In this document: positions 1 to 54,878 of the stretch, piece after piece | How positions within the stretch are numbered: the stretch's first letter is position 1 | Layout: each line of letters opens with the position of its first letter | Assembly (NCBI GenBank): GCA_016281775.1 | Contig: JAEEJH010000091.1 | Span: 1-54,878 of the forward strand | Direction of reading: 5' to 3' | Length of the DNA stretch: 54,878 bases | From: Clostridiales bacterium | GTDB taxonomy: Bacteria > Bacillota > Clostridia > Oscillospirales > CAG-272 | Notes under the pieces: model-generated | The model's database searches: none | What the model was told of the DNA's origin: nothing | The model's input: the letters and a program-made list of their open reading frames with translations, nothing else | Made by a program: the position numbers and the translations under genes

Positions 1-312
1 GAAAGTCCCGTCGCGTACATATACAACACGAGAGAAGAGCTTGAAAAGCTGAATATAGACCCCTTTTCCGTTTCGCGCGGAATGGTTGGCCTTATGGCTG
101 ATATAAAGGGCATAGATATCTGGGTCAATTTCACCGAGGTGGAGGACAAGGTATGGTGCGAGCTTCGCTCAAGCAAATACAACATAAATCCCATAGCGGT
201 AAAGTACGGCGGCGGCGGTCATCAGAAAGCGAGCGGAGCTGACGTAGCCGACTTTGCCGAAGCCATGCTTATGCTCGAAGACCTCAAAAAACTTGCGGAG
301 AGTGCATCATGA
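1..312 (+). CDS. DHH/DHHA1 family phosphoesterase (NrnA-like), C-terminal part, truncated by window edge
   Basis: Frame open from base 1 (ESPVAYIYN...); DHHA1 motif ELRS...IAVKYGGGGHQKASG; stop overlaps next ATG (ATGA). Confidence 0.85.
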   Translation, partial: ESPVAYIYNTREELEKLNIDPFSVSRGMVGLMADIKGIDIWVNFTEVEDKVWCELRSSKYNINPIAVKYGGGGHQKASGADVADFAEAMLMLEDLKKLAESAS

Positions 313-1292
313 ACGAAGAAGTAAAAGAACTTATACTAAAAAAGATCAAAGAATACGAAACGGTCATAATATCGCGCCACAAACGCCCCGACGGCGACGC
401 CGTCGGTTCGACAAAGGGTCTGCACCGGATGATAAGCGCGGCTTATCCCGACAAGCGCGTGTTTCTCGACAATTCAGATTACGCGGCTTATCTTGCGTTT
501 CTCGGCGACGAGGGCGAAAAACCGACCGACGAAGACTACGAAAACGCTCTTGTGATAGTTATAGACACCGGCACCGCCGACAGGATATCGAATCCGCGTT
601 ATGACAAAGGCGCGGAGCTTGTAAAGATTGATCACCACATCGTCGACAGTTCTTACGGCGATATCTGCTGGATCGAGGAGGAACGGTCGTCAGCCTGCGA
701 AATGATCGTCGGTCTGTCCGACAAAACGCTCGCCGGCGCTCTGCCGCTCGATAAAACGTCCGCTTCTTTTCTCTACACCGGCATGATCACCGATTCCGGC
801 AGGTTCCGTTACCGCGGCACGTCGCCCGATACTATGCGCGCCGCCGCTTTGCTGATGGAGCAGGATATAGATACGGAGAGCATTTACGCGAATCTCTATA
901 TGGACGGGTTTGACGCGGTGAAATTCCGCGCCTCGGCGGTCAGAATGATCAAAATGACCGAAAACGGCGTAGCGTATATAAAGATCACGAAGAAATTCCG
1001 CGAGAAGCACTCGCTTACGCTTGAAGAGGCGAGCAATATCGTCTCGGTAATGGATTCGATAAAGGGCAGTCTTATATGGCTTGCATTCATCGAAAACGAC
1101 GATAAGAGTATAAGAGTGCGTCTGCGCTCGCGTTTCGTCGAGATACAGCCGGTCGCGGCAAGATATCACGGCGGCGGTCACGCTTGCTCGAGCGGCGCGA
1201 CGGTTTACAGCGTAAAGGAGCAGAAGGCGCTTTTGAAAGAAGCGGACGAACTGCTCGGCAGATACAAAAAAGAAAACACGGGCTGGATCTGA
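309..1292 (+). CDS. nrnA: DHH family bifunctional oligoribonuclease/PAP phosphatase (NrnA-like)
   Basis: Motifs HKRPDGDAVGS, IDT, IDHH, TDSGRF, RLRS, GGGH; 327 aa. Confidence 0.9.
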   Translation: MNEEVKELILKKIKEYETVIISRHKRPDGDAVGSTKGLHRMISAAYPDKRVFLDNSDYAAYLAFLGDEGEKPTDEDYENALVIVIDTGTADRISNPRYDKGAELVKIDHHIVDSSYGDICWIEEERSSACEMIVGLSDKTLAGALPLDKTSASFLYTGMITDSGRFRYRGTSPDTMRAAALLMEQDIDTESIYANLYMDGFDAVKFRASAVRMIKMTENGVAYIKITKKFREKHSLTLEEASNIVSVMDSIKGSLIWLAFIENDDKSIRVRLRSRFVEIQPVAARYHGGGHACSSGATVYSVKEQKALLKEADELLGRYKKENTGWI

Positions 1293-1294
1293 CG

Positions 1295-2017
1295 ATGAGG
1301 ATACTGATAACAAACGACGACGGGATAGAGAGTCCGGGTATCGCTTATCTTTCGCTTTGGGCGAAAAAACTCGGCGAGGTGACCGTAGTCGCGCCGAAAT
1401 ATGAGCAGAGCGCCTGCTCGCATACGATCGTTTTGCGCAGACCTTTCGAAGTTAAAGAAAGCCGGCTGTTCGAAGACTCCGGCATAAAAGCTTATTCGAT
1501 AGACGCGTCGCCCGCCGACTGCGTGCGTTTCTCCGCCGAGCAGTACGGCGGATTCGATCTGCTTCTCTCCGGCATAAATCACGGGCTGAACATGGGTTAC
1601 GATATATCGTATTCCGGCACGTGCTCGGCGGCGTTCGAAGGCTCGTTTGCGAACATACCGTCCGTCGCGTTTTCAACCGAGCGCGGATGCCTGGAGCAGG
1701 CCGCGGCGGAACTTGACAGAGTTTGGGATTTCATAACCGAAAACAGACTTCTCGAATACGACTGCGTTTTCAACGTCAATATCGTACCGGATATGAAAGG
1801 GATAAGGATAACAAGACAGGGAGCGACGTTTTACCGCGACAGCTTTGAGCCGTGCGGTACGGATACTTACAAAGCCTCCACCTATATAGCTCACCACTTC
1901 GACGAAGGCGGCGACCCGTATCTCGACATAAACGCGGTGCACGACGGCTACTGCTCAATAACTCCGTTACGGACGAACCGGACGGATACCGTAATTTTCA
2001 AAAAGCTGAAAAGATAA
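1295..2017 (+). CDS. surE: 5'/3'-nucleotidase SurE
   Basis: Start moved to ATG 1295 (MRILITNDDGI); motifs VVAP..EQSA.SH, PADCV, SGINHGLNMG, YSGT. Confidence 0.92.
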   Translation: MRILITNDDGIESPGIAYLSLWAKKLGEVTVVAPKYEQSACSHTIVLRRPFEVKESRLFEDSGIKAYSIDASPADCVRFSAEQYGGFDLLLSGINHGLNMGYDISYSGTCSAAFEGSFANIPSVAFSTERGCLEQAAAELDRVWDFITENRLLEYDCVFNVNIVPDMKGIRITRQGATFYRDSFEPCGTDTYKASTYIAHHFDEGGDPYLDINAVHDGYCSITPLRTNRTDTVIFKKLKR

Positions 2018-2053
2018 AAAACGTTCCCGGAAATCATTCCGGGAACGCTTTTA
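2016..2053. terminator. Bidirectional intrinsic terminator between convergent surE and the OB-repeat gene
   Basis: cgttcccggaa-atca-ttccgggaacg stem flanked by A-run and T-run. Confidence 0.85.
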
Positions 2054-2063
2054 TTATGCCGTT

Positions 2064-3707
2064 TTATCTCTTCTTGCCGATAACTATCGCGCAGCCGAGA
2101 GCGGCTATCGCGGTGATCGCCGCTACAGCTACGGCGGCGTCGGAAGTATCGGTATTGTCGGGCTTGTGGTTAGGACCGTATTCTATCGCATCAAGCGTGC
2201 AGGGCTGAGCGAATTCGTAAGTGCCTCTGTGATTCTTCATCGGGCCGGTCACGGTGATCGTATCGCCGATCGCTATCTTGTCGGCGCCTTCGCCTGCAAG
2301 ACGGTAGCAGGTCACAGGTTTGTCTTCGAAACCTTCGACCGTCATCACCACGGTGATGTTCTGGTACTCTTCGCTGTACGCGGTCGTTATCTCTGTGACC
2401 TTGCCTGTAAGCGTATATTCGCCTTTGAGGAATTTGCCGTCTTCGAGAGCGTACAGAGCGTTGAGTATTTCTTCAACCGTCTCGGGGAGCTGTTCTTCTT
2501 CTTTTTCAACGATGGTGAAAGCGAGAAGTTCGCAGTCCTTATCGAACTCGACGACCGTTTCGGTGTATCTCTTCAGTTTGCCGGATACGGTGATTATATC
2601 CTTTTCGGCTATCTTGTCTACGCCGTCGACGCCTGCGCCGTTTTTAAGGCGGAAGCACTGGATCGGATAGTCTTCAAGACCTTCGACGACTATCGTTACG
2701 GTGACGTTGCCGAACTGGGAGTTGTAAGGCGTATCGACGCTGATTATCGTACCGGTGAGCTCGTACGTGCCGTCAAGCGCTTTGCCGACTTCAAGATCGT
2801 ACGCGGCTTTGACTATCTTTTCGGGAGTGTCGAGCACGGGCTGTTCGGGCTCGGTGGCTTTGGGCGTTCTCGCCTCAAGCGTGCAGCCTCTGTCAAATTC
2901 AAACGTAGAGGTGTCTTTGTTCGAGTTATAGAAGTGCTTGAGTACGCCTTTGACCGTGATCGTGTCGCCTTCGGCTATGCTCGCGCATTCGGCGCAGGCT
3001 TCGCTGTTGGTCAGATAGTAGCACTGGATCGGTTTGTCGGTCATCTCGCCGACGACTATCGTGACGGTCATATTCTGTTTGGATTCGTTCCAGGAGTAGT
3101 TGATCTCGGTGACGACGCCGGTAAGGCTGTACGGACCGCCGGGAAGGGTCGCGTTCTTTTCAAGAGCGTAAAGCGCATTTACTATCTCTTCGGGAGTCGT
3201 GTAGGTCGGAGTTTCGGGCTGTTCGGGTTCTCCGGGCTGCGAGCCGGTCGAATCGAGCGTGACCTTCATTTCCACTATACGCGTCTGACCGCTGTCGGGG
3301 TTAGTGAATTTGACCGAGTTTGCGCTGCCGGTCCACGTTCCCGCGGCGTCGCTGACCGCGAAGCTGCCGGAGTTGACGCCGTATTCGAGGGCGTAGCTTG
3401 CAGCCGTGAACGTAAATGCGACAGACAAGATCGCGCTGTCGCTCGATACGGTGAACTCGTTGTTCTTATAGATCCTGGCGGCTTTGCCGTTGTCGTAGTA
3501 CATAGGCGAGTTGCTCGTATTGCTGCCTGAGCCGAACGTGATCTTCACGCCGTCTTTGACAAGCTCGGTCAGAGCTGCTTTGTCTTCGATGCCCATATCG
3601 GCAAACGTGAACGTGACGGTCTTCGTCTCACCGTCGGCGTGAGCCGCGACGAAGATCGCCGAAACGGCCATCACCGCGATGAGAATAAATGCAAGTGCTT
3701 TTTTCAT
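2064..3707 (-). CDS. Secreted, probably wall-anchored protein with three OB-fold-like repeats
   Basis: Signal peptide (MKKALAFILIA...AHA); N-terminal beta-rich domain; PE linker; three ~100-aa repeats (EEI.NALY.L...LTG...N.TV.IVV...PIQC.R...GD.ITV.G...EF...CTL); C-terminus NTDTSD + hydrophobic stretch + KKR resembles a sortase sorting signal. Confidence 0.8.
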   Translation of the reverse strand: MKKALAFILIAVMAVSAIFVAAHADGETKTVTFTFADMGIEDKAALTELVKDGVKITFGSGSNTSNSPMYYDNGKAARIYKNNEFTVSSDSAILSVAFTFTAASYALEYGVNSGSFAVSDAAGTWTGSANSVKFTNPDSGQTRIVEMKVTLDSTGSQPGEPEQPETPTYTTPEEIVNALYALEKNATLPGGPYSLTGVVTEINYSWNESKQNMTVTIVVGEMTDKPIQCYYLTNSEACAECASIAEGDTITVKGVLKHFYNSNKDTSTFEFDRGCTLEARTPKATEPEQPVLDTPEKIVKAAYDLEVGKALDGTYELTGTIISVDTPYNSQFGNVTVTIVVEGLEDYPIQCFRLKNGAGVDGVDKIAEKDIITVSGKLKRYTETVVEFDKDCELLAFTIVEKEEEQLPETVEEILNALYALEDGKFLKGEYTLTGKVTEITTAYSEEYQNITVVMTVEGFEDKPVTCYRLAGEGADKIAIGDTITVTGPMKNHRGTYEFAQPCTLDAIEYGPNHKPDNTDTSDAAVAVAAITAIAALGCAIVIGKKR

Positions 3708-3745
3708 TTTATGGCTCCTTTATGTAAATTATATTTTAACCATTA

Positions 3746-6172
3746 TCATTTGATCAGCGTCGCGCCGGTCGTGAATTCATATACCGACTCGTTTCTGTTC
3801 GCGTTGTAGTAGTGGATCAGGTTGCCTTCTATCGTGACCGTATCGTCGACCTTGATATTTTCAACGCCTTCGCCTTTGATCCTGTAAACGGTGACCGGAT
3901 AATCCGCAAGGCCTTCGACGACTATAACGAACGATATGTTTTTGTGTTCTTCGGTATACGCTTCGGTGATGCTCGTGACTTTGCCGGTGAGCCTGTACGG
4001 GTTGCCGGGCAGCGAATCGCCTTTATCGAGCGCGTAAAGCGCTTTGACGATCTCTTCGGGCGTGTTGTATTTGATATTCGTGCCTTCGGCTACGAAGTCG
4101 ATGCTCTTGAGAGTGCAGCCCGCGTCGAATTCGACGGTGCCGTCGGTGTATTTCTTTATCTTGCCTTCAACGGTTATTTTGTCGCCGACTTTGACCTTGT
4201 CAGCGCCTTCGCCTTTCATGCGGAAGCACTGGATCGGATACTGGTCAAGACCGTCGCAGACGATCGTAACGGTGACGTTCTGATAACCTGCGTCATACGG
4301 TGTGTTGACTCTCGTTATCGTACCGGAGAGCGTGTGCGTGCCGTCAAGAGCCTTGCCCTTGTCGAGCGCATAAGCGGCTTTGAGGAGTTTTTCAACGGAA
4401 TCGTCCTTCGGGGGTTCGGTCTCGGCCGGCTCTGTTTCGGCGGGCTGAGTTTCCGCTTCGCCCGAACCGTTTTCTATCTTGTCGAGCGTGCAGTTCGCGT
4501 CGAATTCGAACGTATCGTTATATCTCTTCAAAACGCCGGTAACGGTGATGACGTCGCCGACTTTGAGGTCCGGCGCGCCTTCGCCTTTCATGCGGAAGCA
4601 CTGTACGGGCTTGTCAGCCATATCGCCGACCACTATCGTAACGGTTATATTGCCGTACTGTTCGCTGTATGCGGTGTCGATCTTTGTGATCTTGCCTTTG
4701 AGAGTGAACGTGCCGGGCAGAGCCTTGCCCTTTTCGAGTTTGTAAAGCGCGTTGACTATTTCTTCCTGCGTGAGGTTCGCGGGCATCACGACGACCTTGT
4801 ATTCTTTAGTCTCGGAGAGACTGCCGCAGGTCGCGGTGAGCGTGAGCTTCAGTTCTTCGATGCCGGAGCCGAGCGTGATCACGAGCTTGCCGTTTTCGAT
4901 CTTGGCGGAATCCGCGGGATCAAGCTTCCAGTCGAATTTGACGGCGTCGTAAGTCGCGCCCTGCGCGGGCAGATCGACCGTCAGATCGGCGTTGGTGTTT
5001 TCGGGGATGCTGACAGCCGCTATTTCGTTTGCTAATTTTTCTTCATCCGAAATGTCTGTCGAGGTCACGGTTATACCGCCGACGCACGGATAGATCTGCG
5101 GTTCGTTGTTCCATGCCATCGGACCTTCTATATCGACCGTATAGCCTACGCCGAGTTTGGAGTATTCTTCTTTGAGTTCCGCAACCGTAAACGTGCAGGA
5201 CGTGGAGAGGAAGAGGCTGAAATCAACGCCGTTCTTGGAGACGGTCACGGTGACTCTGCCGTCGCCGGCTTCTTCAAACGTTTCAAAAGTATTCTTTACC
5301 CATTCGATCTTCGTTATTTTTGCGCCTGTCAGCGTGCAGATAACGCCCTGATACTGATCGAGCGCGCTTACGAGATTCGTTTCGGGTTTGAACATATCGT
5401 CAAGCGGTATCTTCTTTACTTCGGCTTTTTTGATCTCGCTGCCGTCGTATACGAGCGAATACGTGCATCCGGCGCCCATTTCACGGAAGCCGTTGTATAT
5501 CGACGTCGTACCGCTTATGACTATGACGTTGCCTATCGCGAGTTTGGTATCGTATTCTTCCTGCGAGTCGCATTTGAGACGGTATCCGAAATATCCGTGT
5601 TCTCCGTCAAGATCCTGGATGAATACGCCGGTATTCTTGTAATCGGGAGCGTAAGGATATTTTGCCACGATGACGCCTCTTACGTTCATCGCCGCGTCTT
5701 TGGTATTTTCAGCCCAGTACGCCCAGTTCGCTATTTCGTACTGTTTGATGACGTACTTGAATGTGATCTCTTTTGAGGTGAGTCCGTTGCCGACTACGTT
5801 GCCTTTTACGGTAAATTCCGTATCCTTATCGGCGTACGGGTCGACTTTGATCAGGACTTTGTTTTCTTCACTGCTGTCGGCGATCGAAGCGAGGCCGTTG
5901 CCGCCTTCGACCGTCCAGTTCACGTCAAGATCGAAACCTTCCTGATCGATGAGCTTTGACGGGAGCGTGAAGGACGAAGAAACCTGGTTATTCTCGCCGG
6001 GTTTGTTGAAGGTGTAGACCATGTCCGCCGCGTTGTCTAACAGCTCCTGCGAGATCTCCGCCTGTTTGGTCGTTTCAGGCGTAGTTTCAACGGGTTTGCC
6101 GCCGTTGCAGGACGTCAGCAAAAGCGCGGAAGCCATAAGCAGCACGAGCAGTACCGATAGTGCTTTTCTCAT
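3746..6172 (-). CDS. Lipoprotein with Ig-like and OB-fold domains plus three OB-fold-like repeats
   Basis: Lipobox LLTSC; segment VRGVIVAK...GVFIQD...IGNVIVISG...YNG resembles YhcR-type OB folds; Ig-like segments; three C-terminal repeats homologous to those of 2064..3707. Confidence 0.8.
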   Translation of the reverse strand: MRKALSVLLVLLMASALLLTSCNGGKPVETTPETTKQAEISQELLDNAADMVYTFNKPGENNQVSSSFTLPSKLIDQEGFDLDVNWTVEGGNGLASIADSSEENKVLIKVDPYADKDTEFTVKGNVVGNGLTSKEITFKYVIKQYEIANWAYWAENTKDAAMNVRGVIVAKYPYAPDYKNTGVFIQDLDGEHGYFGYRLKCDSQEEYDTKLAIGNVIVISGTTSIYNGFREMGAGCTYSLVYDGSEIKKAEVKKIPLDDMFKPETNLVSALDQYQGVICTLTGAKITKIEWVKNTFETFEEAGDGRVTVTVSKNGVDFSLFLSTSCTFTVAELKEEYSKLGVGYTVDIEGPMAWNNEPQIYPCVGGITVTSTDISDEEKLANEIAAVSIPENTNADLTVDLPAQGATYDAVKFDWKLDPADSAKIENGKLVITLGSGIEELKLTLTATCGSLSETKEYKVVVMPANLTQEEIVNALYKLEKGKALPGTFTLKGKITKIDTAYSEQYGNITVTIVVGDMADKPVQCFRMKGEGAPDLKVGDVITVTGVLKRYNDTFEFDANCTLDKIENGSGEAETQPAETEPAETEPPKDDSVEKLLKAAYALDKGKALDGTHTLSGTITRVNTPYDAGYQNVTVTIVCDGLDQYPIQCFRMKGEGADKVKVGDKITVEGKIKKYTDGTVEFDAGCTLKSIDFVAEGTNIKYNTPEEIVKALYALDKGDSLPGNPYRLTGKVTSITEAYTEEHKNISFVIVVEGLADYPVTVYRIKGEGVENIKVDDTVTIEGNLIHYYNANRNESVYEFTTGATLIK

Positions 6173-6197
6173 ATTTTTTCTCCTTTATAATAAATGA

Positions 6198-7541
6198 TCA
6201 ATTAAGAATTTCAGCGTCGGAAAGAGTAAAGAGTTTGAGCTGCGCGCTGCCCTCGTAATACTCGATTATACCTGTGACGTTCATCTTTTTGTTCCGGAAA
6301 TAATCCTCCGTCACGGTTTCGCCGTTGCTCGTGAGCACGGCGGTCCTTACAACGACCGTTTTCTGATTCGCGTCCGAACAGGTGAGAGTCATTGCGCCTT
6401 TGCTCGAAGAGGTCTCGTTGGTCGTCGTATAAACGCTCTTTACCGTGATATTCTCGATCTTTACGAGCGTGTTTTCGAGCGTGGGATCGTTGTTCAGCTG
6501 ATCCGCGCCAATGACGGTCGGCTCGATCTTTACGTCTTTTTCAATTATCTTGACGTCGTCATCGGACGGATTGATAAGCGAGAAAGACAGACCTGATACC
6601 TGAAAACCGAAGTTCTCGTTGTTGTCGGCGGTGCCGGCTATCTGCAGTTTGTACCCGACGACGAGGAATTTCGGAGCGAGCGACGCGTAGCCGCCGTAAA
6701 CGTAAACGCCGTAATACTGCTGAGTGTCTTCGTCGAACGACTGTACGTAGATGCCCTCGCCGCTCTTCTTCGTAACGACGCCTTCAAAACGCACCTTTAT
6801 GCCCGAATAAGACTCTTTGTTGAGCACGAGACTTTTTATAGAGAGATCGACCGATTCGCCGTAATAGAACAGCGGGTCCTTTTTGCCTGAATACAGATTC
6901 AGTCTGTTCGATCTCGCGCTGGTGAGCGCTTCGGTCGCTACGGTGCCGTAACGGTTGGACGAAGTGCTTTTGCCCATTGCGAGCCCTTCGGAGAGTATTT
7001 CTATGTTCAGGTTTCTCCACACGTTACTGCCCTCGTTGCGGTACCATACCCACGCGAGATAGCGATCGCCGGTGGAGTCGAAGTTCGCTTCGCCCTCGGT
7101 ATCGCTTTCGAGAGCGATCTCGGCGGCGTTATTCAGCTTCGTTTTGGTATATACCGACGCGGGTTTGCCCCAGGGCTCGACCTTGCCGGTGGATTCCGGC
7201 GTATCTATCGCCAGAAATCTGATCTTCAATATCTCTGTCTTGCTGTTGTTCCAGAAATGAGCCGTATCGCCGTCGATGCAGAGTTCTACCGTCACCCTGC
7301 CCCGCCCCGTCGCGTTAAAATCGGAATCGAGGTCAGCGGCGTTGAAGTTCACTCTCGTCGCGTAATCGGGCAGCGACGGGTCGCGCTCGTATTCCCAGTT
7401 TCCGTCGACCTGCTCGGTCTGCCGGTCCGTGACCGCCTCCGTCGTTACGTCCGCCGCCGGTTTTTTGACGCAGGACGCAAACACGGCGATAACGGTCAGC
7501 AGAGCGAGGATCAGAGATAATATTTTTAAATAATATTTCAT
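6198..7541 (-). CDS. Thermonuclease (staphylococcal nuclease family) lipoprotein with C-terminal OB-fold-like domains
   Basis: Lipobox VFASC; SNase catalytic motifs IDGDT, IRFLAIDTPE, EPWGKPAS, DRYLAWVW, N.EILSEGLA; C-terminal VRFEGVVT...GIYVQ...GVYVY OB-like region. Confidence 0.9.
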   Translation of the reverse strand: MKYYLKILSLILALLTVIAVFASCVKKPAADVTTEAVTDRQTEQVDGNWEYERDPSLPDYATRVNFNAADLDSDFNATGRGRVTVELCIDGDTAHFWNNSKTEILKIRFLAIDTPESTGKVEPWGKPASVYTKTKLNNAAEIALESDTEGEANFDSTGDRYLAWVWYRNEGSNVWRNLNIEILSEGLAMGKSTSSNRYGTVATEALTSARSNRLNLYSGKKDPLFYYGESVDLSIKSLVLNKESYSGIKVRFEGVVTKKSGEGIYVQSFDEDTQQYYGVYVYGGYASLAPKFLVVGYKLQIAGTADNNENFGFQVSGLSFSLINPSDDDVKIIEKDVKIEPTVIGADQLNNDPTLENTLVKIENITVKSVYTTTNETSSSKGAMTLTCSDANQKTVVVRTAVLTSNGETVTEDYFRNKKMNVTGIIEYYEGSAQLKLFTLSDAEILN

Positions 7542-7544
7542 ATT

Positions 7545-8987
7545 TTATTTGTTAAGAGATACGCAGCGGTTATAAGCGTCTTCAAAGAGCTTTTTGAGAT
7601 CCGCGGCGGACGTGCCTTCGGGAGCGGAGATATACGCTACGAGAAGTTCGCCGACCTTGTCACGGGCGTCGGAAGAACCGACGAACGCGGGCGAGGTGAA
7701 ATAATTGCTTTCCTGTTCCATACAGATCTTTGCCGAGAGGGCGGCGATGCCGTCTTTGGTGTAGTTCGCGCCGGCAAGGAATTCCTTATAAGCGTCGAGC
7801 TCGAACGTGGATCTGATTACCGGAACGTAGCCGGAGGTCATCGAGAATTCAGCCTGGAATTCGGGAGAGGTGAGTAAGTACTTGATGAAAAGCCACGCCG
7901 CGTCGTTGACTTTCGAATCCTTCTGAGCGAGCATACAGATCGAAGGTCCCTGAGAAATGACTTTCTTATTCGAGGTGTCAGCCTGAGGTATCTGAGCTAT
8001 GCCGACTTCGAACGGATACGTACCGTCGTCGTTAGCCGAGGGGCACTGATACGTCGCGCCGGCGGACGAACCTATCGAGATATATGAATGGATGACTATG
8101 CCGTCGTCGTTCGGTTTTGTGTTGGTGAACAGACCGGACGTGTACGCGCCGTAGATAGCCTGCGTGGTCATATAACCGTTAAGGAACCATCCGCGGAATT
8201 TGTTTAAGAATTCGGCGTTTTTGTCGTCGTTGAATAAGAAGCGGTCTTCGACCTTTTCAGCAGCCTGAGTATACGGCGTCTTGAGCTGTTCGGTCATGGT
8301 GATGAACCAGTTTGCTTCGGAGTCGTAGCCGAGCGGAATGCTCGTCTTGTCTATTTCTTTTATCTTTTTGATGACGTATTCCATCGAGGTCGCATCGTTT
8401 TCGCCGTTGGCAAACCAGTGATCCGGTACGGAGAGGCCGTTCGCGTCGAAGAACGTCTTGTTATAATACATAACTTCGGTCGATTTGGAGAACGGGAGCG
8501 TATACATCTTGCTCTCGTCGCCGAACGACTTGCCTTCTGCATAGTAACCGCTGATGAAATCGTTCATCTGAGCTTCGGTAAGACCGAACTCGGGGTTCTT
8601 ATCGTTTATGTAAGTATTAAGGTCGACGACCTTTTTGCTGCGCAGATACGTTGCGACGTGGTCGGGATAGCAGTACGCTATAGCCGGCTGTTTGCCCGCC
8701 TGCAGCTCGGTGATGACCTGGTTTCTGACGTCGTCATAACCGCCGACAGACTGTTCGGTGATCGTGATCGTCGGATATTTCTTGTTGAATTCCGCGATAT
8801 ACTTCGTCAGTACCGCGCGGAGGTTCGCGCCCATCGTGTGGTAGAACACCACTTCGACGTTTTCGGGCACTGTTCTCGCCGGATCATCGGTCTTGCCGGG
8901 ATCGTCCGGTTTGGCACCGCATGCGGAGAGCAGCAGACACGACAGTATTGTAGCTGCGAGGATAAGGATTGCTGTGATCTTTCTCAT
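7545..8987 (-). CDS. ABC transporter extracellular solute-binding lipoprotein (CUT1/UgpB-like; candidate oligonucleotide/nucleotide binder)
   Basis: Lipobox LSAC; VFYHTMG, EFNKKYP, LPFSKSTEVMYYN, SSAG, SQGPS, AAWLFIKYL, SGYVP motifs. Confidence 0.9.
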   Translation of the reverse strand: MRKITAILILAATILSCLLLSACGAKPDDPGKTDDPARTVPENVEVVFYHTMGANLRAVLTKYIAEFNKKYPTITITEQSVGGYDDVRNQVITELQAGKQPAIAYCYPDHVATYLRSKKVVDLNTYINDKNPEFGLTEAQMNDFISGYYAEGKSFGDESKMYTLPFSKSTEVMYYNKTFFDANGLSVPDHWFANGENDATSMEYVIKKIKEIDKTSIPLGYDSEANWFITMTEQLKTPYTQAAEKVEDRFLFNDDKNAEFLNKFRGWFLNGYMTTQAIYGAYTSGLFTNTKPNDDGIVIHSYISIGSSAGATYQCPSANDDGTYPFEVGIAQIPQADTSNKKVISQGPSICMLAQKDSKVNDAAWLFIKYLLTSPEFQAEFSMTSGYVPVIRSTFELDAYKEFLAGANYTKDGIAALSAKICMEQESNYFTSPAFVGSSDARDKVGELLVAYISAPEGTSAADLKKLFEDAYNRCVSLNK

Positions 8988-9021
8988 AATTGACTCCTTT
9001 TATTTTATCTCATAAGATATT

Positions 9022-9951
9022 TTAACCTTTGATACCGCTTCTCGATACGCCGCGCATTATGTACTTGCGCAGGAACACGAAGACGAGGAACAGCGGGATC
9101 GATACTATGAATACCGCCGCCATCTGCGCCGGGAAGTTCGTGTCGCCCGCTTCGGTAACGAAGCTGGCGCCGCGCAGACCGTTCGTAATCAGCTTGTGCG
9201 CGTCGTCGTTTGCAACGAGGCGGGGCCAGATATACGCGTTCCAAGAACCCATCATCTTGAGTATCGTTATGGTGATTATGGTCGAGACTGAAAGCGGAAG
9301 CATTACCTTCCACAGATATTTGAAGTCGCTCGTACCGTCGACCTTCGCGGCGAGGTACAGTTCGTTCGGTATCTGCATAAACGTCTGACGCAAGAGGTAA
9401 ATGTAATAGACCGATACGAGCATCGGCACGATAAGTACCGCGAACGTATTCGTTATATCAAGCCAGCTTATCGACTCTTCAAGAAACGGCAGTCTGCCCG
9501 ATACGGTGAGGTAGTTCGTTATCGTGTAAAGCTCGCCCGGTACCATCATAGTTGCCATGAGAGCGCCGAACACTATGCCCTTGCCTTTGAAATTGAGTCT
9601 GGCGAACGCAAACGCCGAAAGCACCGTTACGACGAGCGAAAGCACCGTTGAAACCGCGCCGACGTAGAGCGTGTGCAAAAACAGATCGAGCAGTTTGGCT
9701 TTTTCAAACGCCATGACGAAATTTTCGAAAACTATCTTTTTAGGCCAGAGCGTAGGTACGTTCAGCCTGTATTCCTCCATCGTTTTAAGCGACGAAATGA
9801 TCATCCAGTAAAACGGGAATATCATCATGACCGCCATGAGCGTGAGGAATATGTATATGACCGTCAGTCTTATGATATTTGCGGTCTTCTGATTGCGCAT
9901 CGAGGCGGCTACGTCGATGTCTTTTATGACAAATTCTTTTCTATCAGCCAT
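9022..9951 (-). CDS. ABC transporter permease (MalG/UgpE-like)
   Basis: Start at 9951 (GAGGTG RBS); PFYWMIISSLK, AFAFARLNFKG, EAA-like loop ELYLAAKVDG, WNAYIWP. Confidence 0.92.
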   Translation of the reverse strand: MADRKEFVIKDIDVAASMRNQKTANIIRLTVIYIFLTLMAVMMIFPFYWMIISSLKTMEEYRLNVPTLWPKKIVFENFVMAFEKAKLLDLFLHTLYVGAVSTVLSLVVTVLSAFAFARLNFKGKGIVFGALMATMMVPGELYTITNYLTVSGRLPFLEESISWLDITNTFAVLIVPMLVSVYYIYLLRQTFMQIPNELYLAAKVDGTSDFKYLWKVMLPLSVSTIITITILKMMGSWNAYIWPRLVANDDAHKLITNGLRGASFVTEAGDTNFPAQMAAVFIVSIPLFLVFVFLRKYIMRGVSRSGIKG

Positions 9952-9959
9952 GACGCACC

Positions 9960-10889
9960 TCAATAATGCACTTTCTTACTGCTCACGTAACCGTTTATCG
10001 CCGTTACGACGAGGATTATCGCGAACAGTATCAGAGACGCCGCCGAGGCGTTGCCGAGATTGCTCTTCGGCAGCATGTTGTAAACGTAACCGACTATCGT
10101 GTTCATCTGCCCGGAAGAACCGGCGGGGCCCATCGTTTCGCCGAATATACCTACGATACTCGAATACTCTTTGAAGCCGCCGATGAACGAGGTGATTATG
10201 ACGTAGGCGAGCATCGGGGAGACGAGCGGCACGGTTATGCGGAAGAACGTGCGCGCTTTTGAGGTCGCGTCGATCTTCGCGGCTTCGTAATACTGCTTGT
10301 TCACGTTCTGCAGACCGCCCATGAGAACGAGTATCTTGAACGGCAGGGCGTGCCAGATTATGTAGGTACAGACGACGAACATATTAGCGCCCCAGGTCGA
10401 GCCGTTGTTGACGAAGTTCACCGGCGATATGCCGAATATTCCGATTATATTGTTGATTATACCCTGCGTTTCGATCAGGTCGCCGACGCCGACGCGCGTG
10501 AACATCGCGTTGAAGACCATGCCTATCGCTATGGAGTTGGTGACGTACGGCAGGAAGAACACCGTCTGATATACTTTCTGCAAAGGTTTTATCGAATTGA
10601 GCGCGACGGCTATAAGCAGCGCGAGCGCCGTGGATATCGGGACCGTTATCACGCAAAGGAGCACAGTATTTTTGAGGTACTGTTTGAAGTCGACGTTGCC
10701 AATGACCGTTTTGAAGTTCTCTATACCGAACTCGAACGTCTCGCCGCCGACTATCGCCAGACCGTTGTAACCGTTGAGAAACGCCATGCGGAACGTGTTT
10801 ATGAGCGGATAAAACGAGAATATCAGCAGAAGCACGAGCGCCGGCGAGAGGTACAGCCAGGCTTTATAGTTGTTCTTTTTGTCCGTCAT
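9960..10889 (-). CDS. ABC transporter permease (MalF/UgpA-like)
   Basis: YLSPAL, FFLPYVT, EAA motif YYEAAKIDA...FFRITVPL. Confidence 0.92.
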   Translation of the reverse strand: MTDKKNNYKAWLYLSPALVLLLIFSFYPLINTFRMAFLNGYNGLAIVGGETFEFGIENFKTVIGNVDFKQYLKNTVLLCVITVPISTALALLIAVALNSIKPLQKVYQTVFFLPYVTNSIAIGMVFNAMFTRVGVGDLIETQGIINNIIGIFGISPVNFVNNGSTWGANMFVVCTYIIWHALPFKILVLMGGLQNVNKQYYEAAKIDATSKARTFFRITVPLVSPMLAYVIITSFIGGFKEYSSIVGIFGETMGPAGSSGQMNTIVGYVYNMLPKSNLGNASAASLILFAIILVVTAINGYVSSKKVHY

Positions 10890-10893
10890 AACG

Positions 10894-11997
10894 TTACCCC
10901 TCTACGTTTATGCGCAGCTCGGTCTCGGCTTCGAAGACGAACACCTTGTTTTTCTTAATATTGAAGCGTACTCTGCCGGTCGCGTCGTGCTTGATGTCGA
11001 TACCGGAATCGACTATCGCGCGTACTGTCTCTTTCTGACATTTTTCATTCTCGAGTATGACCGAGCAGTCGCGGCCCATGACTTCTATGTTGCGCAGGAT
11101 GCCGGAGAACGCTCCGTCCTCGCACGGTATGAAGCCTTCTGGTCTGATAGCGACGTGAACGGGCCTGTCCTGCTGCCCGGGCAACGCCATTATCTCCTCG
11201 TCGCCGATCTTGAGCATGCCGTCTTCGATCTTGCCGTCGAAGACGTTTATAGGCGGCGTGCCGAGGAATTTTGCGACGAAGAGGTTGCACGGATCGTCGT
11301 AAACGTTCTGCGGCTTGCCGATCTGCTGAACGACGCCTTCCTTCATAACGACGATGATGTCGGAGATGCTCATCGCCTCTTCCTGGTCGTGGGTGACGAA
11401 TACGGTGGTTACGCCGGTCTCGCGCTGGATGCGGCGTATCTCTTCACGCGTCTGCAGGCGCAGACGTGCGTCGAGGTTCGAAAGCGGTTCGTCGAGCAGA
11501 AGCACTCTCGGCTCTTTCACGAGCGCGCGCGCTATCGCGACGCGCTGCTGCTGACCGCCGGAGAGTTCGCTCGGTTTTCTGTCCATCAGCTCGTCGATCT
11601 GTACGAGCTTAGCCGCGGCGACCGCTTTTTCAAGCATCTCCTGTTTAGACATTTTCTGCTCGCCCTTCAGGTTCTGCAGCGGGAACAGGATGTTCTGTTT
11701 GACCGTCAGATGAGGGTACAGAGCGTAGTTCTGGAAAACAAGTCCGACGCCGCGATGCTCCGGCTCAAGATGCGTGACTTCTTTTTCCCCGAAAAAGATC
11801 TTGCCTTTTGTAGGCTTCTGCAGACCGCAGATCATATAAAGGGTCGTGCTTTTGCCGCAGCCCGAAGGCCCGAGCAGACCGACGAGCTTGCCGTCGGGTA
11901 TCTCGAAATTGAGTCCGTCGACCGCTATGACCTCTTCTTTGATCTTCTTGTTTCTGTTCGGGAACGCCTTCGTCACGTTTTGAAGTACAATTTTCAT
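10894..11997 (-). CDS. ABC transporter ATP-binding protein (MalK/UgpC-like)
   Basis: Walker A GPSGCGKS, VFQNYALYPH, LSGGQQQR, LLLDEP, VTHDQEEA. Confidence 0.95.
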   Translation of the reverse strand: MKIVLQNVTKAFPNRNKKIKEEVIAVDGLNFEIPDGKLVGLLGPSGCGKSTTLYMICGLQKPTKGKIFFGEKEVTHLEPEHRGVGLVFQNYALYPHLTVKQNILFPLQNLKGEQKMSKQEMLEKAVAAAKLVQIDELMDRKPSELSGGQQQRVAIARALVKEPRVLLLDEPLSNLDARLRLQTREEIRRIQRETGVTTVFVTHDQEEAMSISDIIVVMKEGVVQQIGKPQNVYDDPCNLFVAKFLGTPPINVFDGKIEDGMLKIGDEEIMALPGQQDRPVHVAIRPEGFIPCEDGAFSGILRNIEVMGRDCSVILENEKCQKETVRAIVDSGIDIKHDATGRVRFNIKKNKVFVFEAETELRINVEG

Positions 11998-12020
11998 AAC
12001 GTCTCCTGTATATTTGAAAT

Positions 12021-12779
12021 TTAATAGGTTTCTTCTTCTCTTTTCAGCTGCTTCTGCTTTTCGATATACGCGTCACGCTCTTCGGCCGTATCGAATATCA
12101 TCTGGCTGCCCCAGTCGACGGCGACCGTATCGGCTATAACGTCGTGCAGGAATCTGCCCGGACCGAGTTTCACGAGGGAGAACACCTCGCCCGCGGCGAA
12201 AACCGCTATCAGCACCCAGCCGAACAGCCCGGTAGCGCCCGTTATGACGGAGAGAAACGTCAGTATCGGCAGAATGAATTCCATAACTCCTTTGCCGATG
12301 ACGTTGCGCACGAAGATTATCGGGGCCGACGCCCGCGTGAAGCCGGTGCGCATCACGCCGAGACCGAACAGCCGCTTGCCGAGCGATCTGCCGTCTTTCA
12401 ATATCACCGGTATGATAAACTCAAGAAGCAGAGTCGATCCGAAAACGCCGCCGGAGAGTATGACGAACGTCAGTATCAGATACGTTCTCATCGCCTCGTT
12501 CGCTTCTTCGTCGGCGTTCATGGCGTCGACGGCTTCTTTATAATGAGTTTTTTCTTCGTCGGTCATTTTGGAATACGCTTCTTCGTCGGTCGAGTAATCG
12601 ACGCCGTACCGCTCTTCGTATTCGGCACGGACAGCGTTATATCTGTTCAGATATCCGTCGGTATCCAGAACGCTTGCAAACAAAAGATACAGACCGACCG
12701 TCAGCATTGCGGCGACGACGAAATCGGCAAGGAAAGCGAACATCCTTTTCGCGTACGGGGCTTTCTGCAGATCGATCAT
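12021..12779 (-). CDS. RDD family membrane protein
   Basis: Start at 12779 (GGAGG RBS); KRMFAFLADF, GRSLGKRLFGL.V, R.LHDVIADT.V motifs. Confidence 0.85.
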   Translation of the reverse strand: MIDLQKAPYAKRMFAFLADFVVAAMLTVGLYLLFASVLDTDGYLNRYNAVRAEYEERYGVDYSTDEEAYSKMTDEEKTHYKEAVDAMNADEEANEAMRTYLILTFVILSGGVFGSTLLLEFIIPVILKDGRSLGKRLFGLGVMRTGFTRASAPIIFVRNVIGKGVMEFILPILTFLSVITGATGLFGWVLIAVFAAGEVFSLVKLGPGRFLHDVIADTVAVDWGSQMIFDTAEERDAYIEKQKQLKREEETY

Positions 12780-12792
12780 TTCAGCCCTCCGC

Positions 12793-12866
12793 GCGGTCTT
12801 CGGCAAAAAGATAAAAAGACGGTCTTTCAATATTGAGCCTTTATCCGTCATACCGAAGATCACCGC
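12793..12866 (-). promoter_or_regulatory. Structured 5' leader of the RDD/ABC/nuclease operon
   Basis: In the mRNA, gcggu(gau)cuucggua pairs with ugccgaagaccgc; inner gacgg/ccguc stem is followed by U-runs; structure ends just before the RBS. Confidence 0.45.
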
Positions 12867-12895
12867 CTTTTCGCACGTGTATTATATTTACTGTA

Positions 12896-12924
12896 ATGAT
12901 AACATACTCTCAAAATCATGTCAA
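12896..12924 (-). promoter_or_regulatory. Sigma-A promoter for the RDD/ABC/nuclease operon
   Basis: TTGACA-17 nt-TATCAT with extended TG. Confidence 0.65.
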
Positions 12925-13006
12925 TACTTTTTTTGTGAATTCGTCAAAATTCTCGAAACTTCGTCAATATTATTTTCCGTATTTCCCGTTTTTTTTCGCC
13001 GCGCTA

Positions 13007-13035
13007 TTGCATACGGCGAAAAAATATGATAGAAT
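13007..13035 (+). promoter_or_regulatory. Sigma-A promoter for the deo operon
   Basis: TTGCAT-17 nt-TAGAAT with extended TG. Confidence 0.6.
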
Positions 13036-13059
13036 AAGAAAAAAACAGGAGATTTGAAT

Positions 13060-13728
13060 ATGCAGATCAAGGATATTTTATCAAAAGTCGATCATACCCT
13101 TCTCGCGCAGAACGCGACGTGGGAGCAGATCAGGCAGATATGCGACGACGGAATGAAATACGGTACGGCCTCGGTTTGTATCCCGGCTTCTTACGTCAAA
13201 GCCGCTAAGGATTACGTCGGCGATAAACTCGCCGTATGCACTGTCATAGGATTTCCGAACGGCTATTCGACCACGGCGGTCAAGGTCTTTGAGACCGCCG
13301 ACGCGCTTCAGAACGGCGCCGACGAGATCGATATGGTCATCAACGTCGGCTGGCTGAAAGACAAAAAATACGACGCGCTGCTCGGTGAGATAAGAGCGAT
13401 AAAAGCCGTATGCGGCGATAAGATCCTCAAAGTCATAATAGAGACGTGCCTGCTCACAGACGAAGAAAAAATTAAAATGTGCGAGATCGTCTCCGAATCG
13501 GGCGCGGATTACATCAAGACCTCGACCGGCTTTTCAAAAGGCGGAGCGACTAAAGAAGACGTCGCGCTCTTCGCCGCTCACGTTGCTCCTCATCTGAAGA
13601 TCAAAGCCGCCGGCGGAATCTCGTCGCTGCAGGACGCGGAAGATTTCATTAATCTCGGCGCTATGCGTCTCGGCACGAGCAGAATAGTCAAAATAGTCAA
13701 AAATATGCCCGAAGACTCGGGTTATTGA
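13060..13728 (+). CDS. deoC: Deoxyribose-phosphate aldolase
   Basis: [44 protein letters not shown]; AGGAG RBS before ATG 13060. Confidence 0.97.
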
Positions 13729-13740
13729 TAGGAGAAAAAT

Positions 13741-14472
13741 ATGAATTATCCGACTCCTCACATAAACGCGGCCCCTGAGGATTTCGCCGATACCGTGCTT
13801 ATGCCGGGCGATCCTCTGCGCTCGAAATTCATAGCGGAAAATTTCCTGACCGGCGCGAAGCTCGTCAACAACGTAAGAGGCATACAGGGTTATACAGGTA
13901 AATATAACGGCGTGCCGGTATCGGTCATGGCGAGCGGTATGGGTATGCCTTCGATAGGTATTTATTCTTACGAGCTGTTCAATTTCTTCGGCGTGTCGAA
14001 CGTCATAAGAGTCGGCTCCGCCGGAGCGATGACGGCCGACGTGAAGGTGCGCGAGATAGTAATGGCCGAAGGCGCCTGCACCGATTCGAATTACGCGGCG
14101 CAGTTCCGTCTGCCGGGCGCGTACGCTCCGATCGCCGATTTCGGTCTGCTCTCCAAAGCGGTAAAATTCGCCGACGAAATGAAGCTTTCTTACCACGTCG
14201 GCAACGTTCTGTCGTCCGACCGCTTTTACGGCGACGACGGCGATCTGCCGGAAAATATGAGATCGGCGGCGCTGTGGAGAAAAATGGGCGTTTTAGCGGT
14301 CGAGATGGAGAGCGCGGCGCTTTATATGAACGCGGCGCGCGCCGGCAAGCACGCTCTCGGCGTTTTCACGATATCCGACAGCCTCGTCACGGGCGAATCG
14401 ACGAGCGCCGAAGAACGCCAGAACACCTTCACCGATATGATGGAGCTCGCGCTCCGCGTTGCAACGACGTGA
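13741..14472 (+). CDS. deoD: Purine nucleoside phosphorylase (DeoD type)
   Basis: PTPHINA, MPGDPLR, GMGMPS, IRVGSAG, VEMES. Confidence 0.97.
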   Translation: MNYPTPHINAAPEDFADTVLMPGDPLRSKFIAENFLTGAKLVNNVRGIQGYTGKYNGVPVSVMASGMGMPSIGIYSYELFNFFGVSNVIRVGSAGAMTADVKVREIVMAEGACTDSNYAAQFRLPGAYAPIADFGLLSKAVKFADEMKLSYHVGNVLSSDRFYGDDGDLPENMRSAALWRKMGVLAVEMESAALYMNAARAGKHALGVFTISDSLVTGESTSAEERQNTFTDMMELALRVATT

Positions 14473-16040
14473 TGAAGCGCGTATTTCTGATAGTTCTCGA
14501 CAGTTTCGGCATAGGCGCGGAGCCGGATGCCGACAGATTCGGCGACGTCGGGACAAATACCCTCCGCTCGATATCACGTTCGGATCATTTCAGGATCGAT
14601 AACTTAAAAAAAGCGGGGCTATGCGATATTGAAGGCGTCGATTTTCTGTCCGGCTTTGCCGGTCATTACGGCGCGGTCGGCAGACTGCGCGAAGCGTCGG
14701 CGGGCAAAGACACGACGATCGGGCACTGGGAAATAGCGGGACTTATCTCGCCTTCACCGATGCCGACGTATCCGCACGGTTTTCCCGACGACGTGATCGC
14801 GGCGTTTTCGGCATCCGTCGGCCGCGGAGTGCTCTGCAACCTGCCGTATTCGGGCACAAAGGTCATTGAAGAATACGGCGAAGAGCACATGAAGACGGGC
14901 AAGCTGATCGTCTACACGAGCGCGGACAGCGTATTTCAGATCGCGGCGCATGAAGATATCGTCCCCGTTGAAGAGCTTTATGATATTTGCCGCAAAGCGA
15001 GAAGCATACTTAAAGGCAGACACGCCGTCGGCAGAGTTATCGCGAGACCTTTCAAAGGCGGACCGGGCGGGTTTTACCGTACGGAGAACCGCCGCGATTT
15101 TTCGCTCGAACCGACCGGTACGACGCTTCTCGACGAGTTGAAAAAAGCCGGGCGCGACGTGATCTCGGTCGGCAAGATACGCGATATCTTCGCCTCGCGC
15201 GGCGTGACCGAAGCGGTCGTCACTCACAACAATACAGAGGGAATGGCGGCGGCGCTCGAATTGCAGAAACGCGATTTCAACGGTCTGTGCTTTGTGAACC
15301 TCGTGGATTTCGATATGCTATACGGACACCGCAACGACGCAGACGGCTATGCGAAAGCCATAGCCGCATTCGATGAATGGCTGCCCGGTTTCGTATCCGG
15401 CATGAGAGAAGGCGACGCGCTCATAATCACCGCCGATCACGGCTGCGATCCCGGCGATATAAGCACCGATCACACGAGAGAGTACGTTCCCATGATAGCC
15501 GTCGGCAAGAGTATAAAACCCGTTAATTTGGGCACGAGAAGCACTTTTGCAGACGTTGGAGCGACCGTCGGCGAAATGCTCGGAGTTAAATGCGATATAA
15601 GCGGAAAGAGCTTTTATATGGAAATAACAAGCGAAAATAAAGTATACGCCGATCTTATGAACAGAGCCGAAGCGGCGAGAAACAATTCCTATTCTCCCTA
15701 TTCCGGCTTCTCGGTCGGGGCGGCTCTGCTCTGCTCCGACGGCAAGATTTACGAAGGCTGCAACATCGAAAACGCGTCGTTTTCGCCCACGATCTGCGCC
15801 GAGCGGACCGCGATATTCAAGGCGGTCTCGGAAGGCGAACGTGAATTCGAGGCGATAGCGATATCCGGCGGCAGACACGGCGAGATATCCGACACGTGTT
15901 CGCCGTGCGGAGTATGCAGACAGGTGATGACCGAATTCTGCGGCGCCGGTTTCAAGATCGTTTTAAGAACGGAAAACGGGATAAAAATACTCACGCTCAA
16001 AGAACTTATGCCGCTCTCGTTTACGAAAGGAGAACTCTGA
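14472..16040 (+). CDS. deoB: Phosphopentomutase-cytidine deaminase fusion (DeoB::Cdd)
   Basis: TGATG-coupled start MKRVFLIVLDSFGIG; DeoB motifs GKDTTIGHWE, YTSADS, DFDMLYGHRND, TADHG; reads in-frame into Cdd motifs YSPYS.F.VGAAL, NIENAS, CAER, PCGVCRQ. Confidence 0.92.
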   Translation: MKRVFLIVLDSFGIGAEPDADRFGDVGTNTLRSISRSDHFRIDNLKKAGLCDIEGVDFLSGFAGHYGAVGRLREASAGKDTTIGHWEIAGLISPSPMPTYPHGFPDDVIAAFSASVGRGVLCNLPYSGTKVIEEYGEEHMKTGKLIVYTSADSVFQIAAHEDIVPVEELYDICRKARSILKGRHAVGRVIARPFKGGPGGFYRTENRRDFSLEPTGTTLLDELKKAGRDVISVGKIRDIFASRGVTEAVVTHNNTEGMAAALELQKRDFNGLCFVNLVDFDMLYGHRNDADGYAKAIAAFDEWLPGFVSGMREGDALIITADHGCDPGDISTDHTREYVPMIAVGKSIKPVNLGTRSTFADVGATVGEMLGVKCDISGKSFYMEITSENKVYADLMNRAEAARNNSYSPYSGFSVGAALLCSDGKIYEGCNIENASFSPTICAERTAIFKAVSEGEREFEAIAISGGRHGEISDTCSPCGVCRQVMTEFCGAGFKIVLRTENGIKILTLKELMPLSFTKGEL

Positions 16041-16041
16041 A

Positions 16042-17343
16042 ATGCGGATGTACGATATCATACAGAAAAAACGCGAAGGACTTGAGCTTTCGGTCGACGA
16101 GATAAAGTTTTTCGTTTCGGGATATACGAAAGGCGAGATACCCGACTATCAGGCGTCCGCTCTCTGTATGGCGATATGCTTCAACGGCATGACCGACGCC
16201 GAGACCGCCGCGCTCACCGAGGCGATGATGAGATCGGGCGACGTTATCGATCTTTCGCGTTTCGGAAATCTGTCGGCAGACAAGCACAGCACCGGCGGAG
16301 TGGGAGACAAAACTTCTCTGATCGTCGCGCCGACGGCGGCGGCGCTCGGAGTGAAAATGGCTAAAATGTCGGGCAGAGGTCTCGGGCACACCGGCGGCAC
16401 CGTCGACAAGCTCGAATCGATACCGGGGTTCAAAACGACGTTGTCGGGCGAAGAATTCATGGATACTGCCGATAAAGTCGGCATATGTCTTGTCGGGCAG
16501 AGCGCGCATCTTGCGCCCGCCGACAAAAAACTTTACGCGCTGCGCGACGTTACCGCGACGGTTGACAGCATACCGCTGATCGCCTCGTCCATAATGAGCA
16601 AAAAGCTCGCCGCGGGCGCGCATTCGATAGTGCTTGACGTCAAATGCGGCAGCGGCGCGTTCATGAAGACGGAAAAGGACGCGAAAAAGCTCGCCGAGAC
16701 GATGATCGCGGCCGGCAAGGCGCACGGCAGAAACGTACGCGCTCTGATAACGAATATGGATATACCGCTCGGTACGGCGGTCGGCAACGCGCTCGAGGTC
16801 GCCGAGGCGGTAAGCGTGCTCAAAGGCGAAAAACGCGGCGATATTTACGATATCTGCGTCGAGCTCGCTTCAAACATAGTTTCGATGGTAAAAGAGATAA
16901 CGACCGGCGAAGCCCGCGCGCTCGTCAAAGACTGCGTCGGCTCTGGCAGAGCTTTTGAAAAAATGAAAGAGTGGATAGGCGCGCAGGGCGGCGACGTATC
17001 GTATATCGAAGACACGTCGAAGCTGTTCGGCAGGTATTGCAAACGCGAGATCAAAGCCGCGCAAAGCGGATATATCAGCGCGATGAATACGGAACAGATC
17101 GGCATCACCGCTTCTCTGCTCGGCGCCGGACGCATCAGGAAAGAAGATACGATAGATATGTCCGCCGGGCTTGAAGTGTTCAAAAAGACCGGCGACAGAG
17201 TCGGCGCCGGCGACGTGATAGCCGTTATGTACTCTTCGGACGCGTCAAGATTCGATAACGCGGAAAAAACTTATTTATCCGCGCTCACATTTTCCGATCT
17301 GCCCGTCGAAAAACCCGGGCTGATATTCGGTGTGATCTCGTAA
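16042..17343 (+). CDS. pdp: Pyrimidine-nucleoside phosphorylase
   Basis: DKHSTGGVGDK, SGRGLGHTGGT, SIMSKKLA, LDVKCGSGAFM. Confidence 0.96.
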   Translation: MRMYDIIQKKREGLELSVDEIKFFVSGYTKGEIPDYQASALCMAICFNGMTDAETAALTEAMMRSGDVIDLSRFGNLSADKHSTGGVGDKTSLIVAPTAAALGVKMAKMSGRGLGHTGGTVDKLESIPGFKTTLSGEEFMDTADKVGICLVGQSAHLAPADKKLYALRDVTATVDSIPLIASSIMSKKLAAGAHSIVLDVKCGSGAFMKTEKDAKKLAETMIAAGKAHGRNVRALITNMDIPLGTAVGNALEVAEAVSVLKGEKRGDIYDICVELASNIVSMVKEITTGEARALVKDCVGSGRAFEKMKEWIGAQGGDVSYIEDTSKLFGRYCKREIKAAQSGYISAMNTEQIGITASLLGAGRIRKEDTIDMSAGLEVFKKTGDRVGAGDVIAVMYSSDASRFDNAEKTYLSALTFSDLPVEKPGLIFGVIS

Positions 17344-17355
17344 AAGGAGGCTGAT

Positions 17356-18381
17356 ATGATATCATTTGAAAGCGATTATATAACCGGCGCGCATCCTTAC
17401 GTGCTGAGAAAAATGATCGAAACGAACGAGTCGGCGCAGCCGGGTTACGGCGCCGACGAATACTGCGAGAGCGCAAAACGAAAGATAAGAGAAGCCGTCG
17501 GTATCGACAGCGCGGACGTCGAATTCATAGCCGGCGGCACGCAGACGAACGCGATCGTGATCTCCACGATGCTTTCCGATCACGAGGGGGTTATCGCCGC
17601 CGTGACCGGCCACATCAACGCGCACGAAGCTGGAGCGATAGAATATACGGGTCACAAGGTCATACCTCTGCCGCATCGCAACGGCAAGATCGACCCGGTG
17701 CAGCTGCGGAAATATCTTGAAGACTATTACGCCGACGAGAGTTACGAGCACATGGTCTTTCCCGGTATGGTATATATCTCCCACCCGACCGAATACGGCA
17801 CGCTGTATACTAAAAAGGAACTTACGGAGCTTTCGGAAGTCTGCCGCAGGTACGGTATGCCGCTGTACCTTGACGGAGCGCGGCTCGCTTATGCGCTTAT
17901 GAGCAACAACACCGACGTGACGATTAACGATATCGCAAAACTCTGCGACGTATTTTACATCGGCGGTACGAAAGCCGGCGCTCTTTGCGGCGAGGCGGTC
18001 GTATTTACGAGAAACAACAAGCCGAAGCACTTTTTGACGAGCGTCAAAAAACGCGGCGCGCTGCTTGCAAAGGGCAGACTTCTCGGCGTTCAGTTCGACG
18101 CGCTGTTCACCGACGGACTGTTTTTCCGCATAGGCCGCCACGCGATAGAGAAAGCCGAAAGGCTGAAAAAGATCTTTTCGGATCACGGTATAAAAACGTT
18201 TATCGATTCAGACACGAATCAGCAGTTTCCGATACTCGATAACGAAAAGATGAGCGAACTGCGCAAAAAGATCGATTTCTGCTTCTGGGAAAAATACGAC
18301 GAAAATCACACCGTCGTCAGATTTGCAACGTGCTGGTCGACGACCGACGCCGACCTTGACGAGCTTGATAAAGCCCTTTGA
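17356..18381 (+). CDS. ltaE: Low-specificity L-threonine aldolase
   Basis: FESDY, GYGAD, GGTQTN, HEAGAIE, LDGARL, GGTK. Confidence 0.88.
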   Translation: MISFESDYITGAHPYVLRKMIETNESAQPGYGADEYCESAKRKIREAVGIDSADVEFIAGGTQTNAIVISTMLSDHEGVIAAVTGHINAHEAGAIEYTGHKVIPLPHRNGKIDPVQLRKYLEDYYADESYEHMVFPGMVYISHPTEYGTLYTKKELTELSEVCRRYGMPLYLDGARLAYALMSNNTDVTINDIAKLCDVFYIGGTKAGALCGEAVVFTRNNKPKHFLTSVKKRGALLAKGRLLGVQFDALFTDGLFFRIGRHAIEKAERLKKIFSDHGIKTFIDSDTNQQFPILDNEKMSELRKKIDFCFWEKYDENHTVVRFATCWSTTDADLDELDKAL

Positions 18382-18395
18382 CAAAGCATACGATC

Positions 18396-18437
18396 AAAGC
18401 CGTTTGATCCTTTGATTTGCGGATCAAACGGCTTTTT
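18396..18437 (+). terminator. Intrinsic terminator of the deo-ltaE operon
   Basis: 15-bp stem aaagccgtttgatcc/ggatcaaacggcttt followed by T-run. Confidence 0.85.
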
Positions 18438-18464
18438 CTATTCACTCGGTTCGCCCGCGGACCG

Positions 18465-18930
18465 TACGTCATATGCGAAGCATACGTCACGTTCGCAGGT
18501 CGCATCATTTGACGCAAAGCGTCAAACATCATTCCTCCTCGCGCGCCCCCTCGATGAAATCGAGGAAACGGGGGAGGCAGAGGGGTTTGGGGAGATAGGA
18601 GGGCGGGGCTCCCCAAGCGGCGGTTTACCGCCGCACGGAAGTCGCATGGCGACACCTTATTCATTCGTCCCGAACGGGACGATCATCATGCGCGCAGCGC
18701 TCATCATGACGCAGTCTCATCATTTGACGCAAAGCGTCAAACATCATTCCTCCTCGCGCGCCCCCTCGATCACAGATCGAGGATTAGGGGGGAGGCAGAG
18801 GGTTCCCGGGGTTCCCCGAAAAAGCGATTTAGCTTTTTTGGGGGTTCACGGTTCACGGGTTTGGGGAGATAGGAGGGCGGGGGCTCTCCAAGGGCGGCGA
18901 AGCCGCGCCTATGTCGCGCGGCGAACCTCC
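18465..18930. repeat. Tandem structured repeat: REP-like hairpins separated by CATCA/CGTCA plus G-rich module, two copies
   Basis: Exact 53-bp direct repeat 18503-18555 = 18718-18770; shared GGGGGAGGCAGAGGG...TTTGGGGAGATAGGAGGGCGGGG module; many short hairpins. Confidence 0.85.
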
Positions 18931-18961
18931 GATACCGTTTTTCGCCGCCGGCGATTATAAT

Positions 18962-18992
18962 AAAAACGCTTCATTCTGTATCGAATGAAGCG
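18962..18992 (-). terminator. Intrinsic terminator of the glycosyltransferase operon
   Basis: cgcttcattc/gaatgaagcg stem with T-run on the minus strand. Confidence 0.75.
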
Positions 18993-18999
18993 CTTACGG

Positions 19000-20334
19000 T
19001 CATTTACTCTGTTTGCCGGTATCGTTGACGTGGTCGAACGTCGTCTGGTCGCTGTGGGGTATCGGTTTCCAACCGAGGTTGCGTAAGAAGAACGCCTGTA
19101 CGTCCATTATGCACTGGACGCCGAGGAACAGCGGCCAGGTCAGTGTGATCAGTATTTTATGCAGCAGACTTACGTTTTTGATCCTTTTACGTTCGGCTAT
19201 GAATATGATGATCGCGCCGAGCGCGGTGAAAACGTAGGAAGCTATAAGATACCGCAGCCATACGAACAGCAGTCCGTTCGAACGGATCAGATCCGTCGAT
19301 TCTATGAATATCTGATACAGACTCGACGACCGGTCGATCAGCGGCGCGGTCAGCAGCAGTATGATCTGAAGGACCTGCAGAATCACGTACATCAGAGGCG
19401 AGGGCAGTATGTAAGCCGTTATATCGTATACCGATACTCTGTGTTTCGTATCTTTGGCAAACAGCTTTTTGACCATATCCTTGAATCGGGAATAGAATAC
19501 GAGCAGATGCCCTCTCGCCCAGCGGACACGCTGACGCCACATTATGTGAAGCGAAGTCGGCTGTTCGTCGTAGAATACCGCGGCGTCGCAGTAGCGGATG
19601 CTGTGGTCGCGTATCAGCTGATCCGCGGTGAATTCCCAGTCTTCGGCAAGCGAAACGTAATGCCAGCCGTCTTTTACTATATTCGAATTTATCAGATATC
19701 CCGTTCCCTGCACTCTCGTGGAACAGCCGGTGACGGTCCTGCCGCGGCTCTCGAACCGGCAGCCTACGGTGAAATACATACCGTACAGACCGGATATCAG
19801 GTTCGCGCCGAAGTTCTTGGAATTTCTGTAAGAGGTGATGACGCATTCTCTGCCGTAATACTCAAAAGCGTCGTTCATCTTTGAAAAATAGTCTTTATCG
19901 AGTATATTGTCGGCGTTGAAGAGGAAGAAACCGTCGAAATTCTGTGTGCCGTAATCTTCTTCGATACGTGAAAACAGGTACCGGAACGCATAACCCATCG
20001 TATTTTCTTCGGGGTTATTGTATTCGTAAACGTGCACGCCGTATTTTCTCGCCGCGTCGGCGGTTTTGTCGGAACAGTTGTGAGCTATAACGAAGATCTC
20101 GAGCTTATCCTGCGGATAATTGTTTTTCTGTATGCTTTCGATCAGGCCGGTGACGACCGATTCTTCGTTCCTTGCCGGGATTATCAGCCCGAATCTGTTT
20201 TTCTTTTCCGCTTCGGGGTACGTTTTTTTACTGAAAAGGCCTATGATCGCGTAAACGATAAAATGTATAAGTAAGGCGCCAAGCACGGTAGTGATTATAC
20301 TGAAAACCAACCGAACAACGTCTGGATAATTCAT
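19000..20334 (-). CDS. GT2 family membrane glycosyltransferase
   Basis: IIPARNEE, AHNCSD, NADN (DxD variant), LAEDWE, QRVRW motif; N- and C-terminal TM helices. Confidence 0.9.
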   Translation of the reverse strand: MNYPDVVRLVFSIITTVLGALLIHFIVYAIIGLFSKKTYPEAEKKNRFGLIIPARNEESVVTGLIESIQKNNYPQDKLEIFVIAHNCSDKTADAARKYGVHVYEYNNPEENTMGYAFRYLFSRIEEDYGTQNFDGFFLFNADNILDKDYFSKMNDAFEYYGRECVITSYRNSKNFGANLISGLYGMYFTVGCRFESRGRTVTGCSTRVQGTGYLINSNIVKDGWHYVSLAEDWEFTADQLIRDHSIRYCDAAVFYDEQPTSLHIMWRQRVRWARGHLLVFYSRFKDMVKKLFAKDTKHRVSVYDITAYILPSPLMYVILQVLQIILLLTAPLIDRSSSLYQIFIESTDLIRSNGLLFVWLRYLIASYVFTALGAIIIFIAERKRIKNVSLLHKILITLTWPLFLGVQCIMDVQAFFLRNLGWKPIPHSDQTTFDHVNDTGKQSK

Positions 20335-20354
20335 CTCTTTTTTCCTTTATAAAT

Positions 20355-21512
20355 TTATTCCCGGAGTTCCGGATATACCTCGGTGATTTTTTCCCACAGC
20401 ACGTCCGCCGCTTTTTCAGAACCGAAATGGGCGTGATATTCTCTCGCCGCCTTGCGGTACGGTTCAAGCAACGCGGGATCTTCTGCGAATTTCACGATCA
20501 TCTCTACGGTTTTTTCGGGGTCGAGCTGTTTCATCGCCGAGCCGACCGTGTTTATATAATGATCCGCTATATTCCATTCAATGACCGTCGAACAGTTCGT
20601 GACTATCGCGGGATTGCCGAAGAACGTCGATTCGGCTATGATATTGCCGCTTTTGCCGCAGAACAGATCGGACGCCGCCTCGAGCTCGAGTATTTTTTCC
20701 GTAAACATATACGGCACGAATGTGATCTCGTCGGTTGGATGCAGCGTTTTGAAATAATTGAAGAGCTTTTCGTTCTTGCCGCATACCGGTATGACCGTGA
20801 CGGGTATGTGCAGTTTTACGATCTTTTTGCAGATCGCCGCCATTTTGCCGATACCGTAGCCGCCTTCCGCCAAAACGACGGTGAACTTGTCTTCGGGCAG
20901 CCCGAGTTTTCTGCGAAGCTCTTTTTTATCGCGGCTGATGCCGAACGCCTCGTTTCTTATGAGGAACGGAACGTATTTCAGGTTGTTTACGTTGAGTTTT
21001 TTATCTCGCAGACCTTTCTGATAACCGTAAGGCATGCTTATCATACTGAGGTCGCAGTGATATCTGAAAAGCTGGTTGAGCGTCGCGTCGGGGCAGTACA
21101 TTACGGTGAGCGGCTTTTTCTCAAGCCTTTCGGCGTAGTAGTTCGACGCCCAGTGCGTGCTGAACACGACGTCGGGTTCAAGCTCGCGCATATGCCTGAT
21201 CCCCTCTTTGCAGGCTATCGGCGAAAACAGGCGCATGGTTATAAACGTGGAAAGATGCGAACCTATCATATCGGATCCGCCGGAGAGAAACCAGCCGATC
21301 GCGGGATTGCGGTTATATATCCTAACCTGCTTCGATATCATCTGCTCGTATTTTTTCAAATGAGGTTCGCCGGTCTCGGTAAAGAATTTCGACGATACGA
21401 CTTCGACTTTGTCGCCGTACTTTTCTCTGAAAGTCTGGTCTATGGATTTCATAGGCATGATATGACCGAATCCGGCTTCGACGTACGGAAATAGTACTCT
21501 TATTTTTTTCAA
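20355..21512 (-). CDS. MGDG synthase/UgtP-like glycosyltransferase (GT28)
   Basis: AGFGH, PDVVFSTH, GGYG.G, VCGKNEKL, SDLFCGKSG; TTG start. Confidence 0.8.
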   Translation of the reverse strand: MKKIRVLFPYVEAGFGHIMPMKSIDQTFREKYGDKVEVVSSKFFTETGEPHLKKYEQMISKQVRIYNRNPAIGWFLSGGSDMIGSHLSTFITMRLFSPIACKEGIRHMRELEPDVVFSTHWASNYYAERLEKKPLTVMYCPDATLNQLFRYHCDLSMISMPYGYQKGLRDKKLNVNNLKYVPFLIRNEAFGISRDKKELRRKLGLPEDKFTVVLAEGGYGIGKMAAICKKIVKLHIPVTVIPVCGKNEKLFNYFKTLHPTDEITFVPYMFTEKILELEAASDLFCGKSGNIIAESTFFGNPAIVTNCSTVIEWNIADHYINTVGSAMKQLDPEKTVEMIVKFAEDPALLEPYRKAAREYHAHFGSEKAADVLWEKITEVYPELRE

Positions 21513-21629
21513 CCGTTTCCCTCGCTTTCAACATTTTTGCCGCAGAAAACCCTTACCGCGCAAAATGCGGCAACCGGTTTTCACGTTAAAATCCGAAAAC
21601 AACGAATTTTGAACTATTTTGTTTTTTTT

Positions 21630-21658
21630 ATTGTACCACATAAAAATCTTTTTGTCAA
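21630..21658 (-). promoter_or_regulatory. Sigma-A promoter, glycosyltransferase operon
   Basis: TTGACA-17 nt-TACAAT with extended TG. Confidence 0.7.
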
Positions 21659-21759
21659 TCGGTTTTTGTTTTTCTCTGAAAATCTTTTCGTTTTTTCTCA
21701 AAAAAGCGTTTTTGCCGTTTATATTTTATTTTTTGAAATTTATTTTTCTATTTTCTGAC

Positions 21760-21788
21760 TTGAAAATTCATAAAAGCCGTGATATAAT
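21760..21788 (+). promoter_or_regulatory. Sigma-A promoter, plsC-like operon
   Basis: TTGAAA-17 nt-TATAAT with extended TG. Confidence 0.65.
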
Positions 21789-21833
21789 TTATATAATATC
21801 TTACGAAAATCAATTCTATATCAATGTAAACGT

Positions 21834-23042
21834 ATGGGTAAGAAAACATGGATCAAGCCGCATCACAAAACGGTGCGCAACACGGCTAACGTTCTGTTCG
21901 GGCCGTTCGTAAAACTGAAATATAACGTCAGACCGGAAAAATTCGACGTCTCGGACAAACAGCCGTACCTGATACTGTATAACCATCAGACGCCGTTCGA
22001 TCAGTTTTTTGTCGGCATATCGTTCGACACGCCGATCTACTACGTAGCCTCGGAGGATATTTTTTCAAACGGCTTCGTTTCGGAACTGATACGCAAGCTC
22101 GTCGCGCCGATACCGATAGCGAAAGGGACTAACGACGCCGGATCAATACTTAAGTGCATCCGTGTGGCGAGAGAGGGCGGCACGATCGCAATGGCTCCCG
22201 AAGGCAACCGGACTTACAGCGGCAGGACCGGGCACATGGCGGAAGCCGTCGTACCTCTCGCGCGGAAACTCGGTCTGCCGATAGCGCTCTACCGTATCGA
22301 AGGCGGATACGGCAAAAACCCGAGATGGAGCGACAAAGTGCGGCGCGGTAAAATGAGGGCGTACGTTTACGGCGTGATCAAGCCGGAAGAATACGGCGCT
22401 ATGACCGACGCCGAGATGTTCGGGCGGATCAAAGAAGGGCTTTACGTCGACGAAAACCGCGACACGGGCGTTTACGGATCGAACAGACGCGCCGAATATA
22501 TCGAAAGAGCCATATACGTCTGCCCGTTCTGCGGTCTGTCGGAATTCAGAAGCAAGGGCAATTTCGTCACCTGCGAAAAATGCGGCAGAAAGATCGAATA
22601 CCGCGCGGACAAAAAGTTAAAGGGAGTCGGTTTCGACTTTCCGTTCGAATACTTCGGCCAGTGGTACGACTACCAGAACGGATTCATACTGGGTCTCGAT
22701 CCTTCCGATTACACAACCGAGCCGTTATATACGGACAAAGTCGATATATACGAGGTAGAACTCTATAAAAGAAAAAAGCCGTTTATGAAAGGCGCGGAGC
22801 TTTCTCTGTACGGCGACCGTGCGGTCATGAGCGGCAAAGGAGCGGAACCCGTTGTGATACCGTTTTCGGCAATGACGTCGGCCGCCGTGCTCGGCAGGAA
22901 CAAGCTCAATATTTACCGTAGCGGTACCGTGTACCAGATCAAAGGCGGCAAACGGTTCAACGCGCTGAAATATATGAATTTCTATTATCTCTATATAAAT
23001 AAAGAGAAGGACAGCGAAAATGGAGAATTTCTGGGACTTTAA
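21834..23042 (+). CDS. Lysophospholipid acyltransferase (PlsC family) with C-terminal Zn-ribbon extension
   Basis: NHQTPFD (HxxxxD), APEGNR; CPFC...CEKC. Confidence 0.88.
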   Translation: MGKKTWIKPHHKTVRNTANVLFGPFVKLKYNVRPEKFDVSDKQPYLILYNHQTPFDQFFVGISFDTPIYYVASEDIFSNGFVSELIRKLVAPIPIAKGTNDAGSILKCIRVAREGGTIAMAPEGNRTYSGRTGHMAEAVVPLARKLGLPIALYRIEGGYGKNPRWSDKVRRGKMRAYVYGVIKPEEYGAMTDAEMFGRIKEGLYVDENRDTGVYGSNRRAEYIERAIYVCPFCGLSEFRSKGNFVTCEKCGRKIEYRADKKLKGVGFDFPFEYFGQWYDYQNGFILGLDPSDYTTEPLYTDKVDIYEVELYKRKKPFMKGAELSLYGDRAVMSGKGAEPVVIPFSAMTSAAVLGRNKLNIYRSGTVYQIKGGKRFNALKYMNFYYLYINKEKDSENGEFLGL

Positions 23043-24426
23043 CGTATGGAGCAGTTTCAACATAGTGGGCGTTTTACTGCTCAGCCTGCTCATTGCGAAT
23101 ATACTGCGGCGTTCGATTCCGTTTCTGCGGAAATCGCTCATACCCGCCTCGGTCCTCGGCGGCGCTCTTCTGATGATAACGGAGGGGATATACAAAGCGG
23201 TAACCGGCGACGTAATATTCGACACGGCTTTCTTCGGCGGAAACGGCACCGCGGCTCTTGAAATAATAACGTACCACTGCCTCGCGCTCGGTTTCATCGC
23301 TTCGGCGTTCAAAACGACGAAGAGCAAACTTACGAAAAAGAGAGTTTCGGAGATCTTCAATACCGGCGTGACTACGGTTTCCACGTACATACTGCAGGGC
23401 ATTTTCGGTCTTGCGATATCGGTCGTCGCGGCTCTTCTCGTTTCCGGCTTCTTTTCGGGCGCGGGAGTGCTTTTGCCGTTCGGCTACGGTCAGGGCACCG
23501 GTCAGGCGCTCAACTACGGCGGCATTTTCGAAGCCGATTACGGTTTTGAAGGCGGCAAGAGCTTCGGCCTTACGATAGCCGCGCTCGGTTTTCTCTGCGC
23601 GAGCATCGGCGGCGTCATCCACCTCAACATAATGAAAAAGCTCGGCAGGATAAAGACACGCGACGGCGACCACAAAGCGATGTATTCGGAAGAAATAGAT
23701 TCCGAAAACGAGATACCCATGCAGGAAAGCATAGACAAACTCACGATACAGATCGCTCTGATCGCGGCCGCGTATACGCTGACTTACCTGATCATGTCCG
23801 GTCTCGGCGCGCTTCTGCCCGGTATGAAATCGGTGATCTTCGGCTTCAACTTCCTGCTCGGCGTGCTCTCGGCGACTCTCATAAAGCTGCTTTTGAATTT
23901 CCTGCGCAAAAAGAATATCATCAAAAAAGAATACACGAATAACTTTCTTATGACGCGTACGAGCAACTTTTTCTTCGACCTTATGGTCGTCGCCGGCATA
24001 GCGGCGATAAGGCTCGGCGCTTTGCAAAACTACTGGGGCATCATTCTGATAATGGGCTTCGTCGGAATGGTGATAACGTATCTATATAACCATTTTGTTG
24101 CAAAAAAACTGTTCCCCGAATATCAGGAAGAGCAGTTTCTCATGATGTACGGCATGCTCACGGGTACGGCGAGCACCGGTATAATACTTCTGCGTGAGGC
24201 TGACGGCGAATTCGAAACGCCGGCGGCTGACAATATGGTATATCAGAACTTCCCGGCGATCGTATTCGGTTTTCCGATGATGCTGCTCGCAACGCTCGCG
24301 GGCACCAGACCGGTTTTGACGCTCATAATACTGATCGTGTTTTTCGCCGTTATGAACGTCATTCTTTTCAGAAGCAGGATATTTAAATTCAAGAAAAAAG
24401 AGGAACAGAAAGATGAGCAGCTTTGA
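23020..24426 (+). CDS. Sodium/glutamate symporter family (GltS-like) membrane protein
   Basis: IPASVLGG, GYGQGTGQA, YGMLTGTASTG; ~12 TM segments. Confidence 0.8.
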   Translation: MENFWDFNVWSSFNIVGVLLLSLLIANILRRSIPFLRKSLIPASVLGGALLMITEGIYKAVTGDVIFDTAFFGGNGTAALEIITYHCLALGFIASAFKTTKSKLTKKRVSEIFNTGVTTVSTYILQGIFGLAISVVAALLVSGFFSGAGVLLPFGYGQGTGQALNYGGIFEADYGFEGGKSFGLTIAALGFLCASIGGVIHLNIMKKLGRIKTRDGDHKAMYSEEIDSENEIPMQESIDKLTIQIALIAAAYTLTYLIMSGLGALLPGMKSVIFGFNFLLGVLSATLIKLLLNFLRKKNIIKKEYTNNFLMTRTSNFFFDLMVVAGIAAIRLGALQNYWGIILIMGFVGMVITYLYNHFVAKKLFPEYQEEQFLMMYGMLTGTASTGIILLREADGEFETPAADNMVYQNFPAIVFGFPMMLLATLAGTRPVLTLIILIVFFAVMNVILFRSRIFKFKKKEEQKDEQL

Positions 24427-25345
24427 GAATTTGAGGATCGTTGACAACTTCTACCAGACGTCGTTGTTTTTCCCGATGCCTACGGTCATAATAAGCACGC
24501 TGTGCGACGACGGGATGACATCGCTCGGTCCGTATTCGCTCGTTCAGCCGTACTACGTCGCCGGCAAGGATTATTACGCCATGCTCCTTTGCTGCCGCAA
24601 TTCGTCGAACACGGCGCAGAATATTCTTAAAAACGGCAAATGCGCGCTCAACTTCATAAGCGACGATCCGAAGATGTTCAAAGAGGCGGTGAAACTCTCG
24701 TGGCCGGGCGACAAACCCGAAGAAAAAATGCCGAAATGCAATTTCCGCCGCGAAAAGAGTCTCATCGAAGAAGAAACCGGCGAAAAGCGCCCCGAGGTGC
24801 TTACAGACGCGATCGAGGTCATAGAATGCACGTGGATGAGAGAACTTGACGGAGCCGGCAAAGACCTGCCGGGAGAGCTGAACGGCTATGAGGGACCTTA
24901 TCACGACTTCAACGGCATAACGAGCAAATTCGGCGCGCACTTCATTCTTCGCGTTGACAAAATACTCATGAAAAAGAAATACAGAGACGCGATAATCAAC
25001 GGCGTCAGAGCTCAGGACTTCCCCGCTCTGCCGGTCGATTACGGCTACCGCGATTCGAAAAACTTCTGGTTTCACAGAAAGGCGCGTATGAGAGCGGAAC
25101 TTCTGCAGATGCGTCAGGCGACTCTCGAGTCGGTCAGATACGCCGCCGACAGAGCCGACGACAAGGTCAAATTCACAGACGGCGCTCTCAAGACCGTTCT
25201 CGGCGTGCCGCGCGTATTTCTGCCGCTCGTTCTGAAAGGCTGCGTGAGCTGGGCGAAAGAAAACAACGTCGAGCTCATAACCGAAGAACACATGAAGATC
25301 ATTAACGACAAAAGAGCAAAAGAAAAAGAGAAGGGTAAAAAATAA
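24413..25345 (+). CDS. Flavin reductase-like (DIM6/NTAB) protein with C-terminal PCP_red-like domain
   Basis: FPMPTVIIST...LGPYS...NTAQNI...CALNF...IEC FMN split-barrel pattern; C-terminal FTDGAL..V..VP.VF...V...AKENNVELITEEHM. Confidence 0.7.
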   Translation: MSSFENLRIVDNFYQTSLFFPMPTVIISTLCDDGMTSLGPYSLVQPYYVAGKDYYAMLLCCRNSSNTAQNILKNGKCALNFISDDPKMFKEAVKLSWPGDKPEEKMPKCNFRREKSLIEEETGEKRPEVLTDAIEVIECTWMRELDGAGKDLPGELNGYEGPYHDFNGITSKFGAHFILRVDKILMKKKYRDAIINGVRAQDFPALPVDYGYRDSKNFWFHRKARMRAELLQMRQATLESVRYAADRADDKVKFTDGALKTVLGVPRVFLPLVLKGCVSWAKENNVELITEEHMKIINDKRAKEKEKGKK

Positions 25346-25375
25346 CAGCGGCGCCGATAACGCCGATGAAATGAC

Positions 25376-25401
25376 AAAGGACTGCCGGCAGGCAGTCCTT
25401 T
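25376..25401. terminator. Bidirectional intrinsic terminator
   Basis: aaaggactgcc-ggca-ggcagtccttt perfect 11-bp stem between convergent genes. Confidence 0.85.
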
Positions 25402-25418
25402 ATTCTGCGTCTCGTTTT

Positions 25419-27917
25419 TTATCTGATCTTTTCGACCACGACTCTGACTGACGCGGTGAAGCCCATATAATCGACCGTAACGACCGTTTCGCCGACGGCT
25501 TTCGCGGTGATCTGACCGTTCGCGCTGACGTTGATCAGGTCGTGATCGTAATCGTCGCGTATCGTGAGCTGCTGATCCCACGCCTGAAGATCCGACGGGA
25601 TATCCTTTGTTTTGGCGTCTGTAAAACTCGATTTATTGCCCCAGAGCATCAGATATTCGTTTGTGGCGCTCTTGGCTATGAACGCCGGCTGTTTCGTCTC
25701 GTTTCTGTAATAGAACGTGACCGTATCTATCTCGGGATAGAACGCCACGGGCTTGGACTGATCGAGATAGTCGGGAGCCACGGCGAATTCGCACATGAGA
25801 TCGTTGAATTTCGCATACACCCTTACGACCTCGTCGCACAGCAGTTTAACGGTGCACTTTTCTTTATTGACCGTCACTTTCGTCTCGTCGTAGAAATATT
25901 CGATCTGCGAAAGTATCCCGGCTTTCTTCGTCGTCTCTTCTCTTCCGTTTTTGTTCATAAGCGATACGGCAAAATTCTTGGATCCGCCTTTTTTGGTTAT
26001 ATTGAGCGTTCTGCCGCTTTGATTCGAATTGGTTATACGAAACTGGATATAATCCGGAGTATTCGTTCTGTCGCTCTTGGACGCCTTTCCGCCGTTGTCG
26101 TCGAGCTGATCTTCATGCCCATAAAGATCCGTGCCTACCCACGTTATCGGCGCCATACGCGTAGGCCAGTTGCCCCAGTCGAATCCGGTCGGCTGATACG
26201 CGTAAGCTATATACTGCTGAACGTTGAAGATGTCTATGTGCCCGAGCGGGTCGCCGGTTATGCCCATATTATGTATGCACTCGCGGATATTGGAACCGTT
26301 CGTCTGATGTTTGAGCATCGCTTCCTGACGGAAGTAAATTCCGTCGAACGACGTCATCACATGCACATAGCAGTTGTTTGAAAAACGTGACGCCGTGGCG
26401 ACCGATACAAAGCATTCATACGCGTCCACGTATTTGACGTCCGCGCTGTCTTCAGAGTCGTTATGCTTATAAGCGGTGCCTCTGAACGTAAGCTTGCCCG
26501 GCCAGTCGGGATCGTTTGCCGGCGCCGTATATACTCTTGTGAAATCTCCGAGAGTGTCGTTCCATGAAGCGTACAGATACAGCGTATCGCCGACGACCAC
26601 CATCGCGCCTTCGCCGCAGCCCCATTTATCTTTTTTGCCGTCGAACGTGACTATCGCTTTGGGATCGCCGTAGCCCCAGCCTTCGCCGGTCCATTTCTCT
26701 ACGAACGCGCCCTGCGGAGTCTTGCTTCTCGATACGAAAAGGTTGTTGTCAAGGCCGTCGTGCCAGAGTATCGTCGTATACGCCGCGTAATAATACTCGC
26801 CTATTTTGATCACGCCGGGGTCGCACGACCAGTTCCAGTCCTCAGACGACGAGGTCGGACGTACCGCGCCCGTGTCCGTGGTCCACGTCTTGCCTTTATC
26901 GTAAGATCTTCTGTATTTGCCCCAGTCTACCTCTCCGCCAACTCCGGAGTTGGAAGCGAGCCACGCGTCGATCGTGCCGTCTTCGTTGATTATCATACTC
27001 GGACCGTATCTGTAACCGCCGCCGGTGTAGATCTCCCAGCCGTAGTTCGCTACGCGGAAAAGTGAGTCGGCTTCGGACGCGTTTTTGGATATGTACGCCG
27101 ATTTGAGGTTGTAGCTGTCGCCTCTCGAGACGGTATAGATCTGCCCGTCCTTCACGACGCTCTGTACGAGCACCATGCGGAGAGCGTTGGAAACGATCTG
27201 AGCGTAATCAGCGTACGTGACCGTCGACGAGTTCGGTTTCGAAAGATCTATATAATCGGAGAGTCCGGTCTCGGAAGCGAGCTTCGCAACGCCGTAAACG
27301 TCAGCGTATTTTCTGTAACCGACTGCGTATAAAAAGCCTCTCAGCACTTCGCCGTAGGTGATCGGATCGTTCGGCTTGAATTCCGTGCCCTCGACCTGCG
27401 TCATAAAGCCCTGGTTGACGGCGATCTCCGCGCGTCTCATTTCGGCGGAGTGTTTCTCCATATCTGTATAGACGTTCTCGCAGATGTATACGGACTGCTG
27501 CTGCATGAAACCCGTGCAGTTCGCGATATCGTACGCGAAATCTATGCGCGGTACGAGTCCGTCGGCTTTGGCGTCGGCGTTTTTGATGATCGATTCTTTT
27601 ATAAGTCTCTGCAGTATCGCGGCTCCGTCGCCGTCGTCCGCGGCAGGATCGTTCTTAACGTTTTTGCCCGAGAGTTCTTCATCGGGTATCACGTAACCCG
27701 GTCCGCCCGGCACGGGATCGGTATCGACCGGTTCCGTCGCGGGTTCGGTCTGCGCGTCGGTCGAGGCGGGTTCCGTGTCGATCGGCAGCGGTTCAGTCAC
27801 TATATCGCCGGCTCCGGTCGCCGTTGTGATATCCGGCGTGCCTTCGACGCAGCCTGCAAATATCCCGACGCACGTTGCGATAATAAGCAAAAGCGCGGTA
27901 AGTCTGTACTTGTTCAT
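25419..27917 (-). CDS. Surface lipoprotein with SLH-like region and putative glycoside hydrolase beta-propeller
   Basis: Start at 27917 (AAGGTGA RBS); lipobox FAGC; T/P-rich linker; FKPNDPITYGE SLH-like motif; YRYGPS, Asp-box SYDKGKTW, CDPGVIK; Ig-like C-terminus. Confidence 0.7.
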   Translation of the reverse strand: MNKYRLTALLLIIATCVGIFAGCVEGTPDITTATGAGDIVTEPLPIDTEPASTDAQTEPATEPVDTDPVPGGPGYVIPDEELSGKNVKNDPAADDGDGAAILQRLIKESIIKNADAKADGLVPRIDFAYDIANCTGFMQQQSVYICENVYTDMEKHSAEMRRAEIAVNQGFMTQVEGTEFKPNDPITYGEVLRGFLYAVGYRKYADVYGVAKLASETGLSDYIDLSKPNSSTVTYADYAQIVSNALRMVLVQSVVKDGQIYTVSRGDSYNLKSAYISKNASEADSLFRVANYGWEIYTGGGYRYGPSMIINEDGTIDAWLASNSGVGGEVDWGKYRRSYDKGKTWTTDTGAVRPTSSSEDWNWSCDPGVIKIGEYYYAAYTTILWHDGLDNNLFVSRSKTPQGAFVEKWTGEGWGYGDPKAIVTFDGKKDKWGCGEGAMVVVGDTLYLYASWNDTLGDFTRVYTAPANDPDWPGKLTFRGTAYKHNDSEDSADVKYVDAYECFVSVATASRFSNNCYVHVMTSFDGIYFRQEAMLKHQTNGSNIRECIHNMGITGDPLGHIDIFNVQQYIAYAYQPTGFDWGNWPTRMAPITWVGTDLYGHEDQLDDNGGKASKSDRTNTPDYIQFRITNSNQSGRTLNITKKGGSKNFAVSLMNKNGREETTKKAGILSQIEYFYDETKVTVNKEKCTVKLLCDEVVRVYAKFNDLMCEFAVAPDYLDQSKPVAFYPEIDTVTFYYRNETKQPAFIAKSATNEYLMLWGNKSSFTDAKTKDIPSDLQAWDQQLTIRDDYDHDLINVSANGQITAKAVGETVVTVDYMGFTASVRVVVEKIR

Positions 27918-27942
27918 AGTATCACCTTTCGATTTTTTTCTT

Positions 27943-27971
27943 ATTATACAATATTTCAATATGCAAGTCAA
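27943..27971 (-). promoter_or_regulatory. Sigma-A promoter
   Basis: TTGACT-17 nt-TATAAT. Confidence 0.75.
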
Positions 27972-28100
27972 GAGCATTATCGGAAAATTTTTATGTAAAA
28001 ATCTATACCGATTTTTCACGATTATGATTTGAAGCCAGCAGAAATATTGCGTTTTTTATGAAATTTTATCATTTTTGTCGTATTATTTGCAAGAAAAGAC

Positions 28101-28129
28101 TTGATATTATGCAAAACTTGTGATATAAT
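28101..28129 (+). promoter_or_regulatory. Sigma-A promoter
   Basis: TTGATA-17 nt-TATAAT with extended TG. Confidence 0.7.
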
Positions 28130-28161
28130 CGGCGATAACAACGCTGAGTGCGGAGGTCATT

Positions 28162-29601
28162 ATGGAAGAATACAAAATTTCAAGATCGGACAGTATATCG
28201 CTTCAGTTCTCCGAATCGTCCAATCTGCTCGAACAGTCGGGCTACAGATACGAGCTTCAGGAGAGGGAGACGCCGAACCTTTACAGGTATCTTTTCGACT
28301 ACGATTCGATACCGAAGGTATCGTTCAACCACCGTCACGTACCGATCAATATGCCCGAAAAAATATGGATAACCGACACGACTTTCCGTGACGGTCAGCA
28401 ATCCACCTCGCCTTTTACGGTCGATCAGATCGTCGACATATTCAAAATGCTCCACCGTCTCGGCGGCAAAAACGGGATAATCAGGCAGTCGGAATTTTTC
28501 GTCTATTCGGAAAAAGACAGACGAGCCGTTCAGGAATGTATGGCGCTCGGATACGAATTTCCCGAGGTGACGAGCTGGATAAGAGCGAACAAGAACGATC
28601 TGCAGCTCGTAAAGGATCTCGGGATCAAAGAGACGGGCATACTCGTTTCATGTTCCGACTATCATATTTATAAGAAAATGGGGCTCACGAGGAAGAGCGC
28701 GCTTGAAAAGTATCTGAATTCCGTTGAAGAAGTCATAAACTTCGGCATCAAGCCGCGCTGTCACTTCGAAGACATAACGAGAGCCGATTTTTACGGGTTC
28801 GTCGTGCCGTTCGCCTCGGCTCTGATGGAGCTCGGCGAGAAATACAACGTGCCGATCAAGATCAGGGCGTGCGATACGATGGGCTACGGCGTAAGCTACC
28901 CCGGCGTGGCTCTGCCGCGAAGCGTTCAGGGAATTATATACGGTCTGCTCCACTATTCGAGAGTGCCGTCGGAGATGCTCGAATGGCACGGACATAACGA
29001 TTTTTACAAGGTCGTCACGAACGCTTCGACCGCGTGGCTCTACGGCTGCTCGTCGGTCAACTGTTCTCTGCTCGGCATAGGCGAGCGCACGGGCAACTGC
29101 CCGCTTGAAGCGATGGTGATAGAATACTGTTCGCTGCGCGGCACCGAAGACGGAATGGATCTTTCGGTGATAACCGAGATAGCGAAGTATTTCGAAGAGC
29201 ACGTCGGTTACGAGATCCCTGTCAGAACGCCTTTCGTCGGACGTAATTTCAATACGACGAGAGCCGGCATACACGCAGACGGCATTCTGAAAGACGAAGA
29301 AATATATAACATATTCAATACCGAAAAGATTCTGAACCGTCCGGTGTCCGTCGCGGTCGACTCTCACAGCGGCGCCGCGGGCATCGCTCACTGGCTCAAT
29401 TCGTTCTATTCGCTTACCGGCGACAACAGGATCGACAAGCATCATCCTATCGTCGCAAAGATCAAAGAGCGCGTGGCGGAGCTTTACGAAGACGGCAGGA
29501 CCACTGTAATGGGCGACGCGGAGCTTGAGGATATTTTACGCCAGATCGACTTTTCACTGTACGAAAAACTGTCGCATATCAACGTAAAAATCGTACCGTA
29601 A
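28162..29601 (+). CDS. DRE-TIM metallolyase, Re-citrate synthase-like (often annotated 2-isopropylmalate synthase)
   Basis: ITDTTFRDGQQ, IRQSEFF, WIRA, HFEDITR, HGHNDF, GIGERTGN, AGIHADG. Confidence 0.85.
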   Translation: MEEYKISRSDSISLQFSESSNLLEQSGYRYELQERETPNLYRYLFDYDSIPKVSFNHRHVPINMPEKIWITDTTFRDGQQSTSPFTVDQIVDIFKMLHRLGGKNGIIRQSEFFVYSEKDRRAVQECMALGYEFPEVTSWIRANKNDLQLVKDLGIKETGILVSCSDYHIYKKMGLTRKSALEKYLNSVEEVINFGIKPRCHFEDITRADFYGFVVPFASALMELGEKYNVPIKIRACDTMGYGVSYPGVALPRSVQGIIYGLLHYSRVPSEMLEWHGHNDFYKVVTNASTAWLYGCSSVNCSLLGIGERTGNCPLEAMVIEYCSLRGTEDGMDLSVITEIAKYFEEHVGYEIPVRTPFVGRNFNTTRAGIHADGILKDEEIYNIFNTEKILNRPVSVAVDSHSGAAGIAHWLNSFYSLTGDNRIDKHHPIVAKIKERVAELYEDGRTTVMGDAELEDILRQIDFSLYEKLSHINVKIVP

Positions 29602-29668
29602 ATTGTGAAAACGTCAAAAAAACTTTGTAAAATCATCGGCAGAGATTGTAAACAATCGACAAAGAATC

Positions 29669-29696
29669 TTGACTTTGGTTTTGATTATGATAAAAT
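29669..29696 (+). promoter_or_regulatory. Sigma-A promoter
   Basis: TTGACT-16 nt-TAAAAT with extended TG. Confidence 0.6.
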
Positions 29697-29730
29697 GTGA
29701 TCATTAAAATCCAAATTTCAAGAGGACGTT

Positions 29731-30432
29731 ATGAAAAAAATAATCACACTTTTACTTATTGCGATAATGATCGTTACGGCGGTTTCGTGCGCCGACAGCG
29801 GTAAGCCTTCGGATACGGTCAAGCAGACCGAGCAGCAGACAAAAGCGGCTCAGCCGACCGAGGCCGCCGATACCGGAGCGGCGACGGAACCCGCTCCCGA
29901 ACAGCTCCCCGACGTGACCGTTCCCGACGCCGTGCTTACCTACGTTCCCGCCGACGTCTACACGACCAAAGAGGCCGCGGCTGAAAACGGATATAAAGAA
30001 GTTTCAAAAGTGAACCTCGCCGACTGGTTCATGGATAAAAAAGAACTTGACTCGAATTTCGAATTCATAATCCCGGCTGAATTCGAACAGATCGAGGGCT
30101 ACGTTTTCCGTATTCCCCAGGGCAAACACGTAATGGAGATAGACGTTTTCAAGGTTAAGGACAAAGCGGCTCTTCAGAGCGTCATCGCGCTCGCCGAAAA
30201 ACGCTATGAAAAACTGAAATCGTCAGACTGGAAACTCTACGACGACGAACAGGGCTCCAACGCGAAAATCATAGAGACCGGCAAGATTGAAGCATACGGC
30301 GATTTCGTCATATTCACGCTCACAAACGATTCCGAGATCAGCATGCTCCGCGCGAAAAAGCAGATCCACGATAATCCGACCTGCTCCGCCGTTGAAGTCT
30401 ACAAAGCGATCACGAGCGATCTTACCGAATAA
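29731..30432 (+). CDS. Lipoprotein, DUF4358-like
   Basis: Lipobox AVSC; A/T/P/E linker; EIDVFKVKD...V......R.......Y....GDFV pattern. Confidence 0.6.
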   Translation: MKKIITLLLIAIMIVTAVSCADSGKPSDTVKQTEQQTKAAQPTEAADTGAATEPAPEQLPDVTVPDAVLTYVPADVYTTKEAAAENGYKEVSKVNLADWFMDKKELDSNFEFIIPAEFEQIEGYVFRIPQGKHVMEIDVFKVKDKAALQSVIALAEKRYEKLKSSDWKLYDDEQGSNAKIIETGKIEAYGDFVIFTLTNDSEISMLRAKKQIHDNPTCSAVEVYKAITSDLTE

Positions 30433-30444
30433 TTGAATAAAATC

Positions 30445-30478
30445 AAAAAAATGCTGTCGCAATGCGGCGGCATTTTTT
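30445..30478. terminator. Intrinsic terminator
   Basis: aaaaaatgctgtcgc-aat-gcggcggcatttttt. Confidence 0.75.
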
Positions 30479-30562
30479 CGTTTATTATGTTACTGTCGGG
30501 TTTGTTTTAAAGATTTCAATATCTTTTTATTTGTAAGTAAAGAATGAAGCATAACGTTTAAA

Positions 30563-30684
30563 CCTCGAGCGCCCCGTGATCTGTTGATCACGGGAGGGGT
30601 CAAGAGGGGGTTGGGGAGTTGAAGGGGTGGGGACTCCCCAAGGCGCCGGAGGCGCACAGACTGTCGCCTGCGGCGACACCTTAT
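30563..30684. repeat. Third, diverged copy of the G-rich structured element found at 18.5-18.9 kb
   Basis: cctcg.gcgcccc[hairpin]...ttggggag...ctccccaag[hairpin]cac.ga..gtcgc..gcgacaccttat is colinear with 18536-18660. Confidence 0.8.
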
Positions 30685-31145
30685 CAGATTATCTCTCTTA
30701 TAGCTTTCGGTACGTACTGCGAAAAGTCGACGCCGTACCTTATCAGTTCCCTGACCATGGTCGAGCTGATGAACGCTACTTCCGGGCTTGCGGGAAGGAT
30801 CACCGTCTCGACCTCGGGCGCGAGTTCTCTGTTGATGAGAGCCTGTGCGTATTCGTCGTCGAAATCAGACGCCGAGCGGCTGCCTTTTACGATCGCGGCG
30901 CAGCCGTGCTCTCTCGCGTAATCCGCGACGAGCTTATGCGAGATATCCGCCGTTACGTTTTCATAGTTGTCGGCGACGGCTTTTAAGAAAGCGTACCTCT
31001 CTTCTTCGGAAAACATATAATTCTTGCTTGAATTCTCAAAAGCGCAGACGATGACCTCGTCGAACATCGATGCGGCTCTCGCTATAAGATCCTCGTGACC
31101 GACGGTCACCGGGTCGAAACTGCCGGGAATAAGCGCGCGCGTCAT
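30684..31145 (-). CDS. coaD: Pantetheine-phosphate adenylyltransferase
   Basis: PGSFDPVTVGH, FS.EER, ISSTMVRE. Confidence 0.95.
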   Translation of the reverse strand: MTRALIPGSFDPVTVGHEDLIARAASMFDEVIVCAFENSSKNYMFSEEERYAFLKAVADNYENVTADISHKLVADYAREHGCAAIVKGSRSASDFDDEYAQALINRELAPEVETVILPASPEVAFISSTMVRELIRYGVDFSQYVPKAIREII

Positions 31146-31714
31146 ACCGTTTTCTCCTTTGGTTGTAATTTATAAAAGTATATCCTGCCGGATTTATATA
31201 TCTTCAGCACTTCGTAATCGCCGCATAGACCGGGTTTTTCGTCGAAAAGCGTGTCCTTATCCCATTCGGCAATAACGAGAGCGTTAGCCGACAGGACGTC
31301 ATAGACGCGCAGTTTTGCAAGCGCCTCGGGTAAAAGCCCCGAGCCGTACGGCGGATCGAGGAAAACGATATCGAATTTTTCGCCCGATTTTTTAGCCGAA
31401 CGCAGATATTCCGCGTGATCCATCGTAAGTATCACACACTTTTTATACAGATGCGTCTTGTTGGCGTTTGCGTAGATAACGTCGAACGCCTCGCGCGAGC
31501 TGTCGATGAAAACCGCTTTCTCGGCTCCGCGTGACAGCGCTTCGAGACCGAGCTGACCGCTGCCGGCGAACAGGTCAAGGACCTTTCTGCCCTCTATATC
31601 GAACTGTATCGCCGAAAAAATGACCTCCTTGGCGCGCTGGAGCGTCGGGCGCGTCGCTTCGCCTTCGAGCGTTATGAGTTTCGTACCTCTTGCCGATCCG
31701 GTTATGATGTTCAT
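31142..31714 (-). CDS. rsmD: 16S rRNA m2G966 methyltransferase
   Basis: IITGSARG, TRPT, LDLFAGSG.LGLEALSRGA, DPPY. Confidence 0.95.
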   Translation of the reverse strand: MNIITGSARGTKLITLEGEATRPTLQRAKEVIFSAIQFDIEGRKVLDLFAGSGQLGLEALSRGAEKAVFIDSSREAFDVIYANANKTHLYKKCVILTMDHAEYLRSAKKSGEKFDIVFLDPPYGSGLLPEALAKLRVYDVLSANALVIAEWDKDTLFDEKPGLCGDYEVLKIYKSGRIYFYKLQPKEKTV

Positions 31715-33540
31715 TTCTTTTCTCCGTTAAAGTATTCGAATATATTCTCCGCCGTTTCCGCGTTTATACCCTTTACAGCCGACAGCTCTTCCGCCGTCGC
31801 CTTCTTTATCGCGGATAGCGAACCGAACGACGACAGCAGCAGTTTCGCTTTCGAAGGGCCGACGCCTTTTATTTTTTCAAGAGACGAGGTTTTCAGCGTT
31901 TTGCGCTTCGCCTGACTCATGCGCGATACAGCGAAGCGGTGGACTTCTTCCTGAATTCTGTAGATGAACGTAAACAACGTTTTGTCGTTGATGATATCGA
32001 CCTCGTTTTCATCGTCGCAGAGGGCTCTCGTCTTATGTTTGTCGTCCTTCACCATACCGAAAACGGGGACGTCGACGCCGAGCTGATCAAGCGTCTCGCG
32101 CACGGTCGAAACGTGTGTTCTGCCGCCGTCGAGCAGTATCAGATCGGGCAGTACCGGGTATGCTTTCGACTGTTTTTCCGTAGTATTCTTTATACGTCTC
32201 GTTATGACCTCGCGCATCGACGCGTAATCGTCTTCGTGCTCCGTCTCTTTTATTTTAAAGATTCTGTAATCCTGCTTTGAAAACGCGGCGTTGTTCAATA
32301 CGATCATGCCGGCGGTTATGTTCTCGTCGCCGAAGTTCGATATATCGTACGCTTCTATCCGCTCAGGCACTACTTCGAGCGCAAGAGTTGATGCGAGTTT
32401 GGCGAGTATCTTCGTCGATTTTTCGTCAGTCTCTTTGAACAGCTTCGCTTTATATGCGGCGTTTTCCGCAGCCATTTCGCAAAGCGCCCTGTTTTTACCG
32501 CGTTTCACCGTTCTGACTTCAACGCGTTTGCCGTAAAGATTTGATAAATGCGCGGTAAGCAGTCCGGCTTCTTCGTCCGGCAAAAGATCCGAGACGAGTA
32601 TCTGTTTCGGCGGCATCCTGCTTTCGTAGACCGACGAGATGAAAGAGGTGATCTCGTCGCCGCCGATATGCCCGCCCGTAAACTCGTAGCTGTCGGTATC
32701 AAAGATCATACCCGATCTGATAAAGAAGAACGAGAACACCGTGACTGCGTCGTCCGAATACACGCCGACCGCGTCAACGTTCGTATCCGGCGAAGAAACG
32801 ACCTTCTGTTTCGCGTACAGAGCGGTCAGCGCGCTGATCCTGTCTCTGTATTTGGCGGCGAGCTCGTAATTGAGTTCCTCTGCCGCGCTGTCCATAAGCT
32901 CCGTGAGGCGCTTTTTTTCTTCCGAGATATCGCCGCGCAGTATAACGCACGCGCTTTTGACGAGTTCTGCGTACGCTTCTTTAGACAGCCTGCCCGTGCA
33001 GGGCGCGGCGCATCTGCCTATCTGCGAGTAAATGCACGGTCTTTCTTTGCCTATATCGCGCGGGAATACTTTTTTGCAGACCGGCAGACCGACGGTTCTC
33101 GAAACGGTCCTGATTATCGACCGCACCGTGGCGGAGTTGGAATACGGTCCGAAATAAACGCCGCCGTCGGCGTCTCTTTTTCTCGTCATTACGAGGCGCG
33201 GATAATCCTCTTTCGTGACCTTGATATAGGGGTAACTCTTGTCGTCTTTGAGTTTGATATTGTATTTCGGGGAAAACTGCTTTATCTTGCTGTTTTCGAG
33301 CGCGAGGGCTTCCATTTCGGTATCGCAGAGGATATAGTCGAAATCGTATACCATCGACACCATTCTGCGGGTCTTCGCGTTTTTCGCGCCCGCGCCGAAG
33401 TACTGCGACACGCGGTTTTTGAGCGCCGCCGATTTGCCGACGTATATCACCTCGCCGCCTTTGTCCTTCATTATATAAACTCCGGGGCAAAGCGGCAGCC
33501 GCATCGCTTTTTTTCTTAAATACTCGGTTCTATCGTTCAT
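31711..33540 (-). CDS. uvrC: Excinuclease ABC subunit C
   Basis: GIY-YIG PGVY..YVGK, PKYNIKLKDDK, UVR motif, RIEAYDISN, LDGG, HhH GVGP. Confidence 0.97.
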   Translation of the reverse strand: MNDRTEYLRKKAMRLPLCPGVYIMKDKGGEVIYVGKSAALKNRVSQYFGAGAKNAKTRRMVSMVYDFDYILCDTEMEALALENSKIKQFSPKYNIKLKDDKSYPYIKVTKEDYPRLVMTRKRDADGGVYFGPYSNSATVRSIIRTVSRTVGLPVCKKVFPRDIGKERPCIYSQIGRCAAPCTGRLSKEAYAELVKSACVILRGDISEEKKRLTELMDSAAEELNYELAAKYRDRISALTALYAKQKVVSSPDTNVDAVGVYSDDAVTVFSFFFIRSGMIFDTDSYEFTGGHIGGDEITSFISSVYESRMPPKQILVSDLLPDEEAGLLTAHLSNLYGKRVEVRTVKRGKNRALCEMAAENAAYKAKLFKETDEKSTKILAKLASTLALEVVPERIEAYDISNFGDENITAGMIVLNNAAFSKQDYRIFKIKETEHEDDYASMREVITRRIKNTTEKQSKAYPVLPDLILLDGGRTHVSTVRETLDQLGVDVPVFGMVKDDKHKTRALCDDENEVDIINDKTLFTFIYRIQEEVHRFAVSRMSQAKRKTLKTSSLEKIKGVGPSKAKLLLSSFGSLSAIKKATAEELSAVKGINAETAENIFEYFNGEKK

Positions 33541-33546
33541 GACATT

Positions 33547-33597
33547 AAAAAAGCGGATAAGAAGACCTGTCGGTCACGGCAGGTATGCTTTTCCGCT
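33547..33597 (-). terminator. Terminator-like hairpin after ptsH
   Basis: On the minus strand: agcgga...acctgccg-tgac-cgacaggt...tccgct followed by T-run. Confidence 0.55.
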
Positions 33598-33608
33598 GTT
33601 GTGTGATC

Positions 33609-33872
33609 TTATTCTGAAAGTCCTGATTCGCTCAGTTCCTCAAGGCCGTTGAGCGCTTCTATCTCGTCTTCGCCGTCGGCGATGAGGGTGATCTGCGTAT
33701 CCTGCGTGATGTTGAGAGACAGCACGCCGAGAAGGCTCTTCGCGTTTACGCGGCGCTCGTCTTTCTCTACCCAGATGGAACTCTTATAGGAATTTGCTTT
33801 CTGAATGAAAAACGTTGCGGGACGTGCGTGAAGACCGATAGGTATTCTGACGGTTACGTTACGTGTTATCAT
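33609..33872 (-). CDS. ptsH: HPr phosphocarrier protein
   Basis: AGGAG RBS before ATG 33872; GLHARPA (His15), NAKSLLG (Ser46). Confidence 0.93.
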   Translation of the reverse strand: MITRNVTVRIPIGLHARPATFFIQKANSYKSSIWVEKDERRVNAKSLLGVLSLNITQDTQITLIADGEDEIEALNGLEELSESGLSE

Positions 33873-34010
33873 ATCTTTACTCCTGCTTGCCATAGTATTC
33901 GAAATTAAATAGCTTTTATGACATTATATCAAAAAGTTTTAATAAAATCAACGGTGATTTTGCATAAATCTTTGTTGAATTCGAGAATTTTTAATGTATA
34001 TTTTATATCA

Positions 34011-34433
34011 TTATTCTGCTTTTTCAAACGAAACGACCGTTATTTCGAGTTTCAGATCGCCGCTCGTGACGGTCAGCTTATCGCCGATGCGGCGTATTTC
34101 GCCGTAGGTGAACAGTCCCGATTCGGTAACGGTACCTCTGCATATGACCGCGGCGGTCACGTCGGCTTTGCCGTCGCCTTTATCATCTATACGGTACCCT
34201 TCGGTCAGAGCGCCGAACGTCACGCCGTTTTCCGTTCTGAATTTATCTCCGACCTTCAGTTTTTCGGTCTCTTCTTCTGCGACGGCTGACGCGGTGAACG
34301 TGATCTTATAGTCTTCTTCTTTGAGATAATTTCCGCTGCCGGTATGAGTGATCCGCATTACGAGGCACAGGATCGATATGAAAGCGACGACGACTATGAT
34401 CGCGTCGGCTGCATTGAAAGTTCTTTTACTCAT
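34011..34433 (-). CDS. DUF4330-like membrane-anchored protein
   Basis: N-terminal FNAAD + TM helix; LKVGD; IGD.L pattern. Confidence 0.55.
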   Translation of the reverse strand: MSKRTFNAADAIIVVVAFISILCLVMRITHTGSGNYLKEEDYKITFTASAVAEEETEKLKVGDKFRTENGVTFGALTEGYRIDDKGDGKADVTAAVICRGTVTESGLFTYGEIRRIGDKLTVTSGDLKLEITVVSFEKAE

Positions 34434-36255
34434 TCAGCGCCTCCGTATACATCATCGTGATATTTTCGTATTCGGTCTTCTCGGATATTATTTCAGCCGA
34501 TGCCGCGCCGAGACCTATCACAAAGAACAGCATCGTGCAGATACGGTTGTCGGTAAGTACGCTGTCGGTCACGCCGAAGAACAAAAGCGATATAACGGCG
34601 GTAAGCGCGGCGAATACGACGCAGCGAAGTTTTTTGTCGGCCGCTTTCGTAAGGTTCGATACGCAGTAGCTTATGAATATCGCCGCCGCGGCGAAGAACA
34701 GCAGCAAAAGCAGGACTCCGCCCTCTGACATTATCTGCAGATACATACTCTGCGCGTCGGGCGCGTCGCCGTAACCCGGAAGAGCGTATACCGGATAAAC
34801 GAAGCGGAACGAACCGACGCCGGCGCCGGAAAACCATTCTCTGCCGATCAGGCGCCATACGCCGCTCCATACCGAGCCTATATACGCGCTCTGCGTTTTC
34901 AGCGCGTTCACCGCCGTGTTATAAACGACCGGCGGTATCAGAACTGCCGCGGCGACCGCCGCCGTGACCGACGGGATAACGACCACAGCCGCCTTTTTGC
35001 TGTAAAGCAGTATGACGATGAAGTTGCCGAGAAGCGCCGCGAAGACGGCGAACACCTCCTGAGTGAATACGAGCGAAACAAGAGAGAACGAGTACGCAAT
35101 AAAATATGCGAGCCGCTTTTTTCCGCCCGAAAGCGTCAGATAAAGAAGCAGCGGCGAAGACAGTAAAAGATACGCCGCAAGCACCGAAGACGAGCCGAAG
35201 AACATCGACATGCCTACCGTAAGATCGGAGAACAGACTGCGTGAAGAAAATATCGTCTCGGGCGAGCCGAACAGATAAAAGAACAGTCCGACGCTCGAAA
35301 CCACGACGCACGAGAAAGCCGCGGCGGAAAACGCGCGGTAAAGCCATTCCTTACGGCAAAGCAGGTTGCGGCATAAAAAGTAAGCGAAGATACATACGGC
35401 GTAAAGCGAGCCGTCGTAAGACGAACCTCCGGGCGAGGCGACGCGCCCGAGCAGGGTCACCGCACCGAGAAGCATCACCGAAACGTCGATGAGCGAAAAA
35501 CGGAGCGCTCTTTTTCTTCTCACGGTCTTTAACATATAGGACGCGAACGTGAAGCCGCAGAGCAAAAGCGTTACCCTCTCGCGGACGAACGGCAAAACCG
35601 CCGCGATCATCACCGCGCCGGATTCGGGCAGGTAAAGCACCGCGATGAGCAATATCACGGACAGTACCGTCAGAGGCACCGCCGCCGGATTGAGCAAAAA
35701 CGAGCAGAGACCCGTGGCCATGCCGAGCAGCAGGGCTATGCTCGAGTTCCGTATCTTAACGGGTCCTTCGGTTATTTTGCTCTTGTCCGCTCCGATAAGA
35801 TCGAAAACGGCGAATGAGAGCAGCCTGCTTTTATGGACAGTATCGGCAAGCGACCTGCCTGAGAAGAAGAACAGCGACAAAACCGTCATCGCGGCGGCGG
35901 CGTAAACGACGTTCATACCGATATCGCGCGAAAAAGCGAACCGCATGACGAAATATTCGAGCGCGGCGTAGATGCCGGTCGAAAGAAGGTATATGCCGAT
36001 ATCGCGGGTCCTGATATAAAGAAGCTTGTATAAAAACGCGTGGACGGCGTTTTTGACCTTGTTTTCGGTAAACACGCGGCTTACCGCATCGCGGGCGCGG
36101 GATATGAAGCTTTTTTTGGAATTGAGCTTTTCGCAGAGTTTTGCGGTCCCGCTTTCTTTCAGCACTTTGTCGGCTTTGCCGTAACTGCCGAAAATACGCG
36201 GCAGCACGCCTTTTTTCTCCGGCTTGTCCGCACTGTTTTTCGCCACGCGTATCAC
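34426..36255 (-). CDS. O-antigen ligase-like polytopic membrane protein
   Basis: Many TM helices; WFSGAGVGSF...AQSMYLQIMSEGG resembles the Wzy_C loop with degenerate HN. Confidence 0.65.
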   Translation of the reverse strand: MIRVAKNSADKPEKKGVLPRIFGSYGKADKVLKESGTAKLCEKLNSKKSFISRARDAVSRVFTENKVKNAVHAFLYKLLYIRTRDIGIYLLSTGIYAALEYFVMRFAFSRDIGMNVVYAAAAMTVLSLFFFSGRSLADTVHKSRLLSFAVFDLIGADKSKITEGPVKIRNSSIALLLGMATGLCSFLLNPAAVPLTVLSVILLIAVLYLPESGAVMIAAVLPFVRERVTLLLCGFTFASYMLKTVRRKRALRFSLIDVSVMLLGAVTLLGRVASPGGSSYDGSLYAVCIFAYFLCRNLLCRKEWLYRAFSAAAFSCVVVSSVGLFFYLFGSPETIFSSRSLFSDLTVGMSMFFGSSSVLAAYLLLSSPLLLYLTLSGGKKRLAYFIAYSFSLVSLVFTQEVFAVFAALLGNFIVILLYSKKAAVVVIPSVTAAVAAAVLIPPVVYNTAVNALKTQSAYIGSVWSGVWRLIGREWFSGAGVGSFRFVYPVYALPGYGDAPDAQSMYLQIMSEGGVLLLLLFFAAAAIFISYCVSNLTKAADKKLRCVVFAALTAVISLLFFGVTDSVLTDNRICTMLFFVIGLGAASAEIISEKTEYENITMMYTEALNE

Positions 36256-36259
36256 CTCC

Positions 36260-36964
36260 TTAATCTTTTTTGTCTTTGAGTTTTTCGAGCAGGTCGGGGC
36301 GGTATTTCGCCGTCTGTTCGACCGCCTTTTCCCTGCGCCATTTCGCTATGTTTTCGTGATGTCCCGACAAGAGTATATCGGGTACTTTTCTGCCTCTGAA
36401 TTCGTACGGTCTCGTATACTGCGGATATTCGAGAAGGCCCGACGCGATGCTCTCGTCGAGATAGCAGCTTTCATCCGCGAGAACACCCGGTATCAGCCGC
36501 GCCACGCAGTCGGTAAGTATGCACGCGGGCAGCTCGCCGCCGGTGAGAACGTAGTCTCCGATCGATATACGCTCGTCGACGACCTCTTCGAGCGCCCTCT
36601 CGTCGATACCCTCGTAATGACCGCAGAGGATGATCAGATCGTCATAAGCGGATAAGCGCGCCGCAGTTTCGTGATCGAGTATTTTGCCTTTAGGATCCAT
36701 GTAGACCGTGCGTTTTTTCGACGTATCGGGTATTTTTGCAGAGATCGCGTCGTGGCAGGCGCATACGGGCGGAGCCGCCATGAGCATGCCCATACCGCCG
36801 CCGTAAGGCGTATCGTCGACCTTGTTGTGCTTATTGTTCGCATAGTCTCTTATGTTATAAACGTTCACCGTTATCGCGCCCGATTGCCGCGCCCTGCCGA
36901 TTATGCTCTCGGAAAGGACCGTATCGACGAGCGCGGGAAAAAGCGTCATTATATGAAAATTCAT
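36260..36964 (-). CDS. trmD: tRNA (guanine37-N1)-methyltransferase
   Basis: [44 protein letters not shown]. Confidence 0.98.
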
Positions 36965-37461
36965 TCGAACATTCCCTCGATAGGTTTTATAAATACCGCT
37001 TCGTCGGTCAGCTTTTTTATGAACTGCGGCACGTCCGGGACCTGTACCGTTCCCTTTTCCGTTTTGATGAAATAGATATCCGAAGCGGGATATTCCTCGA
37101 TGCTTTCGACGGTGCCGTAAACTCTGCCGTCGTCGGCGTCGAGCACCGGCAGACCGATGAGATCGCAGATCAGTATCTTGTTTTTCGGCAGATGCAGATC
37201 TTCGCGGTCAACGTAGACCGTTTTGCCTTTGAGCGCCGCGGCATCTTCTACGGTGTCGACACCTTCGAATTTGACGACCGCCGAATTTTTCGAGCCGTGC
37301 GAAGACGTTACGGAAAGATACCTCTCCCCGTTTTCGTCGAGATACAGCTTTTTGATCTTATAAAACGACGAAGGTTCGCCGCACCATAATTCTATTTTCA
37401 CTTCTCCGCGCACGCCGTGCGTCATACGGATGAAGCCCTGTTCGATATATTTTTTCTTCAA
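36961..37461 (-). CDS. rimM: Ribosome maturation factor RimM
   Basis: [17 protein letters not shown]-terminal IEGMF; directly upstream of trmD. Confidence 0.93.
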
Positions 37462-37515
37462 CTTTTATTCCTGTTCTCCGTATAACGGTTTTCTCATTTC
37501 TTTAAACTGCGATTC

Positions 37516-37700
37516 ATATCGCGTCAGCGATATCTCGAGCCGCGTAAGCGGCATATCGAGCGCAAAGCGCATATCGAACCGCGTCAGCGGTATATCGATT
37601 TTTATCGATATATCTCCTGACGGAGATTCGATATTTTGCACGGTGTGCAAATCGATATAGGCTCATTTCATTCGCCTTCGATATATCGCCTTACGGCGAT
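37516..37700. repeat. Inverted array of short hairpins separated by ATATCGA/TCGATAT (REP/BIME-like)
   Basis: Four hairpins followed by ATATCGA-type spacers, then four hairpins preceded by TCGATAT; loops GTCA/GTAA mirrored as TGAC/TTAC. Confidence 0.8.
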
Positions 37701-37863
37701 GTGTTTTATTTTTTTGATTCAGAAAGCCTTTTTATATACGCGACCGTCATCTCCCGGTACATAACAAAAAACATTTTTACTACTGCATCATACCATATTT
37801 TTTTGATTATTGCAAGGGTTTTTTAAAAAAATAATCAAACGGTCCCAAATTTCAAATTATTTA

Positions 37864-37892
37864 TTGACATTGAACTATATTTGTATTATAAT
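37864..37892 (+). promoter_or_regulatory. Consensus sigma-A promoter
   Basis: TTGACA-17 nt-TATAAT. Confidence 0.8.
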
Positions 37893-37922
37893 AAATTTAA
37901 TAGAATCAGGGAGGAGCCTTTT

Positions 37923-38552
37923 ATGGAAGAACGGACGCCGTTATTTAAAACTTATGAAACGGAAGACAGTTTCGATCAAAGATACAAAAGAGTGACGTAC
38001 AGGATCAACAAAGCCGAAACGGCGTACGACGCGGCGTTCGTTTTACTGTGCATCGTACTTCCGATATGCAGCATCACCCTCATAACGCTTGCCGTACTGA
38101 AAGGCGCTTATACGTCGACAGCTGCCGGCGCGTTTCTTCTGCTGCTCTCGGTATTTTATATATGGCGTCTGCCGTATTTCGTCGTTAAAAGAAGATGGAA
38201 GGAATATGAGAAAAACGGAAATCCTCCGTGCACGACGCTTTACTATGAAGACTGCCTCACCATCGAAAACGGTCAGGATACGAGAAAATTTGAGTATAAG
38301 GATATAACGTATATTGAAAAAAACGATGACGGGATATATATGCGTTATAAAGACAAGATCGCCGTATCCGCGCCTTATTCCGCTTTTGTTATCGGCGATC
38401 CGGACGGTCTGTTCGATCTCATTTCATCAAAAGCGAACACGGAAAAAAAGGCTTCCCCCTCATTTATAATCAATACGGCGTTTATGTTTATTCTGATCGC
38501 CGCCGTGATCGCCGTTACGGTGATACTGAGTCTGAATTATCTGAAAATTTAA
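37923..38552 (+). CDS. YcxB-like membrane protein
   Basis: GGAGGA RBS; two N-terminal TM helices, YED.LTI....Y.DI..I bPH-like segment, C-terminal TM. Confidence 0.6.
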   Translation: MEERTPLFKTYETEDSFDQRYKRVTYRINKAETAYDAAFVLLCIVLPICSITLITLAVLKGAYTSTAAGAFLLLLSVFYIWRLPYFVVKRRWKEYEKNGNPPCTTLYYEDCLTIENGQDTRKFEYKDITYIEKNDDGIYMRYKDKIAVSAPYSAFVIGDPDGLFDLISSKANTEKKASPSFIINTAFMFILIAAVIAVTVILSLNYLKI

Positions 38553-38570
38553 AATAAAGGAGATTTTGTC

Positions 38571-39371
38571 ATGAAATTATTTATTTCCGCCGATATTGAA
38601 GGCACCTGCGGGATAACCTGCTGGGAGGAGACCGAATACGGCCACCCGAGATACGGCTATTTTGCCGAACAGATGACCGCCGAAGTCAGCGCGGCGTGCG
38701 CCGCCGCCGACAGACTCGGCTGGGAGATACTCGTCAAAGACGCGCACGACAGCGCGAAGAACATACTGCCGGACAAGCTTCATCCGTCGGCGCTCCTGCT
38801 TCGCGGCTGGGCGGGCGATCTCAACTGCATGATGAGCGGTATAGACACCGGCAAATTCGATGCGGCGGCGTTCACCGGCTACCATTCGGCTGCCATGAGC
38901 GAGGGCAACTCGCTGTCGCATACGATGACGACTGCGGCTCACTATGTGAAAATAAACGATAAATACGCGTCGGAATTCGTTATAAACGCATATACCGCCG
39001 CGATGTACGGCGTGCCGGTGATATTCATATCCGGCGACGAGGCTTTATGCGAGGCGGCGAAGGAGATGATACCCGGTATCACCGCCGTTCCGACGAAACG
39101 CGGCTTCGGCGGAGCGTGCATATCCGAGCATCCGGAACGCGCCTGCGAAAACATACGCCGCGGCATGGAAGACGCTTTGTCTTCCGATTTCAGAAAAACC
39201 TGCAAAGTCAAGCTGCCCAAGCATTTCGCGGTCGAGATAGCTTACAGAGACATAAACGAGGCGAACAGAAACAGTCTCTACCCCGGCGTGGTGCGCCTCG
39301 ACGGCAAAACGCTTTTATTCGAATCGGATTCTTATACCGAAGTGCTTCGCATGATACACTTCATACTGTGA
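38571..39371 (+). CDS. D-aminopeptidase, peptidase family M55 (DppA-like)
   Basis: MKLFISADIEG, KDAHD, GYHS, LSHT, SGDE. Confidence 0.92.
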   Translation: MKLFISADIEGTCGITCWEETEYGHPRYGYFAEQMTAEVSAACAAADRLGWEILVKDAHDSAKNILPDKLHPSALLLRGWAGDLNCMMSGIDTGKFDAAAFTGYHSAAMSEGNSLSHTMTTAAHYVKINDKYASEFVINAYTAAMYGVPVIFISGDEALCEAAKEMIPGITAVPTKRGFGGACISEHPERACENIRRGMEDALSSDFRKTCKVKLPKHFAVEIAYRDINEANRNSLYPGVVRLDGKTLLFESDSYTEVLRMIHFIL

Positions 39372-39384
39372 TACGGAGGGAATT

Positions 39385-40929
39385 ATGTATTTATTCTGCA
39401 GATCTTCTTCACACAGCGTTTTTTCGAACACGCGCGAAAGCCGTACCGACCCGCACCGCCTGACGCTGTACGGATGCAGGGGCGCCGTCTGCGCGGGTCA
39501 GATAGTTTTGCGCGAGCACGGGGATTTTACGATCAATGAAGTAAAATTCACCGATTTCTCCGCTCCGTTCATCTGCGGCGAGGGAAACGTGCGTTACTTA
39601 TATCAGGATACGATAACGTATAACGACGGCGTGCCGTATCCCGATAAGCTGTCGGACGCGAAAAGCCGCTTCGTCAAAGCCGAATACACGCAGAGCGTAT
39701 GGGTGATCGCCGACATAGACGAAGACGCGGTCGGCGGTCTTTGCCGCTTCAACGCGGTCGTCGATACGACGGCGGGCGTTTTCACCGTGCCCTGTTCTGT
39801 AAGGGTATACGGAGTGACAGTGCCGCCGGCTGACAGAAGCGAATTCTGCCTCGAATACTTTTTAAACCCGTTTTATAAAGACGCCGGCGAGATCGGATCC
39901 GAAAAATGGTATCAGTTCCTTGAATCGTACGCGCAGTCGCTTTCGTATCTGCGCAACAACAGCTTCGACGTCTGCTTTATGCCGCTTCTGACTCACGCGA
40001 ATTCGAAACGCATATCGGAGACCGAATGGGAGCTTGATTTCTCGTTTGTCGACGAATATCTCGATTTCATGCTCGCGCGCGTGCCGGTAAAGCATATTTC
40101 GGCAAGGTCGATAATTGCCTCTGTCATGGGCGACGTTCTGCCGGTCATAGATTACGACGGCTCGGTCAAAGACGTCAAATATACCGAAAAAGACGCGGAA
40201 TTATGGTTATACGCCTATTTCGGCGGACTGTACCGTCATTTTGAAGAACGCGGTCAGCTCGGACTTCTGCAGTTCAGATTACAGGACGAGCCGCATTATA
40301 CGGAGTGCTGGAAATGGGCGCGGCAGATTTGCGGAAAAGCCGCGCCGGGCGTCGTCTGCGGCGAGCCGATAGACGAGCATACGTCGGGCGTCGGACTTGA
40401 AGGGTACTGCGATCAGTTCATACCGAGGATCAACGTCTACGACGAAGGCGCCGATTATTACGACAGAAGAAAGAAAGCCGGCGATCAGCTCTGGGTCTAT
40501 TCGTGCTGTTTCCCGGAGGAATCGTGGTTTTTGAACAAATTCATAGATCAGCCGCACAGATACAGCCGTTTAATGAGCTGGGCGTGCTACGCGCGCGGTA
40601 TCGACGGCTTTCTGCACTGGGGCTATAACTACTGGTCGGAATCAAGTCTGTACGGAACGGGCTCTCACGCGAGATTCAAGGGCGACGGATTCATCGTCTA
40701 CTACGATAAAGAAAACAACCGCGTGACGCCGTCGAACAGATATTTCGCAACGCTCGAAGGCATAACGGAATACGAACTGCTCAAGATCGTTGAAAAGAAA
40801 GACCCGGCGCTCGCGAGATCGATATGTCTTTCGGTCGTGCGGAGCTTCACGGACTTTGAAAACGACCCCGAAAAACTCGATCTCGCGCGGATAAGGCTGC
40901 TCGAAGCGGCGGAGGCGTGTTCGTTATGA
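39385..40929 (+). CDS. DUF4091/GH123-like protein
   Basis: LQDEP, WVYSCC.P, GFLHWGYNYW, GDGFIVY, S.R......EG..EYELL; no signal peptide. Confidence 0.75.
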   Translation: MYLFCRSSSHSVFSNTRESRTDPHRLTLYGCRGAVCAGQIVLREHGDFTINEVKFTDFSAPFICGEGNVRYLYQDTITYNDGVPYPDKLSDAKSRFVKAEYTQSVWVIADIDEDAVGGLCRFNAVVDTTAGVFTVPCSVRVYGVTVPPADRSEFCLEYFLNPFYKDAGEIGSEKWYQFLESYAQSLSYLRNNSFDVCFMPLLTHANSKRISETEWELDFSFVDEYLDFMLARVPVKHISARSIIASVMGDVLPVIDYDGSVKDVKYTEKDAELWLYAYFGGLYRHFEERGQLGLLQFRLQDEPHYTECWKWARQICGKAAPGVVCGEPIDEHTSGVGLEGYCDQFIPRINVYDEGADYYDRRKKAGDQLWVYSCCFPEESWFLNKFIDQPHRYSRLMSWACYARGIDGFLHWGYNYWSESSLYGTGSHARFKGDGFIVYYDKENNRVTPSNRYFATLEGITEYELLKIVEKKDPALARSICLSVVRSFTDFENDPEKLDLARIRLLEAAEACSL

Positions 40930-41450
40930 AAATAAAGGTCAAATCGCTTATCGAATACGCCGTGACGTTTACCGTGTTCTGCGCCGGTCAACTGTTTTTA
41001 CTGCTCGCGGGCACGCCGTTCTGCGTCGGTTTCGCGGTCGCTGTAATCGCCGCGACGACGCTGACAATGTTCATAACGAAAAGATACATACCCGGCGCGG
41101 TGTTCGCCGTTATGTGTCTGTCGTTCGATTTCATTTTCGCCGCGCCGGGGATGCACGTCATGTTTTATTTGATATCGGCCGCGCCGGTACTTCTGATTTT
41201 CGGCATGGTGTTTATGGCGAACAAATTCGAACTCGGTCTGCTCTTCTCCGACCTGCTCGGCGTTTTTGCCGGTTATTTTCCGTTTTATCTGGCCGTAAAA
41301 TACGCAATGCCGTATTTTGCCGAAGGGGAAGCGCTTACAAGGCTTGTTTCCGCTTCCGGTATGCCGGTGCTTGCCGGTTTTCTTTCCGCCGCGGTGATCA
41401 CGTTTTTCGCCGTGCCCGCCGCGAACGTGATAACGAGAGACGGTTTTTAA
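40926..41450 (+). CDS. Small polytopic membrane protein (possible ECF S-component)
   Basis: ATGA overlap with upstream stop; five to six hydrophobic segments. Confidence 0.55.
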   Translation: MKIKVKSLIEYAVTFTVFCAGQLFLLLAGTPFCVGFAVAVIAATTLTMFITKRYIPGAVFAVMCLSFDFIFAAPGMHVMFYLISAAPVLLIFGMVFMANKFELGLLFSDLLGVFAGYFPFYLAVKYAMPYFAEGEALTRLVSASGMPVLAGFLSAAVITFFAVPAANVITRDGF

Positions 41451-41534
41451 AATTTACAAATAACGTGTATATAAATTTATAAAATTTTGATATCATAGTT
41501 TGTATCACTATTTTCCCGAGGTTTTTTCATTACT

Positions 41535-43937
41535 ATGGCGATTTCAAAAAGATTCATCCAACCCATACCGGAGACGGTGCTGCCGTGCATACCCGTAAGG
41601 GGCTCGGTCGCGTTTCCGAACATAACGATAAATTTCGAGCTGACGCGCGATATCTGCAAAAAAGCGTACGAGGCGGCGAACAACGCCGACGGTTACGTTT
41701 TTATCGTCACGCAGGAAAACGTGTCGGCCGAACGTCCGAAAGCCGCGGATCTCTACCGCATAGGCACTGTCGCCAAGATAAAGCAGTGCGCCAAGAGCGC
41801 CGACGGTACGATGCGCGTACTGTTCGAAGGCAAATACAGAGCGCTCTGCAATCACTATATCGAAGCGCGGCAGATGATACGCGCGGAACTTATCGCGCGC
41901 GAAGTCATCCCCGACGGTATGATATCCCATTCCGACCCGGCGCTCTGCCGTTCGCTCTGCGACGCCGTGCAGGAGATATCGAAATATACGGCAAAACTCT
42001 CGCCGCAGATACTTCTCGTGATCTCTTCGACAGAGTCTTTACCGCTTCTGACGGACTTTGTCGCCGCGAATATTCTCGTCAAAAACGAGGATAAACAGCT
42101 CGTGCTGAGCGAATTCGATCCGACCGACCGGGCAAAACTGCTTCTGCGTCTGCTCGAAACGGAGATCGATATCCTCAGAACCGAACAGAAGATCAGAAAA
42201 AAAGTCAAAGAGTCGATGGATAAGAATCAGCGCGACTACTATCTGCGCGAGCAGCTCAAGGCGATAGAAGACGAGCTCGACGAGGAAGACGAGGAGATAG
42301 AAGAGTATTCGGCGAAACTCGAAGCGTCTGCTATGCCGGAAGAATGCAAAGAGAAGATCGGCAAAGACATAAGAAAGCTCGCAAAGTCGCCTTACACGTC
42401 GGCGGAAAGCTCCGTTTTGCGCAACTATCTCGACGCGGTGTTCGACATACCGTGGGGCAAATATACGAAAGACCGGACCGATATAGATCTTGCAAGGAAG
42501 ATACTCGACCGCGACCACAGCGGACTGGAGCGAGTCAAAAAGAGGATACTTGAATTCCTCGCCGTAAAACAGCTCAATCCCGACGCGAAAAGCCCGATAA
42601 TCTGCCTTGTCGGACCTCCCGGCGTAGGCAAAACGTCCATCGCCTCTTCGGTAGCCGAGGCTACGGGGAGAAAGTTCGTACGCGCCTCGCTCGGCGGCAT
42701 ACGCGACGAAGCCGATATCAGAGGCCACAGAAAGACGTATATCGGCGCGATGCCGGGCAGGATAATCAACGCGATAACGAACGCCGGCTCGATGAACCCG
42801 CTGATACTGCTCGACGAGATAGACAAGATGTCGAGCGATCTGCACGGCGACCCGGCTTCGGCTATGCTCGAAGTTCTCGACGGCGAGCAGAACGTGTCGT
42901 TCCGCGACCACTTCATCGAGATGCCGGTCGACCTTTCGCGCTGTATGTTCATCTGTACGGCCAACACGCTCGATACGGTGCCGAGACCTCTGCTCGACCG
43001 TATGGACGTGATCGAGCTCGACACGTATACGAAAAACGAAAAATTCGACATTGCGCGCCGTCATCTGATACCGAAACAGAGAAAACGCCACGGGCTGAAA
43101 GCCGCGCAGTTTGCGATAGACGACGAGGCGTTATATGAAATAATCGACAGCTACACGCGCGAAGCGGGGGTCAGAAACCTCGAACGCACGATCGGTTCGC
43201 TTATGAGGAAAGCGGCGGTCGAGCTCGCTTCGGGCAAGGTGAAAAAAGTCGTTATAAAGAAAAAAGATCTTGAGACGTATTTAAGCGGTCACAAACTGCC
43301 GCCCGAGAAGATCGACGACGAAGATCAGGTCGGCTGCGTGAACGGTTTGGCTTACACGTCCGTCGGCGGCGATCTGCTGAAGGTCGAAGCCGCCGTGACG
43401 GAAGGCACGGGCAAGCTCGATCTTACCGGTTCTCTCGGCGACGTGATGAAAGAATCGGCGCACGCGGCGATAACGTACATAAGAACGGTCGCCGACAGAC
43501 TCAACATAGACCCGCTGTTTTACAAAAACAGAGACATACATATCCACGTACCCGAAGGCGCCACACCTAAGGACGGTCCGTCAGCCGGCGTGACCATGAT
43601 GACGGCGGTCGCCTCCGCTCTGACCGGTACTCCGGTAAGGCGCGATACGGCTATGACCGGCGAGATAACGCTTCGCGGCAAGGTTTTGCCGATAGGCGGG
43701 CTAAAAGAAAAGACGATGGCGGCGTATACCGCCGGCGTCAAACGCGTGCTGATACCGTTCGACAACGTTTCAGACCTTAAAGAGATCGACGAGACCGTGC
43801 ATAACGCGCTCGAATTCATACCCTGCAAGACCGCCGACGAGGTTCTCGAAGCGGCGTTCGTAAAAGGCGGCAAGCCGGAGAGCGGCGCTTATACGGTCAT
43901 CGGGCAGAACAGCGACAGACCGGGTATCAGGGCATGA
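41535..43937 (+). CDS. lon: ATP-dependent Lon protease
   Basis: [30 protein letters not shown]. Confidence 0.98.
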
Positions 43938-44521
43938 ACCTGAACCTAAACAAAACCGAGCTTGCGATATCGGCAGGCCGCTCCGACCAGTTTCCGAAAG
44001 ACGGGCTGCCTCAGATCGTGTTTTCAGGCAGATCAAACGTCGGAAAAAGTTCGCTTATAAATACGCTTTTGAACCGGAAATCGCTTGCAAGAGTGAGCTC
44101 CGCTCCCGGCAAGACCGTGACGGTCAACTTTTACAGAATCGACGGTAAACTGTTTTTCGTCGATCTGCCGGGTTACGGCTACGCGAAACGCCCGGACGAT
44201 AAAAGAAGCGGTTTTTCAGCCGTTACCGACGCGTATCTGACTAAGAGCGAAAATATCGTGCTCGTGCTTCAGCTTGTCGATCTGAAGGTCGGGCTGACCG
44301 ACGACGACAGGATGATGCTTTCATGGCTTTCCGCGAACGGGATACCTTTCTGTATCGTCGGCACAAAAGCGGACAAGCTGAATAAAACCGACCTCCGCGC
44401 TTCGGTATCGGCACTCTGCTCCGATCCGTCAGCGGGAGCCTCTCCGGTGATACCGTTCTCTTCTCTGAACGGAACGGGTAAAGACGACGTATGGAAGAAG
44501 ATCCTTCAGCATCTGGATTAA
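43934..44521 (+). CDS. engB: Ribosome biogenesis GTPase YsxC/EngB
   Basis: GRSNVGKS, PGKT, DLPGYG, TKADK; follows lon. Confidence 0.96.
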   Translation: MNLNLNKTELAISAGRSDQFPKDGLPQIVFSGRSNVGKSSLINTLLNRKSLARVSSAPGKTVTVNFYRIDGKLFFVDLPGYGYAKRPDDKRSGFSAVTDAYLTKSENIVLVLQLVDLKVGLTDDDRMMLSWLSANGIPFCIVGTKADKLNKTDLRASVSALCSDPSAGASPVIPFSSLNGTGKDDVWKKILQHLD

Positions 44522-44530
44522 GGTGATTTT

Positions 44531-45826
44531 ATGATCCACGAAAATTATACCGTAAACGAAAAAGGTCATCTCTGCGTCGGCGGCGCGGACTGCGTTGCGC
44601 TTGCCGAAAAATACGGCACGCCGTTATACGTGCTTGACGAAGATATGATACGGCAGAGATGCCGCATATACAAAGCCGCGCTCAAAGAAGCGTTCGGCGA
44701 TACCGCTTTGCCGTTTTTCGCAAGCAAGGCGCTCTCTTTTCTCGGGATTTACAGAATAATAGCCGAAGAAGGACTCGGCACGGATATAGTTTCGCCCGGC
44801 GAACTCTACACGGCGAAAAAAGCGGGCTTCGATATGTCGAAGTCATGTTTTCACGGCAATAATAAAACCGACGCTGATATAGAATACGGCGTAAACGAAG
44901 GCGTGGGCTGGTTCGTCGTCGACAGCGAAGAAGAGCTTTTTGCGCTCGACCGCATCTGCGGCAGACTCGGCAAAAAACAGAAAATACTGCTCCGTCTTAC
45001 GCCGGGCATAGATCCGCATACTTTCGCCGCGGTGCAGACCGGCAAGGTCGACAGCAAATTCGGCTCGCCGATAGCGACCGGCGCGGCTGAAAAGATAGTC
45101 AAAAAGGCGCTTACGCTTGACAATATCACGCTCTGCGGCTACCATTGCCATATCGGTTCGCAGATATTCGAATGCGAACCTTTCTGCCGCGCGGCGCGCA
45201 TCATGGCTTCGTTCTCGCTCGATATGAAGAATAAATACGGTTACGAGGCGGAGATAATCAATCTCGGCGGCGGCTTCGGCGTAAGATATACCGAAAGAGA
45301 CAAAGAGATAGACGTGTTCTCTTACACGAAACAGATCGGCGACGAACTGAAGGAATTCTGCAGACTTAACGGCATGAAAACACCGAGGGTGTTCATGGAG
45401 CCGGGGCGCGGCATAGTCGGCGCGGCGGGCGTGACGCTCTATACGGTCGGAACAAAAAAGAACATACCGAAATTCCGCACTTATATATCTGTCGACGGCG
45501 GTATGCCCGACAACCCGAGATACGCGCTTTACAGATCCGTCTACACCGCTCTTATAGCGAACAAAGCGGACAAGCCGAGAAGATGCAGATATACCGTGGG
45601 CGGCAGATGCTGCGAATCGGGCGATCTTATCGGAGAAGATATGAAAATACAGTCCGCCGAACGCGGAGATATTCTCGCCGTACTCGTCACCGGCGCGTAC
45701 AACTACTCCATGGCGTCGAATTACAACAGGATCCCCCGTCCGCCGATAGTACTGATATCGGGCGGCAAAGACGCTCTCGCGGTAAAACGCGAAAGCTACG
45801 AGGATCTTATCAAAAACGAGGTCTGA
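44531..45826 (+). CDS. lysA: Diaminopimelate decarboxylase
   Basis: YGTPLYV, FASKA, SKFG, HCHIGSQ, EPGR, CESGD, GAYNYSMASNYN. Confidence 0.96.
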   Translation: MIHENYTVNEKGHLCVGGADCVALAEKYGTPLYVLDEDMIRQRCRIYKAALKEAFGDTALPFFASKALSFLGIYRIIAEEGLGTDIVSPGELYTAKKAGFDMSKSCFHGNNKTDADIEYGVNEGVGWFVVDSEEELFALDRICGRLGKKQKILLRLTPGIDPHTFAAVQTGKVDSKFGSPIATGAAEKIVKKALTLDNITLCGYHCHIGSQIFECEPFCRAARIMASFSLDMKNKYGYEAEIINLGGGFGVRYTERDKEIDVFSYTKQIGDELKEFCRLNGMKTPRVFMEPGRGIVGAAGVTLYTVGTKKNIPKFRTYISVDGGMPDNPRYALYRSVYTALIANKADKPRRCRYTVGGRCCESGDLIGEDMKIQSAERGDILAVLVTGAYNYSMASNYNRIPRPPIVLISGGKDALAVKRESYEDLIKNEV

Positions 45827-45827
45827 A

Positions 45828-46517
45828 ATGTTAAGCCACATAACGCAGATTTTTTCAAGCGGAACAAACATCGCGCTGTTTCTGATCCGTCTGCCGATCG
45901 TTGCGATCGCGCTTTCGTTTCACGAGATGAGCCACGCGTACGTCGCGCATAAAATGGGCGACGACACGGCGCGCAATCTCGGCAGGCTGACGATGAACCC
46001 GCTGAAGCATCTCGACCTGATCGGCTCGATCTCGCTCGTGCTGTTCGGTATAGGCTGGGCTAAACCGGTACCCGTCAACGCGCGGAATTTCGATAATCCG
46101 AAAAAGGGCATGGCGCTGACAGCGTTCGCCGGACCCGTATCGAATCTGATACTTTCGATACTCGGTCTTATACCGTTTGTGATATCGTTCTATCTGCTCG
46201 ACACGTCTTCGACGGTGCTGTGGCTCATATATCAGTTCTTTTATATGTTCCACTACCTGAACCTCGTTTACGCCATGTTCAATATGCTGCCCGTGCCGCC
46301 GCTCGACGGCTCGAGACTCGCTTTGATATTTCTGCCCGATAAGGTCTATTTCGGGATCATGAAATACGAACGGATAATAATGCTCGTGTTCTTCGTATTT
46401 CTGTATTTCATCGGATTCGAGTTCATCGGCACGATCTGCTCTTATATTTCAAACGGAATGATATATCTCGTATCGCTGATACCGGGGCTCGGTGAGCTGC
46501 GGCTGATCATCAGTTAA
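45828..46517 (+). CDS. Site-2 protease family (M50) protein
   Basis: HEMSH, GWAKPV, AGP.SN, FNMLPVPPLDG. Confidence 0.93.
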   Translation: MLSHITQIFSSGTNIALFLIRLPIVAIALSFHEMSHAYVAHKMGDDTARNLGRLTMNPLKHLDLIGSISLVLFGIGWAKPVPVNARNFDNPKKGMALTAFAGPVSNLILSILGLIPFVISFYLLDTSSTVLWLIYQFFYMFHYLNLVYAMFNMLPVPPLDGSRLALIFLPDKVYFGIMKYERIIMLVFFVFLYFIGFEFIGTICSYISNGMIYLVSLIPGLGELRLIIS

Positions 46518-46527
46518 CGGTAAGCTT

Positions 46528-47280
46528 ATGGAACCTACTTATAAAATAGAGATATTCGAAGGTCCTCTCGACCTGCTTCTCTCCCTAATTTACAAAAATA
46601 AAATAGACATTACCGACATTCCGATCTCGCTTTTGTGCGATCAGTATCTCGCTTACCTTGACGAGATGCGCGAGATGGATATGGACATCGCCGGCGAATT
46701 TCTCGTCATGGCGTCTGAGCTGATGCTTATAAAGAGCCGTATGCTTCTGCCTCAGCCGGAAGGCGAGGAGAAAGAAGACCCGAGAACACAGCTCGCAAAC
46801 GCCCTGATCGAATACAAGCACGCTAAAGAGGTCGCGGCGGACCTTGACGAGATGATAAAGATCTACGGCGGCAGGATGGCGAAGGATACCGAGGAGATAC
46901 CCGCCGACGATTCTTTCATAGCCGAGCACAACGTCATGCTTTTAAAACGCGCGATGACGAGAATGCTCCTTAACGCCGAAAAACGCGAACTGCTTGAAAA
47001 AGAGGCTCTCGCCGCGCGGCCGGTCGTAAAGGTGCGACCTTCGGTAACGGGCAGGATACTCGGCGTGCTGAAACGCATCAAGCGTAAAGGCAGGCAGAAA
47101 TTCGAAGACCTGTTCGATCAGTGCACGAACAGATCGGAACTCGTCGCCGTATTCATGGCGATACTGGAGCTTTTGAAAGTGAGCCGCATAACCGTGAGCG
47201 AGCCGGACGAAAAAGAAGATATTTATATCGATATAAATCCAGATTATAAAAAACCGGAAGGACAGACGGATCCTATATGA
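46528..47280 (+). CDS. scpA: Segregation and condensation protein A
   Basis: FEGPLDLLL, FLVMA..L..IKS, F.AILEL. Confidence 0.95.
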   Translation: MEPTYKIEIFEGPLDLLLSLIYKNKIDITDIPISLLCDQYLAYLDEMREMDMDIAGEFLVMASELMLIKSRMLLPQPEGEEKEDPRTQLANALIEYKHAKEVAADLDEMIKIYGGRMAKDTEEIPADDSFIAEHNVMLLKRAMTRMLLNAEKRELLEKEALAARPVVKVRPSVTGRILGVLKRIKRKGRQKFEDLFDQCTNRSELVAVFMAILELLKVSRITVSEPDEKEDIYIDINPDYKKPEGQTDPI

Positions 47281-47837
47281 CAGAAGAAGAAAAGATAGAA
47301 GAAAGACAGGTTTCGGCGGTAGTCGAGGCGATACTGTTCGCCGCGGGATACCCGGTCGAACGTGAAAAGCTCATCGCCGCCGCCGGCTGCGATGAAGACG
47401 CGTTTGAAAACGCGATAGGCATACTGAACGTAAAGTACGGAGACGAGAGCGGCGTAAAACTGCTCTATCTCGACGGCAAATATCAGCTCTGCACGTCGGA
47501 GACCTGCATCGACGCGGTAAGAGAAGCTCTCGGCATACGCCGCGGCGGCAATCTCTCGCGCTCGTCTCTCGAAGTGCTTGCGGTCATTGCGTACAATCAG
47601 CCGACGACGCGCATTTTCGTCGAACAGGTGCGCGGCGTAGACTGTACTTATACGATATCTTCACTTTTGGAGAAGGGACTCATCGAGGTATGCGGAAAGG
47701 TCGACGCACCCGGACGTCCGTCGCTTTACAAGACAACGGACGATTTTCTGCGCGTGTTCGGTCTTTCGTCGATACACGATCTGCCGCCTTTCGAGGTATT
47801 TGACGAAAACGGGCAGGTCACTCTGAAACCGGTATAA
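47277..47837 (+). CDS. scpB: Segregation and condensation protein B
   Basis: EAILFAAG, LS..SLEVLAVIAYNQP, RGV, GRP.LY.TT..FL. Confidence 0.96.
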   Translation: MTEEEKIEERQVSAVVEAILFAAGYPVEREKLIAAAGCDEDAFENAIGILNVKYGDESGVKLLYLDGKYQLCTSETCIDAVREALGIRRGGNLSRSSLEVLAVIAYNQPTTRIFVEQVRGVDCTYTISSLLEKGLIEVCGKVDAPGRPSLYKTTDDFLRVFGLSSIHDLPPFEVFDENGQVTLKPV

Positions 47838-47843
47838 AACGTC

Positions 47844-48524
47844 ATGTTGTTTTTATACATCCTCGGCGGCGTTTTGCTTCTTTTCATTCTGCTCTGCCTT
47901 ATTCCCGTGGGGATACGGATCAGATATAACGAAGATTTTTACATGTACGCGGTCGCCGGTTTTATAAAGATCAAACTGATACCGAAGAAAAAAAAGATCA
48001 GAATTTCGGATTATTCCGAAAAAAAGATGAAAAAAGCGGCGGAAAAACAGCGCAAAAAGCTCGATAAGAGCAAAAAAAAGAGCAAAACGGCGAAAAAAGA
48101 AAGCAAAGACAACGTGCTTACGGCTTCGCTGAAAGATCCCGACCGCAGATTCGATATGATAAGCAGGCTGTACGATATATTGACCGTCGTACTGAGCGAA
48201 TTTGCGGCGATACTGAAGATAAAATTCTTCAGACTGCACGCCGTTATCGGTTCGCCCGAGGCTTCGACCACGGCGATACTCTACGGCGGCGCGTGCGCCG
48301 CGGCGGGAAATATCGTGAATCTGCTCGGGCAGTATACCGATATCGAAAAAAACAAAAAGAATTCCATATACGTGGCGCCCGATTTTACGGCGGATAAAAC
48401 GACCGCGAGCGCGGACGTGTCGATAACGCTTTGCATCGGCGGCGTATTCGTGTTTTTGATCAAAATAAGAAAGATAATAAAAGAAATACTCGGACTTTTG
48501 CAGGAGGACAGTAAAAATGGCTGA
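47844..48524 (+). CDS. DUF2953 (YtfI-like) protein
   Basis: N-terminal TM, Lys-rich region, TAILYG, PDF motif; upstream of ytfJ. Confidence 0.75.
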   Translation: MLFLYILGGVLLLFILLCLIPVGIRIRYNEDFYMYAVAGFIKIKLIPKKKKIRISDYSEKKMKKAAEKQRKKLDKSKKKSKTAKKESKDNVLTASLKDPDRRFDMISRLYDILTVVLSEFAAILKIKFFRLHAVIGSPEASTTAILYGGACAAAGNIVNLLGQYTDIEKNKKNSIYVAPDFTADKTTASADVSITLCIGGVFVFLIKIRKIIKEILGLLQEDSKNG

Positions 48525-49008
48525 AGACAGAAAATTCAACGACGCGTTAAAGACAGCGTTTGACAACCTCAAAGAGATCACCGGTTCGGATACGGTCATC
48601 GGCGAACCGATGCAGACGCCGAACGGCACGGTGATCATACCCGTGACCAAGGTCAGCGTCGGTTTTGCGACCGGCGGTTCCGACTTCATCGGCAAACATT
48701 CGAAAGAGACCGACGTAGCCAACAGCTTTTCGGGCGCGGGCGGCGGCGGTATATCGGTAACGCCCGTGGCGTTTCTCGTGATCTCTCCCGAAGGCGACGC
48801 AAAGATACTTAACGTCAACAATCCCGCCGACAGCAACGCCGATCTCGGCACGAGCATCGTTTCTCTGCTCAACAAAACTCCGGTGATCGTCGATAAAGTC
48901 AAGGCGATATTCAAAAAAGACAAAAACAAAGAGACCGAAGAACCGGAACCGGAAGAAGTCGACCTCTCCGAAATAATCGAAACAAAAGAAGAATCCGCCG
49001 AAGAATAA
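48517..49008 (+). CDS. ytfJ: Sporulation protein YtfJ/GerW
   Basis: TVIGEP, IIPVTKVSVGFATGG, GAGGGG.SVTPVAFLV. Confidence 0.9.
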   Translation: MAEDRKFNDALKTAFDNLKEITGSDTVIGEPMQTPNGTVIIPVTKVSVGFATGGSDFIGKHSKETDVANSFSGAGGGGISVTPVAFLVISPEGDAKILNVNNPADSNADLGTSIVSLLNKTPVIVDKVKAIFKKDKNKETEEPEPEEVDLSEIIETKEESAEE

Positions 49009-49057
49009 GCAATTTATACGGATCTATCGCATAAAATTGACCGGGTGAGGTGATTTT

Positions 49058-50140
49058 ATGTTCAGATCCGTATTATCCGTATTGCTTACGGCTTCTCTTC
49101 TCTTTACGCTGCTTATAATGCCTGAAGCGTCGTACGGGCCCGGCGTATCCGCAGGAGCGGCGGCGCTGATCGACGCGGCAAACGGAGAGATACTGTATAT
49201 CAAAAACGGCACCGAACGCAAAGCTCCCGCGAGCCTGACGAAAATCATGACGGCGATCATCGTGATCGAATCGTGCGATCTGTCGGACACGGTGACGGTA
49301 CCGCGGGAAGCCGTCGGGACGGAAGGATCGAGCGCGTATCTGTCAGAGGGCGAAAAGTTCAGCATAGAAGAACTTTTGTACGCTCTGATGCTTCAGAGCG
49401 CAAACGACGCCGCGGTCGCTCTGGCGCTTCACTGCGCCGGTTCGATCGAAGCGTTTGCCGGTAAAATGAACGAAAAAGCGACGTGGCTCGGTTTATTTGA
49501 TACGCATTTCGTAAATCCGCACGGTCTGCCCGATAAAGACCATTATTCCACCGCGCTCGACGTGGCAAAGCTCCTCTCGTACTGCATGGAAAACGAAAAG
49601 TTCGCATTGATAAGCGGTTCGCGGTCGTACGTGATAAAGGCCGGGGCGGAGCGCAAAGCAAGACAGTTCACAAACCATAACAGACTGCTTTTTGAAAACG
49701 GCGGCGTGACCGGCGGAAAGACCGGCTACACTAAGTCCGGCGGCAGATGTCTCTGCACGTATTACGAAAAAGACGGGGTAAAGCTCTGCGCCGCGACGCT
49801 CAACGCGCCGGACGACTGGGCCGATCACCGCGCGCTTTACGAATACGGCAGGGATCTTTATGCGCGGATCACGCTCGGCGCCGCCGGTATATATGAGCTT
49901 CATATAGTCGGCGGAGTTGTCGATACGGTCACGGCGACCGTATACGAAGACAAAACGGCGTTTGTGAAAAAAGGCGCCGAGGTCAAAAAAGCCGTTTACA
50001 TGAGACGTTTCGAATACGCGCCGGTCCGCGAAGGCGAGCTGATCGGCTATGCGGTATTCTTTGCCGGTGAAAAAGAAATATGCCGTATACCGCTTTACGC
50101 GGATATAACGGCAGCAAAGAAACAAACGGGGTTTTTCTGA
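49058..50140 (+). CDS. D-alanyl-D-alanine carboxypeptidase (S11, DacB-like)
   Basis: PASLTKIMT (SxxK), SAN, NPHGL, KTG. Confidence 0.93.
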   Translation: MFRSVLSVLLTASLLFTLLIMPEASYGPGVSAGAAALIDAANGEILYIKNGTERKAPASLTKIMTAIIVIESCDLSDTVTVPREAVGTEGSSAYLSEGEKFSIEELLYALMLQSANDAAVALALHCAGSIEAFAGKMNEKATWLGLFDTHFVNPHGLPDKDHYSTALDVAKLLSYCMENEKFALISGSRSYVIKAGAERKARQFTNHNRLLFENGGVTGGKTGYTKSGGRCLCTYYEKDGVKLCAATLNAPDDWADHRALYEYGRDLYARITLGAAGIYELHIVGGVVDTVTATVYEDKTAFVKKGAEVKKAVYMRRFEYAPVREGELIGYAVFFAGEKEICRIPLYADITAAKKQTGFF

Positions 50141-50865
50141 TGGAGAAAATTAGAATACAGAAATATTTGTCCGAAGCGGGCGTCACGTCGCGCCGCGACG
50201 CCGAGGCGGCCATAGCCGCGGGCGAAGTCACGGTCAACGGCAGACCGTGCGAACCGGGGCAGAAGGTCGGCGACGGCGATCTGATAGTATTCAGAGGTAA
50301 AAAAGTCAAGAGAATAAATAAAGATAAAGTATACGTTATGCTGAACAAGCCGCGCGGTTTCGTCGCGACGAACGCCGACGAGAGCGGCAGAAAATGCACC
50401 GCCGATCTTGTCGCGGATCTCGGGCGGCGCGTGTACCCGGTCGGGCGGCTCGACCGCGACTCGGAAGGCCTTTTGCTTCTGACCGACGACGGAGAGTTCG
50501 CAAACATGATGATGCACCCGCGCCACAACATACCGAAGATCTACCACGTGCGCGTTACCGGCTCGGTCACGGAAGAGGCGCTCGGCGTGCTCCGTTCGGA
50601 GCTCGTGATAGACGGGTATAAGATCATGCCCGTGCAGGTGGATATAATCGGCGAGACCGAAGAGAGCACTCTTCTCCGCTTCCGTCTGTTCGAAGGGCGC
50701 AACCGCCAGATAAGAAAAATGTGCGAACAGGCGGGGCTTCGCGTATCGAGGCTGACGCGCGTTGCGATCGGCGACATCTCCATCGGTAATCTGAAACCGG
50801 GCAAATGGCAGCATCTTACCGCCGCGCAGGTGGATTATCTCAAATCAAAAGCGAGTATAAAATAA
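50140..50865 (+). CDS. rluB: rRNA pseudouridine synthase (RluB/RsuA family)
   Basis: TGATG-coupled start MEKIRIQKYLS; S4 domain; GRLD, EGRNRQIR. Confidence 0.9.
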   Translation: MEKIRIQKYLSEAGVTSRRDAEAAIAAGEVTVNGRPCEPGQKVGDGDLIVFRGKKVKRINKDKVYVMLNKPRGFVATNADESGRKCTADLVADLGRRVYPVGRLDRDSEGLLLLTDDGEFANMMMHPRHNIPKIYHVRVTGSVTEEALGVLRSELVIDGYKIMPVQVDIIGETEESTLLRFRLFEGRNRQIRKMCEQAGLRVSRLTRVAIGDISIGNLKPGKWQHLTAAQVDYLKSKASIK

Positions 50866-50954
50866 AAAAACGGAGTTGTTGACCTTCCGGAAAAAAACCG
50901 TGGCGAACAACTCCTTTATTATTTTTGAACGATACCGTCTGATATCCGTAACGT

Positions 50955-51044
50955 TTTCTTCACCGATATATCGCGCGCAGCGCCGCGGGCGGCGGGGGGC
51001 GGGGTGCCCGCCCGCGGGATATTGTAAATACTTCGGTGAAGAAA
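50955..51044. repeat. ~90-bp palindromic element (MITE/REP-like)
   Basis: 12-bp outer inverted repeat tttcttcaccga/tcggtgaagaaa encloses 10-bp stem ccgcgggcgg/ccgcccgcgg with a G-rich loop. Confidence 0.7.
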
Positions 51045-51065
51045 TCCGGTGCGGCCTTTCGGTCA

Positions 51066-52028
51066 TCACGTTTTGATAAACAACGCGGCGATCTGATCGG
51101 GCGCTGCGCCGGAGATATATTCGCCGATGCCGCAAAGCCGCTCTGACAGCTCTTCTTTTATCAGACGGCAGCCGGCGAGCGATCGCTCAAGTTCGTCGAC
51201 GGAGCGGGCGCTGAAATAGTCACCGCTGATCCGCACGTCGGAAAGTCTGCCGTTTTCTGCTGTGTAACAGACCTCTACCGAGCCGAACGGGAAACGCGCT
51301 CTCGCCGTATGACCGTATTCTTTCGATCTGCCGTAATTCCATTCCCACGTCGAATACTTTTCGGCCGAGAGTTTCTCTATGCCCGCGGTCTGCTCCGCGG
51401 TAAACGCGGTCTTATCGGCCTCCACGCTGTTTTCAAGGTAGTTTTTGAGTTTTTCCGCAGTAAAACCGGGAAGATATTCTATAAGGTTGCAGACGCGGCT
51501 GCGAACGCTCTTGATGCCTTTGCTCTTCATTTTTTCGGGGTCGGCGTTCAACGCGCCCGACAGATACGACATATCAGCCGAAAAAAGTATCGTGCCGTGG
51601 TGCAGCACTCTTTGATTGAATACGCACTGCGCGTTGCCTGAAAATTTGCGCCCGTCGGCGGTCATATCGTTTCTGCCGGATAATTCCGCCGGCACGCCGA
51701 GAGCGGAGAGCGCGGAGATGACGGGCGCGCAGAAACGCGCGAAATCAAGCGCGCCGGCGTCGCCTTTTGACGTAATGAAAGTATAATTGATATTGCCGAG
51801 ATCGTGGAACACCGCTCCGCCGCCGGTAAGCCTTCGCACGACGGCGATGCCGTTATTATCTACGAAATCGCGGTTTATCTCGGCGTAGGCGTTCTGATTG
51901 CGGCCAATGATGACCGACCTGTCGTTACGCCAGAGCATGAATACCGGTTCGGCTTCGTTTAAAAGCAGATATTCTTCGCTCGCGAGGTTGAAATACGGAT
52001 CGGTATTATTGTTTATATAAAGTTTCAT
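51066..52028 (-). CDS. lplA: Lipoate-protein ligase A
   Basis: NLASEE, IGRNQN, RRLTGGGAVFHD, GRND, KFSGNAQ, HHGT, SVRSRV. Confidence 0.95.
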   Translation of the reverse strand: MKLYINNNTDPYFNLASEEYLLLNEAEPVFMLWRNDRSVIIGRNQNAYAEINRDFVDNNGIAVVRRLTGGGAVFHDLGNINYTFITSKGDAGALDFARFCAPVISALSALGVPAELSGRNDMTADGRKFSGNAQCVFNQRVLHHGTILFSADMSYLSGALNADPEKMKSKGIKSVRSRVCNLIEYLPGFTAEKLKNYLENSVEADKTAFTAEQTAGIEKLSAEKYSTWEWNYGRSKEYGHTARARFPFGSVEVCYTAENGRLSDVRISGDYFSARSVDELERSLAGCRLIKEELSERLCGIGEYISGAAPDQIAALFIKT

Positions 52029-52141
52029 TTCAGACTCCGAAATAACGTGATGTTTTCATTATACTCCGAATTTATGAATTTTTAAAGAGCGGTAAAAGAG
52101 TAAAGGAATTTTTAATTTAAAGTAAACAATTCGGTTAGGTA

Positions 52142-52170
52142 TTGACAAACGCGTTTTCGTGTGTTAAAAT
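52142..52170 (+). promoter_or_regulatory. Sigma-A promoter of the peroxide-defence operon
   Basis: TTGACA-17 nt-TAAAAT with extended TG. Confidence 0.75.
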
Positions 52171-52206
52171 TAGTTTGCTAACAAAGTAATTGAAAGGAGT
52201 TACATC

Positions 52207-52746
52207 ATGAGTATCTATGATTTTAAGGTACAGAAAAGAAAAGACGGCGAGCTGGATCTTGCCGAGTTAAAGGGCAAAGTTCTGCTGATAGTCAACACGG
52301 CGACGGGCTGCGGCTTCACCCCGCAGTACGAGGGTCTGCAGAAGCTGTACGAAAAGTATCACGAGCAGGGCTTTGAGGTGCTCGACTTTCCGTGCAACCA
52401 GTTCGCAAATCAGGCGCCCGGCGACGACGAGCAAATACACGAATTCTGCACGCTGCACTACAAGACCTCTTTCGATCAGCTGAAAAAGATCGACGTCAAC
52501 GGCGACGCCGAATCTCCGCTTTACACCTATCTGAAGGAACAGGCTCCGGATGAAGAGGTAAGCGGCCTCAAAAACAAAGCGACTATGAAAATGATTTCCA
52601 CGATAAGCAAAACGACGACAAAGCCCGGCGACATAAAGTGGAATTTCACGAAATTCTTAGTCGACCGCGAAGGCAACGTAGTTAAGAGATACGCGCCGGT
52701 CTACGACGCGGACGTAATAGAAGCCGATCTGATAAAACTGTTATGA
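52207..52746 (+). CDS. Glutathione peroxidase family protein (Cys type, probably thioredoxin-dependent)
   Basis: VNTATGCG, FPCNQF, EFC, KWNFTKFL. Confidence 0.95.
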   Translation: MSIYDFKVQKRKDGELDLAELKGKVLLIVNTATGCGFTPQYEGLQKLYEKYHEQGFEVLDFPCNQFANQAPGDDEQIHEFCTLHYKTSFDQLKKIDVNGDAESPLYTYLKEQAPDEEVSGLKNKATMKMISTISKTTTKPGDIKWNFTKFLVDREGNVVKRYAPVYDADVIEADLIKLL

Positions 52747-53186
52747 GCGGCAGATACGATCCCCTTCTGCTTAAAAATCAGCTCTGCTTTCCGATCTATC
52801 TCTGCGCGAAAGAGATCGTGAACAAATATGCCGAGCCGCTTGCCGAGATCGATCTGACCTACACGCAATACCTTATAATGATGTATATGTGGGAGGAAGA
52901 GAGCGCGACCGCCAAGCAGATATCAGACGTACTGCTGCTCGATCAGAGCACTCTTACGCCGCTTTTGAAAAAGCTCGAGGCGAAAGAGTATATCACGCGG
53001 CGCAAGTCCGACGAAGACGGCAGAGCCTCCGTAATAACGCTCACCGAAAAGGGATATAATCTCAAAGACTCCGCGCTCTCTGTGCCGGAGAGGATGAGAT
53101 GCTGCATCGACGTGAACGAAGAAGAAGCGGTACAACTTTATAAGATCATGCGGAAAATAATTTACAACATAAGAAAGGAAAAATGA
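52743..53186 (+). CDS. MarR family regulator, OhrR-like
   Basis: QLCFPIY (peroxide-sensing Cys), LTYTQY, TLTPLLKKLE, D.R...LTEKG. Confidence 0.9.
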   Translation: MSGRYDPLLLKNQLCFPIYLCAKEIVNKYAEPLAEIDLTYTQYLIMMYMWEEESATAKQISDVLLLDQSTLTPLLKKLEAKEYITRRKSDEDGRASVITLTEKGYNLKDSALSVPERMRCCIDVNEEEAVQLYKIMRKIIYNIRKEK

Positions 53187-53189
53187 ATC

Positions 53190-53495
53190 ATGGTAGTAAA
53201 AGTAACAACTGAAAATTTTGATGAAGAAGTTTTGAAATCCGACAAGAGAGTCGTAGTCGATTTCAACGCAGACTGGTGCGGTCCGTGCAGAATGCTCGGC
53301 CCGGTAATTGAACAGTTATCTAATGAACATCCCGAAGTCAAATTCGTATCGGTCAATATCGACCACGAAGACGAGCTCGCCGAAGAATATATGATAAGTT
53401 CTATTCCCTGCCTTGTCGTATTCAAGGACGGAGCTGAGATAAGAAGAAGCGTCGGCTTCAAGCCGAAAGACGCGCTTTTGCAGCTGCTCGGCTGA
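53190..53495 (+). CDS. trxA: Thioredoxin
   Basis: WCGPC; 101 aa. Confidence 0.96.
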   Translation: MVVKVTTENFDEEVLKSDKRVVVDFNADWCGPCRMLGPVIEQLSNEHPEVKFVSVNIDHEDELAEEYMISSIPCLVVFKDGAEIRRSVGFKPKDALLQLLG

Positions 53496-53496
53496 T

Positions 53497-54402
53497 ATGT
53501 ACGATATAATCATAATCGGCGCCGGGACCGCCGGCATGACGGCGGCGATTTACGCGCGGCGCGCGTCGAAATCCGTGCTCGTGCTCGAAGCGGGCGCGTA
53601 CGGCGGTCAGATAATAAACACGCCGGATATCGAGAATTACCCCGTTGAAGCTCATATCTCTGGCTACGATTTTGCGACTAAGCTGTATGAGCAGACAGCC
53701 GCGCTCGGCGCGGAATTCGCGTTTGAGAGAGCCGAAAAGATCGAGCTCAACGGAGATGTAAAGACCGTAGTCACGCCGTACAACAGATATGAGGCGAAGG
53801 CGGTCATAATAGCGACCGGCTCGTCGAACAGAAAACTCGGTCTGCCGCGGGAAGACGAACTTACGGGCCGCGGCGTATCTTACTGCGCGACCTGCGACGG
53901 ATCGTTTTTCAAAGGCAAAAAAGTAGCCGTCGTAGGCGGCGGCAATACCGCGCTTGAGGACGCTCTGTATCTTTCCGACATAGCCGAGACCGTTTATCTG
54001 ATACACAGAAGAGGCGATTTTCGCGGCGATGAAGCGACCGCAAAAAGGCTTGCCGACAAACAAAACGTAAAATTCGTGCTTTTCAGCCGCGTGACCGCGC
54101 TTATCGCCGAAAAGCGGCTCACGGGTATAGAGGTAACTAAAAACGACGGAACGGTCAGCACGATCGATCTGAACGGTCTGTTCGTCGCGGTAGGCAGGAT
54201 CCCGGAAAACCGCAAGTTCGGCAACGTGCTGGAGCTTGACGGCGCGGGTTACGCCGTATCCGGCGAGAGCTGCCGCACGATAACGCCGGGCGTATTCGTC
54301 GCCGGTGACAACCGCGCGAAAGAAGTGCGCCAGCTCGTCACAGCGGCAGCTGACGGCGCGACCGCCGCGACCGAAGCGGTAAAGTATCTGAATACGCTAT
54401 AA
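53497..54402 (+). CDS. trxB: Thioredoxin reductase
   Basis: GAGTAG, IENYP, CATCD, GGGNTA, GVFVAGD. Confidence 0.95.
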   Translation: MYDIIIIGAGTAGMTAAIYARRASKSVLVLEAGAYGGQIINTPDIENYPVEAHISGYDFATKLYEQTAALGAEFAFERAEKIELNGDVKTVVTPYNRYEAKAVIIATGSSNRKLGLPREDELTGRGVSYCATCDGSFFKGKKVAVVGGGNTALEDALYLSDIAETVYLIHRRGDFRGDEATAKRLADKQNVKFVLFSRVTALIAEKRLTGIEVTKNDGTVSTIDLNGLFVAVGRIPENRKFGNVLELDGAGYAVSGESCRTITPGVFVAGDNRAKEVRQLVTAAADGATAATEAVKYLNTL

Positions 54403-54405
54403 AAC

Positions 54406-54657
54406 AAAAGGCTGTTTGATCTTCCTGATTTTCGGGGATCGGACAGTCTTTTTTTATTCCCTTGTATTGCGGCTTTAGCCGCGCCGGCGGCGCCCCCCCC
54501 ACCGCCCGCCGGCTGATTTTATTTCATTGACAAGTAAATATTTACAGGATAAAAAGGCTGTCCGATCTTCCTGTTTTTCGAAGACCTGACAGTCTTTTTT
54601 ATTCCTTTGTGTTGCGGCTTTAGCCGCGCCGGCGGCGCCCCCCACCGCCCGCCGGCT
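54406..54657. repeat. Tandem duplication of a ~108-bp terminator + GC-hairpin unit
   Basis: 54406-54514 is closely similar to 54552-54657 (aaaaggctgt...gacagtctttttt...gcggctttagccgcgccggcggcgcccc...ccgcccgccggct). Confidence 0.85.
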
Positions 54658-54694
54658 TGTTTATATTGATTTTTAACGACTATTCAGGCTGTGG

Positions 54695-54877
54695 CTACTT
54701 TATTTCAGAACCACCCCATTCGACGACGGTGAAGCCGGTTCTTTGCGGCGTATCAAACGTTTGCGGTTCGATATCAACGTAAGCGTTAAGAGGTTTATAC
54801 GCCATAAACACGCGGATAAGCGCGTCGGGCGCGGGTTCAACCGTCAGTTTTGCGCTTTCGGTATAAGCGGACGACTG
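54695..54877 (-). CDS. C-terminal fragment of conserved hypothetical protein (...R.GFTVVEWGG family), truncated by window edge
   Basis: Manual translation QSSAYTESAKLTVEPAPDALIRVFMAYKPL...QRTGFTVVEWGGSEIK*; absent from the ORF track. Confidence 0.75.
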   Translation of the reverse strand, partial: QSSAYTESAKLTVEPAPDALIRVFMAYKPLNAYVDIEPQTFDTPQRTGFTVVEWGGSEIK

Positions 54878-54878
54878 A

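Follow-up and report, generated by a model that had tools for sequence, protein, structure and literature searches.

A probable nucleic-acid scavenging locus centred on an ABC importer in a gut or rumen member of the Clostridia

PUL-like loci for the utilization of DNA are published for Bacteroidales (PMC12478041), and passages in papers on Izemoplasmatales (PMC8397711, PMC10470597) and on mycoplasmas (PMC4045577, PMC9740415) describe DNA-degradation loci and SNase-ABC operons, respectively. A Gram-positive, ABC-based and RDD-containing version of such a locus was not found in the literature searched. The window analysed here, a clostridial stretch of 54,878 nucleotides, had been predicted to carry a PUL-like locus for nucleic acids. 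This reading is supported by our analysis, but its idea was already in print for Bacteroidales. The cluster, which is conserved and here belongs to an uncultured gut or rumen member of the Clostridia, most likely serves the cutting of extracellular DNA or RNA, the ABC import of the short fragments and their internal breakdown.

Gene content and transcription units

All 15 genes of the original prediction are recovered in place by Pfam and NCBIfam (Table 1); a 16th co-oriented gene, of the lyase family, is to be added. It follows pdp after 12 nt and is probably co-transcribed with the pdp unit; no tblastn match supports its linkage across the 80 related loci treated below. The core of the locus is the 8-gene minus-strand operon, with intergenic gaps of at most 38 nt, comprising the genes for RDD protein, ABC ATPase, two permeases, substrate-binding protein (SBP), SNase and two OB-repeat proteins. 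According to computed features, this operon encodes a CUT1-type ABC translocator, the RDD membrane protein and four exported proteins, i.e. the SBP and SNase lipoproteins and the two OB-repeat surface proteins.

Table 1. Features of the locus, in window coordinates, with the matches that identify them
Feature	Position	Strand	Evidence
DHHA1 C-terminal part of first DHH-family (NrnA-like) protein, cut by contig end	1..312	+	Pfam DHHA1 36.7 bits
Second DHH/DHHA1 protein, NrnA-like (DHHb)	309..1292	+	Pfam DHH 57.7, DHHA1 42.2 bits
SurE 5'/3'-nucleotidase	1295..2017	+	Pfam SurE 153.8 bits; TIGR00087 139.1 vs cut-off 135.1
Terminator-like hairpin, bidirectional	2017..2052	.	stems of 16 pairs (minus strand) and 11 pairs (plus strand), T-rich tails after each
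547-aa OB-repeat surface protein	2064..3707	-	PF01336 25.7 bits, slightly below 27-bit cut-off
808-aa OB-repeat lipoprotein, lipobox LTSC	3746..6172	-	PF01336 45.4 bits
SNase lipoprotein, lipobox FASC	6198..7541	-	PF00565 40.5 bits
SBP lipoprotein, lipobox LSAC	7545..8987	-	SBP_bac_8 97 bits
ABC permease, UgpE/MalG-like	9022..9951	-	BPD_transp_1 54.4 bits; NCBIfam UgpE 96.5 bits, under cut-off
ABC permease, UgpA/MalF-like	9960..10889	-	BPD_transp_1 68.5 bits; NCBIfam
ABC ATPase, UgpC/MalK-like	10894..11997	-	ABC_tran 131.3 bits; NCBIfam UgpC subfamily 350 vs cut-off 432
RDD-family membrane protein, first gene of operon	12021..12779	-	PF06271 36.6 bits
Promoter-like site of 8-gene operon	12896..12924	-	TTGACA-17-TATCAT with TG, 11/12 matches; consensus match only
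DeoC, deoxyribose-phosphate aldolase	13062..13728	+	PF01791 65.2 bits; ATG, GGAG upstream
DeoD-type purine nucleoside phosphorylase	13741..14472	+	PNP_UDP_1 134.8 bits
DeoB::Cdd fusion (phosphopentomutase and cytidine deaminase)	14472..16040	+	Metalloenzyme 133, dCMP_cyt_deam_1 69.5 bits, single open frame
Pdp, pyrimidine-nucleoside phosphorylase	16042..17343	+	Glycos_transf_3, Glycos_trans_3N, PYNP_C
Beta-eliminating lyase family protein, threonine-aldolase-like	17356..18381	+	PF01212 99.5 bits

The best promoter-like site of the scan lies upstream of the RDD gene, and the strongest hairpin between the convergent genes for SurE and the 547-aa protein. Both are compatible with an operon, without proving it, and fit the three transcription units proposed earlier; the scan totals (15 against a mean of 13.0 and 26 against 24.4) are not above those of shuffled sequences. 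The RDD protein likely starts at 12779, to give 252 aa as in its relatives, rather than at the GTG at 12863 originally chosen, and might, as a guess, be an accessory membrane subunit.

The truncated DHH protein retains a GGGH motif (residue 71 of the fragment), and in relatives its full-length paralogue adjoins DHHb. The latter possesses the motifs DGD28, DHH108 and GGGH288 and scores 211 bits with the NCBIfam NrnA model, under the 350-bit cut-off. Neither DHHb nor SurE has an N-terminal hydrophobic segment or signal peptide, and DHHb is thus considered cytoplasmic.

Binding protein and conservation of the importer

By sequence and structure model, the SBP is assigned to the phosphodiester-binding branch of the CUT1 family. 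Its nearest solved relative, by profile as well as by fold, is the dinucleotide-binding ABC protein of Thermus thermophilus, whose named PDB ligand is uridylyl-3'-5'-phospho-guanosine; UgpB comes next and is almost equally close, the identity to the dinucleotide binder being only 20-21%. The profile of a 14-sequence SBP alignment (A1) yields 80 bits (1e-21) with the dinucleotide binder and 61 bits (6e-16) with UgpB. In the Foldseek comparison of the SBP model (pLDDT 85.3) with the PDB, all matches listed to rank 24 are chains of the T. thermophilus protein (best E 2.1e-24, TMt 0.83), and UgpB occupies rank 26. Eight ligand-site residues of the dinucleotide binder are given as mutated in PDB titles, and seven of them align with the window SBP: four are identical (Y56/Y84, S127/S169, Y246/Y313 and Q274/Q346, dinucleotide binder first), two conservative (F79/Y107, T240/S307) and one is changed (N81/D109). 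Except for Y313, these seven SBP residues are invariant in A1. The relationship favours the nucleotide binder of the original prediction over a sugar binder. Its expectation that annotation would call the importer a sugar transporter is borne out by a 68%-identical homologue, which JGI lists as 'multiple sugar transport system substrate-binding protein'; other homologues are labelled merely 'extracellular solute-binding protein'.

A scan with A1 matched at least 595 stretches, of which 581 were confirmed and the best 80 kept. These are the best query matches and mutually related, and counts among them do not represent independent events. The best 80 of at least 581 loci come from named MAGs labelled as Clostridia-type (66), Spirochaetota (7), 'Bacilli' (5), 'Mollicutes' (1) and 'Alloprevotella' (1), with SBP identities to the window of 51% to 78%, and gene order is kept across genomes labelled with three phyla. 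The arrangement exceeds chance: the order RDD-ATPase-permease-permease-SBP-SNase recurs in the 80 related loci. Among them, 77 extend at least 1.5 kb beyond the SBP on its downstream side, and in 76 of these the SBP is directly followed by SNase; RDD lies upstream in 60/61 eligible loci and an OB-protein match downstream in 55/66. Within 10 kb, 24 of the 35 loci with full 10-kb flanks contain at least two DHH genes (in either orientation) and 19 contain SurE; the predicted co-location of such ABC cassettes with nuclease and DHH genes thus holds in other genomes. At least three deo genes are present in 4/35 full-flank loci. The pathway called 'complete' exists as such in this genome, but is not a general feature: only 7/80 loci (best 80 of at least 581) have a linked deo cluster, which places the catabolic end outside the conserved unit.

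Nuclease and surface proteins

Lipoboxes are readable in the SBP, SNase and 808-aa sequences, and a signal peptide with a C-terminal anchor in the 547-aa sequence. The SNase lipoprotein consists of a thermonuclease domain (~76-220) and a C-terminal double beta-barrel module (~232-441). Equivalents of S. aureus D21, R35, D40, T41, E43 and R87 are present, so that the catalytic residues are intact as judged by alignment; D92, R108, E116 and R160 are invariant in 78/78 sequences, and all 78 homologues pass Pfam SNase. Homology joins the SNase C-terminus to residues 147-366 of the 808-aa protein (hhalign 97.5%, E 6e-12), and the same module occurs in P0121, a lipoprotein belonging to another ABC system; the order ATPase, two permeases, SBP, lipoprotein of that system is kept in 7/7 loci examined. 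The link to DUF5689 is weak: the window SNase lipoprotein scores 26.9 bits, below the 28.6-bit cut-off, matches at E<=0.01 are confined to 12/78 SNase-family and 2/20 808-aa-family members, and PF18942 is absent from the best 120 P0121 homologues.

The 808-aa lipoprotein contains, in order, an Ig-like domain, the double-barrel module (~147-371), another Ig-like domain and three OB repeats; of 20 family members, 14 contain aBig_2 and 11 contain PF01336. In the 547-aa protein, the signal peptide is followed by a beta domain at the N-terminus, three OB repeats, each ~105 aa long, and a membrane anchor at the C-terminus. This protein shares 46% identity, over 384 aa, with residues 438-806 of the 808-aa lipoprotein. 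Foldseek matches of the 808-aa AlphaFold2 model (pLDDT 86.3) are multi-OB binders of ss/dsDNA (CST, p204 HIN-dsDNA, RPA), at low TM-scores of 0.1-0.4. From fold and context, the OB-repeat proteins may capture nucleic acid. Against capture counts their acidity (net charge -44 and -36, pI 4.6 and 4.45), which, together with that of the SNase domain (pI 5.9), is unlike simple polyanion binders. Lys and Arg are missing among the invariant residues of the OB repeat (repeat alignment A2), single repeats score under the PF01336 cut-off, and the repeat profile has no match among solved structures at E up to 1.

Competing readings and proposed pathway

The cluster is probably best explained as a locus by which a Gram-positive gut anaerobe scavenges nucleic acids, with the ABC importer at its centre. 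It is unlikely that the locus scavenges phosphorus, with a Ugp-type importer of glycerol-3-phosphate or glycerophosphodiesters instead of nucleotides and with nuclease, DHH and SurE as other members of phosphate acquisition. Ugp proteins are the best named NCBIfam matches for all four ABC parts, UgpB structures follow just beneath the dinucleotide binder in the SBP rankings, and passages of PMC12718374 describe the phosphate-contacting Tyr and Ser as common to the whole UgpB, GPC and U3G branch. However, every one of the Ugp matches is below cut-off (76.4 bits against 411 for the UgpB equivalog with the window SBP), the dinucleotide binder outscores UgpB by profile and fold, and no pst, pho or glycerophosphodiesterase genes occur among the window genes scanned. 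Moreover, the importer itself is tied to nucleic-acid-type modules by the near-invariant SBP-SNase adjacency (76/77) and by the double-barrel lipoprotein that adjoins the paralogous SBP in 7/7 cases.

Nor is it at all likely that DNA or RNA is fully degraded outside and the ABC system takes up nucleosides, with DHH and SurE as loosely linked enzymes of general RNA turnover. The locus encodes no exported phosphatase or nucleotidase, Pfam and NCBIfam give the SBP, of the phosphodiester-binding CUT1/UgpB type, no nucleoside-binding family match, and the operon has two DHH genes nearby in the 24/35 full-flank loci noted above. Trimming and dephosphorylating enzymes without signal peptides make a phosphorylated short oligonucleotide the more likely import form, even though nucleosides are the substrates of the deo genes and, in passages of PMC8397711 and PMC10470597, the form assumed for Izemoplasmatales. 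A role apart from nutrition (transformation uptake, biofilm or eDNA remodelling, escape from host DNA traps), with an unrelated importer, is very improbable. Mycoplasma SNase lipoproteins do degrade neutrophil traps, according to a passage in PMC9740415, but here the gene order is conserved within one tightly spaced operon, enzymes trimming oligonucleotides in the cytoplasm are co-located with it, and no competence genes were seen among the window genes scanned. CUT1 importers are not known to pass long DNA.

In the scavenging pathway we propose, DNA or RNA would be held at the cell surface by the OB-repeat proteins and double-barrel modules and cleaved by the Ca2+-type SNase, the products being mono-, di- and short oligonucleotides with 3' phosphates. 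The SBP, from its place beside the solved dinucleotide-binding protein, would pass these fragments to the permeases. In the cytoplasm, two NrnA-like DHH enzymes would trim them to mononucleotides and SurE would take off 5' or 3' phosphates; in this genome, the products of the adjacent deoC-deoD-deoB::cdd-pdp would then break the nucleosides down to bases, glyceraldehyde-3-P and acetaldehyde.

As a concept, the nucleic-acid utilisation locus is known. The PUL-like idea is common to the Bacteroidales DNA-utilization loci (PMC12478041) and the present one, whereas the Gram-positive, ABC-based and RDD-containing form is what distinguishes the present locus from those in the literature searched.

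Gene content, conservation and spread of the locus

The first 18.4 kb of the window contain 16 genes in three units, where the original prediction had placed 15 contiguous genes for the capture, cleavage, import and catabolism of nucleic acids; every gene that it named is present at its predicted place. Within the minus-strand unit 2 the intergenic gaps are at most 38 nt. The strongest promoter-like site of our scan is located just upstream of the RDD gene, and the strongest hairpin lies between the convergent genes for SurE and the 547-aa protein. Since the site-scan totals do not exceed those of shuffled sequences, both sites are read, together with the short gaps, only as consistent with a single eight-gene operon. 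A direct repeat, TTGACGAA-N14-TTGACGAA, is found immediately upstream of the -35 element of the promoter-like site; related loci do not keep it in front of RDD, and it was therefore rejected as an operator. The Rfam search (E up to 1) returns no riboswitch or other match in window positions 1-20000, and the upstream regions from seven close relatives have no conserved leader in common. Beyond the locus, the window is ordinary chromosomal sequence that includes UvrC, Lon, a PLP decarboxylase and a GH123-like protein. Four large ORFs without Pfam match (E up to 1e-5) are situated amid these housekeeping genes.

Features of the locus and of the rest of the window
Feature	Position	Strand	Unit	Remarks
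DHHA1 fragment	1-312	+	1	truncated by contig end
NrnA-like DHH/DHHA1 protein (DHHb)	309-1292	+	1	NCBIfam and motifs
SurE	1295-2017	+	1	TIGR00087
RDD	12779-12021	-	2	first gene of unit
ABC ATPase		-	2	
Two permeases		-	2	
SBP lipoprotein	7545-8987	-	2	substrate-binding
SNase lipoprotein	6198-7541	-	2	nuclease
808-aa lipoprotein	3746-6172	-	2	OB protein
547-aa protein	2064-3707	-	2	OB protein, end of unit; signal peptide and C-terminal anchor
OB repeats with Cys pair	3749-4777, 2172-3200	-	2	QCF and GCTL motifs
Direct repeat	~12930-12965	-		
deoC		+	3	
deoD-type phosphorylase		+	3	
deoB::cdd fusion	14472-16040	+	3	522 aa
pdp		+	3	
Beta-eliminating-lyase family gene		+	3	
Large ORF without Pfam match	20355-21512	-		385 aa
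Large ORF without Pfam match	23020-24426	+		468 aa
Large ORF without Pfam match	25419-28019	-		866 aa
Large ORF without Pfam match	34426-36255	-		609 aa

An SBP alignment of 14 homologues (A1) was scanned against one genome per species. At least 595 stretches match, at least 581 of which are confirmed. For the best 80, taken with 10 kb on either side, tblastn was run with the 16 window proteins. Among these best 80 of at least 581 loci, the SNase gene directly follows the SBP gene in 76 of the 77 loci with enough downstream sequence (the sole exception, L012, has a second SBP in the place of SNase, after which the sequence ends), RDD is located upstream in 60 of 61 eligible loci, and an OB-protein match is found downstream in 55 of 66. 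Where enough downstream sequence is available, most loci have a plus-strand ORF, usually 430-1556 aa in length, whose start is within about 50 nt of the SNase end. RDD, the ABC system, SBP, SNase and an OB protein therefore make up the conserved unit. It is often accompanied by the DHH-DHH-SurE set, which can lie in either orientation (of the 35 full-flank loci among the best 80, 24 have two DHH genes and 19 have SurE), and occasionally by the deo cluster, with three or more deo genes in 4 of the 35 full-flank loci and in 7 of the best 80.

The record titles of the best 80 loci are mostly those of rumen, gut or faecal MAGs. The labels are Clostridia-type for 66 loci, Spirochaetota for 7, Bacilli for 5, and Mollicutes and Alloprevotella for 1 each; the MAG labelled Mollicutes (L072) possesses the same operon. 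A complete copy of this Gram-positive-type operon is present on a 244-kb contig of a Bacteroidota bin labelled Alloprevotella sp. (L053), which could reflect either mis-binning of the contig or true transfer. In the SBP tree (quick search, midpoint root) the Spirochaetota rows are dispersed among Clostridia, one of them (L079) nesting there with an SH-aLRT of 99, and two 'Bacilli' rows fall inside the window's own clade. Distribution among relatives is patchy, with an orthologue in 6 of 11 congeners (completeness 72-95%). In an even class sample only 2 of 399 scored genomes, the window's own counted, have an SBP orthologue (E up to 1e-100), and the locus is therefore rare. Tree scatter, patchiness and rarity suggest lateral spread within gut habitats. 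Our literature search returned no description of an RDD-ABC-SBP-SNase-OB cassette in Clostridia, in Bacilli MAGs or in Spirochaetes/Sphaerochaetaceae.

Importer, nuclease and OB proteins

The ABC genes encode an importer of CUT1 type: SBP (97 bits), the two permeases (54.4 and 68.5 bits) and the ATPase (131.3 bits) are all above the cut-offs of the Pfam models SBP_bac_1/8, BPD_transp_1 and ABC_tran. The named NCBIfam matches of these parts are Ugp proteins, all far below cut-off; the UgpB equivalog NF008211 reaches 76.4 bits against a cut-off of 411, with the N-terminal part alone aligning. An AlphaFold2 model of SBP (pLDDT 85.3) was compared with the PDB by Foldseek. The matches listed up to rank 24 are all chains of the Thermus thermophilus dinucleotide-binding protein (PDB 7C0F series, best E 2.1e-24, TMt 0.83), and UgpB takes rank 26; the SBP profile matches the dinucleotide binder at 1e-21 (80 bits) versus 6e-16 (61 bits) for UgpB. 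By profile and predicted fold, the Thermus protein, titled in the PDB as 'endogenously bound to uridylyl-3'-5'-phospho-guanosine', is the closest solved relative of SBP, at an identity of only 20-21% and with SBP about 75-85 residues longer (480 vs 395-406 aa). This ABC protein and its mutant series (PDB 7C0F and others) were reportedly described by Chandravanshi et al. in 2021.

Eight ligand-site residues of the Thermus protein (Y56, F79, N81, S127, Y224, T240, Y246 and Q274) were taken from the PDB titles, with a chain-to-paper numbering offset of +2 derived from the T240A and N81A mutant chains. Four are identical in the window SBP (Y84, S169, Y313 and Q346 for Y56, S127, Y246 and Q274), two are conservative (Y107 for F79, S307 for T240), one is changed (D109 for N81) and one, Y224, is unaligned; six of the seven mapped SBP residues are invariant in the 14 sequences of A1. 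According to the available text of a recent study, the Thermus protein, the Mycobacterium tuberculosis glycerophosphocholine binder and UgpB form one phosphate-recognising CUT1 branch, with the sugar binders apart; several of the Thermus ligand-site residues are common to UgpB-type binders, and UgpB holds the glycerol moiety in a clamp of two Trp, W169/W172 in E. coli (PMC12718374). The HMM alignments of SBP to 4aq4 and 6x84 end before the region of this clamp. The mapped residues favour a phosphodiester or nucleotide as ligand, a dinucleotide and a glycerophosphodiester being inseparable by them.

The RDD protein scores 36.6 bits on PF06271 (cut-off 24.1), and the invariant columns of a 24-sequence alignment include K11, R12 and D19. 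A predicted complex of RDD with the permeases has a score of 0.00, which counts neither for nor against binding.

The genome has a single SNase match, the SNase lipoprotein, whose domain scores 40.5 bits on PF00565 (cut-off 21). It keeps the equivalents of the Ca2+ and catalytic residues D21, R35, D40, T41, E43 and R87 of Staphylococcus aureus; the D40 position is N in most relatives (consensus). All 78 SNase-family members compared pass the Pfam SNase model, and D92, R108, E116 and R160 are invariant in all 78.

Both the 808-aa and the 547-aa protein have three repeats at their end, which are about 105 aa long and mutually 49-57% identical. On PF01336 (cut-off 27) the 808-aa protein scores 45.4 bits and the 547-aa protein, 46% identical to it over 384 aa, slightly below the cut-off with 25.7 bits; single OB repeats reach 23 bits or less. 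The model of the 808-aa protein (pLDDT 86.3) comprises, in this order, an Ig-like domain, a double beta-barrel, a second Ig-like domain and the three OB repeats. Foldseek compares it with tandem-OB DNA binders (CST, p204 HIN with dsDNA, RPA, RADX and TEBP); the TM-scores are all low, which is to be expected of a flexible chain of several domains. The profile of the OB repeat has no match among solved structures at E up to 1. The exported proteins are acidic (pI 4.4-4.8), with net charges of -36 and -44 for the OB proteins, and no basic residue is found among the invariant positions of the OB repeats. This acidity is a genuine caveat for the OB proteins as putative nucleic-acid binders. A Cys pair is kept in five of the six OB repeats. 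Such a pair is uncommon in proteins that a strict anaerobe exports, and it could form a disulfide or a metal site.

The double barrel recurs outside the 808-aa protein. Residues 147-366 of this protein and the SNase C-terminus (232-441) are the same module in profile-profile comparison (97.5%, E 6e-12), and P0121, a 232-aa lipoprotein, consists of the module by itself. P0121 was considered as kin of the short OB repeat and rejected (hhalign probability 8%); it matches the double-barrel module instead. An Atlas lead to DUF5689 (PF18942) scores 0.92. The C-terminus of the window SNase reaches 26.9 bits on this model (cut-off 28.6), and E values up to 0.01 (best 8.5e-9) are seen for 12 of 78 proteins of the SNase family and for 2 of 20 of the 808-aa family. 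PF18942 is absent from the annotation of the 120 best P0121 homologues. All this no more than suggests that the module is related to DUF5689, the family of DdbD in Bacteroidales.

P0121 belongs to a second ABC system on another contig of the same genome (G000:C29, locus L082, 7366-12628, minus strand). It contains an ATPase, two permeases, a 534-aa SBP that is 33% identical to the window SBP and, encoded directly after it, P0121; SNase and RDD are absent from it. The order of the five genes is the same in all seven loci examined (L082-L087 and L031, 15854-21194), and in L031 the second system lies directly next to the main locus's DHH pair. The module is thus found beside the SBP of this system too, and the ABC family is therefore repeatedly paired with it. 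The P0121 family is large, with 7725 of 8000 scored candidates matching at E up to 0.001; its members are annotated 'hypothetical', and one of them comes from the cultured Aristaeella lactis.

Cytoplasmic enzymes and proposed route

DHHb contains the DHH and DHHA1 domains of Pfam (57.7 and 42.2 bits) and the motifs DGD28, DHH108 and GGGH288; it scores 211 bits on the NrnA equivalog NF053633 (cut-off 350) and is hence called NrnA-like. SurE passes TIGR00087 with 139.1 bits (cut-off 135.1) and has NDDG at residue 7. The domains of DeoC, PNP, DeoB, Cdd and Pdp are all above cut-off. DeoB and Cdd form one fused protein, and its frame and the deoD stop codon overlap by a single base; tblastn yields two separate pieces in several related loci, and the fusion may not be general.

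The locus might have been taken to serve a pyrimidine auxotroph, as the pyrB, pyrC and pyrE models return nothing over cut-off in the window's genome (90.7% complete). All 11 congeners match the pyrB model, 8 at values near 1e-100, and purF is present in the window's genome; auxotrophy was dropped on these grounds and does not explain the locus. The missing genes are most likely an assembly gap, the pyr operon probably lying in the unassembled ~9% of the genome.

The reading of the original prediction as a nucleic-acid utilisation locus is supported in silico by synteny, by the kinship of SBP and by the SNase residues. The enzyme chemistry of the SNase, NrnA, SurE and deo steps is established for these families. 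In the proposed route, nucleic acid would be captured at the surface before cleavage, SNase would release 3'-phosphorylated short products, these would be imported via SBP, NrnA-like enzymes would trim the imported fragments and SurE would dephosphorylate them, with deo catabolism as the presumed last step in the window's genome. Because the trimming and dephosphorylating enzymes lack signal peptides and travel with the operon, the imported form is probably phosphorylated.

Taken together, the operon may be a dedicated importer of short phosphorylated oligonucleotides and a Gram-positive counterpart of the Bacteroidales DdbCD. The previously unannotated double-barrel module, which is borne by the nuclease and the 808-aa lipoprotein and stands by itself next to the second importer, would be a nucleic-acid receptor feeding an SBP of dinucleotide type, RDD a new obligatory membrane component, and the whole cassette would have spread by lateral transfer between gut anaerobes whose labels span three phyla. 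As one combined proposal we put this forward tentatively, as plausible but somewhat short of probable. If true, bacteria would be able to import phosphorylated oligonucleotides directly, beyond nucleosides or bases, and genes annotated as 'sugar transporter' or 'hypothetical protein' would gain a function in at least 581 genomes at species level. One principle would then join Bacteroidales DNA-utilization loci and mycoplasma nuclease-ABC operons, and tractable proteins of non-pathogens would be at hand for the long-standing, unproven hypothesis that a nuclease plus an ABC transporter imports nucleotides in mycoplasmas. Nucleic acids are an abundant nutrient of gut and rumen, and their uptake by Gram-positive anaerobes is not described in the literature searched. 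RDD and the double-barrel module are nominated as two families for study.

Comparison with known systems

The idea of a DNA-utilization locus resembling a polysaccharide utilisation locus is already published for gut Bacteroidales, as the ddbABCDEF locus (Sharan et al., PNAS 2025, PMC12478041). The available text gives it three nucleases, the TonB-dependent transporter DdbC and the DUF5689 protein DdbD, which resembles the dsDNA-binding HIN domain of p202; Firmicutes are not mentioned in the main text (PMC12478041). As far as that text describes ddb, both systems are gut-bacterial and combine a lipid-anchored surface nuclease, a non-catalytic putative DNA-binding module by the transporter, and further breakdown. 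Possible echoes of DdbD are seen here in the sub-threshold DUF5689 match of the SNase C-terminus and in the similarity of the 808-aa model to p204 HIN-dsDNA. Unlike ddb, the window locus has neither an outer membrane nor a TonB-dependent transporter to rely on, and a CUT1 ABC system with SBP would import the products; its nuclease is of SNase type, and RDD, the DHH pair and SurE are additional to what is described for ddb. The locus would work like ddb; since no TonB-dependent receptor family is among its Pfam matches, it is not a member of it.

The original prediction had pointed to a lipoprotein-SNase-ABC-DHH cluster in Mollicutes (Mycoplasma genitalium MG185-MG190 and the M. gallisepticum MslA region). 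An SNase lipoprotein encoded beside ABC importer genes is found in the window locus as well. In the available descriptions of the mycoplasma mslA-nuclease-ABC operons (Mhp379, MAG_5040, Mpn133, MHO_0730), an SNase lipoprotein likewise stands beside ABC genes, digestion of host nucleic acid and import of the products are postulated, and MslA is a DNA-binding lipoprotein proposed to deliver the substrate (PMC4045577, PMC9740415). The nuclease is described there as upstream of the ABC genes, whereas the window SNase comes after SBP; RDD, OB-repeat arrays and linked deo genes go unmentioned in these descriptions (PMC4045577, PMC9740415). On NF045826, 'P68 family surface lipoprotein', the window SBP has a weak N-terminal match of 49.6 bits against 200.

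In Izemoplasmatales, the accounts available describe a 'DNA-degradation locus' in Xianfuyuplasma zrk13 (PMC8397711) and a 'nucleic acid-degradation locus' in Hujiaoplasma zrk29 (PMC10470597), containing a thermonuclease or ribonuclease, phosphohydrolases or NrnA, and ABC transporters. The two organisms can live on nucleic acids, and DNA or RNA raises the expression of these loci (PMC8397711, PMC10470597). Izemoplasmatales are marine wall-less Bacilli, as opposed to gut Clostridia, and these accounts leave RDD and OB-repeat proteins unmentioned. In its logic the window locus would resemble all of these systems, and it may have a core in common with the mycoplasma and Izemoplasma clusters.

The 808-aa protein matches the N-terminal part of the NCBIfam ExeM/NucH model weakly (E 3e-4, 19.7 bits). 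Gram-positive surface nucleases with OB folds include YhcR of Bacillus subtilis, SpnA of Streptococcus pyogenes and ExeM/NucH; in this type a single polypeptide carries the OB folds, the nuclease and sometimes also a nucleotidase, and it is not known to have an importer of its own. In the locus described here, the functions fused in YhcR, SpnA and ExeM are divided over three proteins within an ABC operon.
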